Virus record (IMG/VR): IMGVR_UViG_3300032307_000764
Span: 1 to 64,000 of that record
DNA from: a virus
Lineage: Duplodnaviria > Caudoviricetes
Strand: one strand, 5' to 3'
DNA length: 64,000 nucleotides
Part shown: positions 1 through 64,000 of the stretch, in pieces
Position numbering within the stretch: position 1 is the first letter of the stretch
How the letters are laid out: the number at the start of each line of letters is the position of its first letter
Notes under the pieces: generated by a model
Database searches by the model: none
What the model saw: the letters and a program-made list of their open reading frames with translations, nothing else
Told to the model about the DNA's origin: nothing
Translations under genes and position numbers: made by a program

Positions 1-1318
1 AGGAACTGGAGCACAAGGAGCACAAGGAGCAGCTGGATCTAGTGGAACTAGTGGAGGAACTGGAGCACAAGGAGCACAGGGAGCAGCTGGATCTAGTGGA
101 ACTAGTGGAGGAACTGGAGCACAGGGAGCACAAGGAGCAGCTGGATCTAGTGGAACTAGTGGAGGAACTGGAGCACAAGGAGCACAAGGAGCAGCTGGAT
201 CTTCAGGAACTAGTGGAGGAACTGGAGCACAAGGAGCACAAGGATTACAAGGCTTACAGGGAGCACAAGGAGCTGCTGGATCTTCCGGAACAAGCGGACG
301 TTCAGGAATGGATGGTTCAAACTCAGGAAGATGGGTACCAAAAATTGTAAATACAGGAACTCCAAATGCAGGGCAATTAGACGCCAATAGCGCAACGATA
401 TCTTCAATTACAAGCATTTGGGTTCACACGACAGGTGCATATTCAGTTAACTATGCAACTTGGTTAGCTGGTATTGATTCTATACAAGCTTCGAATTCTA
501 ATCGTCCGTATTTACAACTATCTGAGGTAGGTAATAACAGTATTATCGGAATATGGACTGTAGGTGCTATTAATGTTAGTGGTAGTGTTTATCAATTTAC
601 TTCCTTGGGTACACAAGTTTCTAATGGTACAATTAACGATAGTACGGATTATACATTATCTTGGATTTATCCTGGATACAATGGAGCACAAGGATTACAG
701 GGATTACAAGGAGCACAAGGAGCAGCTGGAGCACAGGGAGCAGTTGGAGCACAAGGAGCAGCTGGAGCACAAGGAGCAGTCGGAGCACAAGGAGCAGCTG
801 GAGCACAAGGGGCACAAGGTTTACGGGGAGCACAAGGAGCTAGTAGTTCATCAGCTACCTCTTTAACTACAGTATCTACCGGCTCACAGTCATCGCATTT
901 TATAACATTTGTTGACACTAATAACGGATCAGCAATTGCTGAGAGTTTCTATACAGCGTCAGGTATATCATTTATTCCATTTACTGGTAATTTAAAAACG
1001 GAAGGATCTATTGCTGGAGGCTACACAGCATTAGCTACCGGATCAACTGCAATGGGATTTGCAAATGATAAGGTTGTTAAAGTGACACCTAATGCTACAA
1101 CGACGTATACAACAACCGTTCCTCCAGCAGGAAGTATGTGTACTCTACTTATATTAACATCAGGAACTACCTCGTACACAATAACATTTGGTTCAGGATT
1201 TAAAGCTGCAGGTACTCTTGCAACAGGAACCGTAACAGCCAGGGTGTGGGCGATAAGTTGGGCATCCGACGGTACTAACTTATATCAAATAGCTGCAGCA
1301 TCGAATAACCCAGCATAA
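1..1318 (+). CDS. Collagen-like tail fibre/whisker protein, 5'-truncated (the frame is open from position 2, so the ORF-track start at 308 is internal)
   Basis: Uninterrupted Gly-X-Y reading from position 2 ([18 protein letters not shown]...), a second Gly-X-Y block at 674-844, Ser/Thr/Gly-rich beta-type domains, stop TAA at 1316-1318. Confidence 0.8.
2..244 (+). repeat. 54-bp tandem repeat (4 copies plus a partial) encoding ([18 protein letters not shown])n
   Basis: Units start at 2, 56, 110, 164 and 218 and differ only at a few synonymous positions. Confidence 0.95.
674..844 (+). repeat. Second collagen block, 19 Gly-X-Y triplets ([12 protein letters not shown])
   Basis: Direct translation: [24 protein letters not shown] ... 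GLR GAQ GAS. Confidence 0.9.
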
Positions 1319-1328
1319 TTAAATAGAT

Positions 1329-1658
1329 ATGGAAAAAGAATGGATAATAACCAAATTAAAATGTAAGACCAATGACGGAGGACTTACAAATGTAGTTCAA
1401 AGGATTAAATGGAGGTACAAGTTTACGGAAACAGTAAACGGAAAAGTATACGAAACTGAACTATACGGTTCACTCGATTTACCTGAGCCAGACCCAAATT
1501 CTTTTACATTATTTAATGATTTAACGAAACAACAAGTCGAAGAATGGATAATATTAAATATGGGTGAGGGATATATTCAATATTTAGAAAACCAGTTACA
1601 GAATAATCTTAACGAATTGATATATCCAACTACGGTATTATTAGATCCTCCCTTTTAG
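1329..1658 (+). CDS. Small phage protein typical of fibre-adjacent genes (possible fibre assembly/accessory protein)
   Basis: 109 aa; W..TKL...VV.RI.W.Y...F..LT.QQV..W pattern; lies directly after the fibre gene. Confidence 0.5.
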   Translation: MEKEWIITKLKCKTNDGGLTNVVQRIKWRYKFTETVNGKVYETELYGSLDLPEPDPNSFTLFNDLTKQQVEEWIILNMGEGYIQYLENQLQNNLNELIYPTTVLLDPPF

Positions 1659-1681
1659 GATATAAATTTTAATAAAAAAGT

Positions 1682-2266
1682 ATGCAGATAACATCTTATA
1701 TAATCGATAATTTTTATTCAGACGTAGACGAGGTTAGAAAATTTGCTTTAAGCCAGGGGTATCCTTCTAGTGGTAATTATCCAGGTAGAAGATCGATTTC
1801 GTTTCTGAATGATTCAATGAAGAATACAATAGAATCAGTGATATCTCCATTTTACGGAAAAGTAACTTATTGGTCAGAAGAACAATACACCGGATGTTAC
1901 CAATTCAATACTTCAAGAGATAGAAGTTGGATACATGCGGATCAAACAACAAAATGGGCAGGTGTTTGTTATTTAACTCCAGATGCTCCACCGAGTGCAG
2001 GGACTGGAATCTTTAGGCATAAAAGAACTGGACTATCTACTGCACCGAAAAATCCAGACGGATCTTATAATATGACAATCCTAAACGAGATTTATAAGGA
2101 TTCACAGGATATGACTAAATGGGAACTTATCGATAGAATAGGAAATGTATACAATCGATTGGTTTTATACAGGGGGGATAACTTCCATATTTCCATGGAT
2201 TATTTCGGACAGAATATTGAAGACGGAAGATTAATACAAACATTCTTTTTTGATACAGAGAGATAA
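1682..2266 (+). CDS. 2OG-Fe(II) oxygenase-like protein (DUF6445-type)
   Basis: IIDNFY...NYPGRR...WIHAD (HxD)...NRLVLY..DNFH...GRLIQTFF (distal His and Arg). Confidence 0.75.
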   Translation: MQITSYIIDNFYSDVDEVRKFALSQGYPSSGNYPGRRSISFLNDSMKNTIESVISPFYGKVTYWSEEQYTGCYQFNTSRDRSWIHADQTTKWAGVCYLTPDAPPSAGTGIFRHKRTGLSTAPKNPDGSYNMTILNEIYKDSQDMTKWELIDRIGNVYNRLVLYRGDNFHISMDYFGQNIEDGRLIQTFFFDTER

Positions 2267-2268
2267 TA

Positions 2269-3516
2269 ATGTTAAAAACAAAAAAACCATCAGCTGTTGT
2301 TTATGGATGGTATAGACTAGGCACATTTACACTTACATCTGATGTTTATTATCAAGAGAATCTTCTAGACGAGGTTATCGTCTATTCATTACCATTTACT
2401 AATAATATTAACGAAGACTTCTCAACCTATAGTCCGGATGTTATCATGTGTTGTGATGAAATGATCACATCGGATAATAAGATCATATCTAGTAGAATAA
2501 TAAGATATCATACATTTCCTTCTGATAACATTTTAGCAAATGATATAGTTTGCCAATCAACATTTACAAATTGTAAAAATATAAGACCAAAATTCTCAAT
2601 ATTCACACCAACATACCAAACAGGTGAAAGAATTTACAGAACATACGAAAGTTTAAGGAATCAAACTTTAGATGACTGGGAGTGGGTTGTTTTGGACGAC
2701 TCAATTGATTATGATGTATGGGATATATTAGAATCAATATCAAAGAAAGATTTTAGGGTTAAGATTCATAGAATACTACCGTCAAGTGGTGGTAATATAG
2801 GTCTGGTTAAAAATAGAGCTGCATCTCTTTGCTCAGGAGAATGGCTAGTTGAATTAGATCATGACGACACATTAATTTCTACATGCCTGGAGGAATGCAA
2901 TAATGCTAGTATAAAATTTCCAGATGCTGGATTTATGTACAGTGATGTATGTGAATTATATGAAGATGGAGAAATGAGAAAATACGACTATGATTTATCG
3001 GGTAATTGGTATGCTAGAACCGATAATTATTTTGATTTTGGATATGCTGGTCATACTTACGTAGATGCAGATAATCAGACTTATATAACACATCATTATC
3101 CAGACATTAACCCTTTAACTATTAGATTTAATATTAGTATGCCAAATCATGTGAGAGTTTGGAAAAAAGAAATATACGATAAAATAGGCGGACATAACAA
3201 AAATACTCCAGTTGCAGACGACTATGAATTAATTGTTAGAACCTTTTTATCTACAAGAATGGTACACATTAAAAAAATGTTATACCTTCAATGGAATAAC
3301 AGAAACAGTACAGTAGATAACAACTCGATCGATATAAATCGGAGAGCTAGATTAATTAGAGATTACTACGATAAACAAATACACGATAGAATACTCGAAT
3401 TAGGTTTTAACGATTGGAATTGGGATGATGTTAATAAACACTCTCAAAAGTTCCAAAATAACGTTCAGATTAGGAAGTATTACGGGGAAGAAGAAATAAT
3501 GAATTACATATACTAA
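2269..3516 (+). CDS. Glycosyltransferase family 2
   Basis: FSIFTPTY, WEWVVLDDS, KNRAASLCSGEWLVELDHDD (DxD), ADDYEL. Confidence 0.85.
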   Translation: MLKTKKPSAVVYGWYRLGTFTLTSDVYYQENLLDEVIVYSLPFTNNINEDFSTYSPDVIMCCDEMITSDNKIISSRIIRYHTFPSDNILANDIVCQSTFTNCKNIRPKFSIFTPTYQTGERIYRTYESLRNQTLDDWEWVVLDDSIDYDVWDILESISKKDFRVKIHRILPSSGGNIGLVKNRAASLCSGEWLVELDHDDTLISTCLEECNNASIKFPDAGFMYSDVCELYEDGEMRKYDYDLSGNWYARTDNYFDFGYAGHTYVDADNQTYITHHYPDINPLTIRFNISMPNHVRVWKKEIYDKIGGHNKNTPVADDYELIVRTFLSTRMVHIKKMLYLQWNNRNSTVDNNSIDINRRARLIRDYYDKQIHDRILELGFNDWNWDDVNKHSQKFQNNVQIRKYYGEEEIMNYIY

Positions 3517-3521
3517 AGAAT

Positions 3522-5369
3522 ATGATAAATTTTAAACCAACAGAAAACGAATCGGCAGAATACAAAAACTCTGATCCTTTTCCTCATATTGTCATTGATA
3601 ATTTTTTACAGAAGGAAGTATTAAGCACAGTTATAGAAGAATTCAAATCTTACGAAGATTGGGGTAGCGATAATACTGATTATTCAAAAGAGCATCAGGT
3701 TAATAAATTTTTTGCTCCTTGGAGTGAAGGCGGACAAGATATGTTACCTGAAAAAATAAAAAGTGTATTAAATTATCTAAATTCCGCAGAGTTCTTAAAA
3801 ACATTGGAGTGTCTAACTGGTATCAATAATTTAATACCTGATACAACATTTGCAGGAGGAGGGATGCACAAGATAGAATCCAGAGGCAAACTATCAGTAC
3901 ACGTTGACTCGACACAACATTATGCTACTAAAAAATACAGAAGAATAAACTTACTTATCTACTTAAATGAGATATGGGAGGATGAGTGGGGAGGATCTTT
4001 ACAATTATGGGACAAAGATGTAAAAACACTAGTTAAGGAAATACAGCCTATCTTAAATAGGGCAGTTATTTTTAATACAGGAAAAGATACTTATCACGGA
4101 CACCCACACCCTTTAAACACACCAGAAAATATATCTAGAAATTCTTTAGCTCTTTATTATTATACGGAAGATAATCCAGATATTAAAGGCGAAACCTCAT
4201 CGTCTGCATTATGGAAAAAAACTCCTCAGGAAGAAGGAAAATATAGGCCTACTTTAGCATTTGCTACGATGTGTAAAAATGAAGAGCACATTATAGGAAA
4301 AGTTCTAGATGCTGTTGCACCATATATTGATTATCTTGTGGTAGCAGATAACGGATCAACAGATAGGACATTAGAAATTGTACGAGAGTTTATGGATAGA
4401 ACTGGTATACCAGGGGAAATCTATGAAGATGAATGGTACGGGTTCGATGTGAATAAAAATATGATGATGGAATACGTTTATGGTAAATCTGATTACGTAT
4501 TACATCTAGATGCTGACGATATATTAGCAGGTGATTTTTATTTTGGTGCTGATGATATGGGATGCGACAATTACCTGATGACACTGAAAAGAGGTAATGC
4601 AACATGGAAAGCCACGGTTATTTATAATAATAGATTGCATTGGAAGTTTTGCGGGGTTGCTCATACGATTATTAAATGCTTGGAAAAACCGCACGTTTTA
4701 ACTGGGGATTTATCTTCAAGAGGATGGATAATTGCTGATGGAGTTGGGTCAAGAGCTTTTGATCCTAAAAAATTCCTATACGATGCAGAAAGATTACAAA
4801 AACAATTCTGGGAAACATTAATCGATGATCCTGACGGATTGAATCATAGATCAGTTTTTTATACTGCACAAAGTTATATGGACTACGGAATGATGAGAGA
4901 AGCACTTCAATGGAATAGATTATATACTAAACTAAGCAATACCTGGATCGAGGAAAAATTTGAGGCACAGATGAGAATCTCTAGATGCTTAATATCTCTA
5001 AATGGCGACTTTAATGAGATAAAAAAAGAAATGGATACTGCAATTTCTATTTTTTCAGATAGAGCTGAGCCTTATTATCATTTCGGGTTATATTGTAACC
5101 AAGTAGGAAATTTTGAATTAGGTTATCAATATTTAATAAAAGCTAAAAATATATCTATAGATGATGTAAAATTAAAATATATCCTTTTTATTTCCGATAC
5201 TTGTTACGGTAAATTTGTAAATGATGAATTATCAGTTTCTTGTTATTGGACGGGAAGATACGAGGAAGGACTAGGATACTTAAACGAAATAATCAATGAT
5301 CCGGATTTTTCAGATCATAGAGGAAGATTATATCAAAATGCTAACTTTTTTAAAAATAATATGCAATGA
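3522..5369 (+). CDS. Fusion of a 2OG-Fe(II) oxygenase (prolyl-4-hydroxylase-like), a GT2 domain and a TPR-like helical C-terminus
   Basis: N-term PFPHIVIDNFL...HVD...RRINLLIYLN..W...WGGSL...HGHP...RNSL; middle MCKNEE...ADNGSTD...HLDADD; C-term RAEPYY...GY.YL TPR-like helices. Confidence 0.8.
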   Translation: MINFKPTENESAEYKNSDPFPHIVIDNFLQKEVLSTVIEEFKSYEDWGSDNTDYSKEHQVNKFFAPWSEGGQDMLPEKIKSVLNYLNSAEFLKTLECLTGINNLIPDTTFAGGGMHKIESRGKLSVHVDSTQHYATKKYRRINLLIYLNEIWEDEWGGSLQLWDKDVKTLVKEIQPILNRAVIFNTGKDTYHGHPHPLNTPENISRNSLALYYYTEDNPDIKGETSSSALWKKTPQEEGKYRPTLAFATMCKNEEHIIGKVLDAVAPYIDYLVVADNGSTDRTLEIVREFMDRTGIPGEIYEDEWYGFDVNKNMMMEYVYGKSDYVLHLDADDILAGDFYFGADDMGCDNYLMTLKRGNATWKATVIYNNRLHWKFCGVAHTIIKCLEKPHVLTGDLSSRGWIIADGVGSRAFDPKKFLYDAERLQKQFWETLIDDPDGLNHRSVFYTAQSYMDYGMMREALQWNRLYTKLSNTWIEEKFEAQMRISRCLISLNGDFNEIKKEMDTAISIFSDRAEPYYHFGLYCNQVGNFELGYQYLIKAKNISIDDVKLKYILFISDTCYGKFVNDELSVSCYWTGRYEEGLGYLNEIINDPDFSDHRGRLYQNANFFKNNMQ

Positions 5370-6574
5370 TAAAAAAGATAGACACATTAATAATTGGAGG
5401 TGGAATAACAGGGTTATCTCTAGCTTCTTTTTTAAAAAACCGGGATTATATTGTTCTAGAAAAAAGTAAAATACCAGGAGGCTATTGTAAAACAAAAATA
5501 ACTAATGGATTTGTATGGGATTATTCTGGTCATTTTTTTCACTTTAAAAATGATCATATTAAAGATTATGTATTAGAAAATATAGATTGTGATATATTAG
5601 AGGTTGAAAAAATAACGGATATCTACTACAATAATAATATTATCGATTTTCCTTTTCAACATAATATAGAACAGCTACCAAAGGAAGAATACGAAGAATG
5701 TATTAACGATTTAAACAATTGTAAAGAATTAGATAGCAGTACATTTAAGTCGTATGTTAAAACCTCATTAGGAAATGGAATATGCGAAAAATTCATTATA
5801 CCTTATAATGAAAAACTTTATGCTTGTGACCTTGATAAATTAGAGCATGATTCAATGGGGAGATTTTTTCCCAAAAATTCTAAAGAAAAATCATATAATG
5901 ATAAATTTATCTATCCGGTAAAAGGAAGTTACGAATACATAAAATCAATTCTTAAGAGATTAGATAGATCTAAGATTTTGACCAGCACTGAACTATTAAG
6001 TTTAGATCTTGATAAAAAAATAGTAACTACAAGCAATGGGGATTTCAAATTCAACAGTTTAGTAAGTACTATTCCTTTCGATAGAATGTTAAGATTAACT
6101 AGTGAAAAAAATAATCTATCATCAAATAAGGTTGCTGTTTTTAATTTAGGGTTCAATAAAGGATCAAACATTAAAACACATTGGAGATATTTTCCAGGAA
6201 ATGAAATATTCTATAGAGTTGGTTTTTATAATAACATTCTGAATCAAGATAGATTAAGCCTTTATGTTGAAATCGGTTTAGATAAAGACGAAAAAGTAAA
6301 CCAACAAGAATTGCTAACCAAAGTTCTAGAGGATCTAAAAACATCTTTAATAATTAATGATCACGAATTAATAGAGTATGAATTTATTCTAATGGATCCA
6401 GCATACGTACACATCACTAAAGAAAGTAAAGAAACCTACCTTAAATGGAGCAAGAAACAAAATCCAAATAGCATATATTCAATAGGAAGATATGGATCGT
6501 GGACATATTGTTCAATAGAGGATAATATAATACAGGCTAAAAATATAGCCGAGGAGCTTGATAGGTACCAATAA
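5366..6574 (+). CDS. FAD-dependent oxidoreductase (UDP-galactopyranose mutase / protoporphyrinogen oxidase-like fold)
   Basis: IIGGGITGLS...LEK...GGYC FAD-binding motif, WDYSGHFFH, C-terminal SIGRYGSW; located among glycosylation genes. Confidence 0.65.
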   Translation: MIKKIDTLIIGGGITGLSLASFLKNRDYIVLEKSKIPGGYCKTKITNGFVWDYSGHFFHFKNDHIKDYVLENIDCDILEVEKITDIYYNNNIIDFPFQHNIEQLPKEEYEECINDLNNCKELDSSTFKSYVKTSLGNGICEKFIIPYNEKLYACDLDKLEHDSMGRFFPKNSKEKSYNDKFIYPVKGSYEYIKSILKRLDRSKILTSTELLSLDLDKKIVTTSNGDFKFNSLVSTIPFDRMLRLTSEKNNLSSNKVAVFNLGFNKGSNIKTHWRYFPGNEIFYRVGFYNNILNQDRLSLYVEIGLDKDEKVNQQELLTKVLEDLKTSLIINDHELIEYEFILMDPAYVHITKESKETYLKWSKKQNPNSIYSIGRYGSWTYCSIEDNIIQAKNIAEELDRYQ

Positions 6575-6785
6575 TTTTATTTTAACCTAAATTATTAGAT
6601 ATTCTTTTACAAATTTATCAGATAAGATACATGATTTATTTTTTAAAAACAACTTTAGATGACCAATACTGAGATTTTATCAGATAAGTAATACAAATGA
6701 TCGTTGGTTGTATTCTGATGTTTTATACGCAATTATATCATCATAAATTTACAGGCATCTTCGATTTAACTTAACATATAGTCCT

Positions 6786-6814
6786 GAAAACTTTATTCCA
6801 TTTTTCACTATAAT
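6786..6814 (+). promoter_or_regulatory. Class A promoter-like motif GAAA-N19-TATAAT
   Basis: GAAA 6786-89 and TATAAT 6809-14, upstream of 6838. Confidence 0.6.
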
Positions 6815-6837
6815 AGTTAATAGTAAACCATTGTATT

Positions 6838-9800
6838 ATGATAAAAGTAAGGGCTCATACATGTTATTTAGGTCACAGCGGATACTCTGCTCACGCTAGA
6901 GAATTTTTCAGAAATCTATCAAAATATGTAGATTTAAGGGTACGTAATTACACATGGGATGGAGATCCGACGTATCTAAACGACATAGATTTTAAGATAA
7001 TAGATAAGATAACATTAAAAAATTCATCAGGAATGGATGAGGATTTTCCCATTACTCATTCATTTCCTCAGTTCCATTGGGCTAATTCTGGAAGACATTT
7101 TGAACAAGATATAGATATAGTTCTAATGGATATGGATCATCATTATTTCTATGAAGACTATGGTGATAAAATTAAGATAGCATATACCGTTTGGGAAAGC
7201 ACAGAAATCCCGAATAGTTTTTTTACGCAATTATTAAAGTTCGATTACCTTTGGGTTGCTACACAATGGCATAAAGATGTTATTGTTGATCAGGGATATC
7301 CAAAACAAAATGTTTTCGTTGTTAACGAGGGTGTAAGTAAAGAATTCTTCGAAAATGATGATATTTCAGATCTAGTCAAATCCGAATATAACGATAATAG
7401 ATTTAAGTTTTTATTTTTTGGAAGGTGGGATTACAGAAAAGCAGTACCCGAAATAATCGATTCATTTATTAAAGCTTTTCCTAATAATGAACCTGTAGAT
7501 CTTATTCTAAGTGCTGATAATCCTTATGCTATCGACGGAATGAATTCCACTGAAAACAGGCTTAAACATTACGGATATAATGACGATAGAATAAAAGTAA
7601 AGCATTTTGTAAGCAGGGAGGATTATGTATCTTATTTAAAAACAGGAAATGTACTTATAACTTGTGCTAGAAGCGAAGGATGGAATATTCCACTAATAGA
7701 AGCTATGGCAGCAGGTACACCCGTAATTTACTCAGATTGGGGTGCACAACTAGAGTTCGCTAAAGGCAAAGGAAATTCTGTAAAAATTAAAAGTGAATTA
7801 CCCGCATCGATTGGAGCTAATCTAGGATTTGCAGGAAATACTCCAGGATTATATGCAGAACCCGATTATGATAATCTAATCGAGGTACTAAGAGATTGCT
7901 ATAACGATTACGACAATAAAAAAATAAGAGCGGAAGAGGAATCACTAGACATTATAGAAAGATTTAATTGGGAAAATATAGCTAGGATAGGATATGATAC
8001 TATCCTAAAAGTTACCCCCCTAGAAATACCTACGGCGATAAAAAATGAATCTGTTGTTATTCTATCCCACGCAGATAGTGAAGAAAAGCTTAAAACATTA
8101 TCTAGATCTATATTAAGTTTAAAAAGACAGGGGTATTTCGTTATACTATCATCACACATACCAGTTCCAGATCATATTTTGAATATGACCGATTATTTTA
8201 TTTACGAAAAAGATAATCCAGTTATAGAAAGCGATGAATATTCAAAGTTATCCACTACTGTTCCTATTTATAGATTTAATTATAGCGATTTTAATCTATC
8301 ATACACTTTTGATTTTAACCACGGATTTGCTGCATTAAGATTAATACAGAACGGATTAAACATCTCAATACAAAACGGGTACGAAAAAACTCATTTCGTA
8401 AATTATGACTATATAATTGATGATCCTAAAGTATTAGAATATCATTCCAATTCATTAAATAATAATAATATCGTTACCTATAGATGGAATCCGGAGGCAT
8501 CTATAAATTCTGCACTTTTTTCTGCTAGATCTTCTGATATTTACAAAGCAATAGAAAAAACAAAATCTAAGGAAGATTATTTTAGATACGAAGGGGTAGT
8601 GATATTAGAAGATTTTCTTTATAGATGTTTTAAAGAGATGGATTTTAAAATAGATATAAGAGAATTATCATTAATAGACAGAAACAATTTTTTAAATGGA
8701 TTTATGGCCCCTGCTTTTCCTACATTCTTAATTAGGAAAGGTGAACAAGCACATATCTATTTAGGAGAAGATAATATAACTAGAAATACATTCTTGTGTC
8801 TGTTAGGGGGTTCTTCTAAGATAAATGCTACTATAAAATATAGTGGAAATGAATATCAGATAGAAGCTGGAAATTCGATGTGTTTTTATAAGATAGATCA
8901 GGAAATGCTAGAAAAAGGTTTCGAAGTATCTATACCCGAATATGAACAAAATTACAAATACGACTCTAGATCTAAAAAAGCAAATTTAGAAATAAAAAAT
9001 CCTTCAATAATTAAGCATCTTGAGCCTAACAAAAAAGAAGAGCCTAATATGACCTTTAATTTTATTAATGGTCCATTTATAGAGATAAAAAACGCTGGCG
9101 ATAGTGAATTTCTAGTTGAATTTATAGATTTAGAAACAAATATTACACACCATGAAACTACAGTTGGAAATAACACGTGGGTCAGATGTTCAATTAAATA
9201 TTTTAAAAAATGGCTAATTAGAGCAACTGATATTATTACTGGAAAAATATACGGACATATATTCGATTTAAAAAATCAAAATGTACTTATTTCTTTAGGA
9301 TCTTCTTCTTTAGGTGACACATTAGCTTGGTTTCCGCATATCGAAGAGTTCGGTAAAATTCATGGATGTAAAATTTACGTTTCCACTTTTAAGAATTCAT
9401 TATTCGAAAAAAATTATCCTAACATGACATTCGTAAATCCCGGAGCAGTAGTAAATAACATTTATGCTAGCTACGAAATAGGATGGTTTTATGAAGGAGA
9501 AAACTTTGATAAATTTAAAAATCCAAGAGATTTTAGAAATCTTCCATTACAGGCAACCACAACAGATATATTAGGACTAGAACACACTAATCTTAGACCT
9601 AGATTATTTGTTCCTGAATTAGGGAGAAAAATAGAAGAACCATATGTATGTATAGGAATGCACTCTACTGCACAAGCAAAGTACTGGAATAATCCTACAG
9701 GATGGCAAGAAGTAACAGATTGGTTTATTGATAAGGGATATAAGGTTGTAATGCTAAGTCTAGAAGAGGATGGATACATGGGAAATTATTACCCTAAAGG

Positions 9801-10746
9801 TGTTATAAAAGTAGAAGGCGAGAGAACTTTAGCTAGTGCAATGAATCTTCTTAAACATTCACATATGTTTATTGGCATTGGCTCTGGATTAAGCTGGCTT
9901 TCTTGGTCTATAGGTACTCCTACAGTAATCATATCAGGATTCAGTAATCCAATAACTGAGCCATTAGACGATAAGGTTGTAAGAATATTTAATTCTAATG
10001 CGTGTACAAGTTGCTTTAATAGACATAGACTAGATGCAGGTGATTGGAATTGGTGTCCTGACCAGAAAGGAACATATAGACAATTTGAATGTACCAAATC
10101 TATATCAGGAAATTATGTAATTTCTGAGATAGAAAAATATTTTAAACTCGGATATGCTGAAAAATCTATAGATTCGGTTTTACATGAATCTTTTATGTTA
10201 GGTATGGTACAAAATTATACTGAGATTAGTGATGCTGCACAATTTTTTAAATCACTGGACGTAGAGAACTTTATGGAAATAGGTACCGACCAGGGAGGAA
10301 CTTTTGCAATATGGAGTAAATTATCAAAAGACGGTATTAGAATTTCGGTAGATCTTCCTCATGGAAACTTTGGAAGGACTAATTACAACGTTACCAAAAG
10401 GGATAATTATTTAAAAACCCTAGGATCTAATGTAACAATGATTCATGGAAGTTCTCATGATGAGGATGTTAAGAAAAAAGTATCTGAAATAATAGGTGAT
10501 AAGAAACTAGATTTCTTGTTCATAGACGGAGACCATACTTACGAGGGAGTAAAAGAAGATTTCCTAATGTATAAAGAATTCGTTAAAGAAGGAGGATGGG
10601 TAGGATTTCATGATATTATAGATAGTGATCATCATAGAAATGCTAACTGTAGAGTAGATTTGTTATGGGAAGAATTGGAAGGGGAGAAGGTATCCTTTAT
10701 ATGTGGGCATTCAGACTTCGGAGGAATAGGATTCATTAGAGTCTGA
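6838..10746 (+). CDS. Multidomain protein: GT4 glycosyltransferase, unknown domain, TibC/AAH-like autotransporter heptosyltransferase domain, class I SAM methyltransferase
   Basis: GT4: FLFFGRWDYRK...SEGWNIPLIEAMAAGTPVI; TibC-like: SSSLGDTLAWFP...FIGIGSGLSWL...CTSCFN...WNWCP...FECTKSI (4 Cys); MTase: MEIGTDQGGT...FIDGDHTYEGV...GFHD. Confidence 0.8.
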   Translation: MIKVRAHTCYLGHSGYSAHAREFFRNLSKYVDLRVRNYTWDGDPTYLNDIDFKIIDKITLKNSSGMDEDFPITHSFPQFHWANSGRHFEQDIDIVLMDMDHHYFYEDYGDKIKIAYTVWESTEIPNSFFTQLLKFDYLWVATQWHKDVIVDQGYPKQNVFVVNEGVSKEFFENDDISDLVKSEYNDNRFKFLFFGRWDYRKAVPEIIDSFIKAFPNNEPVDLILSADNPYAIDGMNSTENRLKHYGYNDDRIKVKHFVSREDYVSYLKTGNVLITCARSEGWNIPLIEAMAAGTPVIYSDWGAQLEFAKGKGNSVKIKSELPASIGANLGFAGNTPGLYAEPDYDNLIEVLRDCYNDYDNKKIRAEEESLDIIERFNWENIARIGYDTILKVTPLEIPTAIKNESVVILSHADSEEKLKTLSRSILSLKRQGYFVILSSHIPVPDHILNMTDYFIYEKDNPVIESDEYSKLSTTVPIYRFNYSDFNLSYTFDFNHGFAALRLIQNGLNISIQNGYEKTHFVNYDYIIDDPKVLEYHSNSLNNNNIVTYRWNPEASINSALFSARSSDIYKAIEKTKSKEDYFRYEGVVILEDFLYRCFKEMDFKIDIRELSLIDRNNFLNGFMAPAFPTFLIRKGEQAHIYLGEDNITRNTFLCLLGGSSKINATIKYSGNEYQIEAGNSMCFYKIDQEMLEKGFEVSIPEYEQNYKYDSRSKKANLEIKNPSIIKHLEPNKKEEPNMTFNFINGPFIEIKNAGDSEFLVEFIDLETNITHHETTVGNNTWVRCSIKYFKKWLIRATDIITGKIYGHIFDLKNQNVLISLGSSSLGDTLAWFPHIEEFGKIHGCKIYVSTFKNSLFEKNYPNMTFVNPGAVVNNIYASYEIGWFYEGENFDKFKNPRDFRNLPLQATTTDILGLEHTNLRPRLFVPELGRKIEEPYVCIGMHSTAQAKYWNNPTGWQEVTDWFIDKGYKVVMLSLEEDGYMGNYYPKGVIKVEGERTLASAMNLLKHSHMFIGIGSGLSWLSWSIGTPTVIISGFSNPITEPLDDKVVRIFNSNACTSCFNRHRLDAGDWNWCPDQKGTYRQFECTKSISGNYVISEIEKYFKLGYAEKSIDSVLHESFMLGMVQNYTEISDAAQFFKSLDVENFMEIGTDQGGTFAIWSKLSKDGIRISVDLPHGNFGRTNYNVTKRDNYLKTLGSNVTMIHGSSHDEDVKKKVSEIIGDKKLDFLFIDGDHTYEGVKEDFLMYKEFVKEGGWVGFHDIIDSDHHRNANCRVDLLWEELEGEKVSFICGHSDFGGIGFIRV

Positions 10747-10763
10747 GATCATATCATATAGGG

Positions 10764-10771
10764 GATATATA
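10764..10771 (+). promoter_or_regulatory. Class B (late-like) motif GATATATA
   Basis: Intergenic, before 10841/11383. Confidence 0.45.
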
Positions 10772-10840
10772 AAGAATAATATGATTAATTAAAATTTATA
10801 AATCTGAATATCTACTAGGTATTCATAAAAAATAAAAAGG

Positions 10841-11386
10841 ATGACTATATCAAGCAAAAATAAAATATTAATCAACAGAGTCCTAGATACGATCGATTGG
10901 TCTTTGATGCTTAAGTTTTATAAGCTAGTGGGTAGAACGATAGGGACGGAAAATGTACAAATTCCAGGGATTAAGAAGCTAGACAAGAAGGTAAAACTAA
11001 ACGAGGATCACATTAGAAATGAGGTTAATTACGTTATAAATCATGCAGTGGAAAACGATCTTGCACAGTATGTTTATGGACCTTGGAATGTTATCTGGGT
11101 AAACGGAGAATGGGAAATGGAAATCCCAGAAACAGACGAAAATGGTAAAGAAATACCAGACGGGGAGAGCACATTTGTACCAATTATAGAATCGATGCTA
11201 GAAGTTTACTTTTCCCCTATGGTTGTAGTTTCTAGAGAAGAGGTTTTAGACGACGAAGAGAAAGAATCAGAAAAGCCAGAAACTACAGATCTTCAGAAGC
11301 AATTAGAAAAAGCTATAAGCGACGAAAACTACGAGTTGGCATCTAAGATTAGGGATCTAATCGAAGTTTATAAAAAACAAAAATGA
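10841..11386 (+). CDS. Hypothetical protein with a C-terminal UVR (UvrB/C-type) coiled-coil motif
   Basis: C-terminus LQKQLEKAISDENYELASKIRDLIE matches the UVR motif. Confidence 0.6.
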   Translation: MTISSKNKILINRVLDTIDWSLMLKFYKLVGRTIGTENVQIPGIKKLDKKVKLNEDHIRNEVNYVINHAVENDLAQYVYGPWNVIWVNGEWEMEIPETDENGKEIPDGESTFVPIIESMLEVYFSPMVVVSREEVLDDEEKESEKPETTDLQKQLEKAISDENYELASKIRDLIEVYKKQK

Positions 11387-12252
11387 CAAAAATTAAAACA
11401 TTAAACGAGTATTTTTCTCAGACATTATCTGGAGATAGCTTTAATAGCTCCAATGGAGTTTTTAAGGTTAACTATAAAGCTTATAGCGATTTATCTATTG
11501 CTGTCGGAAGAGATGCAGATCCTAGTCTATTAGTTAAGGATTCAGCTTTCCAAGTAGGGGATATTGTTAAAGGAAAAGTTCACGGTCTGGATAAGAAGGT
11601 TAAAGGAGAGATTATAGAGACTTCAAAGGCGATAGATGGAAAATCATATGTGATTAAAATACAGGGAATTAAAAACAAAAAAACATATACCTTAATACCA
11701 GGATCAATCGAATTTATACAGGATAGAGGACATTCAACTAATTCTATGGGTATGTCTATTAGTTCAAGAGAAAAAAATGCACAGAATTTAAAATATGATG
11801 CAGGAAATATAGTTTGGGGATCTTTAGAAAACAGAAATATCGATCCTCTATATGCTAACATAGATGATAATCCAGTTACAGGTCCCATGGGAACAGGATG
11901 GCTAGTACAATTTGTAGATGATCAGCCGGACGGGGACCAAATATTTAATTCTTTGTTTGTTGATTCTTCTAAAAATATTTTAACATGTCCAAGAGAAAAC
12001 GTAGATTCTAACTTTATGGATATACTAAAAGCTGCAGAAGCTTTTTGCTTTATGTTTTATAATCCAGAGCTAAAAGATCTTCCTACGGATCTAAGATCTA
12101 TAATAGCAATCATCTTCTTAGAGATGAAAAACGAGATGGAAGCTAAAAAACATCTTATTAAGAATTTCACGGATCTTAACCAAAGATCGTACGGTGAATC
12201 AAGAGATGAGCATCTAGACAAAGCGAAATCAATTATTAATAGCTTTTTATAA
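11383..12252 (+). CDS. Hypothetical protein, candidate internal head protein
   Basis: N-terminus MTKIKTLNEYF (capsid-targeting-like); KOW/SH3-like segment FQVGDIVKG. Confidence 0.55.
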   Translation: MTKIKTLNEYFSQTLSGDSFNSSNGVFKVNYKAYSDLSIAVGRDADPSLLVKDSAFQVGDIVKGKVHGLDKKVKGEIIETSKAIDGKSYVIKIQGIKNKKTYTLIPGSIEFIQDRGHSTNSMGMSISSREKNAQNLKYDAGNIVWGSLENRNIDPLYANIDDNPVTGPMGTGWLVQFVDDQPDGDQIFNSLFVDSSKNILTCPRENVDSNFMDILKAAEAFCFMFYNPELKDLPTDLRSIIAIIFLEMKNEMEAKKHLIKNFTDLNQRSYGESRDEHLDKAKSIINSFL

Positions 12253-12253
12253 G
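12225..12253 (+). promoter_or_regulatory. Class A motif variant GAAA-N19-TATAAG
   Basis: Upstream of 12259. Confidence 0.4.
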
Positions 12254-12258
12254 ATATC

Positions 12259-13056
12259 ATGTCAATAGAAAGAAAAAGAAATCTTTTAAGAATTTCTAGA
12301 GAAAAGATCAAGAATCCAAATTTCTCTGGAAATTTTAATTTTAATCCACCTATACAGGATCAAAGTAAAGTTATGGAGGTAAATACAACAGCAAGTTCTA
12401 GCACTGTTAATAGAATTAAAACAACAGTAAAAAGTACATATCTAGGAAAAAACCTAAACCCAGATTACGTAGGAAAATATAAAGGAGAATCTTTTATAGT
12501 TGCAGGGTGTGGATCATCCTTAAATTACTATACAGATTTCAGTAAAAATTATGTGATCGGCGTAAATGACATCGAAAGAATATTGACACCCGATTTTTTA
12601 ATAGTAGTAAATGACTGCAGGACATTTATGAGAGGAAGATGGGATTATGTAAGAGATTCACTAAGCCCTGTTATATTTTCACATATGGATAATCCGGGAC
12701 CAATAACAAGAGCATCACATCTAGTAAAATTACAAGTTGGTGAAAGAAATAATCCAAGGCTAGATCAATTTGATTTCGTAGATCACACTATGAATTCTCC
12801 ATATATGGCAGCTATAGTTGCATATCAATTAGGAGCTAGAAAAATAGCTATGGTTGGTGTTGACTTTACTCAGGATCATTTTTTCTCCAATACAGGTACA
12901 CACAAGCTTTCTAAACATATCAGAAATATTGATCACGAATTCTTAATGCTAAGAAACGAGTTAGAAAAAAGAGGTATTAAAGTAGCTAATATATCCCCCA
13001 TTAGTTTATTAGAGTCATGGCCTAAAATGACACTGGAGGAATTCGAAGCCCTTTAG
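12259..13056 (+). CDS. DUF115 / Maf-like (MptE-like) putative glycosyltransferase
   Basis: SFIVAGCGSSL...IGVND...PDFLIV...NSPYMA...AYQLGARKIAMVGVDF. Confidence 0.65.
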   Translation: MSIERKRNLLRISREKIKNPNFSGNFNFNPPIQDQSKVMEVNTTASSSTVNRIKTTVKSTYLGKNLNPDYVGKYKGESFIVAGCGSSLNYYTDFSKNYVIGVNDIERILTPDFLIVVNDCRTFMRGRWDYVRDSLSPVIFSHMDNPGPITRASHLVKLQVGERNNPRLDQFDFVDHTMNSPYMAAIVAYQLGARKIAMVGVDFTQDHFFSNTGTHKLSKHIRNIDHEFLMLRNELEKRGIKVANISPISLLESWPKMTLEEFEAL

Positions 13057-13067
13057 AAACTTTATTA

Positions 13068-13844
13068 TTGATGCCATATAGAATTAATATGAATTCTATA
13101 AGAAATGGTATAGTAATTAGAATCCCAGATTCTTCTATTACAAAAGAAAATTGTTTAGCACGAATAGTTTGCGACAGGATTAAAGCGTCTTTAAATCTTG
13201 GATATAAACTATTTGTAATCGAGCTCTCAGAAAAAGATATAGAAAATTCAACGGATGTATCTGAGGCAGAAAAAGAAAGAATATTTTATTATTTAGAGGA
13301 TCTTGATATAAGAATAGCATTCTATATTAAGAGCAAGAATAATGTTGTATCAACTGACCCTTTATCTAGAAAAAAAGCTAAACAAGAAATTCTCAAGGTC
13401 GGAAATTTTATTGAAGAAATAAATGCTGCTAGATTCGATATACCTCTAATATGCCATATAGGAGGAGCACAAGGTAATAGAAGAAAAAGTATGACAGATT
13501 TTTGTAAATTCTTTGATACTTTACCATGGAGAATACAGAAACAAATAGCAATAATAAATGATGATAAGCCTAGTTTATTTTCTGTTAAGGATTTATTATC
13601 AGTTACTTATGTTGATAAAAAAATTCCAATAGTATTTAGAACTGGGTCACATAGAACTAATCAAGGAGGATTAACATACAAGGAAAGCTTTTTTCTTGCG
13701 GCATCAACATGGGCAGAAAGATCTAATCCTATAATGTTCTACTGCCCGACTAGCCAGGAGGAAACAGTAAACATCTCGGATCTAAATCCATATAATTTAA
13801 TAGTTGATGTGGCATTTGATAACAATTTACCAGATCCTAGTTAG
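13068..13844 (+). CDS. Degenerate UV-damage endonuclease (UvsE-like TIM barrel)
   Basis: CHIGGAQG...F..L...I.KQIAIINDDK...FSVKDL...IPIVF...A.STW..P follows the UvsE C-terminal pattern, but metal-ligand positions are altered. Confidence 0.5.
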   Translation: MMPYRINMNSIRNGIVIRIPDSSITKENCLARIVCDRIKASLNLGYKLFVIELSEKDIENSTDVSEAEKERIFYYLEDLDIRIAFYIKSKNNVVSTDPLSRKKAKQEILKVGNFIEEINAARFDIPLICHIGGAQGNRRKSMTDFCKFFDTLPWRIQKQIAIINDDKPSLFSVKDLLSVTYVDKKIPIVFRTGSHRTNQGGLTYKESFFLAASTWAERSNPIMFYCPTSQEETVNISDLNPYNLIVDVAFDNNLPDPS

Positions 13845-13879
13845 AAAATTCTTATATTTGATAAAAGATTAAGATGAAA

Positions 13880-14149
13880 TTACCAAGCAACATATCCTTT
13901 AGGCTTTCTCTCCGCCATTACAGGTTGGTGCATTTTATCGTTTGCTTTAAGAAGATCATCGATAGGTTTAACATAATATCTAGTCTGTCCAGGCATACCC
14001 CAATTTCCTTTAGCTTTAATATCAACGAAATCGTATGTTGTAAGTTCGTCACCTACAACTGGACCATGTCCAGTAAATCTTCCATCGTTTTTACTAGCTT
14101 TTTCAAATTCATTTCTAGAACTTATGTTCTTATAACCGTATTTTTCCAT
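13880..14149 (-). CDS. Hypothetical protein (89 aa)
   Basis: Preceded 6 nt upstream by GATATATA on the minus strand; natural composition compared with the overlapping plus-strand ORF. Confidence 0.6.
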   Translation of the reverse strand: MEKYGYKNISSRNEFEKASKNDGRFTGHGPVVGDELTTYDFVDIKAKGNWGMPGQTRYYVKPIDDLLKANDKMHQPVMAERKPKGYVAW

Positions 14150-14155
14150 ATAAAC

Positions 14156-14163
14156 TATATATC
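14156..14163 (-). promoter_or_regulatory. Class B motif GATATATA
   Basis: 6 nt before the minus-strand ATG at 14149. Confidence 0.55.
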
Positions 14164-14859
14164 ATGTTACATAAATCATTAATAGAATCGTCAATCTTCT
14201 TTGATATAGAAACAGCAGGACTTTATCCAACTTTAGAAGAATGCAAGAAACAAGATCCACACTTAGCAGAATTATGGATTAAAAGATGTAAATGGCTACA
14301 GAAGAACGTAGAACCAGGAGAATCTACTGATCCTAATGATTTATGGCTAAATAGATCATCATTACATCCAGAGTTTGGTAGAGTTGTTTGTGTGAGCTTC
14401 GGAGTATTTCAAGGTGAAATCGAGAAGATCACTAGCTTCTATGGTAATGATGAGAAAGACATATTAGAAAAAGCAAATAAAATACTAGCTAACTCTAGAA
14501 CCAAGGGTTTTAAAATAGCAGGACAAAATATTAAAAATTTTGATATTCCATATTTAGGTAAAAGAATGATAATTAATTCTATTACACCAGATCCTATAAT
14601 ACAGACCTGGAATAAAAAACCTTGGGAAACTTCTTTCGTAGATCTAGCAGAAATATTTTCATTTGGAGCTTGGGGTCAAACATTCTCATCACTTGATTTA
14701 ATATCACATGTTTTAGGAGTACCCACATCTAAAGATAATTTAGATGGCTCCATGGTTCACAGTTCATACTGGGAAGAAAAAATGACAGAAGAAATTAAAA
14801 ATTATTGCGAACAGGACGTAGTTTGCACCATGAATTGCTTTAAAAGATTATCTTCATAA
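14164..14859 (+). CDS. Stand-alone 3'-5' exonuclease (PolB exo2 / DnaQ-like)
   Basis: ExoI FFDIET, ExoII NIKNFDIPY, ExoIII YCEQDV; also SLHPEFGRVVC and KKPWE. Confidence 0.85.
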   Translation: MLHKSLIESSIFFDIETAGLYPTLEECKKQDPHLAELWIKRCKWLQKNVEPGESTDPNDLWLNRSSLHPEFGRVVCVSFGVFQGEIEKITSFYGNDEKDILEKANKILANSRTKGFKIAGQNIKNFDIPYLGKRMIINSITPDPIIQTWNKKPWETSFVDLAEIFSFGAWGQTFSSLDLISHVLGVPTSKDNLDGSMVHSSYWEEKMTEEIKNYCEQDVVCTMNCFKRLSS

Positions 14860-14876
14860 TTCTATTTCAAAGTCTG

Positions 14877-14884
14877 GATATATA
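14877..14884 (+). promoter_or_regulatory. Class B motif GATATATA embedded in an inverted repeat
   Basis: 20 nt before the TTG at 14905. Confidence 0.6.
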
Positions 14885-14904
14885 ACAGATAGTAATATCC
14901 AGAC

Positions 14905-15660
14905 TTGAAGAATATTTTAAATTTTAACGCTTGGCTTTTCGAAAATGAGGAGAGAGATGACTTTTATAAAAAAGAGTTAAATCCTTCATTCTGGAAAGAC
15001 GATAAATTTGATCCTCAGATCAGAGAGAAGCTTCTTAAAATCGCTAAAGATTTTTACGAAGCTCTAAAACTAACAGCACCAATAAAAGATATACAGCTAA
15101 CAGGATCGTTAGCTAATTACAACTGGACTGATAAATCGGATCTAGATGTACACGTTCTTATCGATTTTAAAGATGTTGACGATAACATAGACCTAGTTAA
15201 AAAAGCTTTAGATGGTGCAAGATTTATATGGAATCTTAGACATAATATAAAGCTAAGAGGATTTGACGTAGAGCTATACGTTCAAGACATACACGAACCA
15301 CATACAGCATCAGGTTTATTCTCGTTATTAAATAACGAATGGATTAGAGTTCCTAAATACAGTCCACCCGACATAGATTATAAAGATGTAGATAAAAAAT
15401 ATCAAGGGATTATTTCCGATATTCTACAAATGGAGAATCTAATGACTACTTCCGATTTTTCATCCTTCTCAGAAGAAGAATTATACAATCATGCACAGAA
15501 ATTAAAAAAGAAAATTATGGACATGAGAAAAGAAGGATTAGCAAGAGAAGGAGAATTCTCTGTTGAAAACCTGGTGTTTAAAAAATTAAGGAACGAAGGA
15601 TATATAGAAAAGATAATAGAGTTGATCTCTAAAGCATACACAAATATCTACAATGAGTAA
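14905..15660 (+). CDS. Pol-beta superfamily nucleotidyltransferase (TTG start)
   Basis: LTGSLANYNW...SDLDVHVLID (GS...DxD), ELYVQD. Confidence 0.8.
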   Translation: MKNILNFNAWLFENEERDDFYKKELNPSFWKDDKFDPQIREKLLKIAKDFYEALKLTAPIKDIQLTGSLANYNWTDKSDLDVHVLIDFKDVDDNIDLVKKALDGARFIWNLRHNIKLRGFDVELYVQDIHEPHTASGLFSLLNNEWIRVPKYSPPDIDYKDVDKKYQGIISDILQMENLMTTSDFSSFSEEELYNHAQKLKKKIMDMRKEGLAREGEFSVENLVFKKLRNEGYIEKIIELISKAYTNIYNE

Positions 15661-18244
15661 TAATATGAAAGACATGTACAAAGGATATAATCCTATTTAC
15701 GAAAGTTTATTTAACTCGGTTAACGAAGACAAGGAAAAAGGAGCAGACAAAAAAATAAAAGCCCTTGATACAATTTCTGCAGTTTCTACTGCGTTAAATA
15801 CCTTCTTCTCAATCTTAATGAATTCTAAGATGGAGAATGCTAAAACTCCTAGAGGGTTTCAGGAGATAAAAAACAAATTGTTAGGTACTAACAATTTTGG
15901 AGCTTTCAGACAATACTTAATTTCTGTAGTTCAATCTTTAGCAGCTATGGATTTAACACAGAAAGAAGCATATCAAAGAAATATTCAATTTTTAATGGAT
16001 ATTCTTGGAGGTGACGTTGAAATGCTTTTAGGTGACACTAAATTATTCGATAGCCTTAAAAAAGACACCATATCTAAGCTACTTAAAAATTTCGAAAACG
16101 ATCTTAACGATAGAGAGGACCAATTAAGAAAAACTAATCCTAAACTTTTTGGTGACGTTGTTAAACAAGGTCTTGTGGTTAAGGAAGCAAAAAGAACTGG
16201 GGACGAGAGTGATCCAGAAGAAGCAGAGTTTAGAGGTCAGGCATTTAATAAATCTAAAGAGTCTTTAGATGCTGCTAATGCTTTTGTTGGTATGATCGAC
16301 AGAGATAAGTATGTTGCAGTATTAAAAGATAATGCTGACGTAAAAAGATACAAAGAGATCGCTGATGGACTTTATAGAAAAGCTCAGGATCTACAAATGC
16401 TTGATAGATCAGGTGCTTTAGGAGGTAAAGTTGTTACATCTACTGGAGAATTCAAACTAAAAGAATACAAAAGAAAGCAGGATGACCTTATTAACGAGAT
16501 CATTCGTCAAAAAAGTGAATACCAAAGAGTAAAAGACGGAGTTCTTAAACAAGGAGGATTAACACCTCCACCGCCGATTCCTGTTGTTTGTCCTCCAGGA
16601 AAAAAATTCGATACAGCTAAAGGTATATGTGTTGATGCAGGGGGTGGAAGTAACACAGGAGGCGGAACAGGAACAATACCTAAACCAACACCAACACCAG
16701 TATCAGAGTGTAAATTCCCAATTAAATTAGGAACTAAATGTAAGGACGTAGCAACATTACAAAATAAAATGATGTCATTACTTCCTTCAGTTAAAGAATA
16801 CCTTCCTACTGTTGGTGGTGCTGATAAAAAATACGGCAAAGGTACAGCTAAGGTTACAAATATTATTTGGTCTTATCTTACAGGTAATACTTTAGATATT
16901 AAAGGAGATCTTACTAAAGATATGTATGATAGAATCATGGCTTTAACTAGTAATGATATCGATCTTAATTGCTATAATCCAACTACATCTCAAGCTAAAG
17001 AATCTTTAGATTGGGAAATGTCAATCGAAGATAAAATAGAGGAAAGAGAGCAAATCAAAAATGCTCCAGTTCTTTCTTTCGAAGATTTCTATTCAGTTAT
17101 TGAAGAATCTTACAGCTTTGCTAAATTAGACGAACAGGTTTTTGATAGATTGAAAAAGGTACCAATAACTACTATGCCTGTACCAAACCCTGTTAGTACA
17201 GCAGCATTAATAGACTGTTGTGTTAAAGATTCAATTTCACAAGAAGCACTTGCAAATTGTGCGGGATCAGGAGCAACTGGAGGAACAGGTGGTACTGGAG
17301 GAACAGGTGGTACTGGAGGAACAGGAGATCAAGAAGTTAAATGGAAGGGATTAAAACCAGTTAATGACGGAGCTTACACATTATACTTCGACGAAAGTTG
17401 GGCAGATTGGTGGGGAGACGTTGGTAAAGGAGCTTTAATAGCAGGATTGATAACTGGAGCAGCTATAATAACAGGTGGAGCAGTTCTAGCAGTTGCAGCT
17501 CCTTCAGTTTTAGCAGGAACAACAGTAGGTGCAGGAACACTCGCAGCTATGACGACAACAGGTATAGGAAGCACATTGGCAGGTGCTGGTGCTATAGGAA
17601 CAGCAGGTGCTTTAGCTTCTGGAGCTGGTGCTATAACTTTAGCAGCTGGAGCAATAGGAGGTTCAGCAGTTGCTAAATGGGCAGGAGATGATAGAAAACC
17701 AGTTACTGTATTAGTATTTAACGGATATATTGAAAGTATAGCAGTTAAGGCTATGGCAAGGGGATTATACAATAGCTTAGGCGGAACAGTTTCTTCACAA
17801 GATTTATTGGCAATCTATTCTACATTAATATTATGTAGAGGTACATACACTGACGGCGGAGACGGTAAAGCAGCTTCAGTTTGGCAAAAAGTTAAATCTG
17901 ATTATGCAGCATTCGGAGGTGGAGATTTAGGCTCAGATATTAGAGGTATTACTTCTGGAGGTGCAGGAGGATTCTTTAAAGATATCGTAACAGATATGGA
18001 CGAACTTCCTGGATTCCCTATGAGCTTTAAAACTAAAGACCCTACAAATTCAGCAGGTCCTACTACATTCGAAAGTGCAAAAGATGCTTGTGACGAAGCA
18101 ATAGCTAAATTAGATGGTAACTCTACTAAGATGTCTGAGAATCTTAAAAACATCACAGAGGAGGATTTAGAAATGCTTTCTGAAGGTATGGGTGAAATAA
18201 CTGAAAGTGTTGAGAAACAAGTATCAGGGGAATCTGAGGAATAA
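15653..18244 (+). CDS. Large virion-associated protein: helical N-terminus, Cys/Pro linker, peptidoglycan-binding-like segment, long Gly/Ala hydrophobic stretch
   Basis: IKLGTKCKDVATLQ...DKKYGKGT (PGBD-like); about 90-aa GALIAGLITGAAIITGGAVL...AGAIGGSAV stretch; lies immediately upstream of the head genes. Confidence 0.5.
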   Translation: MSNNMKDMYKGYNPIYESLFNSVNEDKEKGADKKIKALDTISAVSTALNTFFSILMNSKMENAKTPRGFQEIKNKLLGTNNFGAFRQYLISVVQSLAAMDLTQKEAYQRNIQFLMDILGGDVEMLLGDTKLFDSLKKDTISKLLKNFENDLNDREDQLRKTNPKLFGDVVKQGLVVKEAKRTGDESDPEEAEFRGQAFNKSKESLDAANAFVGMIDRDKYVAVLKDNADVKRYKEIADGLYRKAQDLQMLDRSGALGGKVVTSTGEFKLKEYKRKQDDLINEIIRQKSEYQRVKDGVLKQGGLTPPPPIPVVCPPGKKFDTAKGICVDAGGGSNTGGGTGTIPKPTPTPVSECKFPIKLGTKCKDVATLQNKMMSLLPSVKEYLPTVGGADKKYGKGTAKVTNIIWSYLTGNTLDIKGDLTKDMYDRIMALTSNDIDLNCYNPTTSQAKESLDWEMSIEDKIEEREQIKNAPVLSFEDFYSVIEESYSFAKLDEQVFDRLKKVPITTMPVPNPVSTAALIDCCVKDSISQEALANCAGSGATGGTGGTGGTGGTGGTGDQEVKWKGLKPVNDGAYTLYFDESWADWWGDVGKGALIAGLITGAAIITGGAVLAVAAPSVLAGTTVGAGTLAAMTTTGIGSTLAGAGAIGTAGALASGAGAITLAAGAIGGSAVAKWAGDDRKPVTVLVFNGYIESIAVKAMARGLYNSLGGTVSSQDLLAIYSTLILCRGTYTDGGDGKAASVWQKVKSDYAAFGGGDLGSDIRGITSGGAGGFFKDIVTDMDELPGFPMSFKTKDPTNSAGPTTFESAKDACDEAIAKLDGNSTKMSENLKNITEEDLEMLSEGMGEITESVEKQVSGESEE

Positions 18245-18246
18245 CG

Positions 18247-18254
18247 GATATATA
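18247..18254 (+). promoter_or_regulatory. Class B motif GATATATA
   Basis: Before the prohead protease ATG at 18267. Confidence 0.6.
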
Positions 18255-18266
18255 AAAAAATAAAAA

Positions 18267-20300
18267 ATGGAAAAAAACCTAGATTACGTTTTAATATTAG
18301 AGAAATCCTCTAAGAATCTTACAACTTCTAAAGAAGGAGGAGATTACTTTCTAGAAGGTGTAGCCGCTGTATTTGGCGTAGAGAACTCTAATCATAGAAT
18401 CTATGAGGAGAACGAATATCTTCCACATCTTGACTATTTGAGAAAAAAGATAGAGCAAAATAGATTAGTTGGTGAATTAGATCACCCTAAAGAATTTGAT
18501 GTATCTTTAAAAAATATCTCTCACGTTATCACAGATTTAGATTACGATAAAGGAAGCAGAGCAGTTAAGATCAAGGTTAAACTTCTTGATACTCCAGCAG
18601 GTAAAATTGCTAAGAGCTTAATCGATGCAGGTATTCCTATTTCTATCTCTTCAAGAGCAGCTGGTAACGTAAAAGAAAATAAAAAAGTTGAAATCAAAAA
18701 GATTTTCACTTATGATTTAGTTGCAGATCCAGGATTTGAAAATGCTCAATTAGAAAGAGTATACGAGAGTTTAGGATCTCATAGCTTATCAGAATCAGTA
18801 AAAGAATCTGTTATTTCTTCATTAATGAACATAAATGAGAGCTTTGGACTTAGAAAAAATTCCAACACTCAGATATATAGAATAAAAGATACGGAGAAGA
18901 TCTCTAAACTTTTAAAAGAAAACACAAATAATTCAAAGAACATGGACAATAACTTTGTCACTGCAGAAGAGCTAAACGAATATTCATTAATCCTTAAGAA
19001 GGAAATGGAGTCACTTAAAAACGAAATTAAATCAGCTAACAAAGGTAATTCTTCAGTTAGCGAATCTAATGATTCAGTTTTAGAAGAAAGAGTACAAAGA
19101 CTTGAAAAATACTCTGAGTATCTTGCTGAAAATTTAGAGTCTTCTATTAAGTACGGAGATTATTTAGCTGAAAACTTAGAAGGATCTATTTCTTACAATA
19201 AGTATTTAGCTGAAAACTTAGACAAAGCTATTTCTTATGCTAAATATTTAGCTGAGCATGTTGATGGTAATATTTCTTATTCTGAGTACATCGCAGAAAA
19301 CTTAGATAACAATATTGCTTACAGCAAATACATCGCAGAAAATCTAGATAAAAATATCTCTTACTCTGAGTATTTAGCTGAGAACTTAGACAAGAACATT
19401 TCTTACTCTGAGTATTTAGCAGAAAACCTAGACAGAAATATTTCTTACTCTGAATACTTAGCAGAAAATTTAGACAGAAACATTTCTTATTCTGACTATT
19501 TAGCTGAGAACTTAGACAAAAACATTTCTTACTCAGACTATTTAGCTGAGAACTTAGACAAAAATATTTCCTACTCTGATTATTTAGGAGAAAAATTAAA
19601 CGGAAATATTAACTACTCAGATTATATCGCTGAGAAAGTTAAAAACAACATAGAGTATGCTGAGTATTTAGCAGAATCTCTAAACGGTGGAGCTTCTAAA
19701 CCTAATCTTACTGCTAAAGTTAATGAATCAATTAACGAAGGCAAAAGAACATCAGGTTTCTCAGGAGACTACAACGGTCTTTCTTCGAAAGTTGACAAAT
19801 TAATCGAATCTGTTAACACACAAAAGACTGACGAAATTATTAATGAAAATAAATATTCTTTCTTAAAACTTGTCGATGACAACACTAAGAAAGGATTCTT
19901 ATCTTTGAACGAGGCCGAAAAACAAAAGGTCGTAAAAGCTCTTAACGAGCACAACTATAATTCGGGTACGGATGTAGTTAACATTATGGGATCTGCTTTA
20001 ACTGAACAAGTTAACTCAGGAACTAAATTCCTTGACATGATGCCAGAAGATTTGGCACCAGCATGGGAAGGTTTAAACGAATCACAGAAAGCATCTATTA
20101 TTGCTCAAAGTAAATTCTACAAACTTGACACTGCTTATCAAATCAATCACTTCTGGAAAACGAGAGGACTTTCAGCTCCACAAGCTAACTTAGAACAGCT
20201 AAACGAATCTCAAGAAGCTAACAAACCTGTAGTTAATGCAGTTAGCAATAGCTATATGCAAAACATCGCAGCAGAGTTAGAAAAAAGATTTAAAAAATAA
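18267..20300 (+). CDS. gp21: T4 gp21-like prohead protease fused to a gp22-like scaffold
   Basis: LEGV...NSNHRIY...GELDHP (His)...LLDTPAG...ISSRAAG (Ser)...TYDLVADPGF; repetitive coiled-coil C-terminal half; directly upstream of the capsid gene. Confidence 0.9.
   Translation: MEKNLDYVLILEKSSKNLTTSKEGGDYFLEGVAAVFGVENSNHRIYEENEYLPHLDYLRKKIEQNRLVGELDHPKEFDVSLKNISHVITDLDYDKGSRAVKIKVKLLDTPAGKIAKSLIDAGIPISISSRAAGNVKENKKVEIKKIFTYDLVADPGFENAQLERVYESLGSHSLSESVKESVISSLMNINESFGLRKNSNTQIYRIKDTEKISKLLKENTNNSKNMDNNFVTAEELNEYSLILKKEMESLKNEIKSANKGNSSVSESNDSVLEERVQRLEKYSEYLAENLESSIKYGDYLAENLEGSISYNKYLAENLDKAISYAKYLAEHVDGNISYSEYIAENLDNNIAYSKYIAENLDKNISYSEYLAENLDKNISYSEYLAENLDRNISYSEYLAENLDRNISYSDYLAENLDKNISYSDYLAENLDKNISYSDYLGEKLNGNINYSDYIAEKVKNNIEYAEYLAESLNGGASKPNLTAKVNESINEGKRTSGFSGDYNGLSSKVDKLIESVNTQKTDEIINENKYSFLKLVDDNTKKGFLSLNEAEKQKVVKALNEHNYNSGTDVVNIMGSALTEQVNSGTKFLDMMPEDLAPAWEGLNESQKASIIAQSKFYKLDTAYQINHFWKTRGLSAPQANLEQLNESQEANKPVVNAVSNSYMQNIAAELEKRFKK
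18872..18888 (+). promoter_or_regulatory. Class B extended motif GATATATAGAATAAAAG inside the protease gene
   Basis: Identical 17-mer to the intergenic copies at 22112 and 32003; in-frame ATG at 18942. Confidence 0.55.
19110..19688 (+). repeat. 14 tandem copies of a 42-bp (14-aa) unit, YSEYLAENLDKNIS
   Basis: Copy 1 at 19110 and copy 14 at 19656, an exact 42-bp period; in frame within the protease-scaffold gene. Confidence 0.95.
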
Positions 20301-20314
20301 ATAATCTATAAAAA

Positions 20315-22039
20315 ATGGAACTCTTAAATCAAAATGAGATCTACGAAACATGGTCTCCAATCATTGAGAGTAAGACCGGTATGACGGATCGTACAAAGGT
20401 AGAATGGTTATCTAAATATTGCCACTTCCACTCATTAAACGAGTCAGCTGGAGCTTACAACACTTTAGGTGCTATGAACGGTCAAGGAAGCGTACTTCCT
20501 GCAGGTAACTACCAAGGTGGTGCTGCTGGAGCTGGTCCTGCTGGTTTCTACTACAACAACACTTACAACGCTGGTCGTCCATACGTTGGTTCTGGTGATA
20601 AATTCCCATCATTACTTCCATTGGCTATTCAGGTAGCTGCTAAAACCGTAGGTTTTGACATCGTTCCTGTTATCCCAATGAGTGGTCCTACAGGAGTATT
20701 ATCTTACTTAGACTACGTATATGCTGGTGGTACTTTAACTGGTACATCAACAGATGCTACTAACAACTACACTTCTAATACGCCGGATCTTATCAAAGTT
20801 CCTACGTCTATTGCTTCACCTGCAACAGCTTTAGCTGTAGGTACAGTTTATTACCTTTACGTTGAAAGCGTACCTGGTACATATGCTACTACTAAATTCG
20901 TTGGTTACTCTCGTATCGATGGTTTCCCTATCTTCCAAGTTACTGCTATGACTTCAGGAGCTTCAATTGCTGCAGTTGTTACAGCTGCTTCAGTAATCGC
21001 TACTTCAGCAGGTTCAGGTGTAGTTGGATACGCTAACGGAAACGCGGTATTAGTTAAAACTTTAGAAGATCACATCCAAGGTTTCTCTGGTGCTGGTCCT
21101 GAAAACACTAACAACTGGCAAGGTCCTTACGTAGATGGTACTGCTAACTACGATCCTATGTTAAGAGGAGTTGGTGAGTCTACTTACTACAAATCTTTAG
21201 GTTTATCTACGTTCACTAAGTTCGTTGAGGCTGGTACTTTCCAAGTTGCTGCTTCTGTTACTACTGAGCAAATCCAAGACCTTAACAAGCAATTCGGTAT
21301 CGACGTAGTTTCTATGATCGAGAACGCACTTGTTAACGAGGTTTCTCAAGCTATTAACAAGCACATCTTATCAAGAGGTTTTGCTCTTGGTTGGTCAAAC
21401 CACTCTCAGTTCTACTTAACTGAAAGTACAAACCTTAACCTTAACTTAGTTATCGGTGGTGCTGCTACTTACGTAGTTCCTAACTACATCGGTAAAATGG
21501 GTACTGCTATCACAGGTGGTTCTAAACCAGGTGCAGTAGCTGGTCCAGCTTCAGGTACTTTCGAGAACTTATCAACAGTTCAAAGAAGACTTTACAGCCG
21601 TATCTTAGCAGCTGCTAACGTAGTAGCTAACAGAGGTCGTAGAGGTCCTGCTAACTTCATCGTTACAAACTCTCAAATTGCGTCTGCATTACAAGACATC
21701 AGTCAGTTTACATTCGCTCCGTTTACTAACACACTTACTCAAAACAACGGTACATTATACCCTGTAGGTTCACTTGCTGGTATGACTGTATATGTTGATC
21801 AAAACATGTCATTCGGTGACACTAGAGTATTAGTTGGTAGAAAAGGTGCTGATGATGAGCCAGGTATGAAATTCATGCCTTACATGATGGCAGAATCAAT
21901 CCAAACAATCTCTGAAGGTACTATGTCTCCTAAGATCGCGGTTAAATCTCGTTACTCTTTAGTTGAGGCTGGTCACTTACCAGAAACAATGTATTTCACA
22001 TTCCACGTTAACACTGGAACTGCTACTGCTATTATCTAA
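20315..22039 (+). CDS. gp23: Major capsid protein, T4 gp23-like
   Basis: FDIVPVIPMSGPTG (cf. gp23 FDICGVQPM..PTG), PGMKFMPY, SPKIAVKSRY; strong high-expression codon bias; followed by a terminator. Confidence 0.92.
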   Translation: MELLNQNEIYETWSPIIESKTGMTDRTKVEWLSKYCHFHSLNESAGAYNTLGAMNGQGSVLPAGNYQGGAAGAGPAGFYYNNTYNAGRPYVGSGDKFPSLLPLAIQVAAKTVGFDIVPVIPMSGPTGVLSYLDYVYAGGTLTGTSTDATNNYTSNTPDLIKVPTSIASPATALAVGTVYYLYVESVPGTYATTKFVGYSRIDGFPIFQVTAMTSGASIAAVVTAASVIATSAGSGVVGYANGNAVLVKTLEDHIQGFSGAGPENTNNWQGPYVDGTANYDPMLRGVGESTYYKSLGLSTFTKFVEAGTFQVAASVTTEQIQDLNKQFGIDVVSMIENALVNEVSQAINKHILSRGFALGWSNHSQFYLTESTNLNLNLVIGGAATYVVPNYIGKMGTAITGGSKPGAVAGPASGTFENLSTVQRRLYSRILAAANVVANRGRRGPANFIVTNSQIASALQDISQFTFAPFTNTLTQNNGTLYPVGSLAGMTVYVDQNMSFGDTRVLVGRKGADDEPGMKFMPYMMAESIQTISEGTMSPKIAVKSRYSLVEAGHLPETMYFTFHVNTGTATAII

Positions 22040-22063
22040 TCGATATAAGTAGATAAATACTAG

Positions 22064-22093
22064 AAAAGGGTCTCTTCGGAGACCTTTTTCTTT
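22064..22093 (+). terminator. Intrinsic terminator with a cUUCGg tetraloop
   Basis: GGTCTC-TTCG-GAGACC followed by TTTTTCTTT, just after the capsid gene. Confidence 0.9.
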
Positions 22094-22111
22094 GTTTCAG
22101 GGTTTGGTTTG

Positions 22112-22128
22112 GATATATAGAATAAAAG
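22112..22128 (+). promoter_or_regulatory. Class B extended motif GATATATAGAATAAAAG
   Basis: Between the capsid-gene terminator and the ATG at 22136. Confidence 0.65.
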
Positions 22129-22135
22129 CGTAGAA

Positions 22136-23116
22136 ATGTTATTTGAAAATCTAAACCAATACCAAAAAGCTAAACAAACTCTATTAGAAAACGAAAGAGA
22201 TATAGATTTAACTGTTAATATACTAAAGCAATCCCCATTGTTTTCTAATTTATCAGAAGGTGAAATCATATCTGGAGTATCTCAACTTAATGAAGGACTC
22301 GGAGATACGATTGCTAATTTCATAGGTGGAGCATTTGGAGGTGATATCTCCAAGATCAAGACTGTACTTACTCAGATGAAAGAGCAAGAGCTTAAATTCA
22401 ACAGGGAGGAATACGAGATCTATAACGAATTCTACAGAACTCTAGAGGATCAAAAAGCTCTAGAAAAAGACAAAAATAATCCTAGCTATCAGGCTTTAAA
22501 TAAAGATATCATGCAATACAGAAATGGATTGAACATGAGAATGAAAGAGCTTACTAAATCTCATAATGAGATATTTAATGCTCTAGAAAGTAAAATCAAA
22601 GATCTAGTAGGAGACAACAAAAGAAAGAAGAAATATTTCAATGCTCAGAGAGCTACTGATGTACTAGAAACTAGAAATGATAGATACGAAAAGATTAAGT
22701 CAGTAACTGCAAGAAGTGCTTCAAGGTCTAGCGATTTAGAAAGCTTCTTTGGTGTTACAGTAGACGATGCTAAAAAAGATGCTGACGATGCAAAAACAAA
22801 AGCAAATAAAGCTGTAGAAAACTTAGAAAAAACACAACAGGTTAATCCTAGTGCAGCTCCAATTTCAAAGGAAAAATATTCAAAAGATCCGCAAAAGTCA
22901 TTTTTTGAAAGATTTGATAAAATAAGAAGTAGCGTAGGAGGATTTTATTCTAAGAGAAACGATCTTACTAAATTAAGAGATGATATCTACAACGAAATGA
23001 TATCAGATGGTGGTAAAAAACACGATAGAAATACTCTCCTAGAACTTAATACCATATTTTCACAGGTAGAAAATCTTTATACTACACTGGAGAAAGAGGA
23101 AATGAAAGCAAAATAA
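22136..23116 (+). CDS. Coiled-coil hypothetical protein, candidate internal head/ejection protein
   Basis: Follows a GATATATAGAATAAAAG motif; contains LNE-GLGDTIANFIGGAFGG; N-terminal similarity to 23117 and 31992. Confidence 0.55.
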   Translation: MLFENLNQYQKAKQTLLENERDIDLTVNILKQSPLFSNLSEGEIISGVSQLNEGLGDTIANFIGGAFGGDISKIKTVLTQMKEQELKFNREEYEIYNEFYRTLEDQKALEKDKNNPSYQALNKDIMQYRNGLNMRMKELTKSHNEIFNALESKIKDLVGDNKRKKKYFNAQRATDVLETRNDRYEKIKSVTARSASRSSDLESFFGVTVDDAKKDADDAKTKANKAVENLEKTQQVNPSAAPISKEKYSKDPQKSFFERFDKIRSSVGGFYSKRNDLTKLRDDIYNEMISDGGKKHDRNTLLELNTIFSQVENLYTTLEKEEMKAK

Positions 23117-23992
23117 ATGAAAAGAATTAAACGTTTAGAAGAATTTGAAAGCCTTAACGAGGGTATTCTTTCATCTATATTTGGTGGAATAGGTAGCTTG
23201 TTTACTAGTAGAAAAACAAAAGTTGAATCTTTATTAAAGAATATACGTAAAGCTAGAGAAGAAGATATTAATAACACTATTAATCTAGAGAAAGAGATAT
23301 GGAATTTACCAAAGGATAATACTCCAGAGTATAAATTTACAGTAAGCAACCTAAATAGACAACAAAGAACCTACAGTTCTCTTAAAGGACAGGAGATTAA
23401 TTCGTTAATGAAGGAAGCTGATAGACTAATAGAGGGAGATCCTAAACTACAAGCTATGTTTAGTTCAGGTCTTGCACAAATAGAAGCAGAGAGCACAGAA
23501 AAGCTAATTAAAAACATTAGACCCTACAAGGATCAGACATATTTGGATAAACTAAATAAAGAATTCGACACTTTAGTGAAGGATGCAAATAAAAAGACAA
23601 CTTATTACGAAGGTATTAAAGATAACGATGGATATGCTCCTAGACCACAAATTCCTAATAATGTTAGCAACGACACTTTAACATTCATAGATATGAGTGC
23701 ACAAGAAGCTACTCTTTTTTCTAAAAATCTTTCAGATAAAGAGCTTTCTAGATATCACCAGGAGATAAGGGAGTTCTATTACGAACTAGAATTCAAATAT
23801 GATGAATCTATAAAGAACCTCAAAAAAGATATCAGAAAAGCATACAAAGAGGGACAAGATTGGCTAGTTAATTCCTTAGAGAAAGAAGAAGTTAATATCA
23901 GATACAAGATGAAAAAACCTATAGACAGACTTAAACAAAGAATAGTAACTATAGAGAAAGAAATTAAATCTAGAAGATATGCGAATTACTAA
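23117..23992 (+). CDS. Coiled-coil hypothetical protein, probable paralog of 22136
   Basis: MKRIKRLEEFESLNE-GILSSIFGGIGSLF. Confidence 0.55.
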   Translation: MKRIKRLEEFESLNEGILSSIFGGIGSLFTSRKTKVESLLKNIRKAREEDINNTINLEKEIWNLPKDNTPEYKFTVSNLNRQQRTYSSLKGQEINSLMKEADRLIEGDPKLQAMFSSGLAQIEAESTEKLIKNIRPYKDQTYLDKLNKEFDTLVKDANKKTTYYEGIKDNDGYAPRPQIPNNVSNDTLTFIDMSAQEATLFSKNLSDKELSRYHQEIREFYYELEFKYDESIKNLKKDIRKAYKEGQDWLVNSLEKEEVNIRYKMKKPIDRLKQRIVTIEKEIKSRRYANY

Positions 23993-24263
23993 GATAAAAG
24001 ATTTTGTTTTAGAACAAGAATCTACACAGCAAAAAGTTAAGGATCTACAGGCTAAGACTACTATAGAAAAAGAACTGATGGAGATAGACAAGCGTATATC
24101 AGATTCAGATCTTGCTATAGCTAATCTAGGTAAAAGAGAAAAGGATGGATCTTTAAGTAAAAGCGAATCGTGGGGACAACAAGCAATTGAACTACAAAAG
24201 AAAGTTGCTGAATACCAGAAAAAATCTGCAGCTTATAAAAAGATGGAATCCCTTACCAAATAA
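23979..24263 (+). CDS. Small coiled-coil protein with a capsid-targeting-like N-terminus
   Basis: MRITKIKDFVLEQE. Confidence 0.55.
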   Translation: MRITKIKDFVLEQESTQQKVKDLQAKTTIEKELMEIDKRISDSDLAIANLGKREKDGSLSKSESWGQQAIELQKKVAEYQKKSAAYKKMESLTK

Positions 24264-24271
24264 GATATATA
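24264..24271 (+). promoter_or_regulatory. Class B motif GATATATA
   Basis: Before the ATG at 24290. Confidence 0.55.
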
Positions 24272-24289
24272 ACAAATAAAAGAATTAAG

Positions 24290-24820
24290 ATGAATAATCC
24301 ATATTTAGGTTACAATCCGGTCTTCGAGCAACTTGCAGAAACAGCCAGAAATAACAGTAACAAATTACAAGAGGCTGCTGGAGATATAGATGCAAAAGAA
24401 ACACAAGAATATCTAGGTCTAATCATAGATACGCTCTCCAATAACGTTCTTAAGTTTATAGGATCTGTACCGTATCAGGATTTAAAAACACAGATATATC
24501 CAGGAGCTTTAGAGAAATATTTAAAACTTTCTAACAACGCATCAATAAGAGATTTGTTTACAAATCTTTATGCTATATGGAAAGATTCAATAGAAAAAAT
24601 TAAAGGATCTAAATATAAAGGATCTGCAGATTTCATTAAAATATACGCCGATGCTAACGCAGGAATTGATAAGATCATGCAATCATGGGCAGCATTACAA
24701 ACTAAAGCAGGAAACATTTTACAAGATCCGGCTTTAGTAGAATTTGCTAATTCTAAAATGCAAACAATAGTTTCTTCGGTTCAATCATCTTTGGATGCTG
24801 CTAAGACAACCTTATCATAA
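24290..24820 (+). CDS. Hypothetical helical protein
   Basis: GATATATA upstream; N-terminal YLGYNPVFEQL is shared with the 15653 protein (YKGYNPIYESL). Confidence 0.6.
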   Translation: MNNPYLGYNPVFEQLAETARNNSNKLQEAAGDIDAKETQEYLGLIIDTLSNNVLKFIGSVPYQDLKTQIYPGALEKYLKLSNNASIRDLFTNLYAIWKDSIEKIKGSKYKGSADFIKIYADANAGIDKIMQSWAALQTKAGNILQDPALVEFANSKMQTIVSSVQSSLDAAKTTLS

Positions 24821-24835
24821 ATATAAAAATATAAA

Positions 24836-26791
24836 ATGGCACTAAGTAAAAATTTCAGAATATTAATGGAGGATATGAGAAGGCAGATACCTTCCAACAA
24901 ATCCATTGATGAGGATAGAGACCAAAGAGTTGAGAGAAGAGAGGAAAGAAGAAGAGAAAGACAAGAAGGAAGATTTTCAGATCCTTCTGTTAATGCACAG
25001 GATAGACAGTATGGTGTAGAATCTTCAGCAACAGGTAAGTTTAAGATAAACTCATTCATAAAAGCATTAGAGGGATTAAAAAACCAGATCATTGCTAAAA
25101 TAATTGAATGTGATACTAGAATAAAAACTGACCAAACTGGAACTGGATCTATAGCACAAAAATACAAACAAAAATACCTATCGTTCCTCGATAGAACAGC
25201 TTCTCTACTAGGAGAAATATACTCTAGAAAAGAAAAAGAGGGAAGAAATTTAGAAGGAGATGAGGATGCAATCATTATAAAAGCTTTCAGAGATAATTAT
25301 AATGCTATACTTTCAGAGTTAGAGGAATCATCTAAAACATTCACTACTGATATTGACACTAAAGCAGCAGAATATCTTAAAGGTTTAAAATTCAAAGAAA
25401 TTACTGCACCTTTAGCAGAAGCTGATAAACTTTTTGCATCTGCTTCAATGAAGATGGACGAATTACTACAGCTAATCAGTCAGAGGGTTAATTCCACAGG
25501 AAATGAAGGATCTACTGGAACTGGATCTTCTATACCTTCGATAACAGATACTATTAAAGCAGGTTTAAAATATGCTAACGATTCTAAAGAAGGTAAAATA
25601 GTAATAGCTGTAAAAAAGGCGATTTACGAAAAATTTGGAAAGATTAAAGCATTATCAGGATCTAAAGATTGGGGAGTGGTTTATAAGTCATATCCTAACG
25701 TAAGCGGTACATTACTTGCAAATACACAGGCAGTCATTAAAGGCATTAAAGCAGGATTAGCTGACGACTATCCAGAATTAAAAGGAGATACTACAGGTAA
25801 CATCACACCTGCTTTCATTTCTGCTTTAGATAAAGCTAAAGTTAATGAATCTGCTTCTAATATACCAGGTAAGCTAATATCTTATGAGGATTTTTTAAAA
25901 TCTCCTAAATTAACCGAAGGGTTCAATGTAGATGCGGCTTCATCAGCTATGTCTGGTTCAGGATCTAGTTCAGTAAACAAAGGTACAACTACAGAAAAAC
26001 CTAAAGTTGTTACCCCAGAATACACTGCAACACCTTTTGCTACAGAAACTGAAGGAAATGCTTTTAGAGCTTGGGTAATTGAAAAACATGCGGACTGGGC
26101 TAAAACTAATGATCTTTCTGCAACAGGTCCTAAAAACAACAATTACATCAGAAAAGCTTACAAAGAATTTGGTGAAGCTTACAAAGCAACTAAAGAAGCT
26201 CCAAAATCTGTTAAAGAAGAGCCTGCTAAAATGGACGGTAAACAGATGAAGGTAATAATGGATAAAATAAAAGGCTACGGTAATAAATGCGAATTGAAAC
26301 TAACAGTAGCTACCGGTGAACCTGTAATAATGTTTTATTCAGGTAAAGAGTACGGATTTATATACAACACAGGAAAAGTTACATATAAAACATCAGCAGG
26401 AAAAACTTTCAGTGGTACTTACGATCCTAAAACTAATTATGTTACTTTCGGTAAAGGTAAGGCATGGGATTTAAAATATGTAACTAAGTTTACTATCAGT
26501 GATAAATTAGCTACTGAAAAAGCTGAAACAGCACAGAAGAAAGATGTATATGTTGCTAAATCCGGTGATGGATATGTTAACGTAAGAAGCACCACTTCTA
26601 CATCAAAGAATGCTAGTAATATAATAATGAAATTTACGGACAAATCCCAGAAAATAGGTTTTGTGGTTTCTAGCACTGAAGTAGATAGCCCTAAGCTAGG
26701 TAAGAAAACTTGGTATAAAGTACAGTTTCCTAAAGCAATCAAGAATCAAGAATTCGGATGGGTTAGATCAGATACTGTTGATTTGAAATAA
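24836..26791 (+). CDS. Virion-associated protein with a helical N-terminus and a C-terminal bacterial SH3 (SH3b) domain
   Basis: C-terminal GYVNVRS...WYKVQF...FGWVRSDTV is an SH3b pattern; internal KLISYEDF motif. Confidence 0.55.
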   Translation: MALSKNFRILMEDMRRQIPSNKSIDEDRDQRVERREERRRERQEGRFSDPSVNAQDRQYGVESSATGKFKINSFIKALEGLKNQIIAKIIECDTRIKTDQTGTGSIAQKYKQKYLSFLDRTASLLGEIYSRKEKEGRNLEGDEDAIIIKAFRDNYNAILSELEESSKTFTTDIDTKAAEYLKGLKFKEITAPLAEADKLFASASMKMDELLQLISQRVNSTGNEGSTGTGSSIPSITDTIKAGLKYANDSKEGKIVIAVKKAIYEKFGKIKALSGSKDWGVVYKSYPNVSGTLLANTQAVIKGIKAGLADDYPELKGDTTGNITPAFISALDKAKVNESASNIPGKLISYEDFLKSPKLTEGFNVDAASSAMSGSGSSSVNKGTTTEKPKVVTPEYTATPFATETEGNAFRAWVIEKHADWAKTNDLSATGPKNNNYIRKAYKEFGEAYKATKEAPKSVKEEPAKMDGKQMKVIMDKIKGYGNKCELKLTVATGEPVIMFYSGKEYGFIYNTGKVTYKTSAGKTFSGTYDPKTNYVTFGKGKAWDLKYVTKFTISDKLATEKAETAQKKDVYVAKSGDGYVNVRSTTSTSKNASNIIMKFTDKSQKIGFVVSSTEVDSPKLGKKTWYKVQFPKAIKNQEFGWVRSDTVDLK

Positions 26792-26793
26792 TC

Positions 26794-26822
26794 GAAATTT
26801 TAATTACATTTAGGGGTATAAT
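26794..26822 (+). promoter_or_regulatory. Class A motif GAAA-N19-TATAAT
   Basis: Upstream of the kinase-asnB pair. Confidence 0.6.
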
Positions 26823-26837
26823 CATAAACAAAAGATT

Positions 26838-27374
26838 ATGCCCCTTATTATTGTAGAAGGATCTAGGAAATCCGGTAAATCTTATCTTGTGTCTAGACAG
26901 GCACAACTTCCAGTTTTTAAATTTGATTTTAATTCTAATTTTTCTGTGTGGAACTTTGAAAAACAATCAGAGGATATACATTGGTTTGGTTTAGGTAAGG
27001 AGATAATGCTTCACGAGTTAAACCTATCCGGATTCTTAGAAGATATGGTTGTTGATAGAGGAATATTAACTAATTCAGTATGGGGTGTATTCCAAGGAAG
27101 AATCACAAAAGAACAAGCTGAGCAAGATCTTATAAATTTTCATAATCGGGGATTATTCAAAAATACTAGAATCATACTAGTTGATGGAGAATGGTCAGAA
27201 AATAGAACAAAAGATATATGGGACGAAGATGATTCTAGAATACAAGAAGAAAAAGCCTTGTTTCTATCGTTTTCTTTGCTTTTAAGGAGCTTAGGAGTAG
27301 AAGTTAGGTCTTTCACTAATAACTTTGATTTAGATTCAGTAGAGCGCTTTAAACAAGAAATTAAGAGTAATTAA
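26838..27374 (+). CDS. P-loop nucleoside monophosphate kinase-like protein (thymidylate/dNMP kinase fold)
   Basis: IIVEGSRKSGKS Walker A; VVDRG motif. Confidence 0.65.
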   Translation: MPLIIVEGSRKSGKSYLVSRQAQLPVFKFDFNSNFSVWNFEKQSEDIHWFGLGKEIMLHELNLSGFLEDMVVDRGILTNSVWGVFQGRITKEQAEQDLINFHNRGLFKNTRIILVDGEWSENRTKDIWDEDDSRIQEEKALFLSFSLLLRSLGVEVRSFTNNFDLDSVERFKQEIKSN

Positions 27375-27376
27375 AT

Positions 27377-28792
27377 ATGTGTGGAATATTAGTAGCAAAA
27401 AGGCCAAGTGAGGAAAGAGTTCTTTCTATAGCTCACAGAGGTATTGAACATAGTGTTGTTTATAAAGATGATCTCTGTTTGGTTCATCATAGACTTCCTA
27501 TCCAAACATTAGACGGGGATAATTGGTCCCAGCCTATTCAGATAGGAGAAGATAGATGGCTTTTATTCAACGGCGAAATATTTAACTACGGTGATTTTGA
27601 ATCTGATACAGCTTATCTACAAAATTTATTTTCGAGTTTTGATTTCGGAGGGGTCGGTATGCTACAAGCATTATATGAACCTCATGTAGTTTCTTGGGAT
27701 GGATTTTGGTCAATTGTATTAGTCGATACGAATAAAAGGGAAGTTTATGCCTTTACTGATCCTTTAGGAAAGAAATGTCTATATAAGAATGATAGAGGAG
27801 AGGTATGCTCAGAGATCAAAGGTTTATATGAGAAGGATGAATTTATGAATCTTGATAAATCATTCTTCAGTGGTATAGTTAAGTTTGGTTATTTACCAAC
27901 TAATCAAACCCCTTATGATAATATCAAAAAATTAGATCCAAACAGATTTTATAGATGGAGCTTAGATCATCCTATTAAAATGGAAGTTTCTGATCCTTAT
28001 TACAATTTTAATTCCTTTGATGCAGGACTAAGAACATACGACGACAGGTGTGATTGGTTATGGAATAAAATGGAAAGCTCAGTTCAGGCTAGATTGCTTT
28101 CTAAAAACTATCCCACTTCATTGCTTTTATCTGGCGGACTTGACTCTTCGATTATTGCTGGATTATTACTTAAACTTGGTGCAGATGTAGATTTTTATTC
28201 GATATCAAATGGCGAGGATGAACAATACGTAAAAGACTGCGAGTATTACTGGAACGTCGAATCTAAAAGATTGAAATACGATATAGATTTAGAAAGTGAA
28301 GAAGGAAAAAAAGGATTAATTGATATCTATAAAACATGGAACGAATCTCCCGTTGATATGGGTAGTGTAGTTCCACAGTATCATTTATTTGATGCAATCA
28401 AAAAAGGATCAAATACACGTATAGTTATATCGGGGGATGGAGCGGACGAATTATTTGGAGGATATAGAAGAATCAATGAGTATGATTCACAGCAATCTGA
28501 TATATTCCATGAATTAACTTCTTATCATTTACCTAGATTGGATAAACTTTCTATGGCTCATACGCTAGAGTTAAGAAGTCCTTTCTTAAACCATGACATT
28601 GTTAGATTTGCTTTAAGTCTTCCTTTTGAAGAAAGAAAGAACAAAAAAATTCTTAAAGACACATTTAAGGGGTTAGTGCCGGATTCTGTTATTGAAAGAA
28701 GTAAACTTGCTTTAAAAAATACTAAGATTGTTGATGATCAAATTGCTTATAGAAAAGAGATTGTAAGATTATTCCTCCTTTCCATTAGCTAA
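27377..28792 (+). CDS. asnB: Asparagine synthetase B-like glutamine amidotransferase
   Basis: MCGI (Ntn Cys), HRG, FNGEIFNY, LSGGLDSS (PP-loop), SGDGADELFGGY, ELRSPFL. Confidence 0.88.
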   Translation: MCGILVAKRPSEERVLSIAHRGIEHSVVYKDDLCLVHHRLPIQTLDGDNWSQPIQIGEDRWLLFNGEIFNYGDFESDTAYLQNLFSSFDFGGVGMLQALYEPHVVSWDGFWSIVLVDTNKREVYAFTDPLGKKCLYKNDRGEVCSEIKGLYEKDEFMNLDKSFFSGIVKFGYLPTNQTPYDNIKKLDPNRFYRWSLDHPIKMEVSDPYYNFNSFDAGLRTYDDRCDWLWNKMESSVQARLLSKNYPTSLLLSGGLDSSIIAGLLLKLGADVDFYSISNGEDEQYVKDCEYYWNVESKRLKYDIDLESEEGKKGLIDIYKTWNESPVDMGSVVPQYHLFDAIKKGSNTRIVISGDGADELFGGYRRINEYDSQQSDIFHELTSYHLPRLDKLSMAHTLELRSPFLNHDIVRFALSLPFEERKNKKILKDTFKGLVPDSVIERSKLALKNTKIVDDQIAYRKEIVRLFLLSIS

Positions 28793-30250
28793 AACGAATT
28801 CAACACCTGCGATAGGATCTCCTTTTGCTTCCTTAGGTGAATATCCCTCAGGTCTATCAGTAATAACGAAATCTTCAGAAGGATCTACAATTAATCCTGC
28901 AGAGCTTAAGAAATCTCTATTTAAAAGAAGTGGCGTGCTTTTTTCTGTTCTATCTACTAGGGAGAATTTAACTTTTCTGTAAACAATGCCATTAAAGTCG
29001 ACATCTAAGTTAACTACCGCTCTGTGGTGTATCTTCTCTCCTACTTCTGCTTTAGATTGTCCAACGATTTTGTTTACGAATTCTTTATCTCCTAATTTCC
29101 AATGAACACTTCCGTCGATTTCTTCGATAGAATCAGCATGAAGTGAACATGAAGATGCACCATTACCAGTATCTAATTTGCCCACGAAAGTACCTACTCC
29201 TGGAATAGTTACCATTTCCCTAAATCCTGTAGTTTTCTTAGGCTTAACCCAGTTTTTCTTATCCAATAAGAAATCTAATACTATATCAGTAACCGGTATA
29301 TCCGTTGTTTTCTCGATTCCTGTAGTTCCTGGAGAAGCATTAACTTCAAGAACATAAGGCTTAGCATCTTTTTTATCTACAATAATATCAACTCCGCACC
29401 ATAGGCATCCTGTTGCTTTTGCAGATTCAATTGCTATCTTTTCTATTTCCTTAGGAAGTTCTACTGTTTCAGTGTCACCACCAAGAGAGAAGTTAGTTCT
29501 AAAATCGCCCTCTATCTTAATTCTTTTCATCGCTGCGATGACTTTGTACTCTCTTCCGGACATACCATCAGATTCAGCAATAACGTGTATTCTAAGGTCA
29601 TATTCAGCGTCAACCTTTTCCTGTAAAACTATCTCTGTCTCTGGAGAAAGGTGCCACATAGCTTGTAATGTAGATACTAAGGATGGTCTAGAGTCTATCA
29701 TAAATACTCCAATACCTTTTGTTCCTGAAAGGAACTTACAAACTACTGGATATTCTCCTCCAACTTCTTCAACAGCTTTATCTATATCAGCTTCCGAGGA
29801 AATCAAAGATGTTTTAGGTACTGGTATATTAGCTAGCTGTAATTTTCTTGTTGTTTGTAACTTATCTTCACAAATAATTACTGAGTCGTATGAGTTAACA
29901 CAAGGAAACCCTAAATCCTCCATTTTCTTAAAGAATCCCTTAGCAGCATTATTCTTAATTGAAGATCTTCTAGTTAAAACTATTGTTCTATCTAAGTATA
30001 TTTCTTGTTGTTTACTACCTCTACTAGAGATTAAAAAAGTTCCTTTATTTGTTTTTTGAATAGATCCCTTCTCAGTGTCTATTATTATACATTTAACACC
30101 TCTTTCTTCACAGATTTTCATAATCTTATCTGTGGTTGGCGCATTTTTTAAATTCTTTCCGAGTTTAGTAGTCAACACAACTACTGTCAAGGGTCTATCT
30201 TTACCTTTAACGCCCTTGAATACAAACTTCTCTAATAAGGGAATATCCAT
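28769..30250 (-). CDS. rimK: RimK-like ATP-grasp ligase fused to a retropepsin-like (RimB / putative ATP-dependent Zn protease family) aspartyl protease
   Basis: DKLQT...IPVPKT...YPVVCKFLSGTKGIGV...LQE...DLRIHV...FRTNFSLGG...GVDII...VLEVNASPG; C-terminal KLDTGNG...LVDR...LLLNRDFL. Confidence 0.85.
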   Translation of the reverse strand: MDIPLLEKFVFKGVKGKDRPLTVVVLTTKLGKNLKNAPTTDKIMKICEERGVKCIIIDTEKGSIQKTNKGTFLISSRGSKQQEIYLDRTIVLTRRSSIKNNAAKGFFKKMEDLGFPCVNSYDSVIICEDKLQTTRKLQLANIPVPKTSLISSEADIDKAVEEVGGEYPVVCKFLSGTKGIGVFMIDSRPSLVSTLQAMWHLSPETEIVLQEKVDAEYDLRIHVIAESDGMSGREYKVIAAMKRIKIEGDFRTNFSLGGDTETVELPKEIEKIAIESAKATGCLWCGVDIIVDKKDAKPYVLEVNASPGTTGIEKTTDIPVTDIVLDFLLDKKNWVKPKKTTGFREMVTIPGVGTFVGKLDTGNGASSCSLHADSIEEIDGSVHWKLGDKEFVNKIVGQSKAEVGEKIHHRAVVNLDVDFNGIVYRKVKFSLVDRTEKSTPLLLNRDFLSSAGLIVDPSEDFVITDRPEGYSPKEAKGDPIAGVEFVLANGKEE

Positions 30251-30255
30251 ACTTG

Positions 30256-30263
30256 TATATATC
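30256..30263 (-). promoter_or_regulatory. Class B motif GATATATA
   Basis: Just downstream of the terminator and 5 nt before the rimK-fusion ATG. Confidence 0.6.
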
Positions 30264-30269
30264 TTTGAA

Positions 30270-30300
30270 CAAAGAAAAAGCCTAGATTTGATCTAGGCTA
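30270..30300 (-). terminator. Intrinsic terminator for the minus-strand acidic-protein gene
   Basis: Perfect 9-bp stem AGCCTAGAT/ATCTAGGCT with a 3-nt loop (30279-30299), followed on the minus strand by TTTTCTTT. Confidence 0.8.
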
Positions 30301-30326
30301 GTCTAATATGTTAAGATTCTTTTATA

Positions 30327-30998
30327 TTATCCGAAGAAATTATCAAATCTAATTACTCTTTCTGAGGTTTCTTCAGCTTCGTCTTCTAAATCTGATTCGT
30401 CCTCCTCTTCTGTGTCATCTTCTGATTCTTCCTCATCATCCTCTTCGTCATCCTCTTCATCATCTTCTTCAGTCTCCTCGTAATTTACCTCTTCCTCATC
30501 TTCTTCATCTTCATCTTCTTCTTCATCAGATTCCTCTTCATCTTCTTCAGTTTCCTCTACATCTTCGTCTGAATCATCTTCACTCTCGTCTTCGTATGAC
30601 TCGTCTTCGTCTTCTTCAGTTTCGTCTTCAGTATCTTCCTCCTCGGTATCTTCTTCTTCAGATTCTTCGTCAGATTCTTCTTCTGTATCCTCTTCCTCAG
30701 TATCTTCGTCAGATTCCTCCTCATCGTCAGATTCGTCCTCTTCTTCAGATTCTTCTTCGGTATCTTCGTCAGATTCTTCCTCTTCGTCAGATTCTTCTTC
30801 CGTATCCTCTTCAGTTTCTTCTACATCAGATTCCTCGGTTTCTTCTTCGTCAGATTCTTCCTCCTCGTCAGATTCTTCCTCATCAGTTTCCTCTTCCTCT
30901 TCTTCCTCTACCTCTTGGTCGTTCCAAAAGTCGTTTTCTGGTAATTTTTCGTTTTTTCTAGAGCTAAACTCCGCGAAAGATAATATCGATTTGTTCAT
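30327..30998 (-). CDS. Extremely Asp/Glu-rich protein (functionally reminiscent of T4 gp67 acidic prohead core protein)
   Basis: Central about 180 aa are almost only E/D/S/T; N-terminus SILSFAEF, C-terminus VIRFDNFF. Confidence 0.7.
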   Translation of the reverse strand: MNKSILSFAEFSSRKNEKLPENDFWNDQEVEEEEEEETDEEESDEEEESDEEETEESDVEETEEDTEEESDEEEESDEDTEEESEEEDESDDEEESDEDTEEEDTEEESDEESEEEDTEEEDTEDETEEDEDESYEDESEDDSDEDVEETEEDEEESDEEEDEDEEDEEEVNYEETEEDDEEDDEEDDEEESEDDTEEEDESDLEDEAEETSERVIRFDNFFG

Positions 30999-31011
30999 TT
31001 TTTATATTTTT

Positions 31012-31263
31012 TTATTCTGTTATACCTATTGAAGCGGCACTTCCGCTTTCAGTTGCTCCATATCCAGGATAGTCTATCTTAGAGAATCCGTTATAAACTG
31101 CATCTTTATATCCAACATAGTCATAAGCTGGCTCTGGAGTAATTTTATGAAGTCCCGTTCTATCTTCCTTACTAAGATTTTCTGGGTTCCAAGGATCATT
31201 AACTACTTTCATAAAATCCTTGTAGTTTAATATCTCTCTTTTCTTTACGTTTTTCTGATTCAT
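31012..31263 (-). CDS. Hypothetical protein (83 aa)
   Basis: EILNYKDF motif near the N-terminus; co-oriented between 31992 and 30998. Confidence 0.6.
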   Translation of the reverse strand: MNQKNVKKREILNYKDFMKVVNDPWNPENLSKEDRTGLHKITPEPAYDYVGYKDAVYNGFSKIDYPGYGATESGSAASIGITE

Positions 31264-31275
31264 AGTTATTCTTCT

Positions 31276-31992
31276 TTAGAATGATGGCAGAATGCTGGAT
31301 AATCCAGATTTCATTGCTTTTGCAAATATATTAGGATCTTTATTTTCGGCATTTTGTATATCAGCTGCTAATTTTTGTTTATCAGCTGTAGTAACATTAG
31401 ATCCTGAAAGAACATCACCTAAATTAAATCCACATATTTTATCACCGATCATATTCTCGACGTTATCCATAAATTTAGTGTTATTAATTGCATTGGTTAG
31501 TGCCTCACGTAATCCAGCTGCGATTGTTCCCCCCATACCTGACTGCATATCCATTTTAAGACCTAATTTAGGTAATAAATATTCTATGCCTCTTTCTTGT
31601 AATGTCTCGGAAAGACCCTCTACTATTGCTCTTGCCCAATTTTTACAAGAGCCTTTACCAAAATAACTACCAAGCTCTGTAAAATGTACTTGTTCAATAA
31701 CGTTTCTTACAACCTGATAAAAGAATGTAGGTTGTCCTGTTTCGTCAAAAGGCTCAATGCCTAATTTCTGAGCTGCCCAGTCAACTACATAATCCTTAAA
31801 GGTATCTGTAAAACCTCCACCTAAAGATCCAAAGAAAGATGAGAATATATTTTCATTAATTTCACTTTCACTTAATCCCTCAGATTTCATTCTAAGATAT
31901 TCATTTTCCAAAAGAGCCATCTCATTGGATTTACCAACTGTTGAAGTCTTATTAGATTCTGAAATGAATTGGGAATATTTACGTATTACCAT
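31276..31992 (-). CDS. Hypothetical protein, candidate internal head/ejection protein
   Basis: MVIRKYSQFISE; INE-NIFSSFFGSLGGGF; GATATATAGAATAAAAG upstream. Confidence 0.6.
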   Translation of the reverse strand: MVIRKYSQFISESNKTSTVGKSNEMALLENEYLRMKSEGLSESEINENIFSSFFGSLGGGFTDTFKDYVVDWAAQKLGIEPFDETGQPTFFYQVVRNVIEQVHFTELGSYFGKGSCKNWARAIVEGLSETLQERGIEYLLPKLGLKMDMQSGMGGTIAAGLREALTNAINNTKFMDNVENMIGDKICGFNLGDVLSGSNVTTADKQKLAADIQNAENKDPNIFAKAMKSGLSSILPSF

Positions 31993-32002
31993 TTTCTGTC
32001 TA

Positions 32003-32019
32003 CTTTTATTCTATATATC
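32003..32019 (-). promoter_or_regulatory. Class B extended motif GATATATAGAATAAAAG
   Basis: Before the minus-strand ATG at 31992. Confidence 0.65.
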
Positions 32020-32053
32020 ATTTTATCTCAACGAATCTGATATATATTAAGAA

Positions 32054-32467
32054 ATGAAAAGAATATTAAAAATAGACAATTTCACTAAGGATTTTCCTTC
32101 AGTATACGGATTAGATGCTGACGGGACTTGTTACGAGGTAAAAGAACCGTTTTATTTGGAGGTTATAACGGGTTACGAATCCAAAGGAACTATGTCTGGT
32201 ATTCCATATTTTGAGCCAACGTGGACCAAAATTAAATGTGAAAAGGGAGATTTAATAACAGCTTCTAAAAGTGGATGTTATTTACAGGTTAAAGGATCTG
32301 AGGGATTCATGGAATGTAGACCAGTATCCGAATCCCCAGAAGGTACTCCTAAATTAGATAATATTCCTTCCAATTTCATAAACAAAATTGGAAAGGACGT
32401 AATGAATATACATCCTCTAAGTTTCGAAGAAAGAAATAAAATAACATCATCTAGATTATTACTATGA
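32054..32467 (+). CDS. Hypothetical protein
   Basis: ORF track; N-terminus MKRILKIDNF. Confidence 0.6.
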   Translation: MKRILKIDNFTKDFPSVYGLDADGTCYEVKEPFYLEVITGYESKGTMSGIPYFEPTWTKIKCEKGDLITASKSGCYLQVKGSEGFMECRPVSESPEGTPKLDNIPSNFINKIGKDVMNIHPLSFEERNKITSSRLLL

Positions 32468-33024
32468 GAAGGATATACACATTTAACGAATTTGACATCA
32501 ACGAAAGTTCTGCTGCAGGAAATAACGGACAGTTTTATACAATACCTTTTAAGTATACATCAAACGATCCTAAAAAAGGATACAACAGTAAAACCTTTGT
32601 CGATGATCTAAAATCAATATTTTTAGAGAAGCCAAATCTAGAAAAAGAAATAACCGAATTTCTAGTTGCAAATGCAGAGATCTCTAGAATAGACGATCTT
32701 AATATTAAACCTTTTTCTCTAGTATCTAAATTGATTCCTGAAATAGAAAGAATAATAGATGCTGGTGAATATGAACCAGAAATGATAATGCCTGGTGGAG
32801 GTCTTCTATTTATTAGAAATAAAATATTCAAAGACGGAACAGGTGCAGATTTCTACATAAACAAAAAAGGAACTAAGGTAGAAGTTGTATTCGATGATGA
32901 TATGGGAAAAGATAAATCAGCTTTATTTATGGTCGACAATTTTCCTTATGATAGATTCGAATTTACAGAGGAGGAAAAAGAAGAGTTGGAAGCCCTTGTT
33001 AAAGCTAGAGGAACTAATTCTTAA
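32464..33024 (+). CDS. Hypothetical protein, candidate internal head protein
   Basis: MRRIYTFNEFDINE. Confidence 0.6.
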   Translation: MRRIYTFNEFDINESSAAGNNGQFYTIPFKYTSNDPKKGYNSKTFVDDLKSIFLEKPNLEKEITEFLVANAEISRIDDLNIKPFSLVSKLIPEIERIIDAGEYEPEMIMPGGGLLFIRNKIFKDGTGADFYINKKGTKVEVVFDDDMGKDKSALFMVDNFPYDRFEFTEEEKEELEALVKARGTNS

Positions 33025-33730
33025 ATTTATTCATTATCAGATCTATAGATTTTTCTTTACTTATATCCGTTCCAGTCTCTATATCGATATCATCTGATAC
33101 ATCTGCAACTAGGACACAGTCATACTGATCTGAGAAATCCCTGATATTTGCTTTAAGAAATTTTCTAATCTTGCCTATCTCATTAGTGTTTTCACAAAGT
33201 GGATCTAATAATTCAGTCATTAAAAGAGCTACATTTTCTTTCTTTCCTACCTTTACTATAGAAAAGAACCAGGTAAAGACTTTCATAAATTCCTCGTCTC
33301 TCTTTCTTATTACAAGAAATCCTTGATCCCATAGATTATATTTTGCACAATAGCTTTCTACGCTTACTAAGGAGTTATACTTTTCATAAAAGAAACTGTT
33401 CTCGTCTAAGAAATTCTCTATAGTCCTGATCGAATTTTTAACTATACTCTCAACTTCTTCTATATTATCAAGATTATTGTCAAGTATGGTGTAGACTAAA
33501 TCTCTCTCCTCCTCAGTCATTTTAGAAAGTGTCTTAGAGGTAAACTCCGTGTTCTTATCAAAGCTTTCAAGATCCCTTTTAATAGTTAGAAGTTCTTTAA
33601 ATTTTTTCACGAACTGTTTAGTCTGAAAACTTTTCTTAAGATTAACTAAGAATGCCATAAGCATATAATACTTATGTTCAGTGTCTATTGGAGATTCTAA
33701 AAACCAATAAGGCTTTAAGTTTTTCATCAA
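33014..33730 (-). CDS. Hypothetical protein (238 aa)
   Basis: Long ORF with its own upstream GAAT-N19-TATAAT motif. Confidence 0.65.
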   Translation of the reverse strand: MMKNLKPYWFLESPIDTEHKYYMLMAFLVNLKKSFQTKQFVKKFKELLTIKRDLESFDKNTEFTSKTLSKMTEEERDLVYTILDNNLDNIEEVESIVKNSIRTIENFLDENSFFYEKYNSLVSVESYCAKYNLWDQGFLVIRKRDEEFMKVFTWFFSIVKVGKKENVALLMTELLDPLCENTNEIGKIRKFLKANIRDFSDQYDCVLVADVSDDIDIETGTDISKEKSIDLIMNKFKN

Positions 33731-33748
33731 TTTGCGTTTTTATCTCTA

Positions 33749-33777
33749 ATTATATATAGATAAAAGGAAAATTATTC
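33749..33777 (-). promoter_or_regulatory. Class A motif variant GAAT-N19-TATAAT
   Basis: Upstream of the minus-strand gene starting at 33730. Confidence 0.5.
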
Positions 33778-33805
33778 ATGATATGAAAAATAATTATAAA
33801 AAAGT

Positions 33806-33834
33806 GAAACTCTTCTGCAACCAGGGACTACAAT
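33806..33834 (+). promoter_or_regulatory. Class A motif GAAA-N19-TACAAT
   Basis: At the head of the 16-kb glycan island. Confidence 0.6.
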
Positions 33835-33883
33835 TTTTACGAAGTAAATCCCGGGCTATGAATCATATATTATTAGAAGTCCT

Positions 33884-34504
33884 ATGAGCCCCCAATTTTT
33901 AGTTATAGCATATTACACAGAAAACACTTCTTACGAAGCACTCGCTGCAAATCTTAAAAAATCTTTACAGCACTTTGGAATAGCTCATCACATAGAAGGT
34001 ATTAAAGATCTGGGATCATGGGAGAAGAATACACACCACAAAGCATATTTTATTAAGAAGTGTCTAACCGATAGAAACCAAGATCTATTATGTGTAGATG
34101 TTGACGCAGTCTTTAAATCATATCCAGAACTTATTCCAACCCTTGATTGTGACATAGCATACAGGACAGAGAATTTTAGATGGAGAAAGGACGAAGCATT
34201 ATCTGGAACAATATTCCTAAGAAATAATGATAAGGTTAAAAGACTAGTAGACAGATGGATAGAGCTTAATGAATCAACTCCAGCTGAAAGAATGAAACCT
34301 GAAACATGGGAGCAAAAAAATATGCAAAGAGCTCAAAGAGAGTTCAGCGATATTGTATATTACAATCTGCCACCAGAGTACACCTATATCTTCGATCATA
34401 CTAGAACAATGTTTCCTGGTATCCAACCAGTGATAGAGCATTATCAAGAGAGTAGAAATGTACATAGACCTACGAATCAAAATAGGAATTTCAGAGTAAG
34501 ATAA
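33884..34504 (+). CDS. Nucleotide-diphospho-sugar transferase (GT77/GT34-like, GT-A fold)
   Basis: W..N...KAYFI...LLCVDVDAVF (DxD)...SGTIFL...EQ. Confidence 0.65.
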   Translation: MSPQFLVIAYYTENTSYEALAANLKKSLQHFGIAHHIEGIKDLGSWEKNTHHKAYFIKKCLTDRNQDLLCVDVDAVFKSYPELIPTLDCDIAYRTENFRWRKDEALSGTIFLRNNDKVKRLVDRWIELNESTPAERMKPETWEQKNMQRAQREFSDIVYYNLPPEYTYIFDHTRTMFPGIQPVIEHYQESRNVHRPTNQNRNFRVR

Positions 34505-34506
34505 TT

Positions 34507-35241
34507 ATGGAATTAAAATATGCAGTAGTTAGCTCTGACTCTAATCCTGAGTATCTAGATTTTTGGCCATACGTAGCAAGAGCTTGGAAAAGGATTGGAA
34601 TAGAACCAGTCCTTCTTTATATAGATAAGGAATCGCCTAATCCTAGCGTGTATGATCACGGAAGGGTTATTTATCTAGAATCTATACCTGAATGGAGTAT
34701 AGCACAACAAGCACAATGTATAAGATTTTGGGCAGCTAAGATATTAGATGCTCCTTTTATAATATCTGATATGGATATGTTACCTATATCTAAGGATTAT
34801 TATAAACGGGGAGTCTCCGAGATTGGTGGTCAGGGTTTGGTTTCTTATAGCTCTGATATTATTAAATATCGATGGTATAGAACTAATCCCCAATATCCTA
34901 TGTGTTATTTAGCAGGTGATCCTTCTAGCTTCATTGGGATCTTAGAGATGAATGAAAGTACACATCAGGAATTTTTACGTAGATTGATAAGAATGAACAT
35001 AAGATCCGGTACAGATCAGAAATTCTTCTATAATCAATCATTAAAAAATCGGCAGTTTAGTATCAAGCATTTAGAGCGTGGATGGATAGAAGAAAAATAT
35101 GCTACATGTAGATTAGATAAGGTTATCTGGCCAAATTCGGGGTATAATGTAGATGAATATATAGACTGTCATTTACCTCGTCCGCTTTCTGCTAATGTTG
35201 GTATATGTAAAGAATTATTCAATAAGCTTAAAATAGATTAA
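34507..35241 (+). CDS. Putative GT-A fold glycosyltransferase
   Basis: ISDMDMLP (DxD), YPMCY, GTDQ, DCH; located in a GT cluster. Confidence 0.45.
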   Translation: MELKYAVVSSDSNPEYLDFWPYVARAWKRIGIEPVLLYIDKESPNPSVYDHGRVIYLESIPEWSIAQQAQCIRFWAAKILDAPFIISDMDMLPISKDYYKRGVSEIGGQGLVSYSSDIIKYRWYRTNPQYPMCYLAGDPSSFIGILEMNESTHQEFLRRLIRMNIRSGTDQKFFYNQSLKNRQFSIKHLERGWIEEKYATCRLDKVIWPNSGYNVDEYIDCHLPRPLSANVGICKELFNKLKID

Positions 35242-36051
35242 ATGAAGTTATCAATAATACTTCCAACTGGTGGTAACGACCACTTAAGAAATCGTAACTT
35301 TAACGAATGTCTTTTAGCTATAAAGGGACAAAAATTTACTGATTATGAAGTAATAGTCGTTGAGCAATCCTTGGATGGGAATTTTTATAAATCTTCTAAT
35401 CCTACATTAAACTATAAACACATAGGAATCAAGGATCCACAGAATAGAGGATTTAATCTAAGCTGGTGTAGAAATGTAGGAGCAAGAGAAGCTCAAGGAG
35501 AGATAATAGTTCTAATGGATTCCGATTTTGTTTTTGAATCGGATTATTTTACAGTGATAAGTGAATTTAAAGGAGAATTTGCTGCAGGTGCTGAGACGTA
35601 CTATTGGTGTAATACCGAAGAGCCAACGTCAGAATGGCTAAGAACTAAAGACTTTAATTTATTCAGAAGAAGAGGAGCAGGTCCTAGAGATGCTGTTTTT
35701 CAATTTAGATCTATGTCTAGAGGATGTGGATACGGGGCAATACTTGTTTACAATAGAGAGTGGTTTTGGGAATCGATGGGAGGATATAATGAGAACTTCT
35801 TTAGATACGGATGGGAAGATAAAGCAACGACAGAGATGATTAAATCACTTCTAGGTAGAGATGATGAGAGTATGCTTAGAATACCATACGAAGCTGCTCA
35901 TTTAAGTCATATGTCGAAAGACGTAAGAAATCTAAACACCAACGAGGCTCTTTTTTATAAATTTACTAGAATGAATCAGTCGGATCTTTCAAAAATGATA
36001 AAGGAATCATCTGTTGGTAAAAAATCAGCACCTACATTAATTAATATTTGA
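35242..36051 (+). CDS. Glycosyltransferase GT2/GT7-like
   Basis: FNLSWCRNVGA...LMDSDFV...GGYNENF..YGWED. Confidence 0.8.
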   Translation: MKLSIILPTGGNDHLRNRNFNECLLAIKGQKFTDYEVIVVEQSLDGNFYKSSNPTLNYKHIGIKDPQNRGFNLSWCRNVGAREAQGEIIVLMDSDFVFESDYFTVISEFKGEFAAGAETYYWCNTEEPTSEWLRTKDFNLFRRRGAGPRDAVFQFRSMSRGCGYGAILVYNREWFWESMGGYNENFFRYGWEDKATTEMIKSLLGRDDESMLRIPYEAAHLSHMSKDVRNLNTNEALFYKFTRMNQSDLSKMIKESSVGKKSAPTLINI

Positions 36052-36052
36052 T

Positions 36053-37102
36053 ATGAATAAACCGATAAGAAATATATCAGAAAGTAGGGTAAGAAGAAGA
36101 ATAATTAATAGAGTTGCACCTCCTATAATACAGCAAAATATAACTCCACAGGAGCCAACTAACCCCCAGGAGCCAAAGATTAATAGGGAAATAAAAAATG
36201 AGATAGTTATGATGAATAAGCATCAGATAATAGAAGCATATGAAAGGAATAAGATAGATTATAACGATCTTAAAAATTTCTGCGAATTTAACATGTGCAA
36301 TACCGATGATGTTGACGTTTCTGTTATAATTCCAGTAAAAGGGAGAGAAAATTTTAATAAACCATTAGTAGATCATCTTATATCTGCTATGAATTTTTTC
36401 AAAGATAAAACATATTCCATAACATTCGTAGAGCATAGTGAAACTCCCATTCATAAGGAATTATGTAATGGTGTTTCTAATCATATATGGATTAAGAAGA
36501 TTGATAGAGGATTATTTAATAAATGTCTATCTATGAACGTTGGTGCTTTATTTTCTAATAAGGCAAAATATTATCTCTTCCATGATATAGATCTTTTGGT
36601 TGATCGACAATTCTTTTATAACATTTTTCAAAACATATCTAGAATACCTATCGGCTCTGCTTTACAATCTTTTGGAGGAAGAAGAGTTGTTGTAATGAAT
36701 AACGAACTAACTGATAGAATATTGAGAAACAGGACTAGAATTGAAGAGGTAATTCCAGGAAGCTATGAATCTCCTCACTGTACACCGGGAGCTCCAGGAG
36801 GATCGATATTTATTAGTTCGGATAGCTTTTATAGAGTAGGCGGATTTGATGCTGAATTTTTTCACAGCTATTCATGCGAGGATGCCTTCTTTTATCATAA
36901 ACTCGAGATGACAGTTGGTATACAAGGATCTGATAGTCCATTAATTGATGTCTTCCATATGGATCATCCAAGAACTAACGGAGCAGATAATCCTGATCGA
37001 CATATGCAAAATCTAATATATGCAGGATTTTTAAGTATGTCTCCTGAGGATAAAACTAATTTTATAACCCACATTTCAAATAATATAAATAGCCTAAAAT
37101 GA
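36053..37102 (+). CDS. Glycosyltransferase GT2/GT7-like
   Basis: SVIIPVKGR...FNK...NVGA...FHDIDL...GGFDAEF...YSCED...HMDH. Confidence 0.8.
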   Translation: MNKPIRNISESRVRRRIINRVAPPIIQQNITPQEPTNPQEPKINREIKNEIVMMNKHQIIEAYERNKIDYNDLKNFCEFNMCNTDDVDVSVIIPVKGRENFNKPLVDHLISAMNFFKDKTYSITFVEHSETPIHKELCNGVSNHIWIKKIDRGLFNKCLSMNVGALFSNKAKYYLFHDIDLLVDRQFFYNIFQNISRIPIGSALQSFGGRRVVVMNNELTDRILRNRTRIEEVIPGSYESPHCTPGAPGGSIFISSDSFYRVGGFDAEFFHSYSCEDAFFYHKLEMTVGIQGSDSPLIDVFHMDHPRTNGADNPDRHMQNLIYAGFLSMSPEDKTNFITHISNNINSLK

Positions 37103-37767
37103 GAAAAGCATTTGAATATTTTGACAAGGTTTTTTTAATAAATCTTGATAAGAGAAAGGATAGATTGGACAGATGTAATGACATCTTTGAAAAAAACAAC
37201 GTTAAAGATCTCGTAGAAAGATTTCCAGGTATAGTCCCAGATCCTTCTGATGATATACCATATACTAAGGATACTGAAAAAATAAAAGTTCCTTTGTACG
37301 GATGTTTATTATCCCACGTAAATATTATAAAAAAAGCAAAGGCCGAAGGGTTAAAATCAATACTTGTATTTGAAGATGATGTTGATTTTATCAATATTGA
37401 TTCAATAGAAAAATCAGTAGATCAGTTAAAAAATAGAGATTGGAGTCTTTTTTATCTAGGAGCTAATACGCACGTTCCGATCGAAAAAGTAGACGAAAAC
37501 CTTTTAATATTAAAGAAAGGATATGCAACACATGCTGTAGCATACCACGAGAGCTTCTATGATTATTTTATAGATAGTTTTGAGCAGAAAAAAATACACA
37601 TTATAGATGTATGGCTTTCTGATTTCGGACAGGAAAATTTTAAAAGCTATTGTACTTTCCCTATAACTGCAGTTCAAGTTAGCAACCACAGCGATATACA
37701 TGACGCATTTGCTGATTATAGTTGGATGGAGGGTAAATTTAAAGAAAACACTAAACACCTGGGATAA
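37099..37767 (+). CDS. Glycosyltransferase family 25
   Basis: FLINLDKRKDR...GCLLSH...LVFEDD...W.LFYLG. Confidence 0.82.
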   Translation: MRKAFEYFDKVFLINLDKRKDRLDRCNDIFEKNNVKDLVERFPGIVPDPSDDIPYTKDTEKIKVPLYGCLLSHVNIIKKAKAEGLKSILVFEDDVDFINIDSIEKSVDQLKNRDWSLFYLGANTHVPIEKVDENLLILKKGYATHAVAYHESFYDYFIDSFEQKKIHIIDVWLSDFGQENFKSYCTFPITAVQVSNHSDIHDAFADYSWMEGKFKENTKHLG

Positions 37768-38480
37768 TGGAACTGAAAAGAATATTAATAACTGGAGCTA
37801 CAAGCGGGATAGGAGAAGCTACATTTAAACATGCAGTAAGAAACGGTCACACTGTTTTTATTACAGGTAGAAATGAAGAAATTCTAAAAAAACTAGCAGA
37901 AGAAAATCCGGGAACGTTTTATTTAAAAACTGATGTGACAAATGTAGATGACGTTCAAAAATTATCTATTGAAGTCACAGACAAAATGGGTGGTATAGAC
38001 GTTTTGTTAAATAATGCAGGAATAGGTATATTCGATAAATTAATTGATTCGGATTTAAGTGACTGGCATAAAATGGTAGATGTAAATATCAAAGGAGTAT
38101 TAAACATGCTTCATTATTTTTTACCTATGCTAATAAAATCAAACGGACAGGTAATAAATTTGGGCTCCGTAGCTTCACATCATGTTTTTCCTGAATCTGG
38201 TGTATATTGCGCTACTAAACACGCATTGCTTGCAATTAGCGAAAGCTTAAGAGCTGAGCTTTCCAAAAAAATAAGGATTACCACTATTAGTCCTGGATCA
38301 GTCAATACACCTTTTATAGACCAAACAAAAAATCCAGAGCTTCTTTCTAAATTTAAACCCTCATTTGAGAGCGGTATGTCAGTAGAATGGGTTGCATCTC
38401 AGATAATGAGCACTATAGAGGTTGAGGACGGAATGAACATAAGTGAAATAATTATTAGGCCTTTTCAAATTAAGAATTAA
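37767..38480 (+). CDS. Short-chain dehydrogenase/reductase (SDR)
   Basis: TGATSGIG, NNAG, YCATK (YxxxK). Confidence 0.9.
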   Translation: MELKRILITGATSGIGEATFKHAVRNGHTVFITGRNEEILKKLAEENPGTFYLKTDVTNVDDVQKLSIEVTDKMGGIDVLLNNAGIGIFDKLIDSDLSDWHKMVDVNIKGVLNMLHYFLPMLIKSNGQVINLGSVASHHVFPESGVYCATKHALLAISESLRAELSKKIRITTISPGSVNTPFIDQTKNPELLSKFKPSFESGMSVEWVASQIMSTIEVEDGMNISEIIIRPFQIKN

Positions 38481-38482
38481 AA

Positions 38483-38893
38483 ATGGAGAGAATATATTCA
38501 AAAGTAGAAGAAGGAAAGCTATTGCATATAATTAATAGGCTATCTGAAATAGAAAAAAGAACAGAGGTTGTTCCTGAGGATAATTTTATACAATGTGCTA
38601 CTTTAAAAATGGAGAACGGTAAGACATTTCCTCCACATAAACATATTACCAAGGAAAGATCGTATAAGGCTCAAATTGCTCAGGAATCATGGGTGGTAAT
38701 AAAAGGAAGTGTTAAATGTAAGTTCTATGATATAGATGATACATTAATTGCAGAACCTATTTTATACCCAGGAGATGCTAGTTTTACACTTTACGGGGGT
38801 CATACCTATGAAATTTTAGAGGATGACACTATAGTTTATGAATATAAAACGGGTCCTTATGAGGGACAAAAATTAGATAAAGTATTTTTATAA
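38483..38893 (+). CDS. Cupin-fold protein (WbuC-like)
   Basis: FPPHKH...QESWVV.KG...GGHTYE...EYKTGPY. Confidence 0.7.
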   Translation: MERIYSKVEEGKLLHIINRLSEIEKRTEVVPEDNFIQCATLKMENGKTFPPHKHITKERSYKAQIAQESWVVIKGSVKCKFYDIDDTLIAEPILYPGDASFTLYGGHTYEILEDDTIVYEYKTGPYEGQKLDKVFL

Positions 38894-39687
38894 TGATAGG
38901 AGGAAACATACTTGGTGGACTTGGCAATATGATGTTTGTTATTGCTGCTGTAGAAAATTTGGCAAAAGCTAATAATAATATTGCTTACTTTCCTAATGTT
39001 AAATCACATTTAGCTAAGGTTCAGGATGATAGAACAAGAGTTTATCCTAATTCTGATGTATCTACGCAGGACTATTTAAAGATCTTCAGAAATTTTAAAT
39101 GGAACGACGTAGGTAATGCAACTGGAAAAATATTATGTACATTTAATTATAATCCTATTCCTTATAGAGATGGTGTGGTTTATCATGGATATTTTCAGAC
39201 TGAAAAATATTTTACAAATAGAGATCATATTTTAAATCTATTTGAACCATCTGATTTTGTATTACAGCAGATAGAAAAGTATAGGGATATATTAAATGGA
39301 AATACATGTGCTATACATGTTAGAAGGGGAGATTATTCTTTAGATCAAGAAAGCAAACATCACACTAAAAATATGGAATGGTATAATTCTGCTATGAACA
39401 TTGTTGATGCAGAAAAATACATAGTATTTAGTGATGATATCGAATATGCTAGACAGAATTTCTTAGGAGATAAATTCATTTTCGTCGAGGATAAGGATTA
39501 TATAGAGCTTTTTTTGATGTCTATGTGTAATCATAATATCATATCTAGTTCTAGTTTTTCTTGGTGGGGAGCTTGGCTAAATAAAAACGTAAACAAGAAA
39601 GTTATTGCACCTATGAGGTGGTTTGGAAAAATAGATCCTGGGTATCCAGATCGAGATATAGTTCCCGATAGCTGGATAAAATTATAA
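38893..39687 (+). CDS. GT11 alpha-1,2-fucosyltransferase-like protein
   Basis: GGLGNMMF, GYFQTEKYF, HVRRGDY, FSDD, SSFSWWGAWL. Confidence 0.88.
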   Translation: MIGGNILGGLGNMMFVIAAVENLAKANNNIAYFPNVKSHLAKVQDDRTRVYPNSDVSTQDYLKIFRNFKWNDVGNATGKILCTFNYNPIPYRDGVVYHGYFQTEKYFTNRDHILNLFEPSDFVLQQIEKYRDILNGNTCAIHVRRGDYSLDQESKHHTKNMEWYNSAMNIVDAEKYIVFSDDIEYARQNFLGDKFIFVEDKDYIELFLMSMCNHNIISSSSFSWWGAWLNKNVNKKVIAPMRWFGKIDPGYPDRDIVPDSWIKL

Positions 39688-39690
39688 GGA

Positions 39691-40635
39691 ATGAGATATA
39701 ACAACGTAACAATAAAAGGAACCTCATCATATCTACCAAGTAGAGTATTAACAAATGCTGAGATATCAAGTAAGGTTGATACTACTGATGAATGGATATT
39801 TAATAAGCTAGGTATAAAGGAGAGAAGAATATCTAACGATGATGAAACGGTATCTGAGATGGGATATCAAGCTGCATTATCAGTATTAGAAAAAACTGGT
39901 ATGGACAAAGAGGATCTTGATATGATAATTGTTGCTACGTCTAGTCCTGAAAAAATTTCACCCTCTACTGCATGTACAATTCATTATAAATTAGGTATAA
40001 AGAGAAATATACCAGCATTTGATATAAACGCAGTATGTTCTGGTTTTGTGTATGGAATAACCTTAGGAAGTTCTCTTATTAGTAGCAAAGCTTTTAAAAA
40101 TATACTAGTAATTGCTACTGAATCTTATTCTACACACACTGACTTTGAAGCTCAGCATAGTGTATTCTTTGGAGACGGGGCCGGTGCAGTTATTATAAGT
40201 GAATCCGAAGAGGGATGGATTTACAGCGAGATAAAATCTAATGGATCTGGAACTGGTATGACTGGATTTGTTATGCCATTAGATAAGCCTTTCATAATGA
40301 GGGGTAAAGAGGTTTGGGATCAAGCAATATCGGTATTACCAGATTCTATAAACGATGTTCTTAAAGGAACTAATCTAACCATAGAAGATATAAAAATGGT
40401 AGTTCCTCATCAGCCGAGTATTAATATACTTAAGATAATTGCAGAGAAAAACAATATACCTTTTAACAAGGTTAAAACTGTAATGGATAAGTATGCAAAT
40501 ATTGCTGGATCTTCAATACCTATTGCTCTAGACGAGGCAATAAATAACGGAGAGATTGAAAAGGGTGATAAGATACTATTAACTGCTATAGGATCTGGAT
40601 GGACTTGGGGATCTTTAATTGTAAATTATAAATGA
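39691..40635 (+). CDS. fabH: 3-oxoacyl-ACP synthase III (KAS III) family
   Basis: Catalytic triad NAVCSGF / VPHQPS / YANIAG; FGDGAGA; GSGWTWG. Confidence 0.9.
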   Translation: MRYNNVTIKGTSSYLPSRVLTNAEISSKVDTTDEWIFNKLGIKERRISNDDETVSEMGYQAALSVLEKTGMDKEDLDMIIVATSSPEKISPSTACTIHYKLGIKRNIPAFDINAVCSGFVYGITLGSSLISSKAFKNILVIATESYSTHTDFEAQHSVFFGDGAGAVIISESEEGWIYSEIKSNGSGTGMTGFVMPLDKPFIMRGKEVWDQAISVLPDSINDVLKGTNLTIEDIKMVVPHQPSINILKIIAEKNNIPFNKVKTVMDKYANIAGSSIPIALDEAINNGEIEKGDKILLTAIGSGWTWGSLIVNYK

Positions 40636-40636
40636 T

Positions 40637-41149
40637 ATGAAAAAAGGAGAAGACGTAAGAATAAGTGAATTAGCTGTTTTATCTAGACCTGAATTGATAG
40701 AAATGGGAGATCATATAGCTATTGATCAATGGACTTATATTTCTACTCAACTTAAAATGGGAAGCTATATCCATATAGCTCCAAGTGTTTCTATTATAGG
40801 CGGAGCTCCTGCTCTTTTAATTATGGGCGATTTTACGAATATAGGATCAGGTAGTAGAATAGTTTGTGCGACCGATGATTTTACACAGGGACTGATATCC
40901 CCTGTAGTTCCTATTGAACACCGAACTGTTATTAATAAGCCTGTGATTTTTGAAAAATATGCTACACTTGGAGTTAACTGTACAGTTTTACCCGGAGTTA
41001 CTTTAGGAGAGGGATGTATAGTAGGTGCTAACTCGTTAGTAACTAAAGACACTGAGCCTTGGACAATATACGCTGGAAGTCCTGCTCGTCCTATCAAGAA
41101 AAGAGAGAAAGAAAGAATAATAGAAAGCGCAAAAAAACTAGGATACTAA
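40637..41149 (+). CDS. Left-handed beta-helix (hexapeptide) acyltransferase
   Basis: Hexapeptide repeats; LGVNCTVLPGVTLGEGCIVGANSLVTKD..PWTIYAGSPA. Confidence 0.88.
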   Translation: MKKGEDVRISELAVLSRPELIEMGDHIAIDQWTYISTQLKMGSYIHIAPSVSIIGGAPALLIMGDFTNIGSGSRIVCATDDFTQGLISPVVPIEHRTVINKPVIFEKYATLGVNCTVLPGVTLGEGCIVGANSLVTKDTEPWTIYAGSPARPIKKREKERIIESAKKLGY

Positions 41150-41153
41150 AATT

Positions 41154-41801
41154 ATGATATACGTTATAGGAGATAGTCATTCTCAAATATTTAATACACA
41201 AGAAACTGAAGATTACTATGATATTTTTAGTAGATCATTTAAAACTAAATGGTTAACTGGAGCAACTGCATATAATATTAGTAAGCATGCACCGGAATTA
41301 ACCATATGGCTTTCCGATAATCAATTTGATAAAAATAAGGACTCGTTATTGTTCATTTTAGGTGAAATAGATGCGAGGGTTCATTTGGGGCCGCAATCTC
41401 ATAAACAAGGTATCACTTACGAGGAATCATGTAAGCTTTGCACTATCCGATATCACGATTTTTTAAAAAGCTTTAAAAACGAAGGATATAAGATTATCGT
41501 AATGGGAGCAACTCCTTCTGGACCGCATAACGATACAAACGGGGATGGATCATTAAGTTATAAAACACCTATAGAAAGAAATCAAATTACCGAGATTTTC
41601 AACAGACAAGTTAAGGATATTTGTATGATGGAGGGTTTTATTTATAGAGATATTAACGATAGAGTTATTAATGGCAAATTTCCTTATCAAACATATTTTG
41701 ACAGGGTAAGTGTACATTTAAACACTGGTATGTTTTTAATACCAAGTGAAGGCGAATCTTGTAATGCTATGCTTTACGAACTTTTTAAGGATTTAATATA
41801 A
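41154..41801 (+). CDS. SGNH/GDSL-like hydrolase or O-acyltransferase
   Basis: YVIGDSHS block I, LGEID, D.VSVH. Confidence 0.6.
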   Translation: MIYVIGDSHSQIFNTQETEDYYDIFSRSFKTKWLTGATAYNISKHAPELTIWLSDNQFDKNKDSLLFILGEIDARVHLGPQSHKQGITYEESCKLCTIRYHDFLKSFKNEGYKIIVMGATPSGPHNDTNGDGSLSYKTPIERNQITEIFNRQVKDICMMEGFIYRDINDRVINGKFPYQTYFDRVSVHLNTGMFLIPSEGESCNAMLYELFKDLI

Positions 41802-42637
41802 TGATTTATAAATTAGAATTCGTAAAAATAGCTCCTGAACACGGAGTTGCTGGTGTTGGATTTGCAGGTAATATCTTTATTGTAATGGGTGCTTTATCTC
41901 ATTTAAAAAATCCTGATGATGTGATGTATGTTGATATGGAAACTAATGAATGTATCTGCACAGAAAAGGATATCATATTACACGATACAATGAATTCTTG
42001 GGAGTATTATTTTGATCAGATAAAAATAAAAGAGGGTGACTCTATTATACATATGGACATTTTTCAAGGAAGAGGCGATTTAACATACCATGACCGTGAT
42101 GTATATTTAAACCCTGATAATTTTATTGAATTAAGGGATAAATTTTATAAGAATTTCCAGATTAAGGATTATATTAAAATCATAGTAAATGAATTTTATG
42201 ATAGTAACATCAGGGGAAAAAATACTTTAGGAATACAAGTTAGATTAACCGATTATACTCACGGGGTACATAATTTTCCAGGAGTAGAAAAATATGTAGA
42301 TAGGATTAAAGAAATATTAATAGATAACCCTGAAATAGAACAGATTTTTGTTGCTACTGATGACAGCAAGGTTATTCCTGTATTAGAAAAAAACTTTAAT
42401 ATCCCAATAATATTTTGGGATGGTATGTTTAGAGCGGATGATAAAAATTTACATCTTATATCTGATGATAGATTATACGGAGATAGAGAACTACATAGAT
42501 ATAAATTAGGGGTTGAATGTATGCAAGAGATATTCACACTAACTAAATGTGATCATTTATTAATGGCATGGACTTCTTCTATATCTATAGTTTCATCTAT
42601 ACTTTCAGAAAAAATCAAAAAAGTTTACAAGATATAA
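41801..42637 (+). CDS. NodZ/GT23-like (O-)fucosyltransferase
   Basis: GFAGN, LGIQVRLTD, IFVATDD, LTKCDHLL. Confidence 0.7.
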   Translation: MIYKLEFVKIAPEHGVAGVGFAGNIFIVMGALSHLKNPDDVMYVDMETNECICTEKDIILHDTMNSWEYYFDQIKIKEGDSIIHMDIFQGRGDLTYHDRDVYLNPDNFIELRDKFYKNFQIKDYIKIIVNEFYDSNIRGKNTLGIQVRLTDYTHGVHNFPGVEKYVDRIKEILIDNPEIEQIFVATDDSKVIPVLEKNFNIPIIFWDGMFRADDKNLHLISDDRLYGDRELHRYKLGVECMQEIFTLTKCDHLLMAWTSSISIVSSILSEKIKKVYKI

Positions 42638-42652
42638 TAAATAAAAATAAAA

Positions 42653-43561
42653 ATGGAAAAAATAAATTATTTCAAAAATAAGGAGGCTTTAGATATTCCT
42701 TGGATAGAATCTCCATTTTTCTATGAATTATTAAAAAATGATACAACTCTAACTGACGAACAGAAAGAAATGTGCATTCAGTATCACGAGAAGGGATATT
42801 TAATAATTGACTTAGAATTACAGGATGATGAAATAAATTCAATTGTTTCTGATATGTACGAAGCGATAAATGACGAAAATACTAAATATCACGCAGATCA
42901 TTTTACTTATACAGAGAGCAAAAGGATATTTGAACATTGGAGAAAAAGTAAACCTATAGCTAATCTTACCATGAATAAGAAAGTAATGGATACTCTAGCT
43001 TTTTTATATGCAAAGGAGCCTTTTCCTTTTTCAACTATCAATTTTATAAAAGGAAGTAATCAGCCTTTACATAGTGATATCATACATTTCCACACAGTAC
43101 CTGCTTTATGGATGGTTGGTGTTTGGGTAGCATTTGAAGATGTTGACGAGACTAACGGATCATTAAAAATTGTTCCTGGAAGCCACAGATGGGATTTATA
43201 TGAGTATCATAATTTAAAATTACCACATCCTGATGATATCGAAAACGGAGAAGCAGTTAATTACGAAAAATACGAGAACTTCTTAATAGATCTTATCGAA
43301 GCTAAAAAAGCTGAACCAATGATAGTTAAGCTTAAAAAAGGACAGGCTCTTATATGGGCAGCTAATATGCTTCATGGCGGGTGCAATGTAGAAGGTGTAA
43401 CCGATTTCAATAAAACAAGATTAACCCAGGCAAATCATTATTTTTTTAAGGGATGTGATAAACATTATCATCCTATGTTTTCTAGACCTTTAGAAGGAAA
43501 ATATGCTAACAAATGGTGTAACGATGAAAACAACATAAAGACTTATTTAGATAATGAGTGA
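42653..43561 (+). CDS. PhyH-family 2OG-Fe(II) dioxygenase
   Basis: QPLHSD (HxD), VWVAFED...NGSL..VPGSH, MLHGG. Confidence 0.85.
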   Translation: MEKINYFKNKEALDIPWIESPFFYELLKNDTTLTDEQKEMCIQYHEKGYLIIDLELQDDEINSIVSDMYEAINDENTKYHADHFTYTESKRIFEHWRKSKPIANLTMNKKVMDTLAFLYAKEPFPFSTINFIKGSNQPLHSDIIHFHTVPALWMVGVWVAFEDVDETNGSLKIVPGSHRWDLYEYHNLKLPHPDDIENGEAVNYEKYENFLIDLIEAKKAEPMIVKLKKGQALIWAANMLHGGCNVEGVTDFNKTRLTQANHYFFKGCDKHYHPMFSRPLEGKYANKWCNDENNIKTYLDNE

Positions 43562-44402
43562 TATACTTTTATATCTACCACCTGGATGGGTAAGGGGGGA
43601 TTTTGTGAATCTAGGAAAAATAGAATACGAGAAGGAAGTACAAATATACGTAGATCAAATGCCAATTGACCCTGTTGGACCGGGTATTTTTAGATTTGTT
43701 GCTATATTAGAGCCATTCGATTCACTAAAAAATAGTATGATTAATTATTTTAATAATCATAAGGATTGTTATAATTATATACTTACCTATCATCATGATA
43801 TATTGGATACGTTTCCAAATTCCTTTATTTCAGTAACGCCTGATTTATGGGTGAATGATTATATCGAAAAAGATAAAGAATTTAGTGTGTCCTCAGTTTT
43901 TGGTAATAAACATTTGTCTGAATATTTAGCGGGATTGGAAGGATATAATGTAAGATGGGAATTATTTACCAGAAGTGATGAGATAAAGATGGATAAGAGG
44001 TTTTATCTAAGTGGAAGTTCTCCTATTCCTGGTATTAATTACGAAGATCATTTAGTTCTTAGGGATCTTAAAACACCTATGTTTGATAGCCAGTTTCATA
44101 TTGCCATAGAAAACACCAATAGGATAAAGAATGCTTTTTCTGAGAAATTAATAGATTGTTTTTATACCAGGACTATACCAATATATTACGGACCTTCTAA
44201 CATTGGAGATTTTTTTAATATAGAGGGAATATTCATAGTTAATAGTGTCGATGATATTATTGATGTTTGTAATAGAATAAATGAAAATACATATGATTCA
44301 TTAGAATCTGTTATAGAAGAGAATTATAATAGATCTTTAAACTATAAGAATATGGAGGAGACAATGGTTATAAATGTTAAAAAAGTACTTGGAATAAAAT
44401 AA
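43554..44402 (+). CDS. GT10 alpha-1,3-fucosyltransferase-like protein
   Basis: QFHIAIEN...FSEKLIDCF...TIPIYYG alpha-1,3-FucT motif. Confidence 0.78.
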   Translation: MSDILLYLPPGWVRGDFVNLGKIEYEKEVQIYVDQMPIDPVGPGIFRFVAILEPFDSLKNSMINYFNNHKDCYNYILTYHHDILDTFPNSFISVTPDLWVNDYIEKDKEFSVSSVFGNKHLSEYLAGLEGYNVRWELFTRSDEIKMDKRFYLSGSSPIPGINYEDHLVLRDLKTPMFDSQFHIAIENTNRIKNAFSEKLIDCFYTRTIPIYYGPSNIGDFFNIEGIFIVNSVDDIIDVCNRINENTYDSLESVIEENYNRSLNYKNMEETMVINVKKVLGIK

Positions 44403-44407
44403 AAAAT

Positions 44408-45109
44408 ATGAAATTTAAAACCATACATAGTTTAGGTAGTAGATGTCAGAATTCTGATGTTTTAAAGTATTATAATTATAGGGAATTCTCTGGATTTTTT
44501 GATTTTATGAACACCCTGAAGGTAAGTAATCTTATTCATATACTAAATGATGATTTTTGTGAAATTCTAAAACCCGAAAATAATATTAGCATTTGTTGTG
44601 AACAGATGACTACTGACCCAGAGACTGGAGAAAAATTAGAAACTTCAATTAGAACCACTAATAAATTTTATGACCCAGATATTGAGGATGTCCATGGAGC
44701 TATATTTCCACACCACGACCTAAATAATAAGAAGGATTATAATCATTTTTTAAAGTGTAAGAAGAGATTTAAAAAACTAAGTAAATATCCTACACTTTTT
44801 AATTACACTTTTAATAAATGGGAAAATTACATAACTATAGATGACTGCGAAGAGATAGTTAGATCCTTAAAAGAAGTCCACGGAATGAAAAAATTCAGGA
44901 TTTGCTTTATAGGAATCAATTACGGTGAAAGATTCTATAAAAAAAATGTATCGGGAGAATACTATGATATATGGTCTTTAAATATAGATCCAGAGAGCTT
45001 TACTGGGGGTTTATTTATTGATGATATAGATAATGAAAATTATATAAGTATCATCAAAAGCTATGACATAGATGAGAATAGGGTATCTTTAAAACAAATT
45101 GACAAATAA
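44408..45109 (+). CDS. DUF1796-like (putative papain-like) protein
   Basis: HSLGSRC...R.FSGFFDF...FPHH. Confidence 0.5.
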   Translation: MKFKTIHSLGSRCQNSDVLKYYNYREFSGFFDFMNTLKVSNLIHILNDDFCEILKPENNISICCEQMTTDPETGEKLETSIRTTNKFYDPDIEDVHGAIFPHHDLNNKKDYNHFLKCKKRFKKLSKYPTLFNYTFNKWENYITIDDCEEIVRSLKEVHGMKKFRICFIGINYGERFYKKNVSGEYYDIWSLNIDPESFTGGLFIDDIDNENYISIIKSYDIDENRVSLKQIDK

Positions 45110-45118
45110 AGAATAATT

Positions 45119-45727
45119 ATGAGCTTTGAAATAGTTGATAAATTCGAAAAAGAGGTAGCCAAATTTTTTGGAGCGCCTTATAGTGTTGCAGTAGACAGCT
45201 GTACACATGGTATAGAACTATGCCTAAGATATACAGGAGAGAAAAAAATAAACGTACCAAACCGAACATATCTGTCCGTTCCGTTTTTAGCAGAAAAAAT
45301 GGGACTTGAAAGGGAATGGAGAGATGAAGAATGGGAAGATTATTATACTTTAAATTATGGTGATAAAAGAATAATAGACGCTGCTGTTTTATGGAGAAGA
45401 GATTCTTATATTCCTAATACATTTATGTGTTTAAGCTTCCAATACCAGAAACATTTAAGTATCGGAAGGGGTGGAATGATCCTATGTGATAACAAGGAAG
45501 ATTACGAAACTCTTAAAAAAATGAGCTATGATGGTAGGATTCCTAATATACCTTGGAGAGATCAGGATATTGATACGATAGGTTACCACTATTATATGAC
45601 TCCAGAGTCGGCTGAAATTGGCCTATCTAAATTACAAAAAGCAATAGAAACGGAGCCAAGAAAATGGATCTATACAGATTGGCCGGATTTGACTGAAATG
45701 AAATTTTTCAAAAAATCCAAGATATAA
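45119..45727 (+). CDS. Short DegT/DnrJ/EryC1/StrS-type PLP sugar aminotransferase
   Basis: FEKEVAKFFG..Y.VAVDSCT, IIDAA, SFQYQK (PLP Lys), GRGGMIL, GY.YYM; only 202 aa. Confidence 0.75.
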   Translation: MSFEIVDKFEKEVAKFFGAPYSVAVDSCTHGIELCLRYTGEKKINVPNRTYLSVPFLAEKMGLEREWRDEEWEDYYTLNYGDKRIIDAAVLWRRDSYIPNTFMCLSFQYQKHLSIGRGGMILCDNKEDYETLKKMSYDGRIPNIPWRDQDIDTIGYHYYMTPESAEIGLSKLQKAIETEPRKWIYTDWPDLTEMKFFKKSKI

Positions 45728-45728
45728 A
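45700..45728 (+). promoter_or_regulatory. Class A motif variant GAAA-N19-TATAAA
   Basis: Upstream of gmd. Confidence 0.45.
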
Positions 45729-45773
45729 ATAAAAATAGTGCTGTATAGCGATATTTTTTAAATAAGAAAATTA

Positions 45774-46769
45774 ATGAGAAAAAAAGCTTTTATTACTGGT
45801 ATTAACGGACAGGATGGTAGTTATTTGTCCGAATATCTTTTATCGTTAGACTATGAAGTACATGGAATGATTAGAAGAAATTCTACCTCTGAAAACCAAT
45901 CTGCTAGATTAGATTCAGTTTTAGAAGATCCTAATCTTTTTACGCATTACGGGGATCTTACAGATCAAACTTCTATAGAAAAGCTTTTAACTCAGATCAA
46001 ACCTGACGAAATCTATAACATAGGAGCTCAAAGCCATGTCAGAATTAGCTTCGATATACCTCAATATACTGTACAAACAAACTCTATAGGAGTTATTAAT
46101 ATGTTGGAAGCATATAAAAGAATAGTCCCTGATGCTAAATTTTACCAAGCTAGTTCATCTGAAATGTTTGGTTTATCTGTTGATGAGGATCATTTCCAGA
46201 GAGAATCAACCCCTATGAATCCGGTTTCACCTTATGGATGTAGTAAGGTGTTCGGCTACAATATAGTTAGGCACTATAGAAGAGCATACGGATTACACGC
46301 ATGTAACGGTATTCTTTTCAACCACGAATCTCCTAGAAGAGGATCTAACTTCGTAACCAATAAAGTCGTAAAAGGCGCTTGTGAAATTAAATTAGGATTA
46401 TCCAATAAGTTGGAAATGGGTAACATGGATTCTTATAGAGACTGGGGTCATTCTAAAGATTATGTAAAGGCTATGCACCAGATAATCAATCACACAGTTG
46501 CTGACGATTTTGTTGTATCTACAATGGAAACCCATAGTGTTAGAGATATGTGTGATGTGGTATTTACTTATCTAGGATTGGATTACAAAGATTATATTGT
46601 ACAGAATCCTAAATTCTTAAGACCTGAAGAACTTCCTTATTTAAAGGGTGACTCTACTAAAATTCGTAAAGAATTAGGATGGGAACCGACTTATAATTTT
46701 ACTGAGATGCTTCATGAAATGTGTGATCATTGGATGGACGTTTTACAAGGGAAAAAATCAAATCGTTAA
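45774..46769 (+). CDS. gmd: GDP-mannose 4,6-dehydratase
   Basis: AFITGINGQDGSYL, AQSHV, FYQASSSEMFG, SPYGCSK, GILFNHESPRRG, RDWGH. Confidence 0.95.
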   Translation: MRKKAFITGINGQDGSYLSEYLLSLDYEVHGMIRRNSTSENQSARLDSVLEDPNLFTHYGDLTDQTSIEKLLTQIKPDEIYNIGAQSHVRISFDIPQYTVQTNSIGVINMLEAYKRIVPDAKFYQASSSEMFGLSVDEDHFQRESTPMNPVSPYGCSKVFGYNIVRHYRRAYGLHACNGILFNHESPRRGSNFVTNKVVKGACEIKLGLSNKLEMGNMDSYRDWGHSKDYVKAMHQIINHTVADDFVVSTMETHSVRDMCDVVFTYLGLDYKDYIVQNPKFLRPEELPYLKGDSTKIRKELGWEPTYNFTEMLHEMCDHWMDVLQGKKSNR

Positions 46770-46788
46770 ACCTTTTAAAAAAGTATGA

Positions 46789-47370
46789 ATGGATTATAAA
46801 TCGCTCATCGAAAAAGAGATAGAATATTTAAGAAAAATCCCTACAGAAAGAATATCTGATATCGTTACTCAGATAGATTATTATTTAAAACCAGGATGTA
46901 GAATAATAACATCAGGGATGGGAAAAGCAGGACAGATTGCCCACACTTTTTCTACTACTCTATCATCTACAGGAACTCCCTCTTTTTTTCTTCATCCAGC
47001 CGAAGCACAACACGGAGATCTTGGTATAGTAATGCCTGGTGATATTATAGTGGTTTTTAGTAATTCTGGAAAGACTAAAGAGGTAATGGAGCTGATTGAT
47101 CTGGTTCATAATTTAGGCTATGATAACTTAATAATGGGTATATTTGGACAATCTAATAACTATGTCAATTTAAAATGTTCAGACTATATAGAATTTGGTA
47201 AGGTGGAAGAAATATGTCCAATGGGATTAACACCAACAACGTCAACAACATGTATGTCGGTTATATCCGATTTATTAGTTGTAGGCCTAATGGAAAAAAG
47301 GGGTTATAACAAGAAAAAATATTCAAAAGTTCATCATGGAGGATATCTCGGAGAAGAATCTAAGAAATAA
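46789..47370 (+). CDS. kdsD: Arabinose-5-phosphate isomerase (KdsD/KpsF/GutQ SIS domain, no CBS domains)
   Basis: SGMGKAG, HPAEAQHGDLG, SNSGKT, PTTSTT, HHGG. Confidence 0.85.
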   Translation: MDYKSLIEKEIEYLRKIPTERISDIVTQIDYYLKPGCRIITSGMGKAGQIAHTFSTTLSSTGTPSFFLHPAEAQHGDLGIVMPGDIIVVFSNSGKTKEVMELIDLVHNLGYDNLIMGIFGQSNNYVNLKCSDYIEFGKVEEICPMGLTPTTSTTCMSVISDLLVVGLMEKRGYNKKKYSKVHHGGYLGEESKK

Positions 47371-48139
47371 AATATTAATAGCTGGACCCTGTGTCATACA
47401 ATCTTGGGATACGTGCTATGAAATTGCTATAGAAGTTAAGAGATGTGCAGATCTTTATGATTTCTATCCGGTATTTAAAGCTAGTTTCGATAAGGCAAAT
47501 AGAACGTCGTATGACGGCTTTAGAGGTATAGGTATAGATAAAGGATTAGAAATACTTAAAAATGTAAAAGAAAGGCTTCAAATCGATATAATTACTGATG
47601 TACATGACGTTTCGCAAGTTGAGAAAGTAGCTTCAGTAGTCGATATTTTACAGGTACCAGCTTTTCTTTGTAGACAAACTGATCTTATAGAAGCTTGTGC
47701 TAGAACAGGAAACCCCACTTTGGTTAAGAAGGGACAATTTCTTTCACCAGAAGCATGTAAATTCATAGAGCATAAATTCTACAAAGCTGGAGGATCTAAT
47801 TTAATGATAGGAGAAAGGGGAAATAGCTTCGGATATAATGATCTAATAGTTGATGTAACTTCAATAAGTAGACTAAAAAAATCGTGTGTAGAATCTAAAA
47901 TAATAATGGATTGCACTCATAGTTTACAAAGGCCCAACGGATCAAGCGGTAAGACTGAAGGAAGGGGAGATATGGTAGAGGATATGGTTAAATTCGCTGC
48001 AGCTATGGGAGCGGATGGATTATTTATTGAAACCCATCCTTATCCTGAATTATCACCATCAGATTCGGAGAATATGTTACAATTAGGATTATTTGAGGGA
48101 GTAATAAGAAAAGCAAGAAAAATATATGATACAGAATAA
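47336..48139 (+). CDS. kdsA: KDO-8-phosphate synthase
   Basis: IAGPCVI, KASFDKANRTS, PAFLCRQTDL, KKGQFL, ERGNSFGY, DCTHSLQ, FIETHP. Confidence 0.93.
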   Translation: MEDISEKNLRNKILIAGPCVIQSWDTCYEIAIEVKRCADLYDFYPVFKASFDKANRTSYDGFRGIGIDKGLEILKNVKERLQIDIITDVHDVSQVEKVASVVDILQVPAFLCRQTDLIEACARTGNPTLVKKGQFLSPEACKFIEHKFYKAGGSNLMIGERGNSFGYNDLIVDVTSISRLKKSCVESKIIMDCTHSLQRPNGSSGKTEGRGDMVEDMVKFAAAMGADGLFIETHPYPELSPSDSENMLQLGLFEGVIRKARKIYDTE

Positions 48140-48845
48140 ATTACTTGATATTGTAATAATAAGTTATGCTAAGGATGACTATTGTAGATCCCTTACTAAA
48201 AATTGTATATTCTCTATATTACTATCTGAAGAAAATGCAGTTGATAATTTCAATATTATAGTAGTTGAATCTGAGCCAGGAGTTAAATGGGAATACATTG
48301 CTGAAAATGTAAAAACATACGAAGCTCCGCTACCTTATGGATATCACAAATTTTTAAATTTCGGAAGAAAAAAAGGAGATTCACCATGGGTTGCTCTATG
48401 TAACAATGACCTAGAATTCACCAATGGGTGGTTTAGTTCTATGCTTAAAGCTTCATCTGAAAATCCAGATACCTTATCATTTTCTCCAATATGTCCTAGG
48501 ACACAGACAATGTATGGGATATACGAGAACAGTGGGTACCACAAGGGATACAATATAAGAAAGGAAATTTCTGGATGGTGTATAGTCCAGAAGAGAGAGA
48601 TTTATAAAAAAATAGGAGATCTTGATGAAAGATTCCATCATTGGTTTTGTGATAATGATTATGCTATGGAACTTCAGTATCATGGACTTTCACATATACT
48701 TGTAACAGATTCTGTTGTTATACACCACGATAAAAACATAGGGAAAACAACTGAAAGAGTAGTTACTGATCCTAATCAAATGCACGAGATGACTATGGGA
48801 TCACAGCCAATATTTATTGAAAAATGGAAAAATAGAATAAGATGA
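48126..48845 (+). CDS. Glycosyltransferase family 2
   Basis: N.IVVES...FLNFG...CNNDL...DERF..WFCDND. Confidence 0.78.
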   Translation: MIQNKLLDIVIISYAKDDYCRSLTKNCIFSILLSEENAVDNFNIIVVESEPGVKWEYIAENVKTYEAPLPYGYHKFLNFGRKKGDSPWVALCNNDLEFTNGWFSSMLKASSENPDTLSFSPICPRTQTMYGIYENSGYHKGYNIRKEISGWCIVQKREIYKKIGDLDERFHHWFCDNDYAMELQYHGLSHILVTDSVVIHHDKNIGKTTERVVTDPNQMHEMTMGSQPIFIEKWKNRIR

Positions 48846-49468
48846 GAAGATACGAAATAATTAACAGAGTAATAGAGTCTAAAGGATACAGTGATTATCT
48901 TGAAATAGGAGTAAGAGATGGCGAATGCTTTAAACAGATATGTTGCAAAAATAAAACGGGAGTAGATCCTAATCCAGTTAGTTCTGATACTACTCACGTA
49001 ATGACATCTGATGATTTCTTTAACTCTATTAGCGAGGATGTTAAATTCGATATAATTTTTATTGACGGATTACATTTGGATTTTCAAGTTGATGCTGATA
49101 TAGAGAATTCTTTAAAACATCTTAAAGAGGGTGGAACTATACTTCTTCACGACTGTAATCCCCCTACACCTTTTCATGCTGATACTAAGCCTAATTTTGG
49201 TCCTCCGGCCAACGGAGAATGGAATGGAACCGTTTATCTTTCGTTGATTAAGCTAAGACTTTACAATAATAATGTTAAACTAAGGACTGTCAATAGCGAC
49301 TGGGGTGTTGGTATATTAACCAAAGAGCTTAGTGAAAGTATAAACGTTTTTCCAAACGATGCAATTAGCTGGGATTTCTTTGATTCGAATAGGAATGAGG
49401 TACTTGATTTAATTACCCCTGAAGATTTCTTAGAATTATACCCGGTGGAAGTTTTAAATGCTAATTGA
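48842..49468 (+). CDS. Class I SAM-dependent methyltransferase (Methyltransf_24-like)
   Basis: YLEIGV, GVDP, FDIIFIDGLH, GG.ILLHD. Confidence 0.85.
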   Translation: MRRYEIINRVIESKGYSDYLEIGVRDGECFKQICCKNKTGVDPNPVSSDTTHVMTSDDFFNSISEDVKFDIIFIDGLHLDFQVDADIENSLKHLKEGGTILLHDCNPPTPFHADTKPNFGPPANGEWNGTVYLSLIKLRLYNNNVKLRTVNSDWGVGILTKELSESINVFPNDAISWDFFDSNRNEVLDLITPEDFLELYPVEVLNAN

Positions 49469-49501
49469 AATTATTCCATTTAAAAGACTATAAATTGTAC
49501 C

Positions 49502-49762
49502 ATGGATATTTCTTCAGGATTTAAGCTGGTTTTAAATAAAAGCAAAGGTAAGTCATCTGTAGAGATATCTAGGCATAAAGATCCAGTAATGGATAACATA
49601 TTGATTGTTAATAGCATAGGAAGTACAAGATACGAGGATACATGGATTATAGAAAAAGATTTACCTTCTTGGCTTTCTTCGTTAAAAAATGAGGGATTTA
49701 CTGAAATAAAAATTACAGAAGATGTGGAATCTCCTAAAAAAAATAATAAGAAAAAAAAGTAA
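49502..49762 (+). CDS. Hypothetical protein (86 aa)
   Basis: ORF track; near-consensus GAAA-N18-TATAAA upstream. Confidence 0.55.
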   Translation: MDISSGFKLVLNKSKGKSSVEISRHKDPVMDNILIVNSIGSTRYEDTWIIEKDLPSWLSSLKNEGFTEIKITEDVESPKKNNKKKK

Positions 49763-50360
49763 GATGGAAAACGTAGAAGAAATCGACATTGAGTTACTCG
49801 ATAAGGAATTATCACCGTTCCTATATAAATGGACTAAGGGAGATAACGACGGTCAAGTCTGCGAGTATGAGAATTTATTTAGAGATGCCACTAGTGGGAT
49901 CGTGTGGATAAATTTTAAAGACGGGTCAAGAATAAATTATGATCTAATGAATGATTATATGATGCAAGTAGACCCTTCTTCTATAGTTAACCAGGATCAG
50001 TTAAGCTTACCTTCTGATAATACATTACAATCTTCTCCTATCAGAAATGTGATGGTTTCCGATAATCAGCCAAAAAATAAGATAGTCGATAATCCTATAG
50101 TTTCACTTTTACAAAAACAGAAGCCAAATTGGGTTGAAGTGAGTATAAATTTAAAATTGAACCTTCCGACAAAAAATCTTTATAATGTTTTATCCTCTTC
50201 TTTTGATGACGCCGAAGACGAAATAATTGAATTTGTAGTTAGAGATCTAGACATAGAAGTAATTAAGGATAGTTTGAGGATAAATATAAAAGATATATAT
50301 AAAGGAAATGGAGCTCAACGAAAAAGCGGAACAAGCAGTAATACAAAAGACCAAGAATAG
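49722..50360 (+). CDS. Hypothetical protein (true start probably MENVEE, about 49764)
   Basis: ORF track; the later ATG avoids overlap with the upstream gene. Confidence 0.6.
   Translation: MWNLLKKIIRKKSKMENVEEIDIELLDKELSPFLYKWTKGDNDGQVCEYENLFRDATSGIVWINFKDGSRINYDLMNDYMMQVDPSSIVNQDQLSLPSDNTLQSSPIRNVMVSDNQPKNKIVDNPIVSLLQKQKPNWVEVSINLKLNLPTKNLYNVLSSSFDDAEDEIIEFVVRDLDIEVIKDSLRINIKDIYKGNGAQRKSGTSSNTKDQE
50292..50299 (+). promoter_or_regulatory. Class B motif GATATATA
   Basis: 8 nt before the NUDIX ATG at 50308. Confidence 0.45.
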
Positions 50361-50871
50361 AGAGGTAATTGAAATTGATGGACATTTGTTTGTTCGTCAG
50401 ATCAATCCGGGCGTTATTATAATGCCATATACTCTAGACGATAACGGTTATCCGATTAAGATAGGTGTTATCTCTGAGGTATTAGACCAAAGACCAGGAG
50501 GTATGGCTAAGACACTAATTACTGGATCTCAGGAAGACTCAGATGCTAACATATTCCAAACTGCAGTTAGAGAACTAAAAGAAGAATCTGGATTTGATAT
50601 TAGTGATTTAAAGAGATGGAAATTTTTAGGAAGTTTATATACATCAAAATTAGTAATAAACTCTAATCCTTGTTTCTCTGTAAATATTACATCATTAGTA
50701 GCAGATGAGAAAGAAACAGACGGTTCTCAGGATGAAGAGGATTCGAAATTTGAATTAATAAGCGTTGACGAAGCTTTGGATCTTGAGGATTCTTTAGTTA
50801 GTACGTTATTTATTAAGACGTTTAAAGATTTGTTTAACAAAAACCAAGAAGAAAATGAACCTTCCGAATAG
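50308..50871 (+). CDS. NUDIX hydrolase
   Basis: GSQEDSDANIFQTAVRELKEESGF Nudix box. Confidence 0.8.
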   Translation: MELNEKAEQAVIQKTKNREVIEIDGHLFVRQINPGVIIMPYTLDDNGYPIKIGVISEVLDQRPGGMAKTLITGSQEDSDANIFQTAVRELKEESGFDISDLKRWKFLGSLYTSKLVINSNPCFSVNITSLVADEKETDGSQDEEDSKFELISVDEALDLEDSLVSTLFIKTFKDLFNKNQEENEPSE

Positions 50872-51028
50872 AAAAGAAAGAAGAAAGATTGCCAAGCAAA
50901 TGGGAGTATTTGGGAAAAATAAAGCTCTGAATACAGAAGAGGCTAAAGATAGATCTAAGGCCATGGGAAATCTAATAAGACTCAGAAATCTAACTGAGCA
51001 AAGAAACAAAAATAAAGACCAAAAATAA
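50855..51028 (+). CDS. Small basic protein (57 aa), absent from the ORF track
   Basis: Manual translation MNLPNRKERRKIAKQMG...EQRNKNKDQK*; fills the gap between the NUDIX gene and 51033. Confidence 0.55.
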   Translation: MNLPNRKERRKIAKQMGVFGKNKALNTEEAKDRSKAMGNLIRLRNLTEQRNKNKDQK

Positions 51029-51032
51029 TTTA

Positions 51033-51353
51033 GTGTATTTTCAATCTTTCATAGTTTCTAAGGTAGACAAGATTAAAAATATCAGTCTGGAGCAGTATGA
51101 CTTTTGTCATATAGATGTTAATTCGTGGTTCAAGAGTAACAATTTGACTCCAGATAGCATGAACGAAATACGTCAATACATATTTGAAGAGTGGCTTCAT
51201 AAAAAAATGATGAGCTCTAAAAATAAAATTTCCGCGGGATGTAAATTAGTTATAGTTTACGACAGTCCTACCGATCCTTTTATTGATCTTCTAAAATTAA
51301 AAATATCAGAAATTTTCGAACATGAATTTTGTGATATTGTTTTAGCTGACTAA
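51033..51353 (+). CDS. Hypothetical protein (GTG start)
   Basis: ORF track; operon-like packing. Confidence 0.5.
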   Translation: MYFQSFIVSKVDKIKNISLEQYDFCHIDVNSWFKSNNLTPDSMNEIRQYIFEEWLHKKMMSSKNKISAGCKLVIVYDSPTDPFIDLLKLKISEIFEHEFCDIVLAD

Positions 51354-51375
51354 TAAAAGTAGAGGTATATAACGT

Positions 51376-53217
51376 ATGGGAACAAATGACGGAAATAATA
51401 ATTCTAGCAACGCTTCTTCTGGGGGTACTACAGTAACAGATATACAAAGATTTGCTACTAACATCTACTCTTTTCCTAGTGATAAGACATTTGCTACCTA
51501 TGAGGTAGGAGATTTACAATCATTACCTAAGAGCCTTTTTTATGATGCAGCAACTTCAGATGGTGTATACAGGGGTTTATTTGCATATTATGTTTTAGGC
51601 AAAGGAGCTAATGGATCTACTGTTAAATATCATAAATCTGAAACTACAGAAGAGATTTCTAAGATAACATCAATAGAGTCTAGAAATCCAACTGCAAAAA
51701 TGATAATAGACACTACGTCTAAAATTACTAATAAAGTTCCCGCATACCTAGATCCTGCAAGTCCCTACAGAGGACAGATATACAACGTAAAGGATTTTAT
51801 ATTTTGTAAATATTATGGTATAATTCCTAATAACAGGATGCTCACTCTAAGAAGATTTGCTAATCCTACATTGGATTCTCTTAGAGTTATTCCTAATTCA
51901 AAAGCCGGGGATTTCATAGTCGGTGCTGACAAAAAGGTTAGGTTTGATCAAGTAGACGTTCCAGATTTAGGTAGAATGCAGGATTTAAGCGCAAGAGAAA
52001 ATACTTCGCTTCCAGTAGCTCAGGCGGTTACCTATTTCGGAGGAGATACAGGAAATAACCTAGCATCTATATTAGGTATATCTACTGGATTAAATTTTAC
52101 ACCAGGTACTCAAGACCCAGTAAAAAACGAACAAACAGGAGACCCTGGATTGATGAACTCTCCATACGGAGATTTAATAAAATCTTATGTGCAAAGTGGT
52201 ACATCAGGATTAGATGTAGATGGGATTGATAAATTAGTTGGTACTTTATTATCTCCTGAAAAAAGTGAGAATAGATTAAAAAGAGCCTTACTAGACGAAG
52301 CAGTAAGTGCGGAAGGACCTTTATCTAAAAAGATATTTGTTAACGTTAATACTGTTAATCAAATGTATTACAGAGCTCAAGGATTTAGTGGAGGTCTGGA
52401 ATCTTTTACTATAAACTTTGATTACACACTTTCATCAGCTGGACAAGTTAATTCTAAGCTACTTTTCTTAGACTTAATGACTAACCTATTCTCGATAGGA
52501 ACTGACTACGGGCAATTCTTATCTCCAGAGCTTAGATTATCTCAAACTAATACAGGATTAGGATTCCCTGGAGGTCCAGCAGGATATGCTAAGTCTATCG
52601 TCGATCCTATACAATATTTAAGAGACACAGTTTCTAAAATGCTATCAAAATCTACTGTTGAAAGACAGCTTGCTTCAGAGAAAGCTGTATCTGAGGAGAT
52701 GAATCAAATGGTTACTGAAATTAGAAATTTCGCTAATGACCCTGATAATAAGCCATTAGGTAAAGATTCTAAACTATACAGATCCATATCAGTTATGCTT
52801 AGTGATGCCTTCTTAAGAAAGGTTTATTACCAGCCTATTATGTTGAGCGGATATCCTGTAGGTGAATGGCATTTAGTTGTGGGTAATCCATTAAATCCGA
52901 TAGCAATGATTGGAAATCTAATATGCACCAACGTTAAAATAAATTTTAATGATGAATTGGGGCCTGACGATTTTCCTACTGAGATTAAAGCTTCATTTAC
53001 ACTTGCACCCGGTAGACAAAGACACAGGGGTGATTGGGAATCAATGTTTAACCGTGGTAACGGAAGATTATACTTAGGACAATTAACATCCAGTGGAGAA
53101 TCTACACAAGCTTGGATTAATACGAGCGGTGTACAAGTTAATAGATTATCTTCCTTAGATCAAGTGGTAACTCAAGGAAGTAGCAACTTGACAGGAACAG
53201 AAATAAATAGAAGATAA
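51376..53217 (+). CDS. Putative baseplate/tail structural protein
   Basis: 613 aa at the start of the baseplate cluster; WHLVVGNPLNPIAMIGNL...DDFPTE motif; no catalytic motif seen. Confidence 0.45.
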   Translation: MGTNDGNNNSSNASSGGTTVTDIQRFATNIYSFPSDKTFATYEVGDLQSLPKSLFYDAATSDGVYRGLFAYYVLGKGANGSTVKYHKSETTEEISKITSIESRNPTAKMIIDTTSKITNKVPAYLDPASPYRGQIYNVKDFIFCKYYGIIPNNRMLTLRRFANPTLDSLRVIPNSKAGDFIVGADKKVRFDQVDVPDLGRMQDLSARENTSLPVAQAVTYFGGDTGNNLASILGISTGLNFTPGTQDPVKNEQTGDPGLMNSPYGDLIKSYVQSGTSGLDVDGIDKLVGTLLSPEKSENRLKRALLDEAVSAEGPLSKKIFVNVNTVNQMYYRAQGFSGGLESFTINFDYTLSSAGQVNSKLLFLDLMTNLFSIGTDYGQFLSPELRLSQTNTGLGFPGGPAGYAKSIVDPIQYLRDTVSKMLSKSTVERQLASEKAVSEEMNQMVTEIRNFANDPDNKPLGKDSKLYRSISVMLSDAFLRKVYYQPIMLSGYPVGEWHLVVGNPLNPIAMIGNLICTNVKINFNDELGPDDFPTEIKASFTLAPGRQRHRGDWESMFNRGNGRLYLGQLTSSGESTQAWINTSGVQVNRLSSLDQVVTQGSSNLTGTEINRR

Positions 53218-53223
53218 TTAATT

Positions 53224-53829
53224 ATGTTAGGAATTGATATAATAGAAGCTAAATCTTATAGAACTAATCCTAATACTGGGATTACATATTTAGATCTTGT
53301 GGCCCCTTCTTGGGACACTAAACAAATTAGATATGATCTTAGAAGTATTGCGATAGTAACTGATGAGACTGAAATGAGACCCGATCTTGTTTCTATATCA
53401 TATCAATCTGATCATAGATATTTGGGATCTTTATTGAAACTGAATAATATATCTAATCCTCTTAGCGTTAAATCTGGTGAAATACTTGCAGTCCCTACGG
53501 ATCAGATGTTAAAAGATCTTTTTACTAGTGGACAAACTTTTACTAATCAAAGGCAGAAAGCTAAATCTTTCAGAAAGGAATTACAGGAAAAGATCTCTCA
53601 GGTTAGCCAGGAGAGACTCGATTATCTAAATTCTAAGAATATATCGAATCTTGCAGAAACTCCTCTTCCTCCTAATATTTTACAAGAAGGACAACAACAA
53701 ATTTTAGTTGAAGGCGGAAGACTAATATTCGGACCAGACATTGGGCAATGTAGGGCTAGAGTTAGAAAGAACGTTTCTGTTACTGATATTAAATCGAAAC
53801 TTGCACAGAAAAACATTTTTAAAAGATAA
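53224..53829 (+). CDS. gp53: Baseplate wedge protein, T4 gp53 / LysM-like
   Basis: RPDLVS..Y.......LLKLNNISNPL....G.IL.VP. Confidence 0.65.
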   Translation: MLGIDIIEAKSYRTNPNTGITYLDLVAPSWDTKQIRYDLRSIAIVTDETEMRPDLVSISYQSDHRYLGSLLKLNNISNPLSVKSGEILAVPTDQMLKDLFTSGQTFTNQRQKAKSFRKELQEKISQVSQERLDYLNSKNISNLAETPLPPNILQEGQQQILVEGGRLIFGPDIGQCRARVRKNVSVTDIKSKLAQKNIFKR

Positions 53830-53832
53830 TAG

Positions 53833-55449
53833 ATGGCTGTAGAATTTAATTTAAGAAAGTCTATACTACAGTATAGAAATCCGGATATAATTCTGGATGA
53901 ACTAGCTGTGGCAGATACTTCTAGCCAGGAGGGTGATAAAAATTTAAACGATCAAAAAAGTAACAACGTACAGAAGAAGTATTTTGGTATGGCAGAACCG
54001 CTTATCAGAATAAATAATTTAGTAGTTACTGGATTAACCTATTTTAAATTGGATCTTACCGGTTTTTTACCTAAGGTAATATTTAGATTTCAAACTGTAG
54101 ACGAAAGGTTTTTGTTTACATCTTTCCCAAAAGACGGTGATATAGTTTCTATCTATATTAGGCCCTTCGGTGAATTGTTTAAGCCCATTAGAATGGACTT
54201 TACAATTACTGAGGTCCTTTCTCCTTTTAATAACGGGCCTTATGTTGATTACACACCTTCTACAGGTAAGATTCAAAACTATACTATAATGGGTGAGGTT
54301 AAGATACCTAAGCTTTATAAAGATGTGTGTAAGGTTTTTAAAGGTAACAGCGCTGATGCCCTAATAAAAATAGCGGAGGATTTAGGATTAGGATATGCTT
54401 CGAATGAAGCTAAGACATCGGATTCTATGAATTGGCTATCTCCTAATGTCGATTACAATACGCTTATTAAACAAATAGTTAATAGTGCGTGGTTAGGCGA
54501 GGAGGATTACTTCGATTGTTGGATAGATCAATATTACAATATTAATCTGGTTAATCTTAAAAAGCAATTTGACGAACAGAACGGAACAATAGAAACCATG
54601 AGAATGGCTTATGGTGCAGACGAGGGTGGAGATTTACAGCCAGGAGCGGAAACTATGGAAGTAGAATTTCCATTATTGTTGACTAATTCTACAGAATTTA
54701 GTAAATCACCTTTGTTCATAAAAGATCTAGCTTTGGAACAAAACGCGGGTAGAATTAATAACGATCTTGGATATTTTCAGAAGATCCAATTTTATGATGA
54801 TAAATTAAAATCAGATAAGCCTAAAAACAAATTTGTTGAATATAATTTGGAATCCGTAACTAACAAAGACCTAGGGTCTAGAGATACAATTAATAAAGGA
54901 AGATTAGGGGAGGACATTTACAAAGAAGAAATAAAGAAAACCTACGTTGGTACTCTATATTTTGAAAATGTTCATGAAAATTTTCAACAGGCTTCAGTTC
55001 AGAATATATTAAATAGAAATGATAGTTACAAGATGCTATTAAAAGTTAAGAATCGATCTTGGACTCCGTTTCTGTACAGAGGACAGACTTTTCCTGTTAT
55101 TATTATGAATGAAGGTAGTACAACTGCATCTGGTGATTCTAAATATACTCCTGCTTCCGGGGAAAAAACATCTATTGCACCTCCCGCAGATAAAAGAGTA
55201 CCTAATGCTTTTCTTTGCGGTAATTACGTGGTGTTAGGATTTACTATAGAATACAGTAATGTAGAAGGAATGTACCAGACTATGCTTTTAGGTAAAAAAC
55301 AATGGACTCTTAATCCTGGACTTGCTTCAGATCCAAGGACTTTAGATCCTCAAGTTGATAATGCAGGATTTAACGATCTTGTAGAGAATGCCTCAACTAT
55401 TTTACAACAGGAGGTTGGAAGAATAAAGAGCGACATATTCTCGAAATAA
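53833..55449 (+). CDS. Putative baseplate hub (gp27/GpD-like)
   Basis: Position between gp53-like and gp5-like genes; IAEDLGLG...W...Y....WIDQYYNINL hub-like pattern. Confidence 0.45.
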   Translation: MAVEFNLRKSILQYRNPDIILDELAVADTSSQEGDKNLNDQKSNNVQKKYFGMAEPLIRINNLVVTGLTYFKLDLTGFLPKVIFRFQTVDERFLFTSFPKDGDIVSIYIRPFGELFKPIRMDFTITEVLSPFNNGPYVDYTPSTGKIQNYTIMGEVKIPKLYKDVCKVFKGNSADALIKIAEDLGLGYASNEAKTSDSMNWLSPNVDYNTLIKQIVNSAWLGEEDYFDCWIDQYYNINLVNLKKQFDEQNGTIETMRMAYGADEGGDLQPGAETMEVEFPLLLTNSTEFSKSPLFIKDLALEQNAGRINNDLGYFQKIQFYDDKLKSDKPKNKFVEYNLESVTNKDLGSRDTINKGRLGEDIYKEEIKKTYVGTLYFENVHENFQQASVQNILNRNDSYKMLLKVKNRSWTPFLYRGQTFPVIIMNEGSTTASGDSKYTPASGEKTSIAPPADKRVPNAFLCGNYVVLGFTIEYSNVEGMYQTMLLGKKQWTLNPGLASDPRTLDPQVDNAGFNDLVENASTILQQEVGRIKSDIFSK

Positions 55450-55458
55450 TTTTAAGAA

Positions 55459-57849
55459 ATGGCAGATTTTATATCAGACTTTGGATCAGGATTAAAGGAC
55501 AACGTTCTACCTACAGGGGATGTACTAAACAGAAAGATAGATGCTCAGAGAGAGAAATTCTTGAAAGGTATTTCTAGCACAAAGCATGGTAAAAAAGAAG
55601 ATCCTACATATCTTCATTTTAAATTCATTTTTGATTTAGGAAATACTTCCTTAATAGATCAAGAGACTTTCTTAGCACCTTCTCCTTTATTTAGACCGTA
55701 TAAACCGAATGCCTTAGATCTATCTACTGAAGCCAGAGATTTAGGTAGCTTTAGAGCTGCACAAAAAGCTAGTATAGATCCTAATAAAGAAGGAGCTCCT
55801 GATCAGATAGCAAAGATAGATCAGCTTGCAAGTGTAGGTGATAGCGGATTCAAATCGGATACCGATTTTTTCTACGGCTCTAAATTTAAAATCGATGAAA
55901 GATATCACCACGGTGCATTTAATATAAATGGTGGTGGCGTTGCTTATATGGGAGCTCAAGAATTTTTATCTCAGAGATCTTTAAAGAGACAGCAAATGCT
56001 TGATGCTTTCAGAAATGGATTAAACTTCGTTAATACTGAATGTCCGTATTATTTTCAAAGCGTATCCGGACTGGACCAATTACTTAAAACTGATATTAAG
56101 AACTTCCATAAAGCAGCGGGAAAACCGATGAGAGCGGGTACTTTAACCGTAGAGTGTATGGAATCTATAGATATGAGAATATTCTCACTTTCCGAACTTT
56201 ATAGAAAAGCAGTTTACGATTATACGTATCATAGAATAATGCTTCCTGAGAATCTTAGAAAGTTTAGAATGTGGATGGTTGTAACTGAGGTTAGAAACAT
56301 ACAGCTTAGCTATGGAATAAACGATATACTTAATCCTTTTTCCGTTCCAGCAGTTGCCCAAGCAGCTAACTTTTTGGATAGTTTTAACACACAGACAGGA
56401 TTACTAAATAATACCCAAGGATTATTACAAAAAAGTACAAATACAGAAAGTCCTTATAATGATAAATTCGGATCTTATACTATGGGCCCTTATGCTTTTG
56501 TTTATCAATTTGATCAATGTGAATTTGATTTCGACGATTCTTTTCCTTCCTATGGTACCATAGACAATAAAGGTGGACAAGCAGTAACTAATAGATTTAA
56601 GATTCATGTAGGAAGAGTTAAGGATTATAAGATACAATTTAACCAGCTTTCTGATGTTATCAAGAAAAATGATAACATTCAACAAATGGTTCTTTCAGAT
56701 GTATGGGGATCTACTACCAACGACTATAATAATTATGATTATGCAGGATCTACAGGTATTTCATCTGTTGATTTGTCTAGCACTGCAAACCCAGGGCAAG
56801 CATTTGCACAAATGGCTTCTAACTTTATAAATAATACAGTAGCAGATCTGAAGAATCAGGGTGTATCTATATTACAGGGAGCCTTACTAGGAAACATATA
56901 TGGTTTAGGAGGAATAAACCCTGGTGCTGCTGCAAGAAACGTTCAATCGTTAGTTAATACACTAAAGAATGGAATACCTAATCCATTCGATGATAATACA
57001 CCACAAGGACAAGGATTAGGAGGTCCTACTGAAAGACAATACCCAACAGTAAATACTGATGTATATACAGGAGGAACTCAGGGAGTTACAGGAAGTTTAG
57101 GAAATCCTTTAACTAATCCACCTGCAGCTTCGAATAGTTTAAACGAGGATATTTATGCTAATAACCCAGGATCGGACTTAGGTGTTCCTGACAGACAATA
57201 TCCTACTTTATCTGCTGATGAGTATATTAATAATCCAGGATCTGATCTAGGTGTACCTGGTAGAGTTTATCCATCAGTTGATTTAGATATCTACCAAAAT
57301 AACCCAGGAACAGATTTAGGAGTTCCTGACAGGCAATATCCAGTTAACAATGATGATGTTTATAACAATGTACCTGGATCAGATTTAGGTGTACCTGAAA
57401 GGGTTTATCCTGATTTGAACTTAGATGTTTATTCTACTAACCCAGGATCTGATTTAGGAGTTCCTGATAGAGTTTATCCTAGTAATAATGATGACGAATA
57501 TAAAAACGTGCCTGGATCAGATTTAGGTGTTATAGGAAGAGTATACGAAACTCCTGAGGGAGACGTTTATCCTACTAATCCTGGAGCAGATTTAGGATTA
57601 CCATCTAGGGAATATAAAACATCTGAAGGTGATGAATATAAAAACGTGCCTGGATCAGATTTAGGAGGAATTGGTAGAATATACGAAACTGTTAAGGAAG
57701 ATTTATATACTAAAGTCCCTGGACCAGACTTAGGAGGATCTGAAAGAGATTATCCAACAGTAAGAGGTAGAGAATATCCGGAAGGAAAGGTATCTTCTGA
57801 GAATAATTTAGGGAGGATATATCCTACAACAAATAATGAAAACTCTTAA
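55459..57849 (+). CDS. Putative tail tube / baseplate junction protein with a C-terminal 23-aa repeat tract
   Basis: FQSVSGL...LTVECMESIDMRI..L..LYR tube-like segment; repeats at the C-terminus; structural context. Confidence 0.45.
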   Translation: MADFISDFGSGLKDNVLPTGDVLNRKIDAQREKFLKGISSTKHGKKEDPTYLHFKFIFDLGNTSLIDQETFLAPSPLFRPYKPNALDLSTEARDLGSFRAAQKASIDPNKEGAPDQIAKIDQLASVGDSGFKSDTDFFYGSKFKIDERYHHGAFNINGGGVAYMGAQEFLSQRSLKRQQMLDAFRNGLNFVNTECPYYFQSVSGLDQLLKTDIKNFHKAAGKPMRAGTLTVECMESIDMRIFSLSELYRKAVYDYTYHRIMLPENLRKFRMWMVVTEVRNIQLSYGINDILNPFSVPAVAQAANFLDSFNTQTGLLNNTQGLLQKSTNTESPYNDKFGSYTMGPYAFVYQFDQCEFDFDDSFPSYGTIDNKGGQAVTNRFKIHVGRVKDYKIQFNQLSDVIKKNDNIQQMVLSDVWGSTTNDYNNYDYAGSTGISSVDLSSTANPGQAFAQMASNFINNTVADLKNQGVSILQGALLGNIYGLGGINPGAAARNVQSLVNTLKNGIPNPFDDNTPQGQGLGGPTERQYPTVNTDVYTGGTQGVTGSLGNPLTNPPAASNSLNEDIYANNPGSDLGVPDRQYPTLSADEYINNPGSDLGVPGRVYPSVDLDIYQNNPGTDLGVPDRQYPVNNDDVYNNVPGSDLGVPERVYPDLNLDVYSTNPGSDLGVPDRVYPSNNDDEYKNVPGSDLGVIGRVYETPEGDVYPTNPGADLGLPSREYKTSEGDEYKNVPGSDLGGIGRIYETVKEDLYTKVPGPDLGGSERDYPTVRGREYPEGKVSSENNLGRIYPTTNNENS
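57163..57783 (+). repeat. 9 tandem copies of a 69-bp (23-aa) unit, NPGSDLGVPDRxYPxxxxDxYxN
   Basis: Direct translation gives 9 in-phase 23-aa units, with degenerate copies on both sides. Confidence 0.92.
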
Positions 57850-57866
57850 TAATTAAATAGTATAAT
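57838..57866 (+). promoter_or_regulatory. Class A motif GAAA-N19-TATAAT
   Basis: Upstream of the gp5-like gene. Confidence 0.55.
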
Positions 57867-57871
57867 CTTAA

Positions 57872-58759
57872 ATGGGATTAGTAAATAGAGATAAATTAGA
57901 AAAACCAAATATTGAGATCTCTCACTATCTAGGTGTCGTGGTTGATAATAAAGATCCCGAATTTAGAGGAAGAGCTAAAATTAGAGTATTTGGTATTTTC
58001 GACGAGATCCCCGATGCAGATCTACCTTGGTCACATCAAAGGTTTGAGCAAAGCTACGGATTAAACGGAGGATCTGGAAGAATGTCTGTTCCTAAATTAG
58101 GATCGGTTGTTCATGTACAATTTAATAACGGGAATTTTTATAGTCCTGAATATAAAGCTGTTCAGGAATTATCACCTGATTTGATAGATGAGATCAGAGC
58201 AAGTTACGATGGGGCTCATTCCGTAATCTATGATGGTATAGAAAGGCTTAAGATGTATTACACTGTAGAGAAAGGAATGGTGATAGACCTTAAGGATTCT
58301 AAAATTATAATAAGGAATGATAATTCTATACTAATAACTCACGCTGATGATACCGCTTCTATCGAGTTAAAAGGTGGGAAGATAACAAAATATGCAGATC
58401 AAGAAATAGAGAACACTGCAGTTACAAGAATTAAACATTCTTCAGAGGAAGTTTGGATGGACGGTAAGACTACAAATCTTGGACACTCTCCGGTTTTTTC
58501 TGCTGTTTGCGCTGAGCCTTTATGGGATTTTCTTAAAAAATTAGCGATATCAGTAGACAGTAAAATGCCAGCAAGTCCTGGAGTTAATTCAACCTTAGCA
58601 TCTAGTTTTGAACAACTAGCTACAAGTCAAACTGTAAGAGTTACACGTGAAAATACACCAGATCTTCCTGCTGTACCTGCTCAAAATAATTTCCCTGTTT
58701 CTTTACCTGCTACTGGAGCTGCTGGTACGACCGGAGCTACAGGAACAACTGGAGGATAA
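57872..58759 (+). CDS. gp5: Baseplate spike, gp5/VgrG-like (OB-fold N-terminus, no lysozyme domain)
   Basis: YLGVVVDNKDPEFRGRAKIRVFG...LPW...VPKLGS.V.V.F; beta-rich C-terminal half. Confidence 0.8.
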   Translation: MGLVNRDKLEKPNIEISHYLGVVVDNKDPEFRGRAKIRVFGIFDEIPDADLPWSHQRFEQSYGLNGGSGRMSVPKLGSVVHVQFNNGNFYSPEYKAVQELSPDLIDEIRASYDGAHSVIYDGIERLKMYYTVEKGMVIDLKDSKIIIRNDNSILITHADDTASIELKGGKITKYADQEIENTAVTRIKHSSEEVWMDGKTTNLGHSPVFSAVCAEPLWDFLKKLAISVDSKMPASPGVNSTLASSFEQLATSQTVRVTRENTPDLPAVPAQNNFPVSLPATGAAGTTGATGTTGG

Positions 58760-58761
58760 AG

Positions 58762-61700
58762 ATGGCAGGAGATAATAGCATAGAATCTAGAATAGACCAA
58801 TTACTTTCTAAGGATTTTAGTAAGGTTAGTACTAGTGAGATAATAAGTCTAATCACTGGAGGACAGGACATAAATCAGCCTTATGTTGATATGCAATCTG
58901 AATCTGGATTTGATTCTGAGCTTAATAAAAGCCAAGAGCAGGTCGATTCCATAATTAGTAGTCTAGAACCTGGACCTCCTCCTATACCAATTGAAAAAAT
59001 AGAAGAACTAGCCTGTAATTTTGAAGGTGATGAACTTTATAGTAGAATACTACTGGAAAGTGTTAGAATTAATGATTCTAAGCTTTACAGATCTCTGCTT
59101 AATTCTAGCGCATTAAAGCAAAGAAGTTTTAGTGCCGAAGATCTAGGTATCAAAACACAAATAAAGTCTCTTAAAACTAATAAAAAGCTCCCTTCTGAAG
59201 GTATAGTTAGCTTCCTAAAAGAGAATAATAATTCTTTATTAGAAAAAATTAATGAAAAGCTTTTTGATAATGTTGATCCTCTACTAGTAGGTAAACCTTC
59301 AAATTCTGGTTCAAAGAAGAAAAGAGAGATTAATATTCTAGGATTTAAAATACCTCTGGAATTTATCATGTCCGGTAAAAAGATTGTGCATGTTAAAATT
59401 GGAGGAGAGGAAAAAACTAATAAACAAGCTTTAGAAGATATTAATTCTATTCTAGCCAAACAAAATCAAGGAGCAAAACCTTGTGATTTCGACGGTGTAG
59501 ATGAAAATACAAATTCCGAGAGAATAGATGAATATGATTCAAATTTCTTTCCTGACGGTGATGATCCTATACTAGATCCTGATTGTGACACTGGTATTCC
59601 TGAGGATCCTATTACCGGAGATCCTATATCAACTAGAGAATCGTTCGAGGATATACAGGAAGATTTTTGTGATCCTCCCGCTTATGATTTTTCTGGACTA
59701 AATCCGGATGACCCTGATCCAGAGCCATCACCTGTTGATGTTGATTCTATACAAGCATGTATGGATTCAGCATTAGCGAAAACTAAAAAAATAGACGATG
59801 ATAGTAAACTTCTTGCAAGATGGCAGAATATCGAGAAGAGCTTAGATGAGATTTATTACCATTATGATGTAGTTTGGGAATACCAAAGAACTTTAGCAGA
59901 GACATGGAGAGCTAGAGTTCCTGTTTCTGATGGGGGAGATCCTAAAAATTTAGATCTAGCTATACAGATATTAACTTATAATGATCAGGAAGAGATAAAA
60001 TCAGGGGAGATAATATTACAGGAGGAGAAATTAAATAATGATAAGATATTATTTCTAGAAAACAATCCTTTGCTTACTGATAATATATTTACGTTCAGTG
60101 TTTTAGATGCGGAAAATTCAGAGAATCTTACTGATGCTGAACTTGGAGAAATTTTCTCTTTCCTTGCTGATGCTAATAAATCTCCCGTAGAATATGATAC
60201 TGAAAGTCAATCTTATCCTATCCAGAAAGGCGTGGATTCTTTTAGAGAAAATCTTGAATCAATAGTAGCTATATTAATACAAGATAATTTTATAGAATCC
60301 CTTAAAACCGAGAGAGATGAAATAAAAGCTTTAAAAGAGTCAACATTACAAACTTTAGTAGATAGAAAAGGTGCTCCTATAACAATTGCAGATCTTGAGG
60401 CTGGGTTTAAAATAACGAATGCGGAAATTAATGACCCCTATGGACAAGGATCAGAGCAGAAAGAAAAAAATGCTAAGGTTTTTGATAATGTTATTTTGCC
60501 AACTTATACCTATGATTCGTATGGGTATCAATTTCTACAGGATTTAAAAAAATTCTCAGTTAGATTCAAGGATACTAAATTTGATAAGGATATAGGAGAA
60601 CTCAAATTTACACTTGCTTTTATGAGCGATTTTGGTATGCCCATTCCTTATAAAAAAGTTAAAAAATCCGGAAAAATATCATTAAAGGAAACTGGTACCG
60701 ATACTTTGGAAGAAGTTAACGAACCAGATCAGGATAAAATAAAAATTGGTAACGAACACGCTTCTGGTGGATTACTAATCAATTTTACTCCTTATTATTT
60801 GCAGAGTTATCAATATTTAACTATCGATAATATTAAAACTGGTCAACCTGATGTTGCTGAATTCTATAATTACATTGATTCTGTTGTAAATACTAGTGAT
60901 TCGAAACAATCCATTATTAACAAAATAATAGAAGATCGTGGTATTTTGTACGGACAACTTATAGAAAAGTCATCGTCAAATTGGCTGTTCTTTACGGCAG
61001 AAGAAAGAGGTGATAACGATTCGAGGGATCCTTCAAAATTAAGACCTTCAAGTTTTAATGCTGAGGGTGAACCTACACCGGTATTTACTGAATTTTATGG
61101 AAATTTTAAGCCTAAATGGGATGCTAAGTATAAATTGAACAGAGAAACCTATATTGATCCTGCTCTCTCTAGTTTAAAAGAACAGGCTAGAAAAGCAGGT
61201 GAAGGACTAGGAAACACGTTACCAACTTCTGACCAGATAGGTGTTCGTATTTTTGAAAACTATTTTGACACTAAGAAAAAAATTGAACAGATAGAGGAGA
61301 TTATACTTTATGCTGCACAAAGGAGAACTGAGATAGAGGAATCATTAAAACCCGAAAATATAGAGAAATCGTTTTCTGATATTAAATGTTCTAGTGAACA
61401 AACTAGTCCCGATGATCCTGAAAATTGTCCTCCTGTTTGTTGTGGTGAGCCGGGATCTGATTTTAAAACAGATAATTATTTACTTTCTCTACCACCAAGT
61501 TCTGATTGTCCTACGATGTTCCAGAAATGCTGGTGGAAACAATTTTCAAAAGATTTAACCAAAGTTGGATTGTTGCCTTATCCTAATGGATTACCTCCTA
61601 TTGAAGATACCAAGTATTTTTTAACCCCCGGGCCTTCGGTTAGATTAGGATTAAAATATTGGCCGGTCGGATATCTTCCGCCATCTTTTATTCCTATCCC

Positions 61701-63861
61701 TATCGCTAATCCTATCGACGGTCAGCCTTTTATTAGGATACCTCTTCCCATGATATGGACTATAATAAACCCTATCGTAATACCTTTACCCTTAAATCTA
61801 GGTATACTTGTTATATTTATACCATTAATAGGTGGTTTTATGCCTACTCCTTTAGTTTATCTTAAAGAGTTTATAGGGGGTAATTCTTTATTTCTTACGG
61901 GGATAAGAGGTCCTAGATTTATACCTAGAAAATCCGACCCGGAATTGAAGGATCCGTTGGAAAAAATAAAGCAACTTTTGTCCTTTGGTGTTCCTGATAA
62001 ATTAATTCCCCTGCCTGGCTTTGGACTGGATAACTTGGATTCTCCTAATAGAATAATGGCGGATCTTCAATCTAACCTAACTAAAATATTTGATAGTGTT
62101 CCTGCTCCTGGTAATTTAGATCAGTTAAGGCAGTTACAAGATAAAGAATTAGAGATCAAGAAAAAGATAGACGACGAAACTAAGAATTATTTAAAGAAGG
62201 AAGCTTTACTTGATATACCTAAGCCTGATTTAGAGAAACAGAAAGAGGAACTAAAAAACTTAATTACCTCTAGAAAAAATGCTCTTAAGCAGGTTATAAT
62301 GGATTATATCGACAAAGGAATACCAGATCCTAAAGCTGTATATTTTCCCAAAGATAAAGACAAGCTTAAGATTGACATTTCTGGGATCGTAAAATCGTTA
62401 AGGATACTAAAGGAAATGAAAGCAAGTTTTGTTCCTATTAAATGTTCAGGAACTATAGATTTCAAAGATGAGATACGCGAGGTTCTTAAACTTTTAAAAA
62501 TCCCTACTCCCCCTCAGTATATCCTTGATAACTTTAATGTATCTAATGCTAATAAGATTTTCCTAAAATCTAACAAGGATCCAAGATTAATGACTGATGA
62601 GGAATTTAGGAATTTAGTTTTAGAAATAAGAGGAACCTCCTTAATAATAACTCAGATACTACTTAAAGGAAATAGATTCTCTGTTCTTAAAAAAATCAGG
62701 AAGGGAGCATTCTCAATAACTGAAGAATGTGAGCTCCAAGGAACATTTGCTTTCCCTGCAGTTAAGCTGACAAATTCTGCTCCTCTCCCTTTGAAATTCC
62801 TAAGAAAAGGCGATCCAGTATTAAATGCCATGTATCTTAGAATTATGGAAGGAATGGCTAAGATAGAATACACTAGAGAAGATTTTGCTAGATATGTTAG
62901 GTATTTTGGGGAATCACCTGAATTAGTAATCAGGGTTAAAGATTTAAAGAAACTGGTTTCTAAAAAAATAGGATTAAGTAAAAGAGGTCCTTTCGATCCA
63001 GTTAGACCGATAGATCTAGAGGAACCTTTGATATCTAACTATCCACATCCAGAAGGTCCTTTATGTTGCCTAGAATCTTTAAATGGAGGGTTTGGTAATG
63101 CTATAGCAGCATTTGAGCTTCCTACTGTATTTCCAGTAAAACAGGATCAAATAACACAAACTCCAGGAGCTGGTGGTATAATACAGGTTACTATACCTGG
63201 ATCTAAAATAAAGGATTTTATAAAAACTTCAGTAGGAAAGCTTTTGGATTCAGGAGCTTTAGAAAGTTTATTACCAGAAATAGGAGATGTGGATTCTCCT
63301 AAATTTACTAATCTTGATCCGAATGATATACAGAAAATAGCAAGAAATTTAGTTAGAGATGTACTTAATCCTGAATCACCTAATATTCCGGAATTCTTGA
63401 ACATAACTAAAATACCGGTTCTTCCACCTGCTAGACCCACTGATTTAATAGAACAAGCACTAATTGGTATGGGAGCACCTCCTCCAGCAAGAATAGTTTA
63501 TAGCCTATTCTGGAAATATTTTAAAAGCACTCCGAAAACACCTTTAAGTGATAAAATAACATTGCCTACAATAGAGATATCTTCGAATATCCTAAGTAAA
63601 ATACCTTGGCCGTTGACGGTTTTAATTGGAAGAAATCTATTAAATATCATCAACCCTATAGCTATGTCAGATGACCATCCGGTATGGAGAAGAATGAGCC
63701 TTAAGAATCCTTATTATGTTGTTTACTTAGATGAGTTCTTAAGAAGTGCTTCTGATGTTTCTGGACTGTATAAATTTTTCCTCGGTGCTGCTGATCCAAC
63801 GTATCCTATACCTGAATTACCTTCGGAGCTAAAAAAGGCATTTAATGTGAAAAAATATTAA
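58762..63861 (+). CDS. Very large hypothetical protein (1699 aa), probably structural
   Basis: ORF track; acidic Cys/Pro segments, coiled coils and a Pro-rich hydrophobic block; follows gp5. Confidence 0.6.
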   Translation: MAGDNSIESRIDQLLSKDFSKVSTSEIISLITGGQDINQPYVDMQSESGFDSELNKSQEQVDSIISSLEPGPPPIPIEKIEELACNFEGDELYSRILLESVRINDSKLYRSLLNSSALKQRSFSAEDLGIKTQIKSLKTNKKLPSEGIVSFLKENNNSLLEKINEKLFDNVDPLLVGKPSNSGSKKKREINILGFKIPLEFIMSGKKIVHVKIGGEEKTNKQALEDINSILAKQNQGAKPCDFDGVDENTNSERIDEYDSNFFPDGDDPILDPDCDTGIPEDPITGDPISTRESFEDIQEDFCDPPAYDFSGLNPDDPDPEPSPVDVDSIQACMDSALAKTKKIDDDSKLLARWQNIEKSLDEIYYHYDVVWEYQRTLAETWRARVPVSDGGDPKNLDLAIQILTYNDQEEIKSGEIILQEEKLNNDKILFLENNPLLTDNIFTFSVLDAENSENLTDAELGEIFSFLADANKSPVEYDTESQSYPIQKGVDSFRENLESIVAILIQDNFIESLKTERDEIKALKESTLQTLVDRKGAPITIADLEAGFKITNAEINDPYGQGSEQKEKNAKVFDNVILPTYTYDSYGYQFLQDLKKFSVRFKDTKFDKDIGELKFTLAFMSDFGMPIPYKKVKKSGKISLKETGTDTLEEVNEPDQDKIKIGNEHASGGLLINFTPYYLQSYQYLTIDNIKTGQPDVAEFYNYIDSVVNTSDSKQSIINKIIEDRGILYGQLIEKSSSNWLFFTAEERGDNDSRDPSKLRPSSFNAEGEPTPVFTEFYGNFKPKWDAKYKLNRETYIDPALSSLKEQARKAGEGLGNTLPTSDQIGVRIFENYFDTKKKIEQIEEIILYAAQRRTEIEESLKPENIEKSFSDIKCSSEQTSPDDPENCPPVCCGEPGSDFKTDNYLLSLPPSSDCPTMFQKCWWKQFSKDLTKVGLLPYPNGLPPIEDTKYFLTPGPSVRLGLKYWPVGYLPPSFIPIPIANPIDGQPFIRIPLPMIWTIINPIVIPLPLNLGILVIFIPLIGGFMPTPLVYLKEFIGGNSLFLTGIRGPRFIPRKSDPELKDPLEKIKQLLSFGVPDKLIPLPGFGLDNLDSPNRIMADLQSNLTKIFDSVPAPGNLDQLRQLQDKELEIKKKIDDETKNYLKKEALLDIPKPDLEKQKEELKNLITSRKNALKQVIMDYIDKGIPDPKAVYFPKDKDKLKIDISGIVKSLRILKEMKASFVPIKCSGTIDFKDEIREVLKLLKIPTPPQYILDNFNVSNANKIFLKSNKDPRLMTDEEFRNLVLEIRGTSLIITQILLKGNRFSVLKKIRKGAFSITEECELQGTFAFPAVKLTNSAPLPLKFLRKGDPVLNAMYLRIMEGMAKIEYTREDFARYVRYFGESPELVIRVKDLKKLVSKKIGLSKRGPFDPVRPIDLEEPLISNYPHPEGPLCCLESLNGGFGNAIAAFELPTVFPVKQDQITQTPGAGGIIQVTIPGSKIKDFIKTSVGKLLDSGALESLLPEIGDVDSPKFTNLDPNDIQKIARNLVRDVLNPESPNIPEFLNITKIPVLPPARPTDLIEQALIGMGAPPPARIVYSLFWKYFKSTPKTPLSDKITLPTIEISSNILSKIPWPLTVLIGRNLLNIINPIAMSDDHPVWRRMSLKNPYYVVYLDEFLRSASDVSGLYKFFLGAADPTYPIPELPSELKKAFNVKKY

Positions 63862-63868
63862 TTTCTTG

Positions 63869-63897
63869 GAAATTTTAATACATACCAATACTACAAT
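63869..63897 (+). promoter_or_regulatory. Class A motif GAAA-N19-TACAAT
   Basis: Upstream of the terminal partial ORF. Confidence 0.6.
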
Positions 63898-63916
63898 AAA
63901 TACAAACCCTAATAGA

Positions 63917-64000
63917 ATGAAAAATAAAAACTATAGCTGCTTCGAATATACTGCAGAAGAAAGAGAAAAGCTGGAATCGCTTTATAGCAAATCTTTTCCT
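63917..64000 (+). CDS. 5' end of a gene running off the window (MKNKNYSCFEYTAEEREKLESLYSKSFP...)
   Basis: Open frame to the window end; GAAA-N19-TACAAT motif upstream. Confidence 0.6.
   Translation, partial: MKNKNYSCFEYTAEEREKLESLYSKSFP

Follow-up and report, generated by a model that had tools for sequence, protein, structure and literature searches.

A T4-like capsid-targeting sequence as a candidate reading of an N-terminal peptide shared by many unrelated proteins of an uncultured phage

The window analysed here is a 64,000-nt stretch of the 248-kb genome of an uncultured phage with a T4-type head. It encodes a fusion of a prohead protease (S77, T4 gp21 type; residues ~17-262) and a scaffold at 18267..20300 (+). 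The protease domain matches PF03420 at 9.3e-10 (38.7 bits, cut-off 27) and Peptidase_S80 at 3e-8, and the protein matches phrog_207 at 2.3e-37. The scaffold consists of 14 tandem repeats of 14 residues, YSEYLAENLDKNIS (nt 19101-19688; period 14), which are kept in relatives, with 11-19 Ar-h-x-E units in each of 16 listed loci. Inside this gene, an internal copy of the motif GATATATA, described below, together with an in-frame ATG (Met226; 18872..18944 (+)), may give rise to a nested, scaffold-only product. The major capsid protein (MCP), at 20315..22039 (+), belongs to the T4 gp23 family (PF07068 at 7.1e-39) and shares 39-43% identity with the MCPs of Lak megaphages. Its residues 40-48 form the site S-L-N-E|S-A-G-A-Y (SLNE at nt 20432-20443), which is invariant across 38 distinct ortholog N-termini.

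Seven genes of the window encode proteins that start with a common tag, whose 13-residue consensus is M-[KR]-h-I-K-x-F-x-x-F-h-N-E and whose core is Ar-x-x-Ar-h-x-E. Proteins were called tagged at a score of at least 10 on a position matrix of 13 columns refined on the whole 248-kb genome. By this measure 42 of the 344 ORFs are tagged, against 0.17 expected from the rate at internal positions of the same proteome (4 of 63,070), and they account for 12% of the ORFs and 13.5% of the proteome residues. In leave-one-out scoring, 32 of the 42 stay at 8 or above and 10 drop below 8, including 11383 and 14905. The full-proteome scan thus reveals a larger family than the preliminary description had claimed, and one not limited to the 11-33 kb region in which it had been placed: the carriers are scattered in several clusters across the genome. 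None of the ORFs between 33,024 and 101,198, which comprise the glycan, tail and baseplate blocks, scores 7 or more in the matrix scan. This holds for the glycan island (33,884-49,468), a comparison chosen beforehand as one on which the motif claim could fail, and the claim stands. The tagged proteins are 75 to 686 aa long and, as a set, mildly acidic (median pI 5.4). Their bodies were rightly described as otherwise dissimilar, with a single blastp pair among the 42 (147571 and 217712, detectable paralogs), and include a pol-beta NTase fold, an SH3-like barrel with a helical domain, a poly-acidic chain and coiled coils.

All nine N-termini listed in the preliminary description lie at the gene starts given there (for minus-strand genes, the coordinate is the high end), and all nine match its pattern, a loose expression that 30 ORFs match in their first 25 residues against ~8 expected. 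Seven of the nine hold up as members and two are doubtful. Five of the seven are robust, with leave-one-out scores of 10-20. Two of these are basic proteins of the head operon: 23117..23992 (+) (291 aa, pI 9.0; tag nt 23117-23161, ending S-L-N-E|G; matrix score 22.2, leave-one-out 19.9), with 16 of 22 orthologs tagged, and 23979..24263 (+) (94 aa, pI 9.3; tag nt 23979-24020, ending V-L-E|Q; 16.6 and 10.3), with 13 of 17. The poly-acidic protein 30327..30998 (-) (223 aa, pI 4.1; tag nt 30951-30998; 16.4 and 11.2) contains ~190 residues of E/D/S/T and has no ortholog in the flanks of 80 related loci. The protein at 31276..31992 (-) (238 aa; tag nt 31951-31992, ending I-S-E|S; 17.7 and 12.2) opens a three-gene minus-strand unit, and five of its nine N-terminally aligned orthologs are tagged. 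The last, 32464..33024 (+) (186 aa; tag nt 32464-32508, ending I-N-E|S; 18.4 and 12.6), has no family or atlas match.

The other two, weak under leave-one-out, are kept as members because their orthologs score: with matrices trained without them, 12 of 46 relatives of 11383 and 31 of 46 relatives of 14905 reach at least 8. The protein at 11383..12252 (+) (289 aa; tag nt 11383-11427; 11.7 and 2.8) is predicted to be disordered over residues 1-53, ahead of the folded body; beyond the tag, the AF2 model has ~40 disordered residues, then an SH3/Tudor-like barrel and a helical domain. A fold search for this protein returned no hit at E <= 0.001. Its 46 orthologs keep an I-K-x-[IL]-N-E-[FY]-F start. 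The gene at 14905..15660 (+) (251 aa, TTG start; tag nt 14905-14949; 18.0 and 5.1) encodes a pol-beta-type nucleotidyltransferase (NTase) that matches phrog_36119 at 4e-40. Its G-S...D-x-D motif is intact, with G67-S68 and D79-x-D81 invariant in 26 orthologs. The best PDB matches in the fold search are all NTases (ANT/AadA, CD-NTases and FAM46), and residues 1-24, with pLDDT <50, are predicted to be disordered ahead of the folded body. The suggestion that the tagged set includes an enzyme therefore holds for 14905, as judged from its intact pol-beta motif and predicted NTase-like fold.

Both doubtful members score below 7. In 31012..31263 (-) (83 aa), the motif begins at residue 11 and lacks the h-x-E end; all 38 orthologs keep an MNxxNVxKRE leader ahead of the motif, and none of the 38 reaches 8. 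In 32054..32467 (+) (137 aa), Ile occupies the first aromatic position, and the single ortholog has a weak motif. Three further proteins are encoded in the head operon. In that at 15653..18244 (+) (863 aa), the N-terminus bears a second motif, Y-x-G-x-N-P-[IV]-[YF]-E-S, and the protein also contains a conserved segment resembling the tag at an internal position (nt 17069-17107) and an extended hydrophobic region rich in Gly and Ala; that at 24290..24820 (+) (176 aa) carries this second N-terminal motif in the form G-Y-N-P-V-F-E-Q and has no tag. The third, at 22136..23116 (+) (326 aa), is a distant relative of 23117, and its own more distant relatives begin with the tag M-x-L-N-F-K-E-W-E-x-L-N-E. 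A short motif, G-[IL]-[LF]-S-S-[IF]-F-G-G, follows the tag position in 22136, 23117 and 31276.

The tags mostly end in h-N-E. An [LIV]xE tripeptide begins no more than 8 residues past the second aromatic in 28 of the 42 tags, against 18% of internal Ar-x-x-Ar sites (p = 7e-12), in agreement with the earlier remark that such a site often follows. Similarly, 39 of the 42 tagged proteins have an [LIVM]xE within their first 22 residues, compared with 36% of the untagged ones (p = 7e-13); it is absent from three, one of them an adenylate-kinase-like P-loop protein at 118393. The h-N-E form is enriched 12.8-fold in tag windows and is densest genome-wide in the protease-scaffold protein, which has nine copies. 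As read from the sequence, the tag ends in the same tripeptide as the putative maturation site conserved in the MCP. On a profile of the 14 scaffold repeats, too, tagged N-termini score higher than either untagged ones or internal segments (p ~1e-6), with 31% of tags and 6% of controls reaching at least 10. The Ile register is shifted by one residue between repeat and tag, and the resemblance is only moderate.

The tag persists in orthologs from dozens of uncultured relatives, where its residues vary but its physicochemical pattern is retained. Orthologs of tagged genes are tagged, against 0 of several hundred orthologs of untagged genes, and 126 of 1,068 ORFs at related loci are tagged, against 0.9 expected. 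The NTase body of the 14905 family carries a different N-terminal peptide in each phage lineage: its ortholog in Maribacter phage Molly starts L-K-T-L-V-E, that phage's own tag, the one in Caulobacter phage Cr30 starts M-R-K-F-S-Q-L-L-E, and cyanophage S-B68 has another peptide again. Synonymous codon frequencies in the tag match those of the genome (Phe TTT/TTC 60/40 versus 65/35 genome-wide; Glu GAA/GAG 67/33 versus 66/34), and both Phe codons appear in the conserved Phe columns (14 to 13 and 25 to 11). Synonymous codons are therefore unconstrained, and selection acts on the peptide. The tag is real, confined to the N-terminus, carried by unrelated bodies, conserved among orthologs and selected at the peptide level.

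Many of the tagged genes also share an upstream element. The promoter-like motif GATATATA lies upstream of 24 of the 42 tagged genes and of 19 of the 247 other genes, a ~7-fold association, and of its 56 genome copies, 50 precede a start on the same strand by no more than 120 nt. In the window, the plus strand carries copies at 14877..14884, which serves as the example, and at 10764, 15599, 18247, 22112, 24264 and 32039; the minus strand has them at 30263 and 32019. The motif stands 28 nt upstream of 14905, 27 nt upstream of 31276 and 15 nt upstream of the doubtful 32054, and, in the head operon, 54 nt upstream of 15653, 24 nt upstream of 22136 and 26 nt upstream of 24290. Copies also stand ahead of the protease-scaffold gene and of the large plus-strand ORFs 77198 and 89499; from the position of these two ORFs among structural genes, we take them to be putative tail genes. 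This association suggests that the tagged genes are co-regulated with the head genes through a common motif. We use 'late promoter' as a label by association because no gp55-type late sigma factor was found by sequence in the record (~85% complete), nor was a portal.

Among known systems, the T4 capsid-targeting sequence (CTS) is the closest in form. According to summaries of Mullaney and Black 1996 (reviewed in PMC9026906 and PMC3012670), the CTS of IPI, IPII and IPIII and the Alt propeptide are removed by gp21. In the IPIII CTS, targeting depends on residues 4 and 7 and processing on residues 8 and 10 (PMC9026906); the corresponding columns of the present matrix hold F/Y (4 and 7), I/V/L (8) and E (10). 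In a blind test on T4, the core columns of this matrix ranked IPIII 4th and IPII 8th of 272 ORFs. The T4 scaffold-tag pair offers a parallel too, with K-E-W-L-A-E-N in gp22 and Q-E-F-I-A-E in the CTS. Both systems place a short N-terminal peptide (~10 residues in T4) on otherwise unrelated proteins, with aromatics three apart and h-x-E directly after; both combine a gp21-family (S77) protease with a gp23-family capsid protein, apparently use late genes, and have diverse, fast-evolving cargo bodies that include an enzyme (Alt in T4). The tag here differs in its 13-residue length, an additional Ile-Lys turn being conserved ahead of the first aromatic, and in its preferred putative cut site (h-N-E rather than I-A-E). 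It has ~42 carriers, compared with a handful in T4, and these are dispersed genome-wide in several clusters and mildly acidic, whereas the T4 IPs are basic. The protease here is fused to a scaffold of 14 tag-like repeats, and the present system is known from sequence alone.

Two other comparisons bear on this arrangement. In the giant (jumbo) phages phiKZ, 201phi2-1 and SPN3US, the head holds proteins of ~50 species, and the protein packaged and ejected amounts to tens of MDa; many of their ejection or inner-body proteins are cleaved after Glu by the prohead protease (PMC5694885, PMC7411985, PMC10052503). That protease is related to the S77 protease described here, whereas the capsid protein here belongs to the gp23 family. 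Propeptides in those giant phages are long and vary from protein to protein, and paralogous families occur; they are not known to share a single short common tag. Maribacter phage Molly_1 (MT732451) is the closest cultured phage with such tags: its own tag, [IL]-K-[ST]-[LM]-[VI]-E-S, opens ~11 small proteins, including the ortholog of the 14905 NTase, and a gp21-type protease-scaffold fusion adjoins a gp23-type MCP whose propeptide has h-x-E|S/A sites. Among the best internal matches to the Molly tag are that phage's protease-scaffold (rank 3 of 200), the core protein next to it (rank 5) and the portal (rank 8). The Molly system differs in having another peptide, without the aromatic pair and with the putative cut site inside its 7-residue core, in having fewer carriers and in lacking the 14-residue aromatic scaffold repeat. 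To our knowledge, the Molly tag has no published description.

We favour, as fairly likely, the reading that this common N-terminal peptide is a capsid-targeting propeptide like the T4 CTS, but extended to 13 residues. Since the tag is built like the T4 peptide that loads proteins into the head and is then cut off, the tagged proteins are probably packaged in the head. They would be made late in infection, alongside the head proteins, and the two aromatics, three apart, would dock the tag onto the scaffold core; that core consists of 14 tandem units with the same Ar-x-x-Ar-h-x-E, so the tag may act as a single scaffold unit. The scaffold-fused S77 protease would then cleave h-x-E sites behind their Glu, with a preference for h-N-E, both in the scaffold repeats and in the MCP propeptide as well as where each tag ends, freeing mature cargo inside the head. 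The earlier proposal of a modular, T4-CTS-like packaging tag on unrelated proteins thus has indirect support, from spacing, head machinery, MCP site, scaffold, co-regulation, orthologs and the different tag on the Molly NTase, with packaging kept as probable. Points against it are the very large cargo list, the three tagged proteins without [LIVM]xE and the acidic median pI, and further the moderate scaffold-tag likeness and the ten members weak under leave-one-out.

Some of these points would fit a docking or regulatory peptide instead of head entry, with late proteins sharing some other partner, be it a chaperone, a site on a membrane or in a replication compartment, or a switch for degradation or activation: the cargo list extends to housekeeping-like enzymes, for example the P-loop kinase 118393, and the acidic median pI is unlike that of the DNA-binding T4 IPs. 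We consider this unlikely, however, given that the tag follows the pattern of residues that mapping tied to T4 capsid targeting (PMC9026906), ends in the MCP maturation tripeptide, resembles the scaffold repeat and is carried by 23117 and 23979 inside the head operon; by the position matrix, it is also too weakly hydrophobic for a membrane or secretion signal. It is less probable still that only the head-operon members (23117, 23979, perhaps 30327 and 31276) are true head-core proteins with a propeptide and the dispersed matches reflect a compositional habit of N-termini in this AT-rich genome; AT-rich genomes favour K, I, F, N and E. The loose pattern is expected to match ~8 ORFs by chance and ten members drop under leave-one-out, but composition would leave unexplained the excess of N-terminal over internal matches, the untagged orthologous families that never score, the association with a single promoter motif and the absence of matches in the glycan, tail and baseplate blocks. 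The pair 147571 and 217712 and the post-tag motif of 22136, 23117 and 31276 could be taken as traces of one old paralogous family that kept its N-terminus while the rest diverged past recognition, a history made very improbable by the range of lengths, the differing folds and the lineage-specific peptides on the NTase body. That the conserved element is instead the 5' coding nucleotides (a translational operator, an RNA structure or a recombination site) is scarcely credible: 5' RNA structures and translational repressors do occur in T4-type phages, but synonymous codon choice in the tag mirrors genome usage and orthologs vary its residues yet keep the pattern.

Under the capsid-targeting reading, the cargo would be delivered into the host together with the DNA. 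The idea that the carriers are anti-defence or host-takeover effectors is speculation for the seven window members, none of which matches a named family and several of which look head-core. The window probably encodes cargo of more than one kind. Three proteins have the look of head-core or internal proteins: 23117 and 23979, because they are encoded in the head operon, and 30327, because its poly-acidic chain resembles the tail of T4 gp67. The NTase 14905 is an enzyme that could act in the next host.

A position matrix of 13 columns, built from the genome's own N termini and then refined, detects a shared peptide, which we call the tag, at the start of 42 ORFs across the full proteome at a score of at least 10, where 0.17 would be expected. 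Its consensus is [H/R/N]-I-K-[L/S]-F-[E/N]-[Q/E]-F-h-N-E-x-x, with an Ar-x-x-Ar-h-x-E core (Ar, aromatic; h, hydrophobic). It begins 0–5 residues past the initiator methionine in the 42 ORFs, matches at internal positions number 4 of 63,070, and 32 of the 42 tags stay at 8 or above in a leave-one-out test. A preliminary description had proposed such a family from nine N termini, all of which are present as it described. Its search pattern was loose (30 ORFs match near the N terminus, with about 8 expected), and a core-only matrix was too strict to be useful. Seven of the nine stand: the genes at 23117, 23979, 30327 (minus strand), 31276 (minus strand) and 32464 are robust in the leave-one-out test, and those at 11383 and 14905 are weak in it and backed by orthologs. 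The other two are doubtful, each scoring below 7: at 31012 (minus strand) a conserved leader precedes the motif, which starts only at residue 11 and lacks the Glu end, and at 32054 Ile replaces the first aromatic. No ORF from 33,024 to 101,198 scores 7 or more, a span comprising the glycan island (33,884–49,468) and large ORFs at 51–64 kb that are presumed from position, without annotation, to encode baseplate or tail proteins; the preliminary description had named an equal frequency of the motif among the glycan-island proteins as speaking against its reading, and this is not seen. Elsewhere in the record, the tag is present twice in full in a 454-residue protein (126370–127734), at its N terminus and again at residue 202 (score 17.7), where two cargo genes may have fused or the product may be processed internally, and a tagged P-loop kinase-like protein (118393–118986; G-P-P-G-C-G-K-G-T-Q, adenylate-kinase-like) has no [LIVM]-x-E site.

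The tags of the window are located in and around a T4-type head module, as identified by a gp23-type major capsid protein (MCP) and an adjoining gp21-type protease–scaffold protein. The MCP gene (20315–22039; PF07068 at 7e-39, 134.7 bits) encodes a protein 39–43% identical to the MCPs of Lak megaphages and 33% identical to that of Tenacibaculum phage PTm1. Directly 5′ of it, 18267–20300 encodes a 677-residue protein whose first roughly 260 residues form a T4 gp21-type prohead protease (PF03420 at 38.7 bits, cut-off 27; phrog_207 at 2e-37) and whose residues 279–474 form a scaffold part of 14 tandem 14-residue repeats with the consensus Y-S-E-Y-L-A-E-N-L-D-K-N-I-S. The genome therefore contains both the gp21-family protease and the gp23-family capsid protein that a capsid targeting sequence (CTS) system of the T4 kind requires. 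T4 gp20, Pfam Portal_T4 and T4 gp55 have no sequence match in the genome; the source record (248,191 bp, 34% GC, the window being its first 64 kb) is about 85% complete by CheckV estimate, so an empty search is uninformative and we draw no inference from a missing portal or late sigma factor.

The end of the tag resembles a processing site. An [LIVM]-x-E tripeptide begins no more than 8 residues past the second aromatic in 28 of the 42 tags, versus 18% at internal Ar-x-x-Ar sites (p = 7e-12); it follows that aromatic immediately in 15 tags and after 0–2 residues in 25, and 39 of the 42 tagged proteins have such a tripeptide by residue 22, compared with 36% of untagged ones. The preferred end is h-N-E, a tripeptide 12.8-fold enriched in tag windows, and the protease–scaffold is the most h-N-E-rich protein of the whole proteome, with nine copies. 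In the MCP, the sequence S-L-N-E↓S-A-G-A-Y at residues 40–48 is invariant in all 38 distinct ortholog N termini, and its position agrees with the T4 gp23 site L-T-E↓A-E-I-G-G. Every scaffold repeat contains Y-x-x-Y-L-A-E, the same core as the tag, and a profile of the repeats scores tagged N termini above untagged N termini and internal segments (Mann–Whitney p ~1e-6), a moderate effect (31% versus 6% at a score of at least 10) in which the upstream Ile is one residue off register. The repeats are kept in relatives, with 11–19 units in each of 16 loci inspected.

The most likely mechanism, which we regard as probable, is that the tag acts as a propeptide of the CTS type, by which cargo would be docked onto the repetitive scaffold; the S77 protease fused to that scaffold would then remove the tag. 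More tentatively, with the balance of our judgement just short of even, the tag could mimic one unit of a pre-perforated repetitive scaffold, so that proteins headed by Ar-x-x-Ar-h-N-E co-assemble with the 14-unit scaffold and are freed by the fused protease. Delivery of the cargo into the host with the DNA is suggested by analogy with the T4 internal proteins and Alt only. The main rival, in which the shared peptide docks the proteins to a different partner, seems to us improbable. Co-variation of the P2 residue in the tag and in the MCP site is seen in this clade, where it is Asn, and fails in the cultured Maribacter phage Molly_1 (MT732451).

Comparison with T4 is consistent with the propeptide reading. 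According to a review (PMC9026906), the first 10 residues of T4 internal protein IPIII are enough for it to be packaged: Tyr and Phe at positions 4 and 7 serve targeting, residues 8 and 10 serve processing, and Asp at position 10 stops cleavage while leaving targeting intact. Columns 4, 7, 8 and 10 of the tag matrix are aromatic, aromatic, aliphatic and Glu, matching these positions, with columns 4 and 7 (F/Y/W) reaching 3.7 and 4.0 bits. As in the T4 system, the peptide sits at the extreme N terminus of carriers that are unrelated beyond it, and in most tags a putative (L/I)-x-E processing site lies just behind the presumed targeting residues. In a blind test of the core columns on 272 T4 ORFs, IPIII ranked 4th and IPII 8th; IPI starts M-K-T-F-K-E-F. 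The relation between tag and scaffold is also seen in miniature in T4, where the CTS has Q-E-F-I-A-E and the scaffold protein gp22 has K-E-W-L-A-E-N. The top T4 N terminus in the core-matrix scan, ahead of IPIII and IPII, was that of gp61.1 (NC_000866, 18966–19130), a 54-residue hypothetical protein that starts M-K-T-F-K-E-F-I-K-E and, to judge by this start, looks like an unrecognised CTS. In processing of the phiKZ/SPN3US type, by contrast, the propeptides are long and heterogeneous and the capsid protein is of the phiKZ type, unlike the uniform 13-residue tag and gp23-family MCP described here. The cultured relative PTm1 has no obvious common N-terminal tag in its head region; its protease–scaffold (18222–19916) also has a repetitive aromatic scaffold segment, with a different unit (E-x-W-I-K-x-D-F-T-K-E-L-S-E-G-I-E-K-W). 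In the literature searched, where HIV 'capsid-targeting' papers swamped part of the results, large CTS families are not reported for phages other than the T-even group.

Three further explanations of the tag are largely excluded. A family of paralogs was rejected because all-against-all blastp of the 42 protein bodies, that is, the proteins minus their tags, gave one pair only and because carrier bodies have distinct predicted folds (the 14905 and 11383 models). An element acting at the RNA level was likewise rejected: synonymous codon usage within the tag equals that of the genome (TTT:TTC of 14:13 and 25:11 at the two conserved Phe columns), which indicates selection on the peptide and not on an RNA or DNA element. 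Compositional chance is the third.

The tag is also conserved in relatives. Searching IMG/VR with the MCP yielded 215 related stretches. In the best 80 of these loci, scored with a matrix not trained on them, the tag was found in 31 of 46 orthologs of 14905, 16 of 22 of 23117, 13 of 17 of 23979, 5 of 9 of 31276 and 12 of 46 of 11383; nearly all of the remaining 11383-family orthologs keep I-K-x-[IL]-N-E-[FY]-F by eye. Among several hundred orthologs of untagged neighbours none scored, and overall 126 of 1,068 ORFs in the related loci were tagged, versus 0.9 expected. The tag thus behaves as a trait of particular genes that purifying selection maintains throughout a large clade of uncultured phages. 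A comparison with two near-complete relatives, 245 kb and 270 kb long, shows no excess loss of tagged genes (22% have homologs there, versus 23–30% of other genes), although the tagged ones are more diverged (median identity 31–37% versus 43–49%); the matrix of this genome finds 7 and 22 tags in the two relatives, both lower bounds. Crude ORF calling in the 245-kb relative gave only 279 ORFs of at least 50 residues, and blastp found homologs there for only about 23% of this phage's proteins, despite MCPs that are 71–77% identical.

The cargo in the window is diverse. The product of 14905–15660 is, from its sequence motifs, a predicted enzyme, a pol-beta superfamily nucleotidyltransferase with hG[GS] followed about 10 residues on by D-x-[DE]; 26 orthologs all keep G67-S68 and D79-L-D81. 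Its matches to Pfam NTP_transf_2 and MTPAP-like fall below cut-off (E ~1e-3). In the AF2 model (mean pLDDT 77.6) the body is confident and residues 1–24 are disordered, and the top PDB matches by Foldseek are all nucleotidyltransferases (AAD(9) at 5.6e-4, CdnE at 6.7e-4), but with TM-scores of only 0.2–0.27. The products of 23117 (pI 9.0) and 23979 (pI 9.3), both in the head operon, resemble internal or core proteins. The 30327 product consists of the tag and then about 190 residues of Glu, Asp, Ser and Thr, like the acidic tail of T4 gp67, and has no ortholog in the related loci; within the minus-strand segment 28769–30998, its gene (30327–30998) lies directly upstream of a RimK-type ATP-grasp gene (PF08443 at 2e-37), whose product also has a weak Zn_protease-like C-terminal domain. 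The 11383 product is predicted to comprise a long disordered linker, a small β barrel and a helical domain, with only weak SH3/Tudor-like barrel matches in a fold search. The 31276 and 32464 products belong to no recognisable family, the latter has no match in the protein atlas, and searches of the window cargo against PHROGs, Pfam and NCBIfam gave nothing beyond the nucleotidyltransferase family. The 'arsenal' of effectors proposed in the preliminary description therefore goes beyond the evidence for the window.

Homologs of the nucleotidyltransferase in other T4-type phages carry differing N-terminal extensions ahead of a conserved E-L-N-P-x-x-W body start: M-R-K-F-S-Q-L-L-E in Caulobacter phage Cr30, M-K-R-L-L-S-E-L in cyanophage S-B68 and M-N-L-K-T-L-V-E in Molly_1. 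The last is Molly_1's own tag, [IL]-K-[ST]-[LM]-[VI]-E-S, which starts about 11 of its proteins, and the best internal matches to it include the protease–scaffold, the adjacent core protein and the portal (ranks 3, 5 and 8 of 200). These lineage-specific N termini and internal matches suggest that each lineage has a tag of its own, matched to its particular head machinery. Internal copies also occur in the Molly_1 NUDIX protein Molly_24 (residue 151) and in Molly_33 (residue 58).

Further motifs were seen, most of them in the head operon. An 863-residue protein (15653–18244) has an internal tag-like segment, [IV]-L-S-F-E-D-F-Y-S-V-I-E-E, at about residue 472 (17069–17107), strictly conserved in all close orthologs and followed by about 100 Gly/Ala-rich hydrophobic residues; cleavage there may free a membrane-active C-terminal half. 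A second N-terminal motif, Y-x-G-x-N-P-[IV]-[YF]-E-[SQ]-[LM], is common to this protein and another of the operon (15653–15730 and 24290–24360) and is retained by all orthologs of both. Its similarity to segments of the Molly_1 MCP (N-P-L-T-E-S-L) and core protein (D-P-I-M-E-S-L) makes it look like another class of propeptide or a cleavage context with Pro at P4. The sequence G-[IL]-[LF]-S-S-[IF]-F-G-G, or a close variant, directly follows the predicted cleavage site in the products of 22136–23116, 23117–23992 and 31276–31992.

The tagged genes also share an upstream element. The octamer GATATATA occurs 56 times, 50 of them within 120 nt upstream of a start on the same strand, and precedes 24 of the 42 tagged genes versus 19 of 247 others; every tagged gene in the window has it or comes after a gene that does. 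It also lies upstream of the protease–scaffold gene, of 15653, 22136 and 24290, and of the large plus-strand ORFs 77198 and 89499, presumed tail genes from their position. By this association only, it is a candidate late promoter; sequence searches of the roughly 85% complete record detected no sigma factor of the gp55 type. One copy lies inside the protease–scaffold gene, about 70 nt 5′ of an in-frame ATG (Met226; the two together at 18872–18944), where a nested gene may give scaffold without protease, as in the protease/scaffold genes of herpesviruses.

Even if the tag served some purpose other than packaging, its conservation would remain striking for an address label borne by one-eighth of the viral proteins, and finding its partner would be worthwhile. 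If it does mimic one scaffold unit, the packaged, and probably injected, proteome of an uncultured jumbo-phage clade, whose MCP is common to more than 200 IMG/VR contigs, would be readable from sequence alone; it would be the largest such set of any T4-type head (about 40 species, or 12% of the genes, enzymes such as the nucleotidyltransferase included), and this clade, Molly-like phages and T4 would each have a tag fitted to their own scaffold and protease. Should the tag act like its T4 counterpart, scoring N termini with a plain matrix would be enough to list the proteins that these large uncultured phages bring into the cell with their DNA, lists that normally require purified virions and mass spectrometry, and functional screens would gain dozens of candidate effectors of the first minute of infection. 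The CTS principle would then reach far beyond the T-even phages, with about 40 cargo species per genome, and the suggested rule, that the tag is one scaffold repeat ending in a protease site, could serve to load foreign proteins into the heads of other phages.
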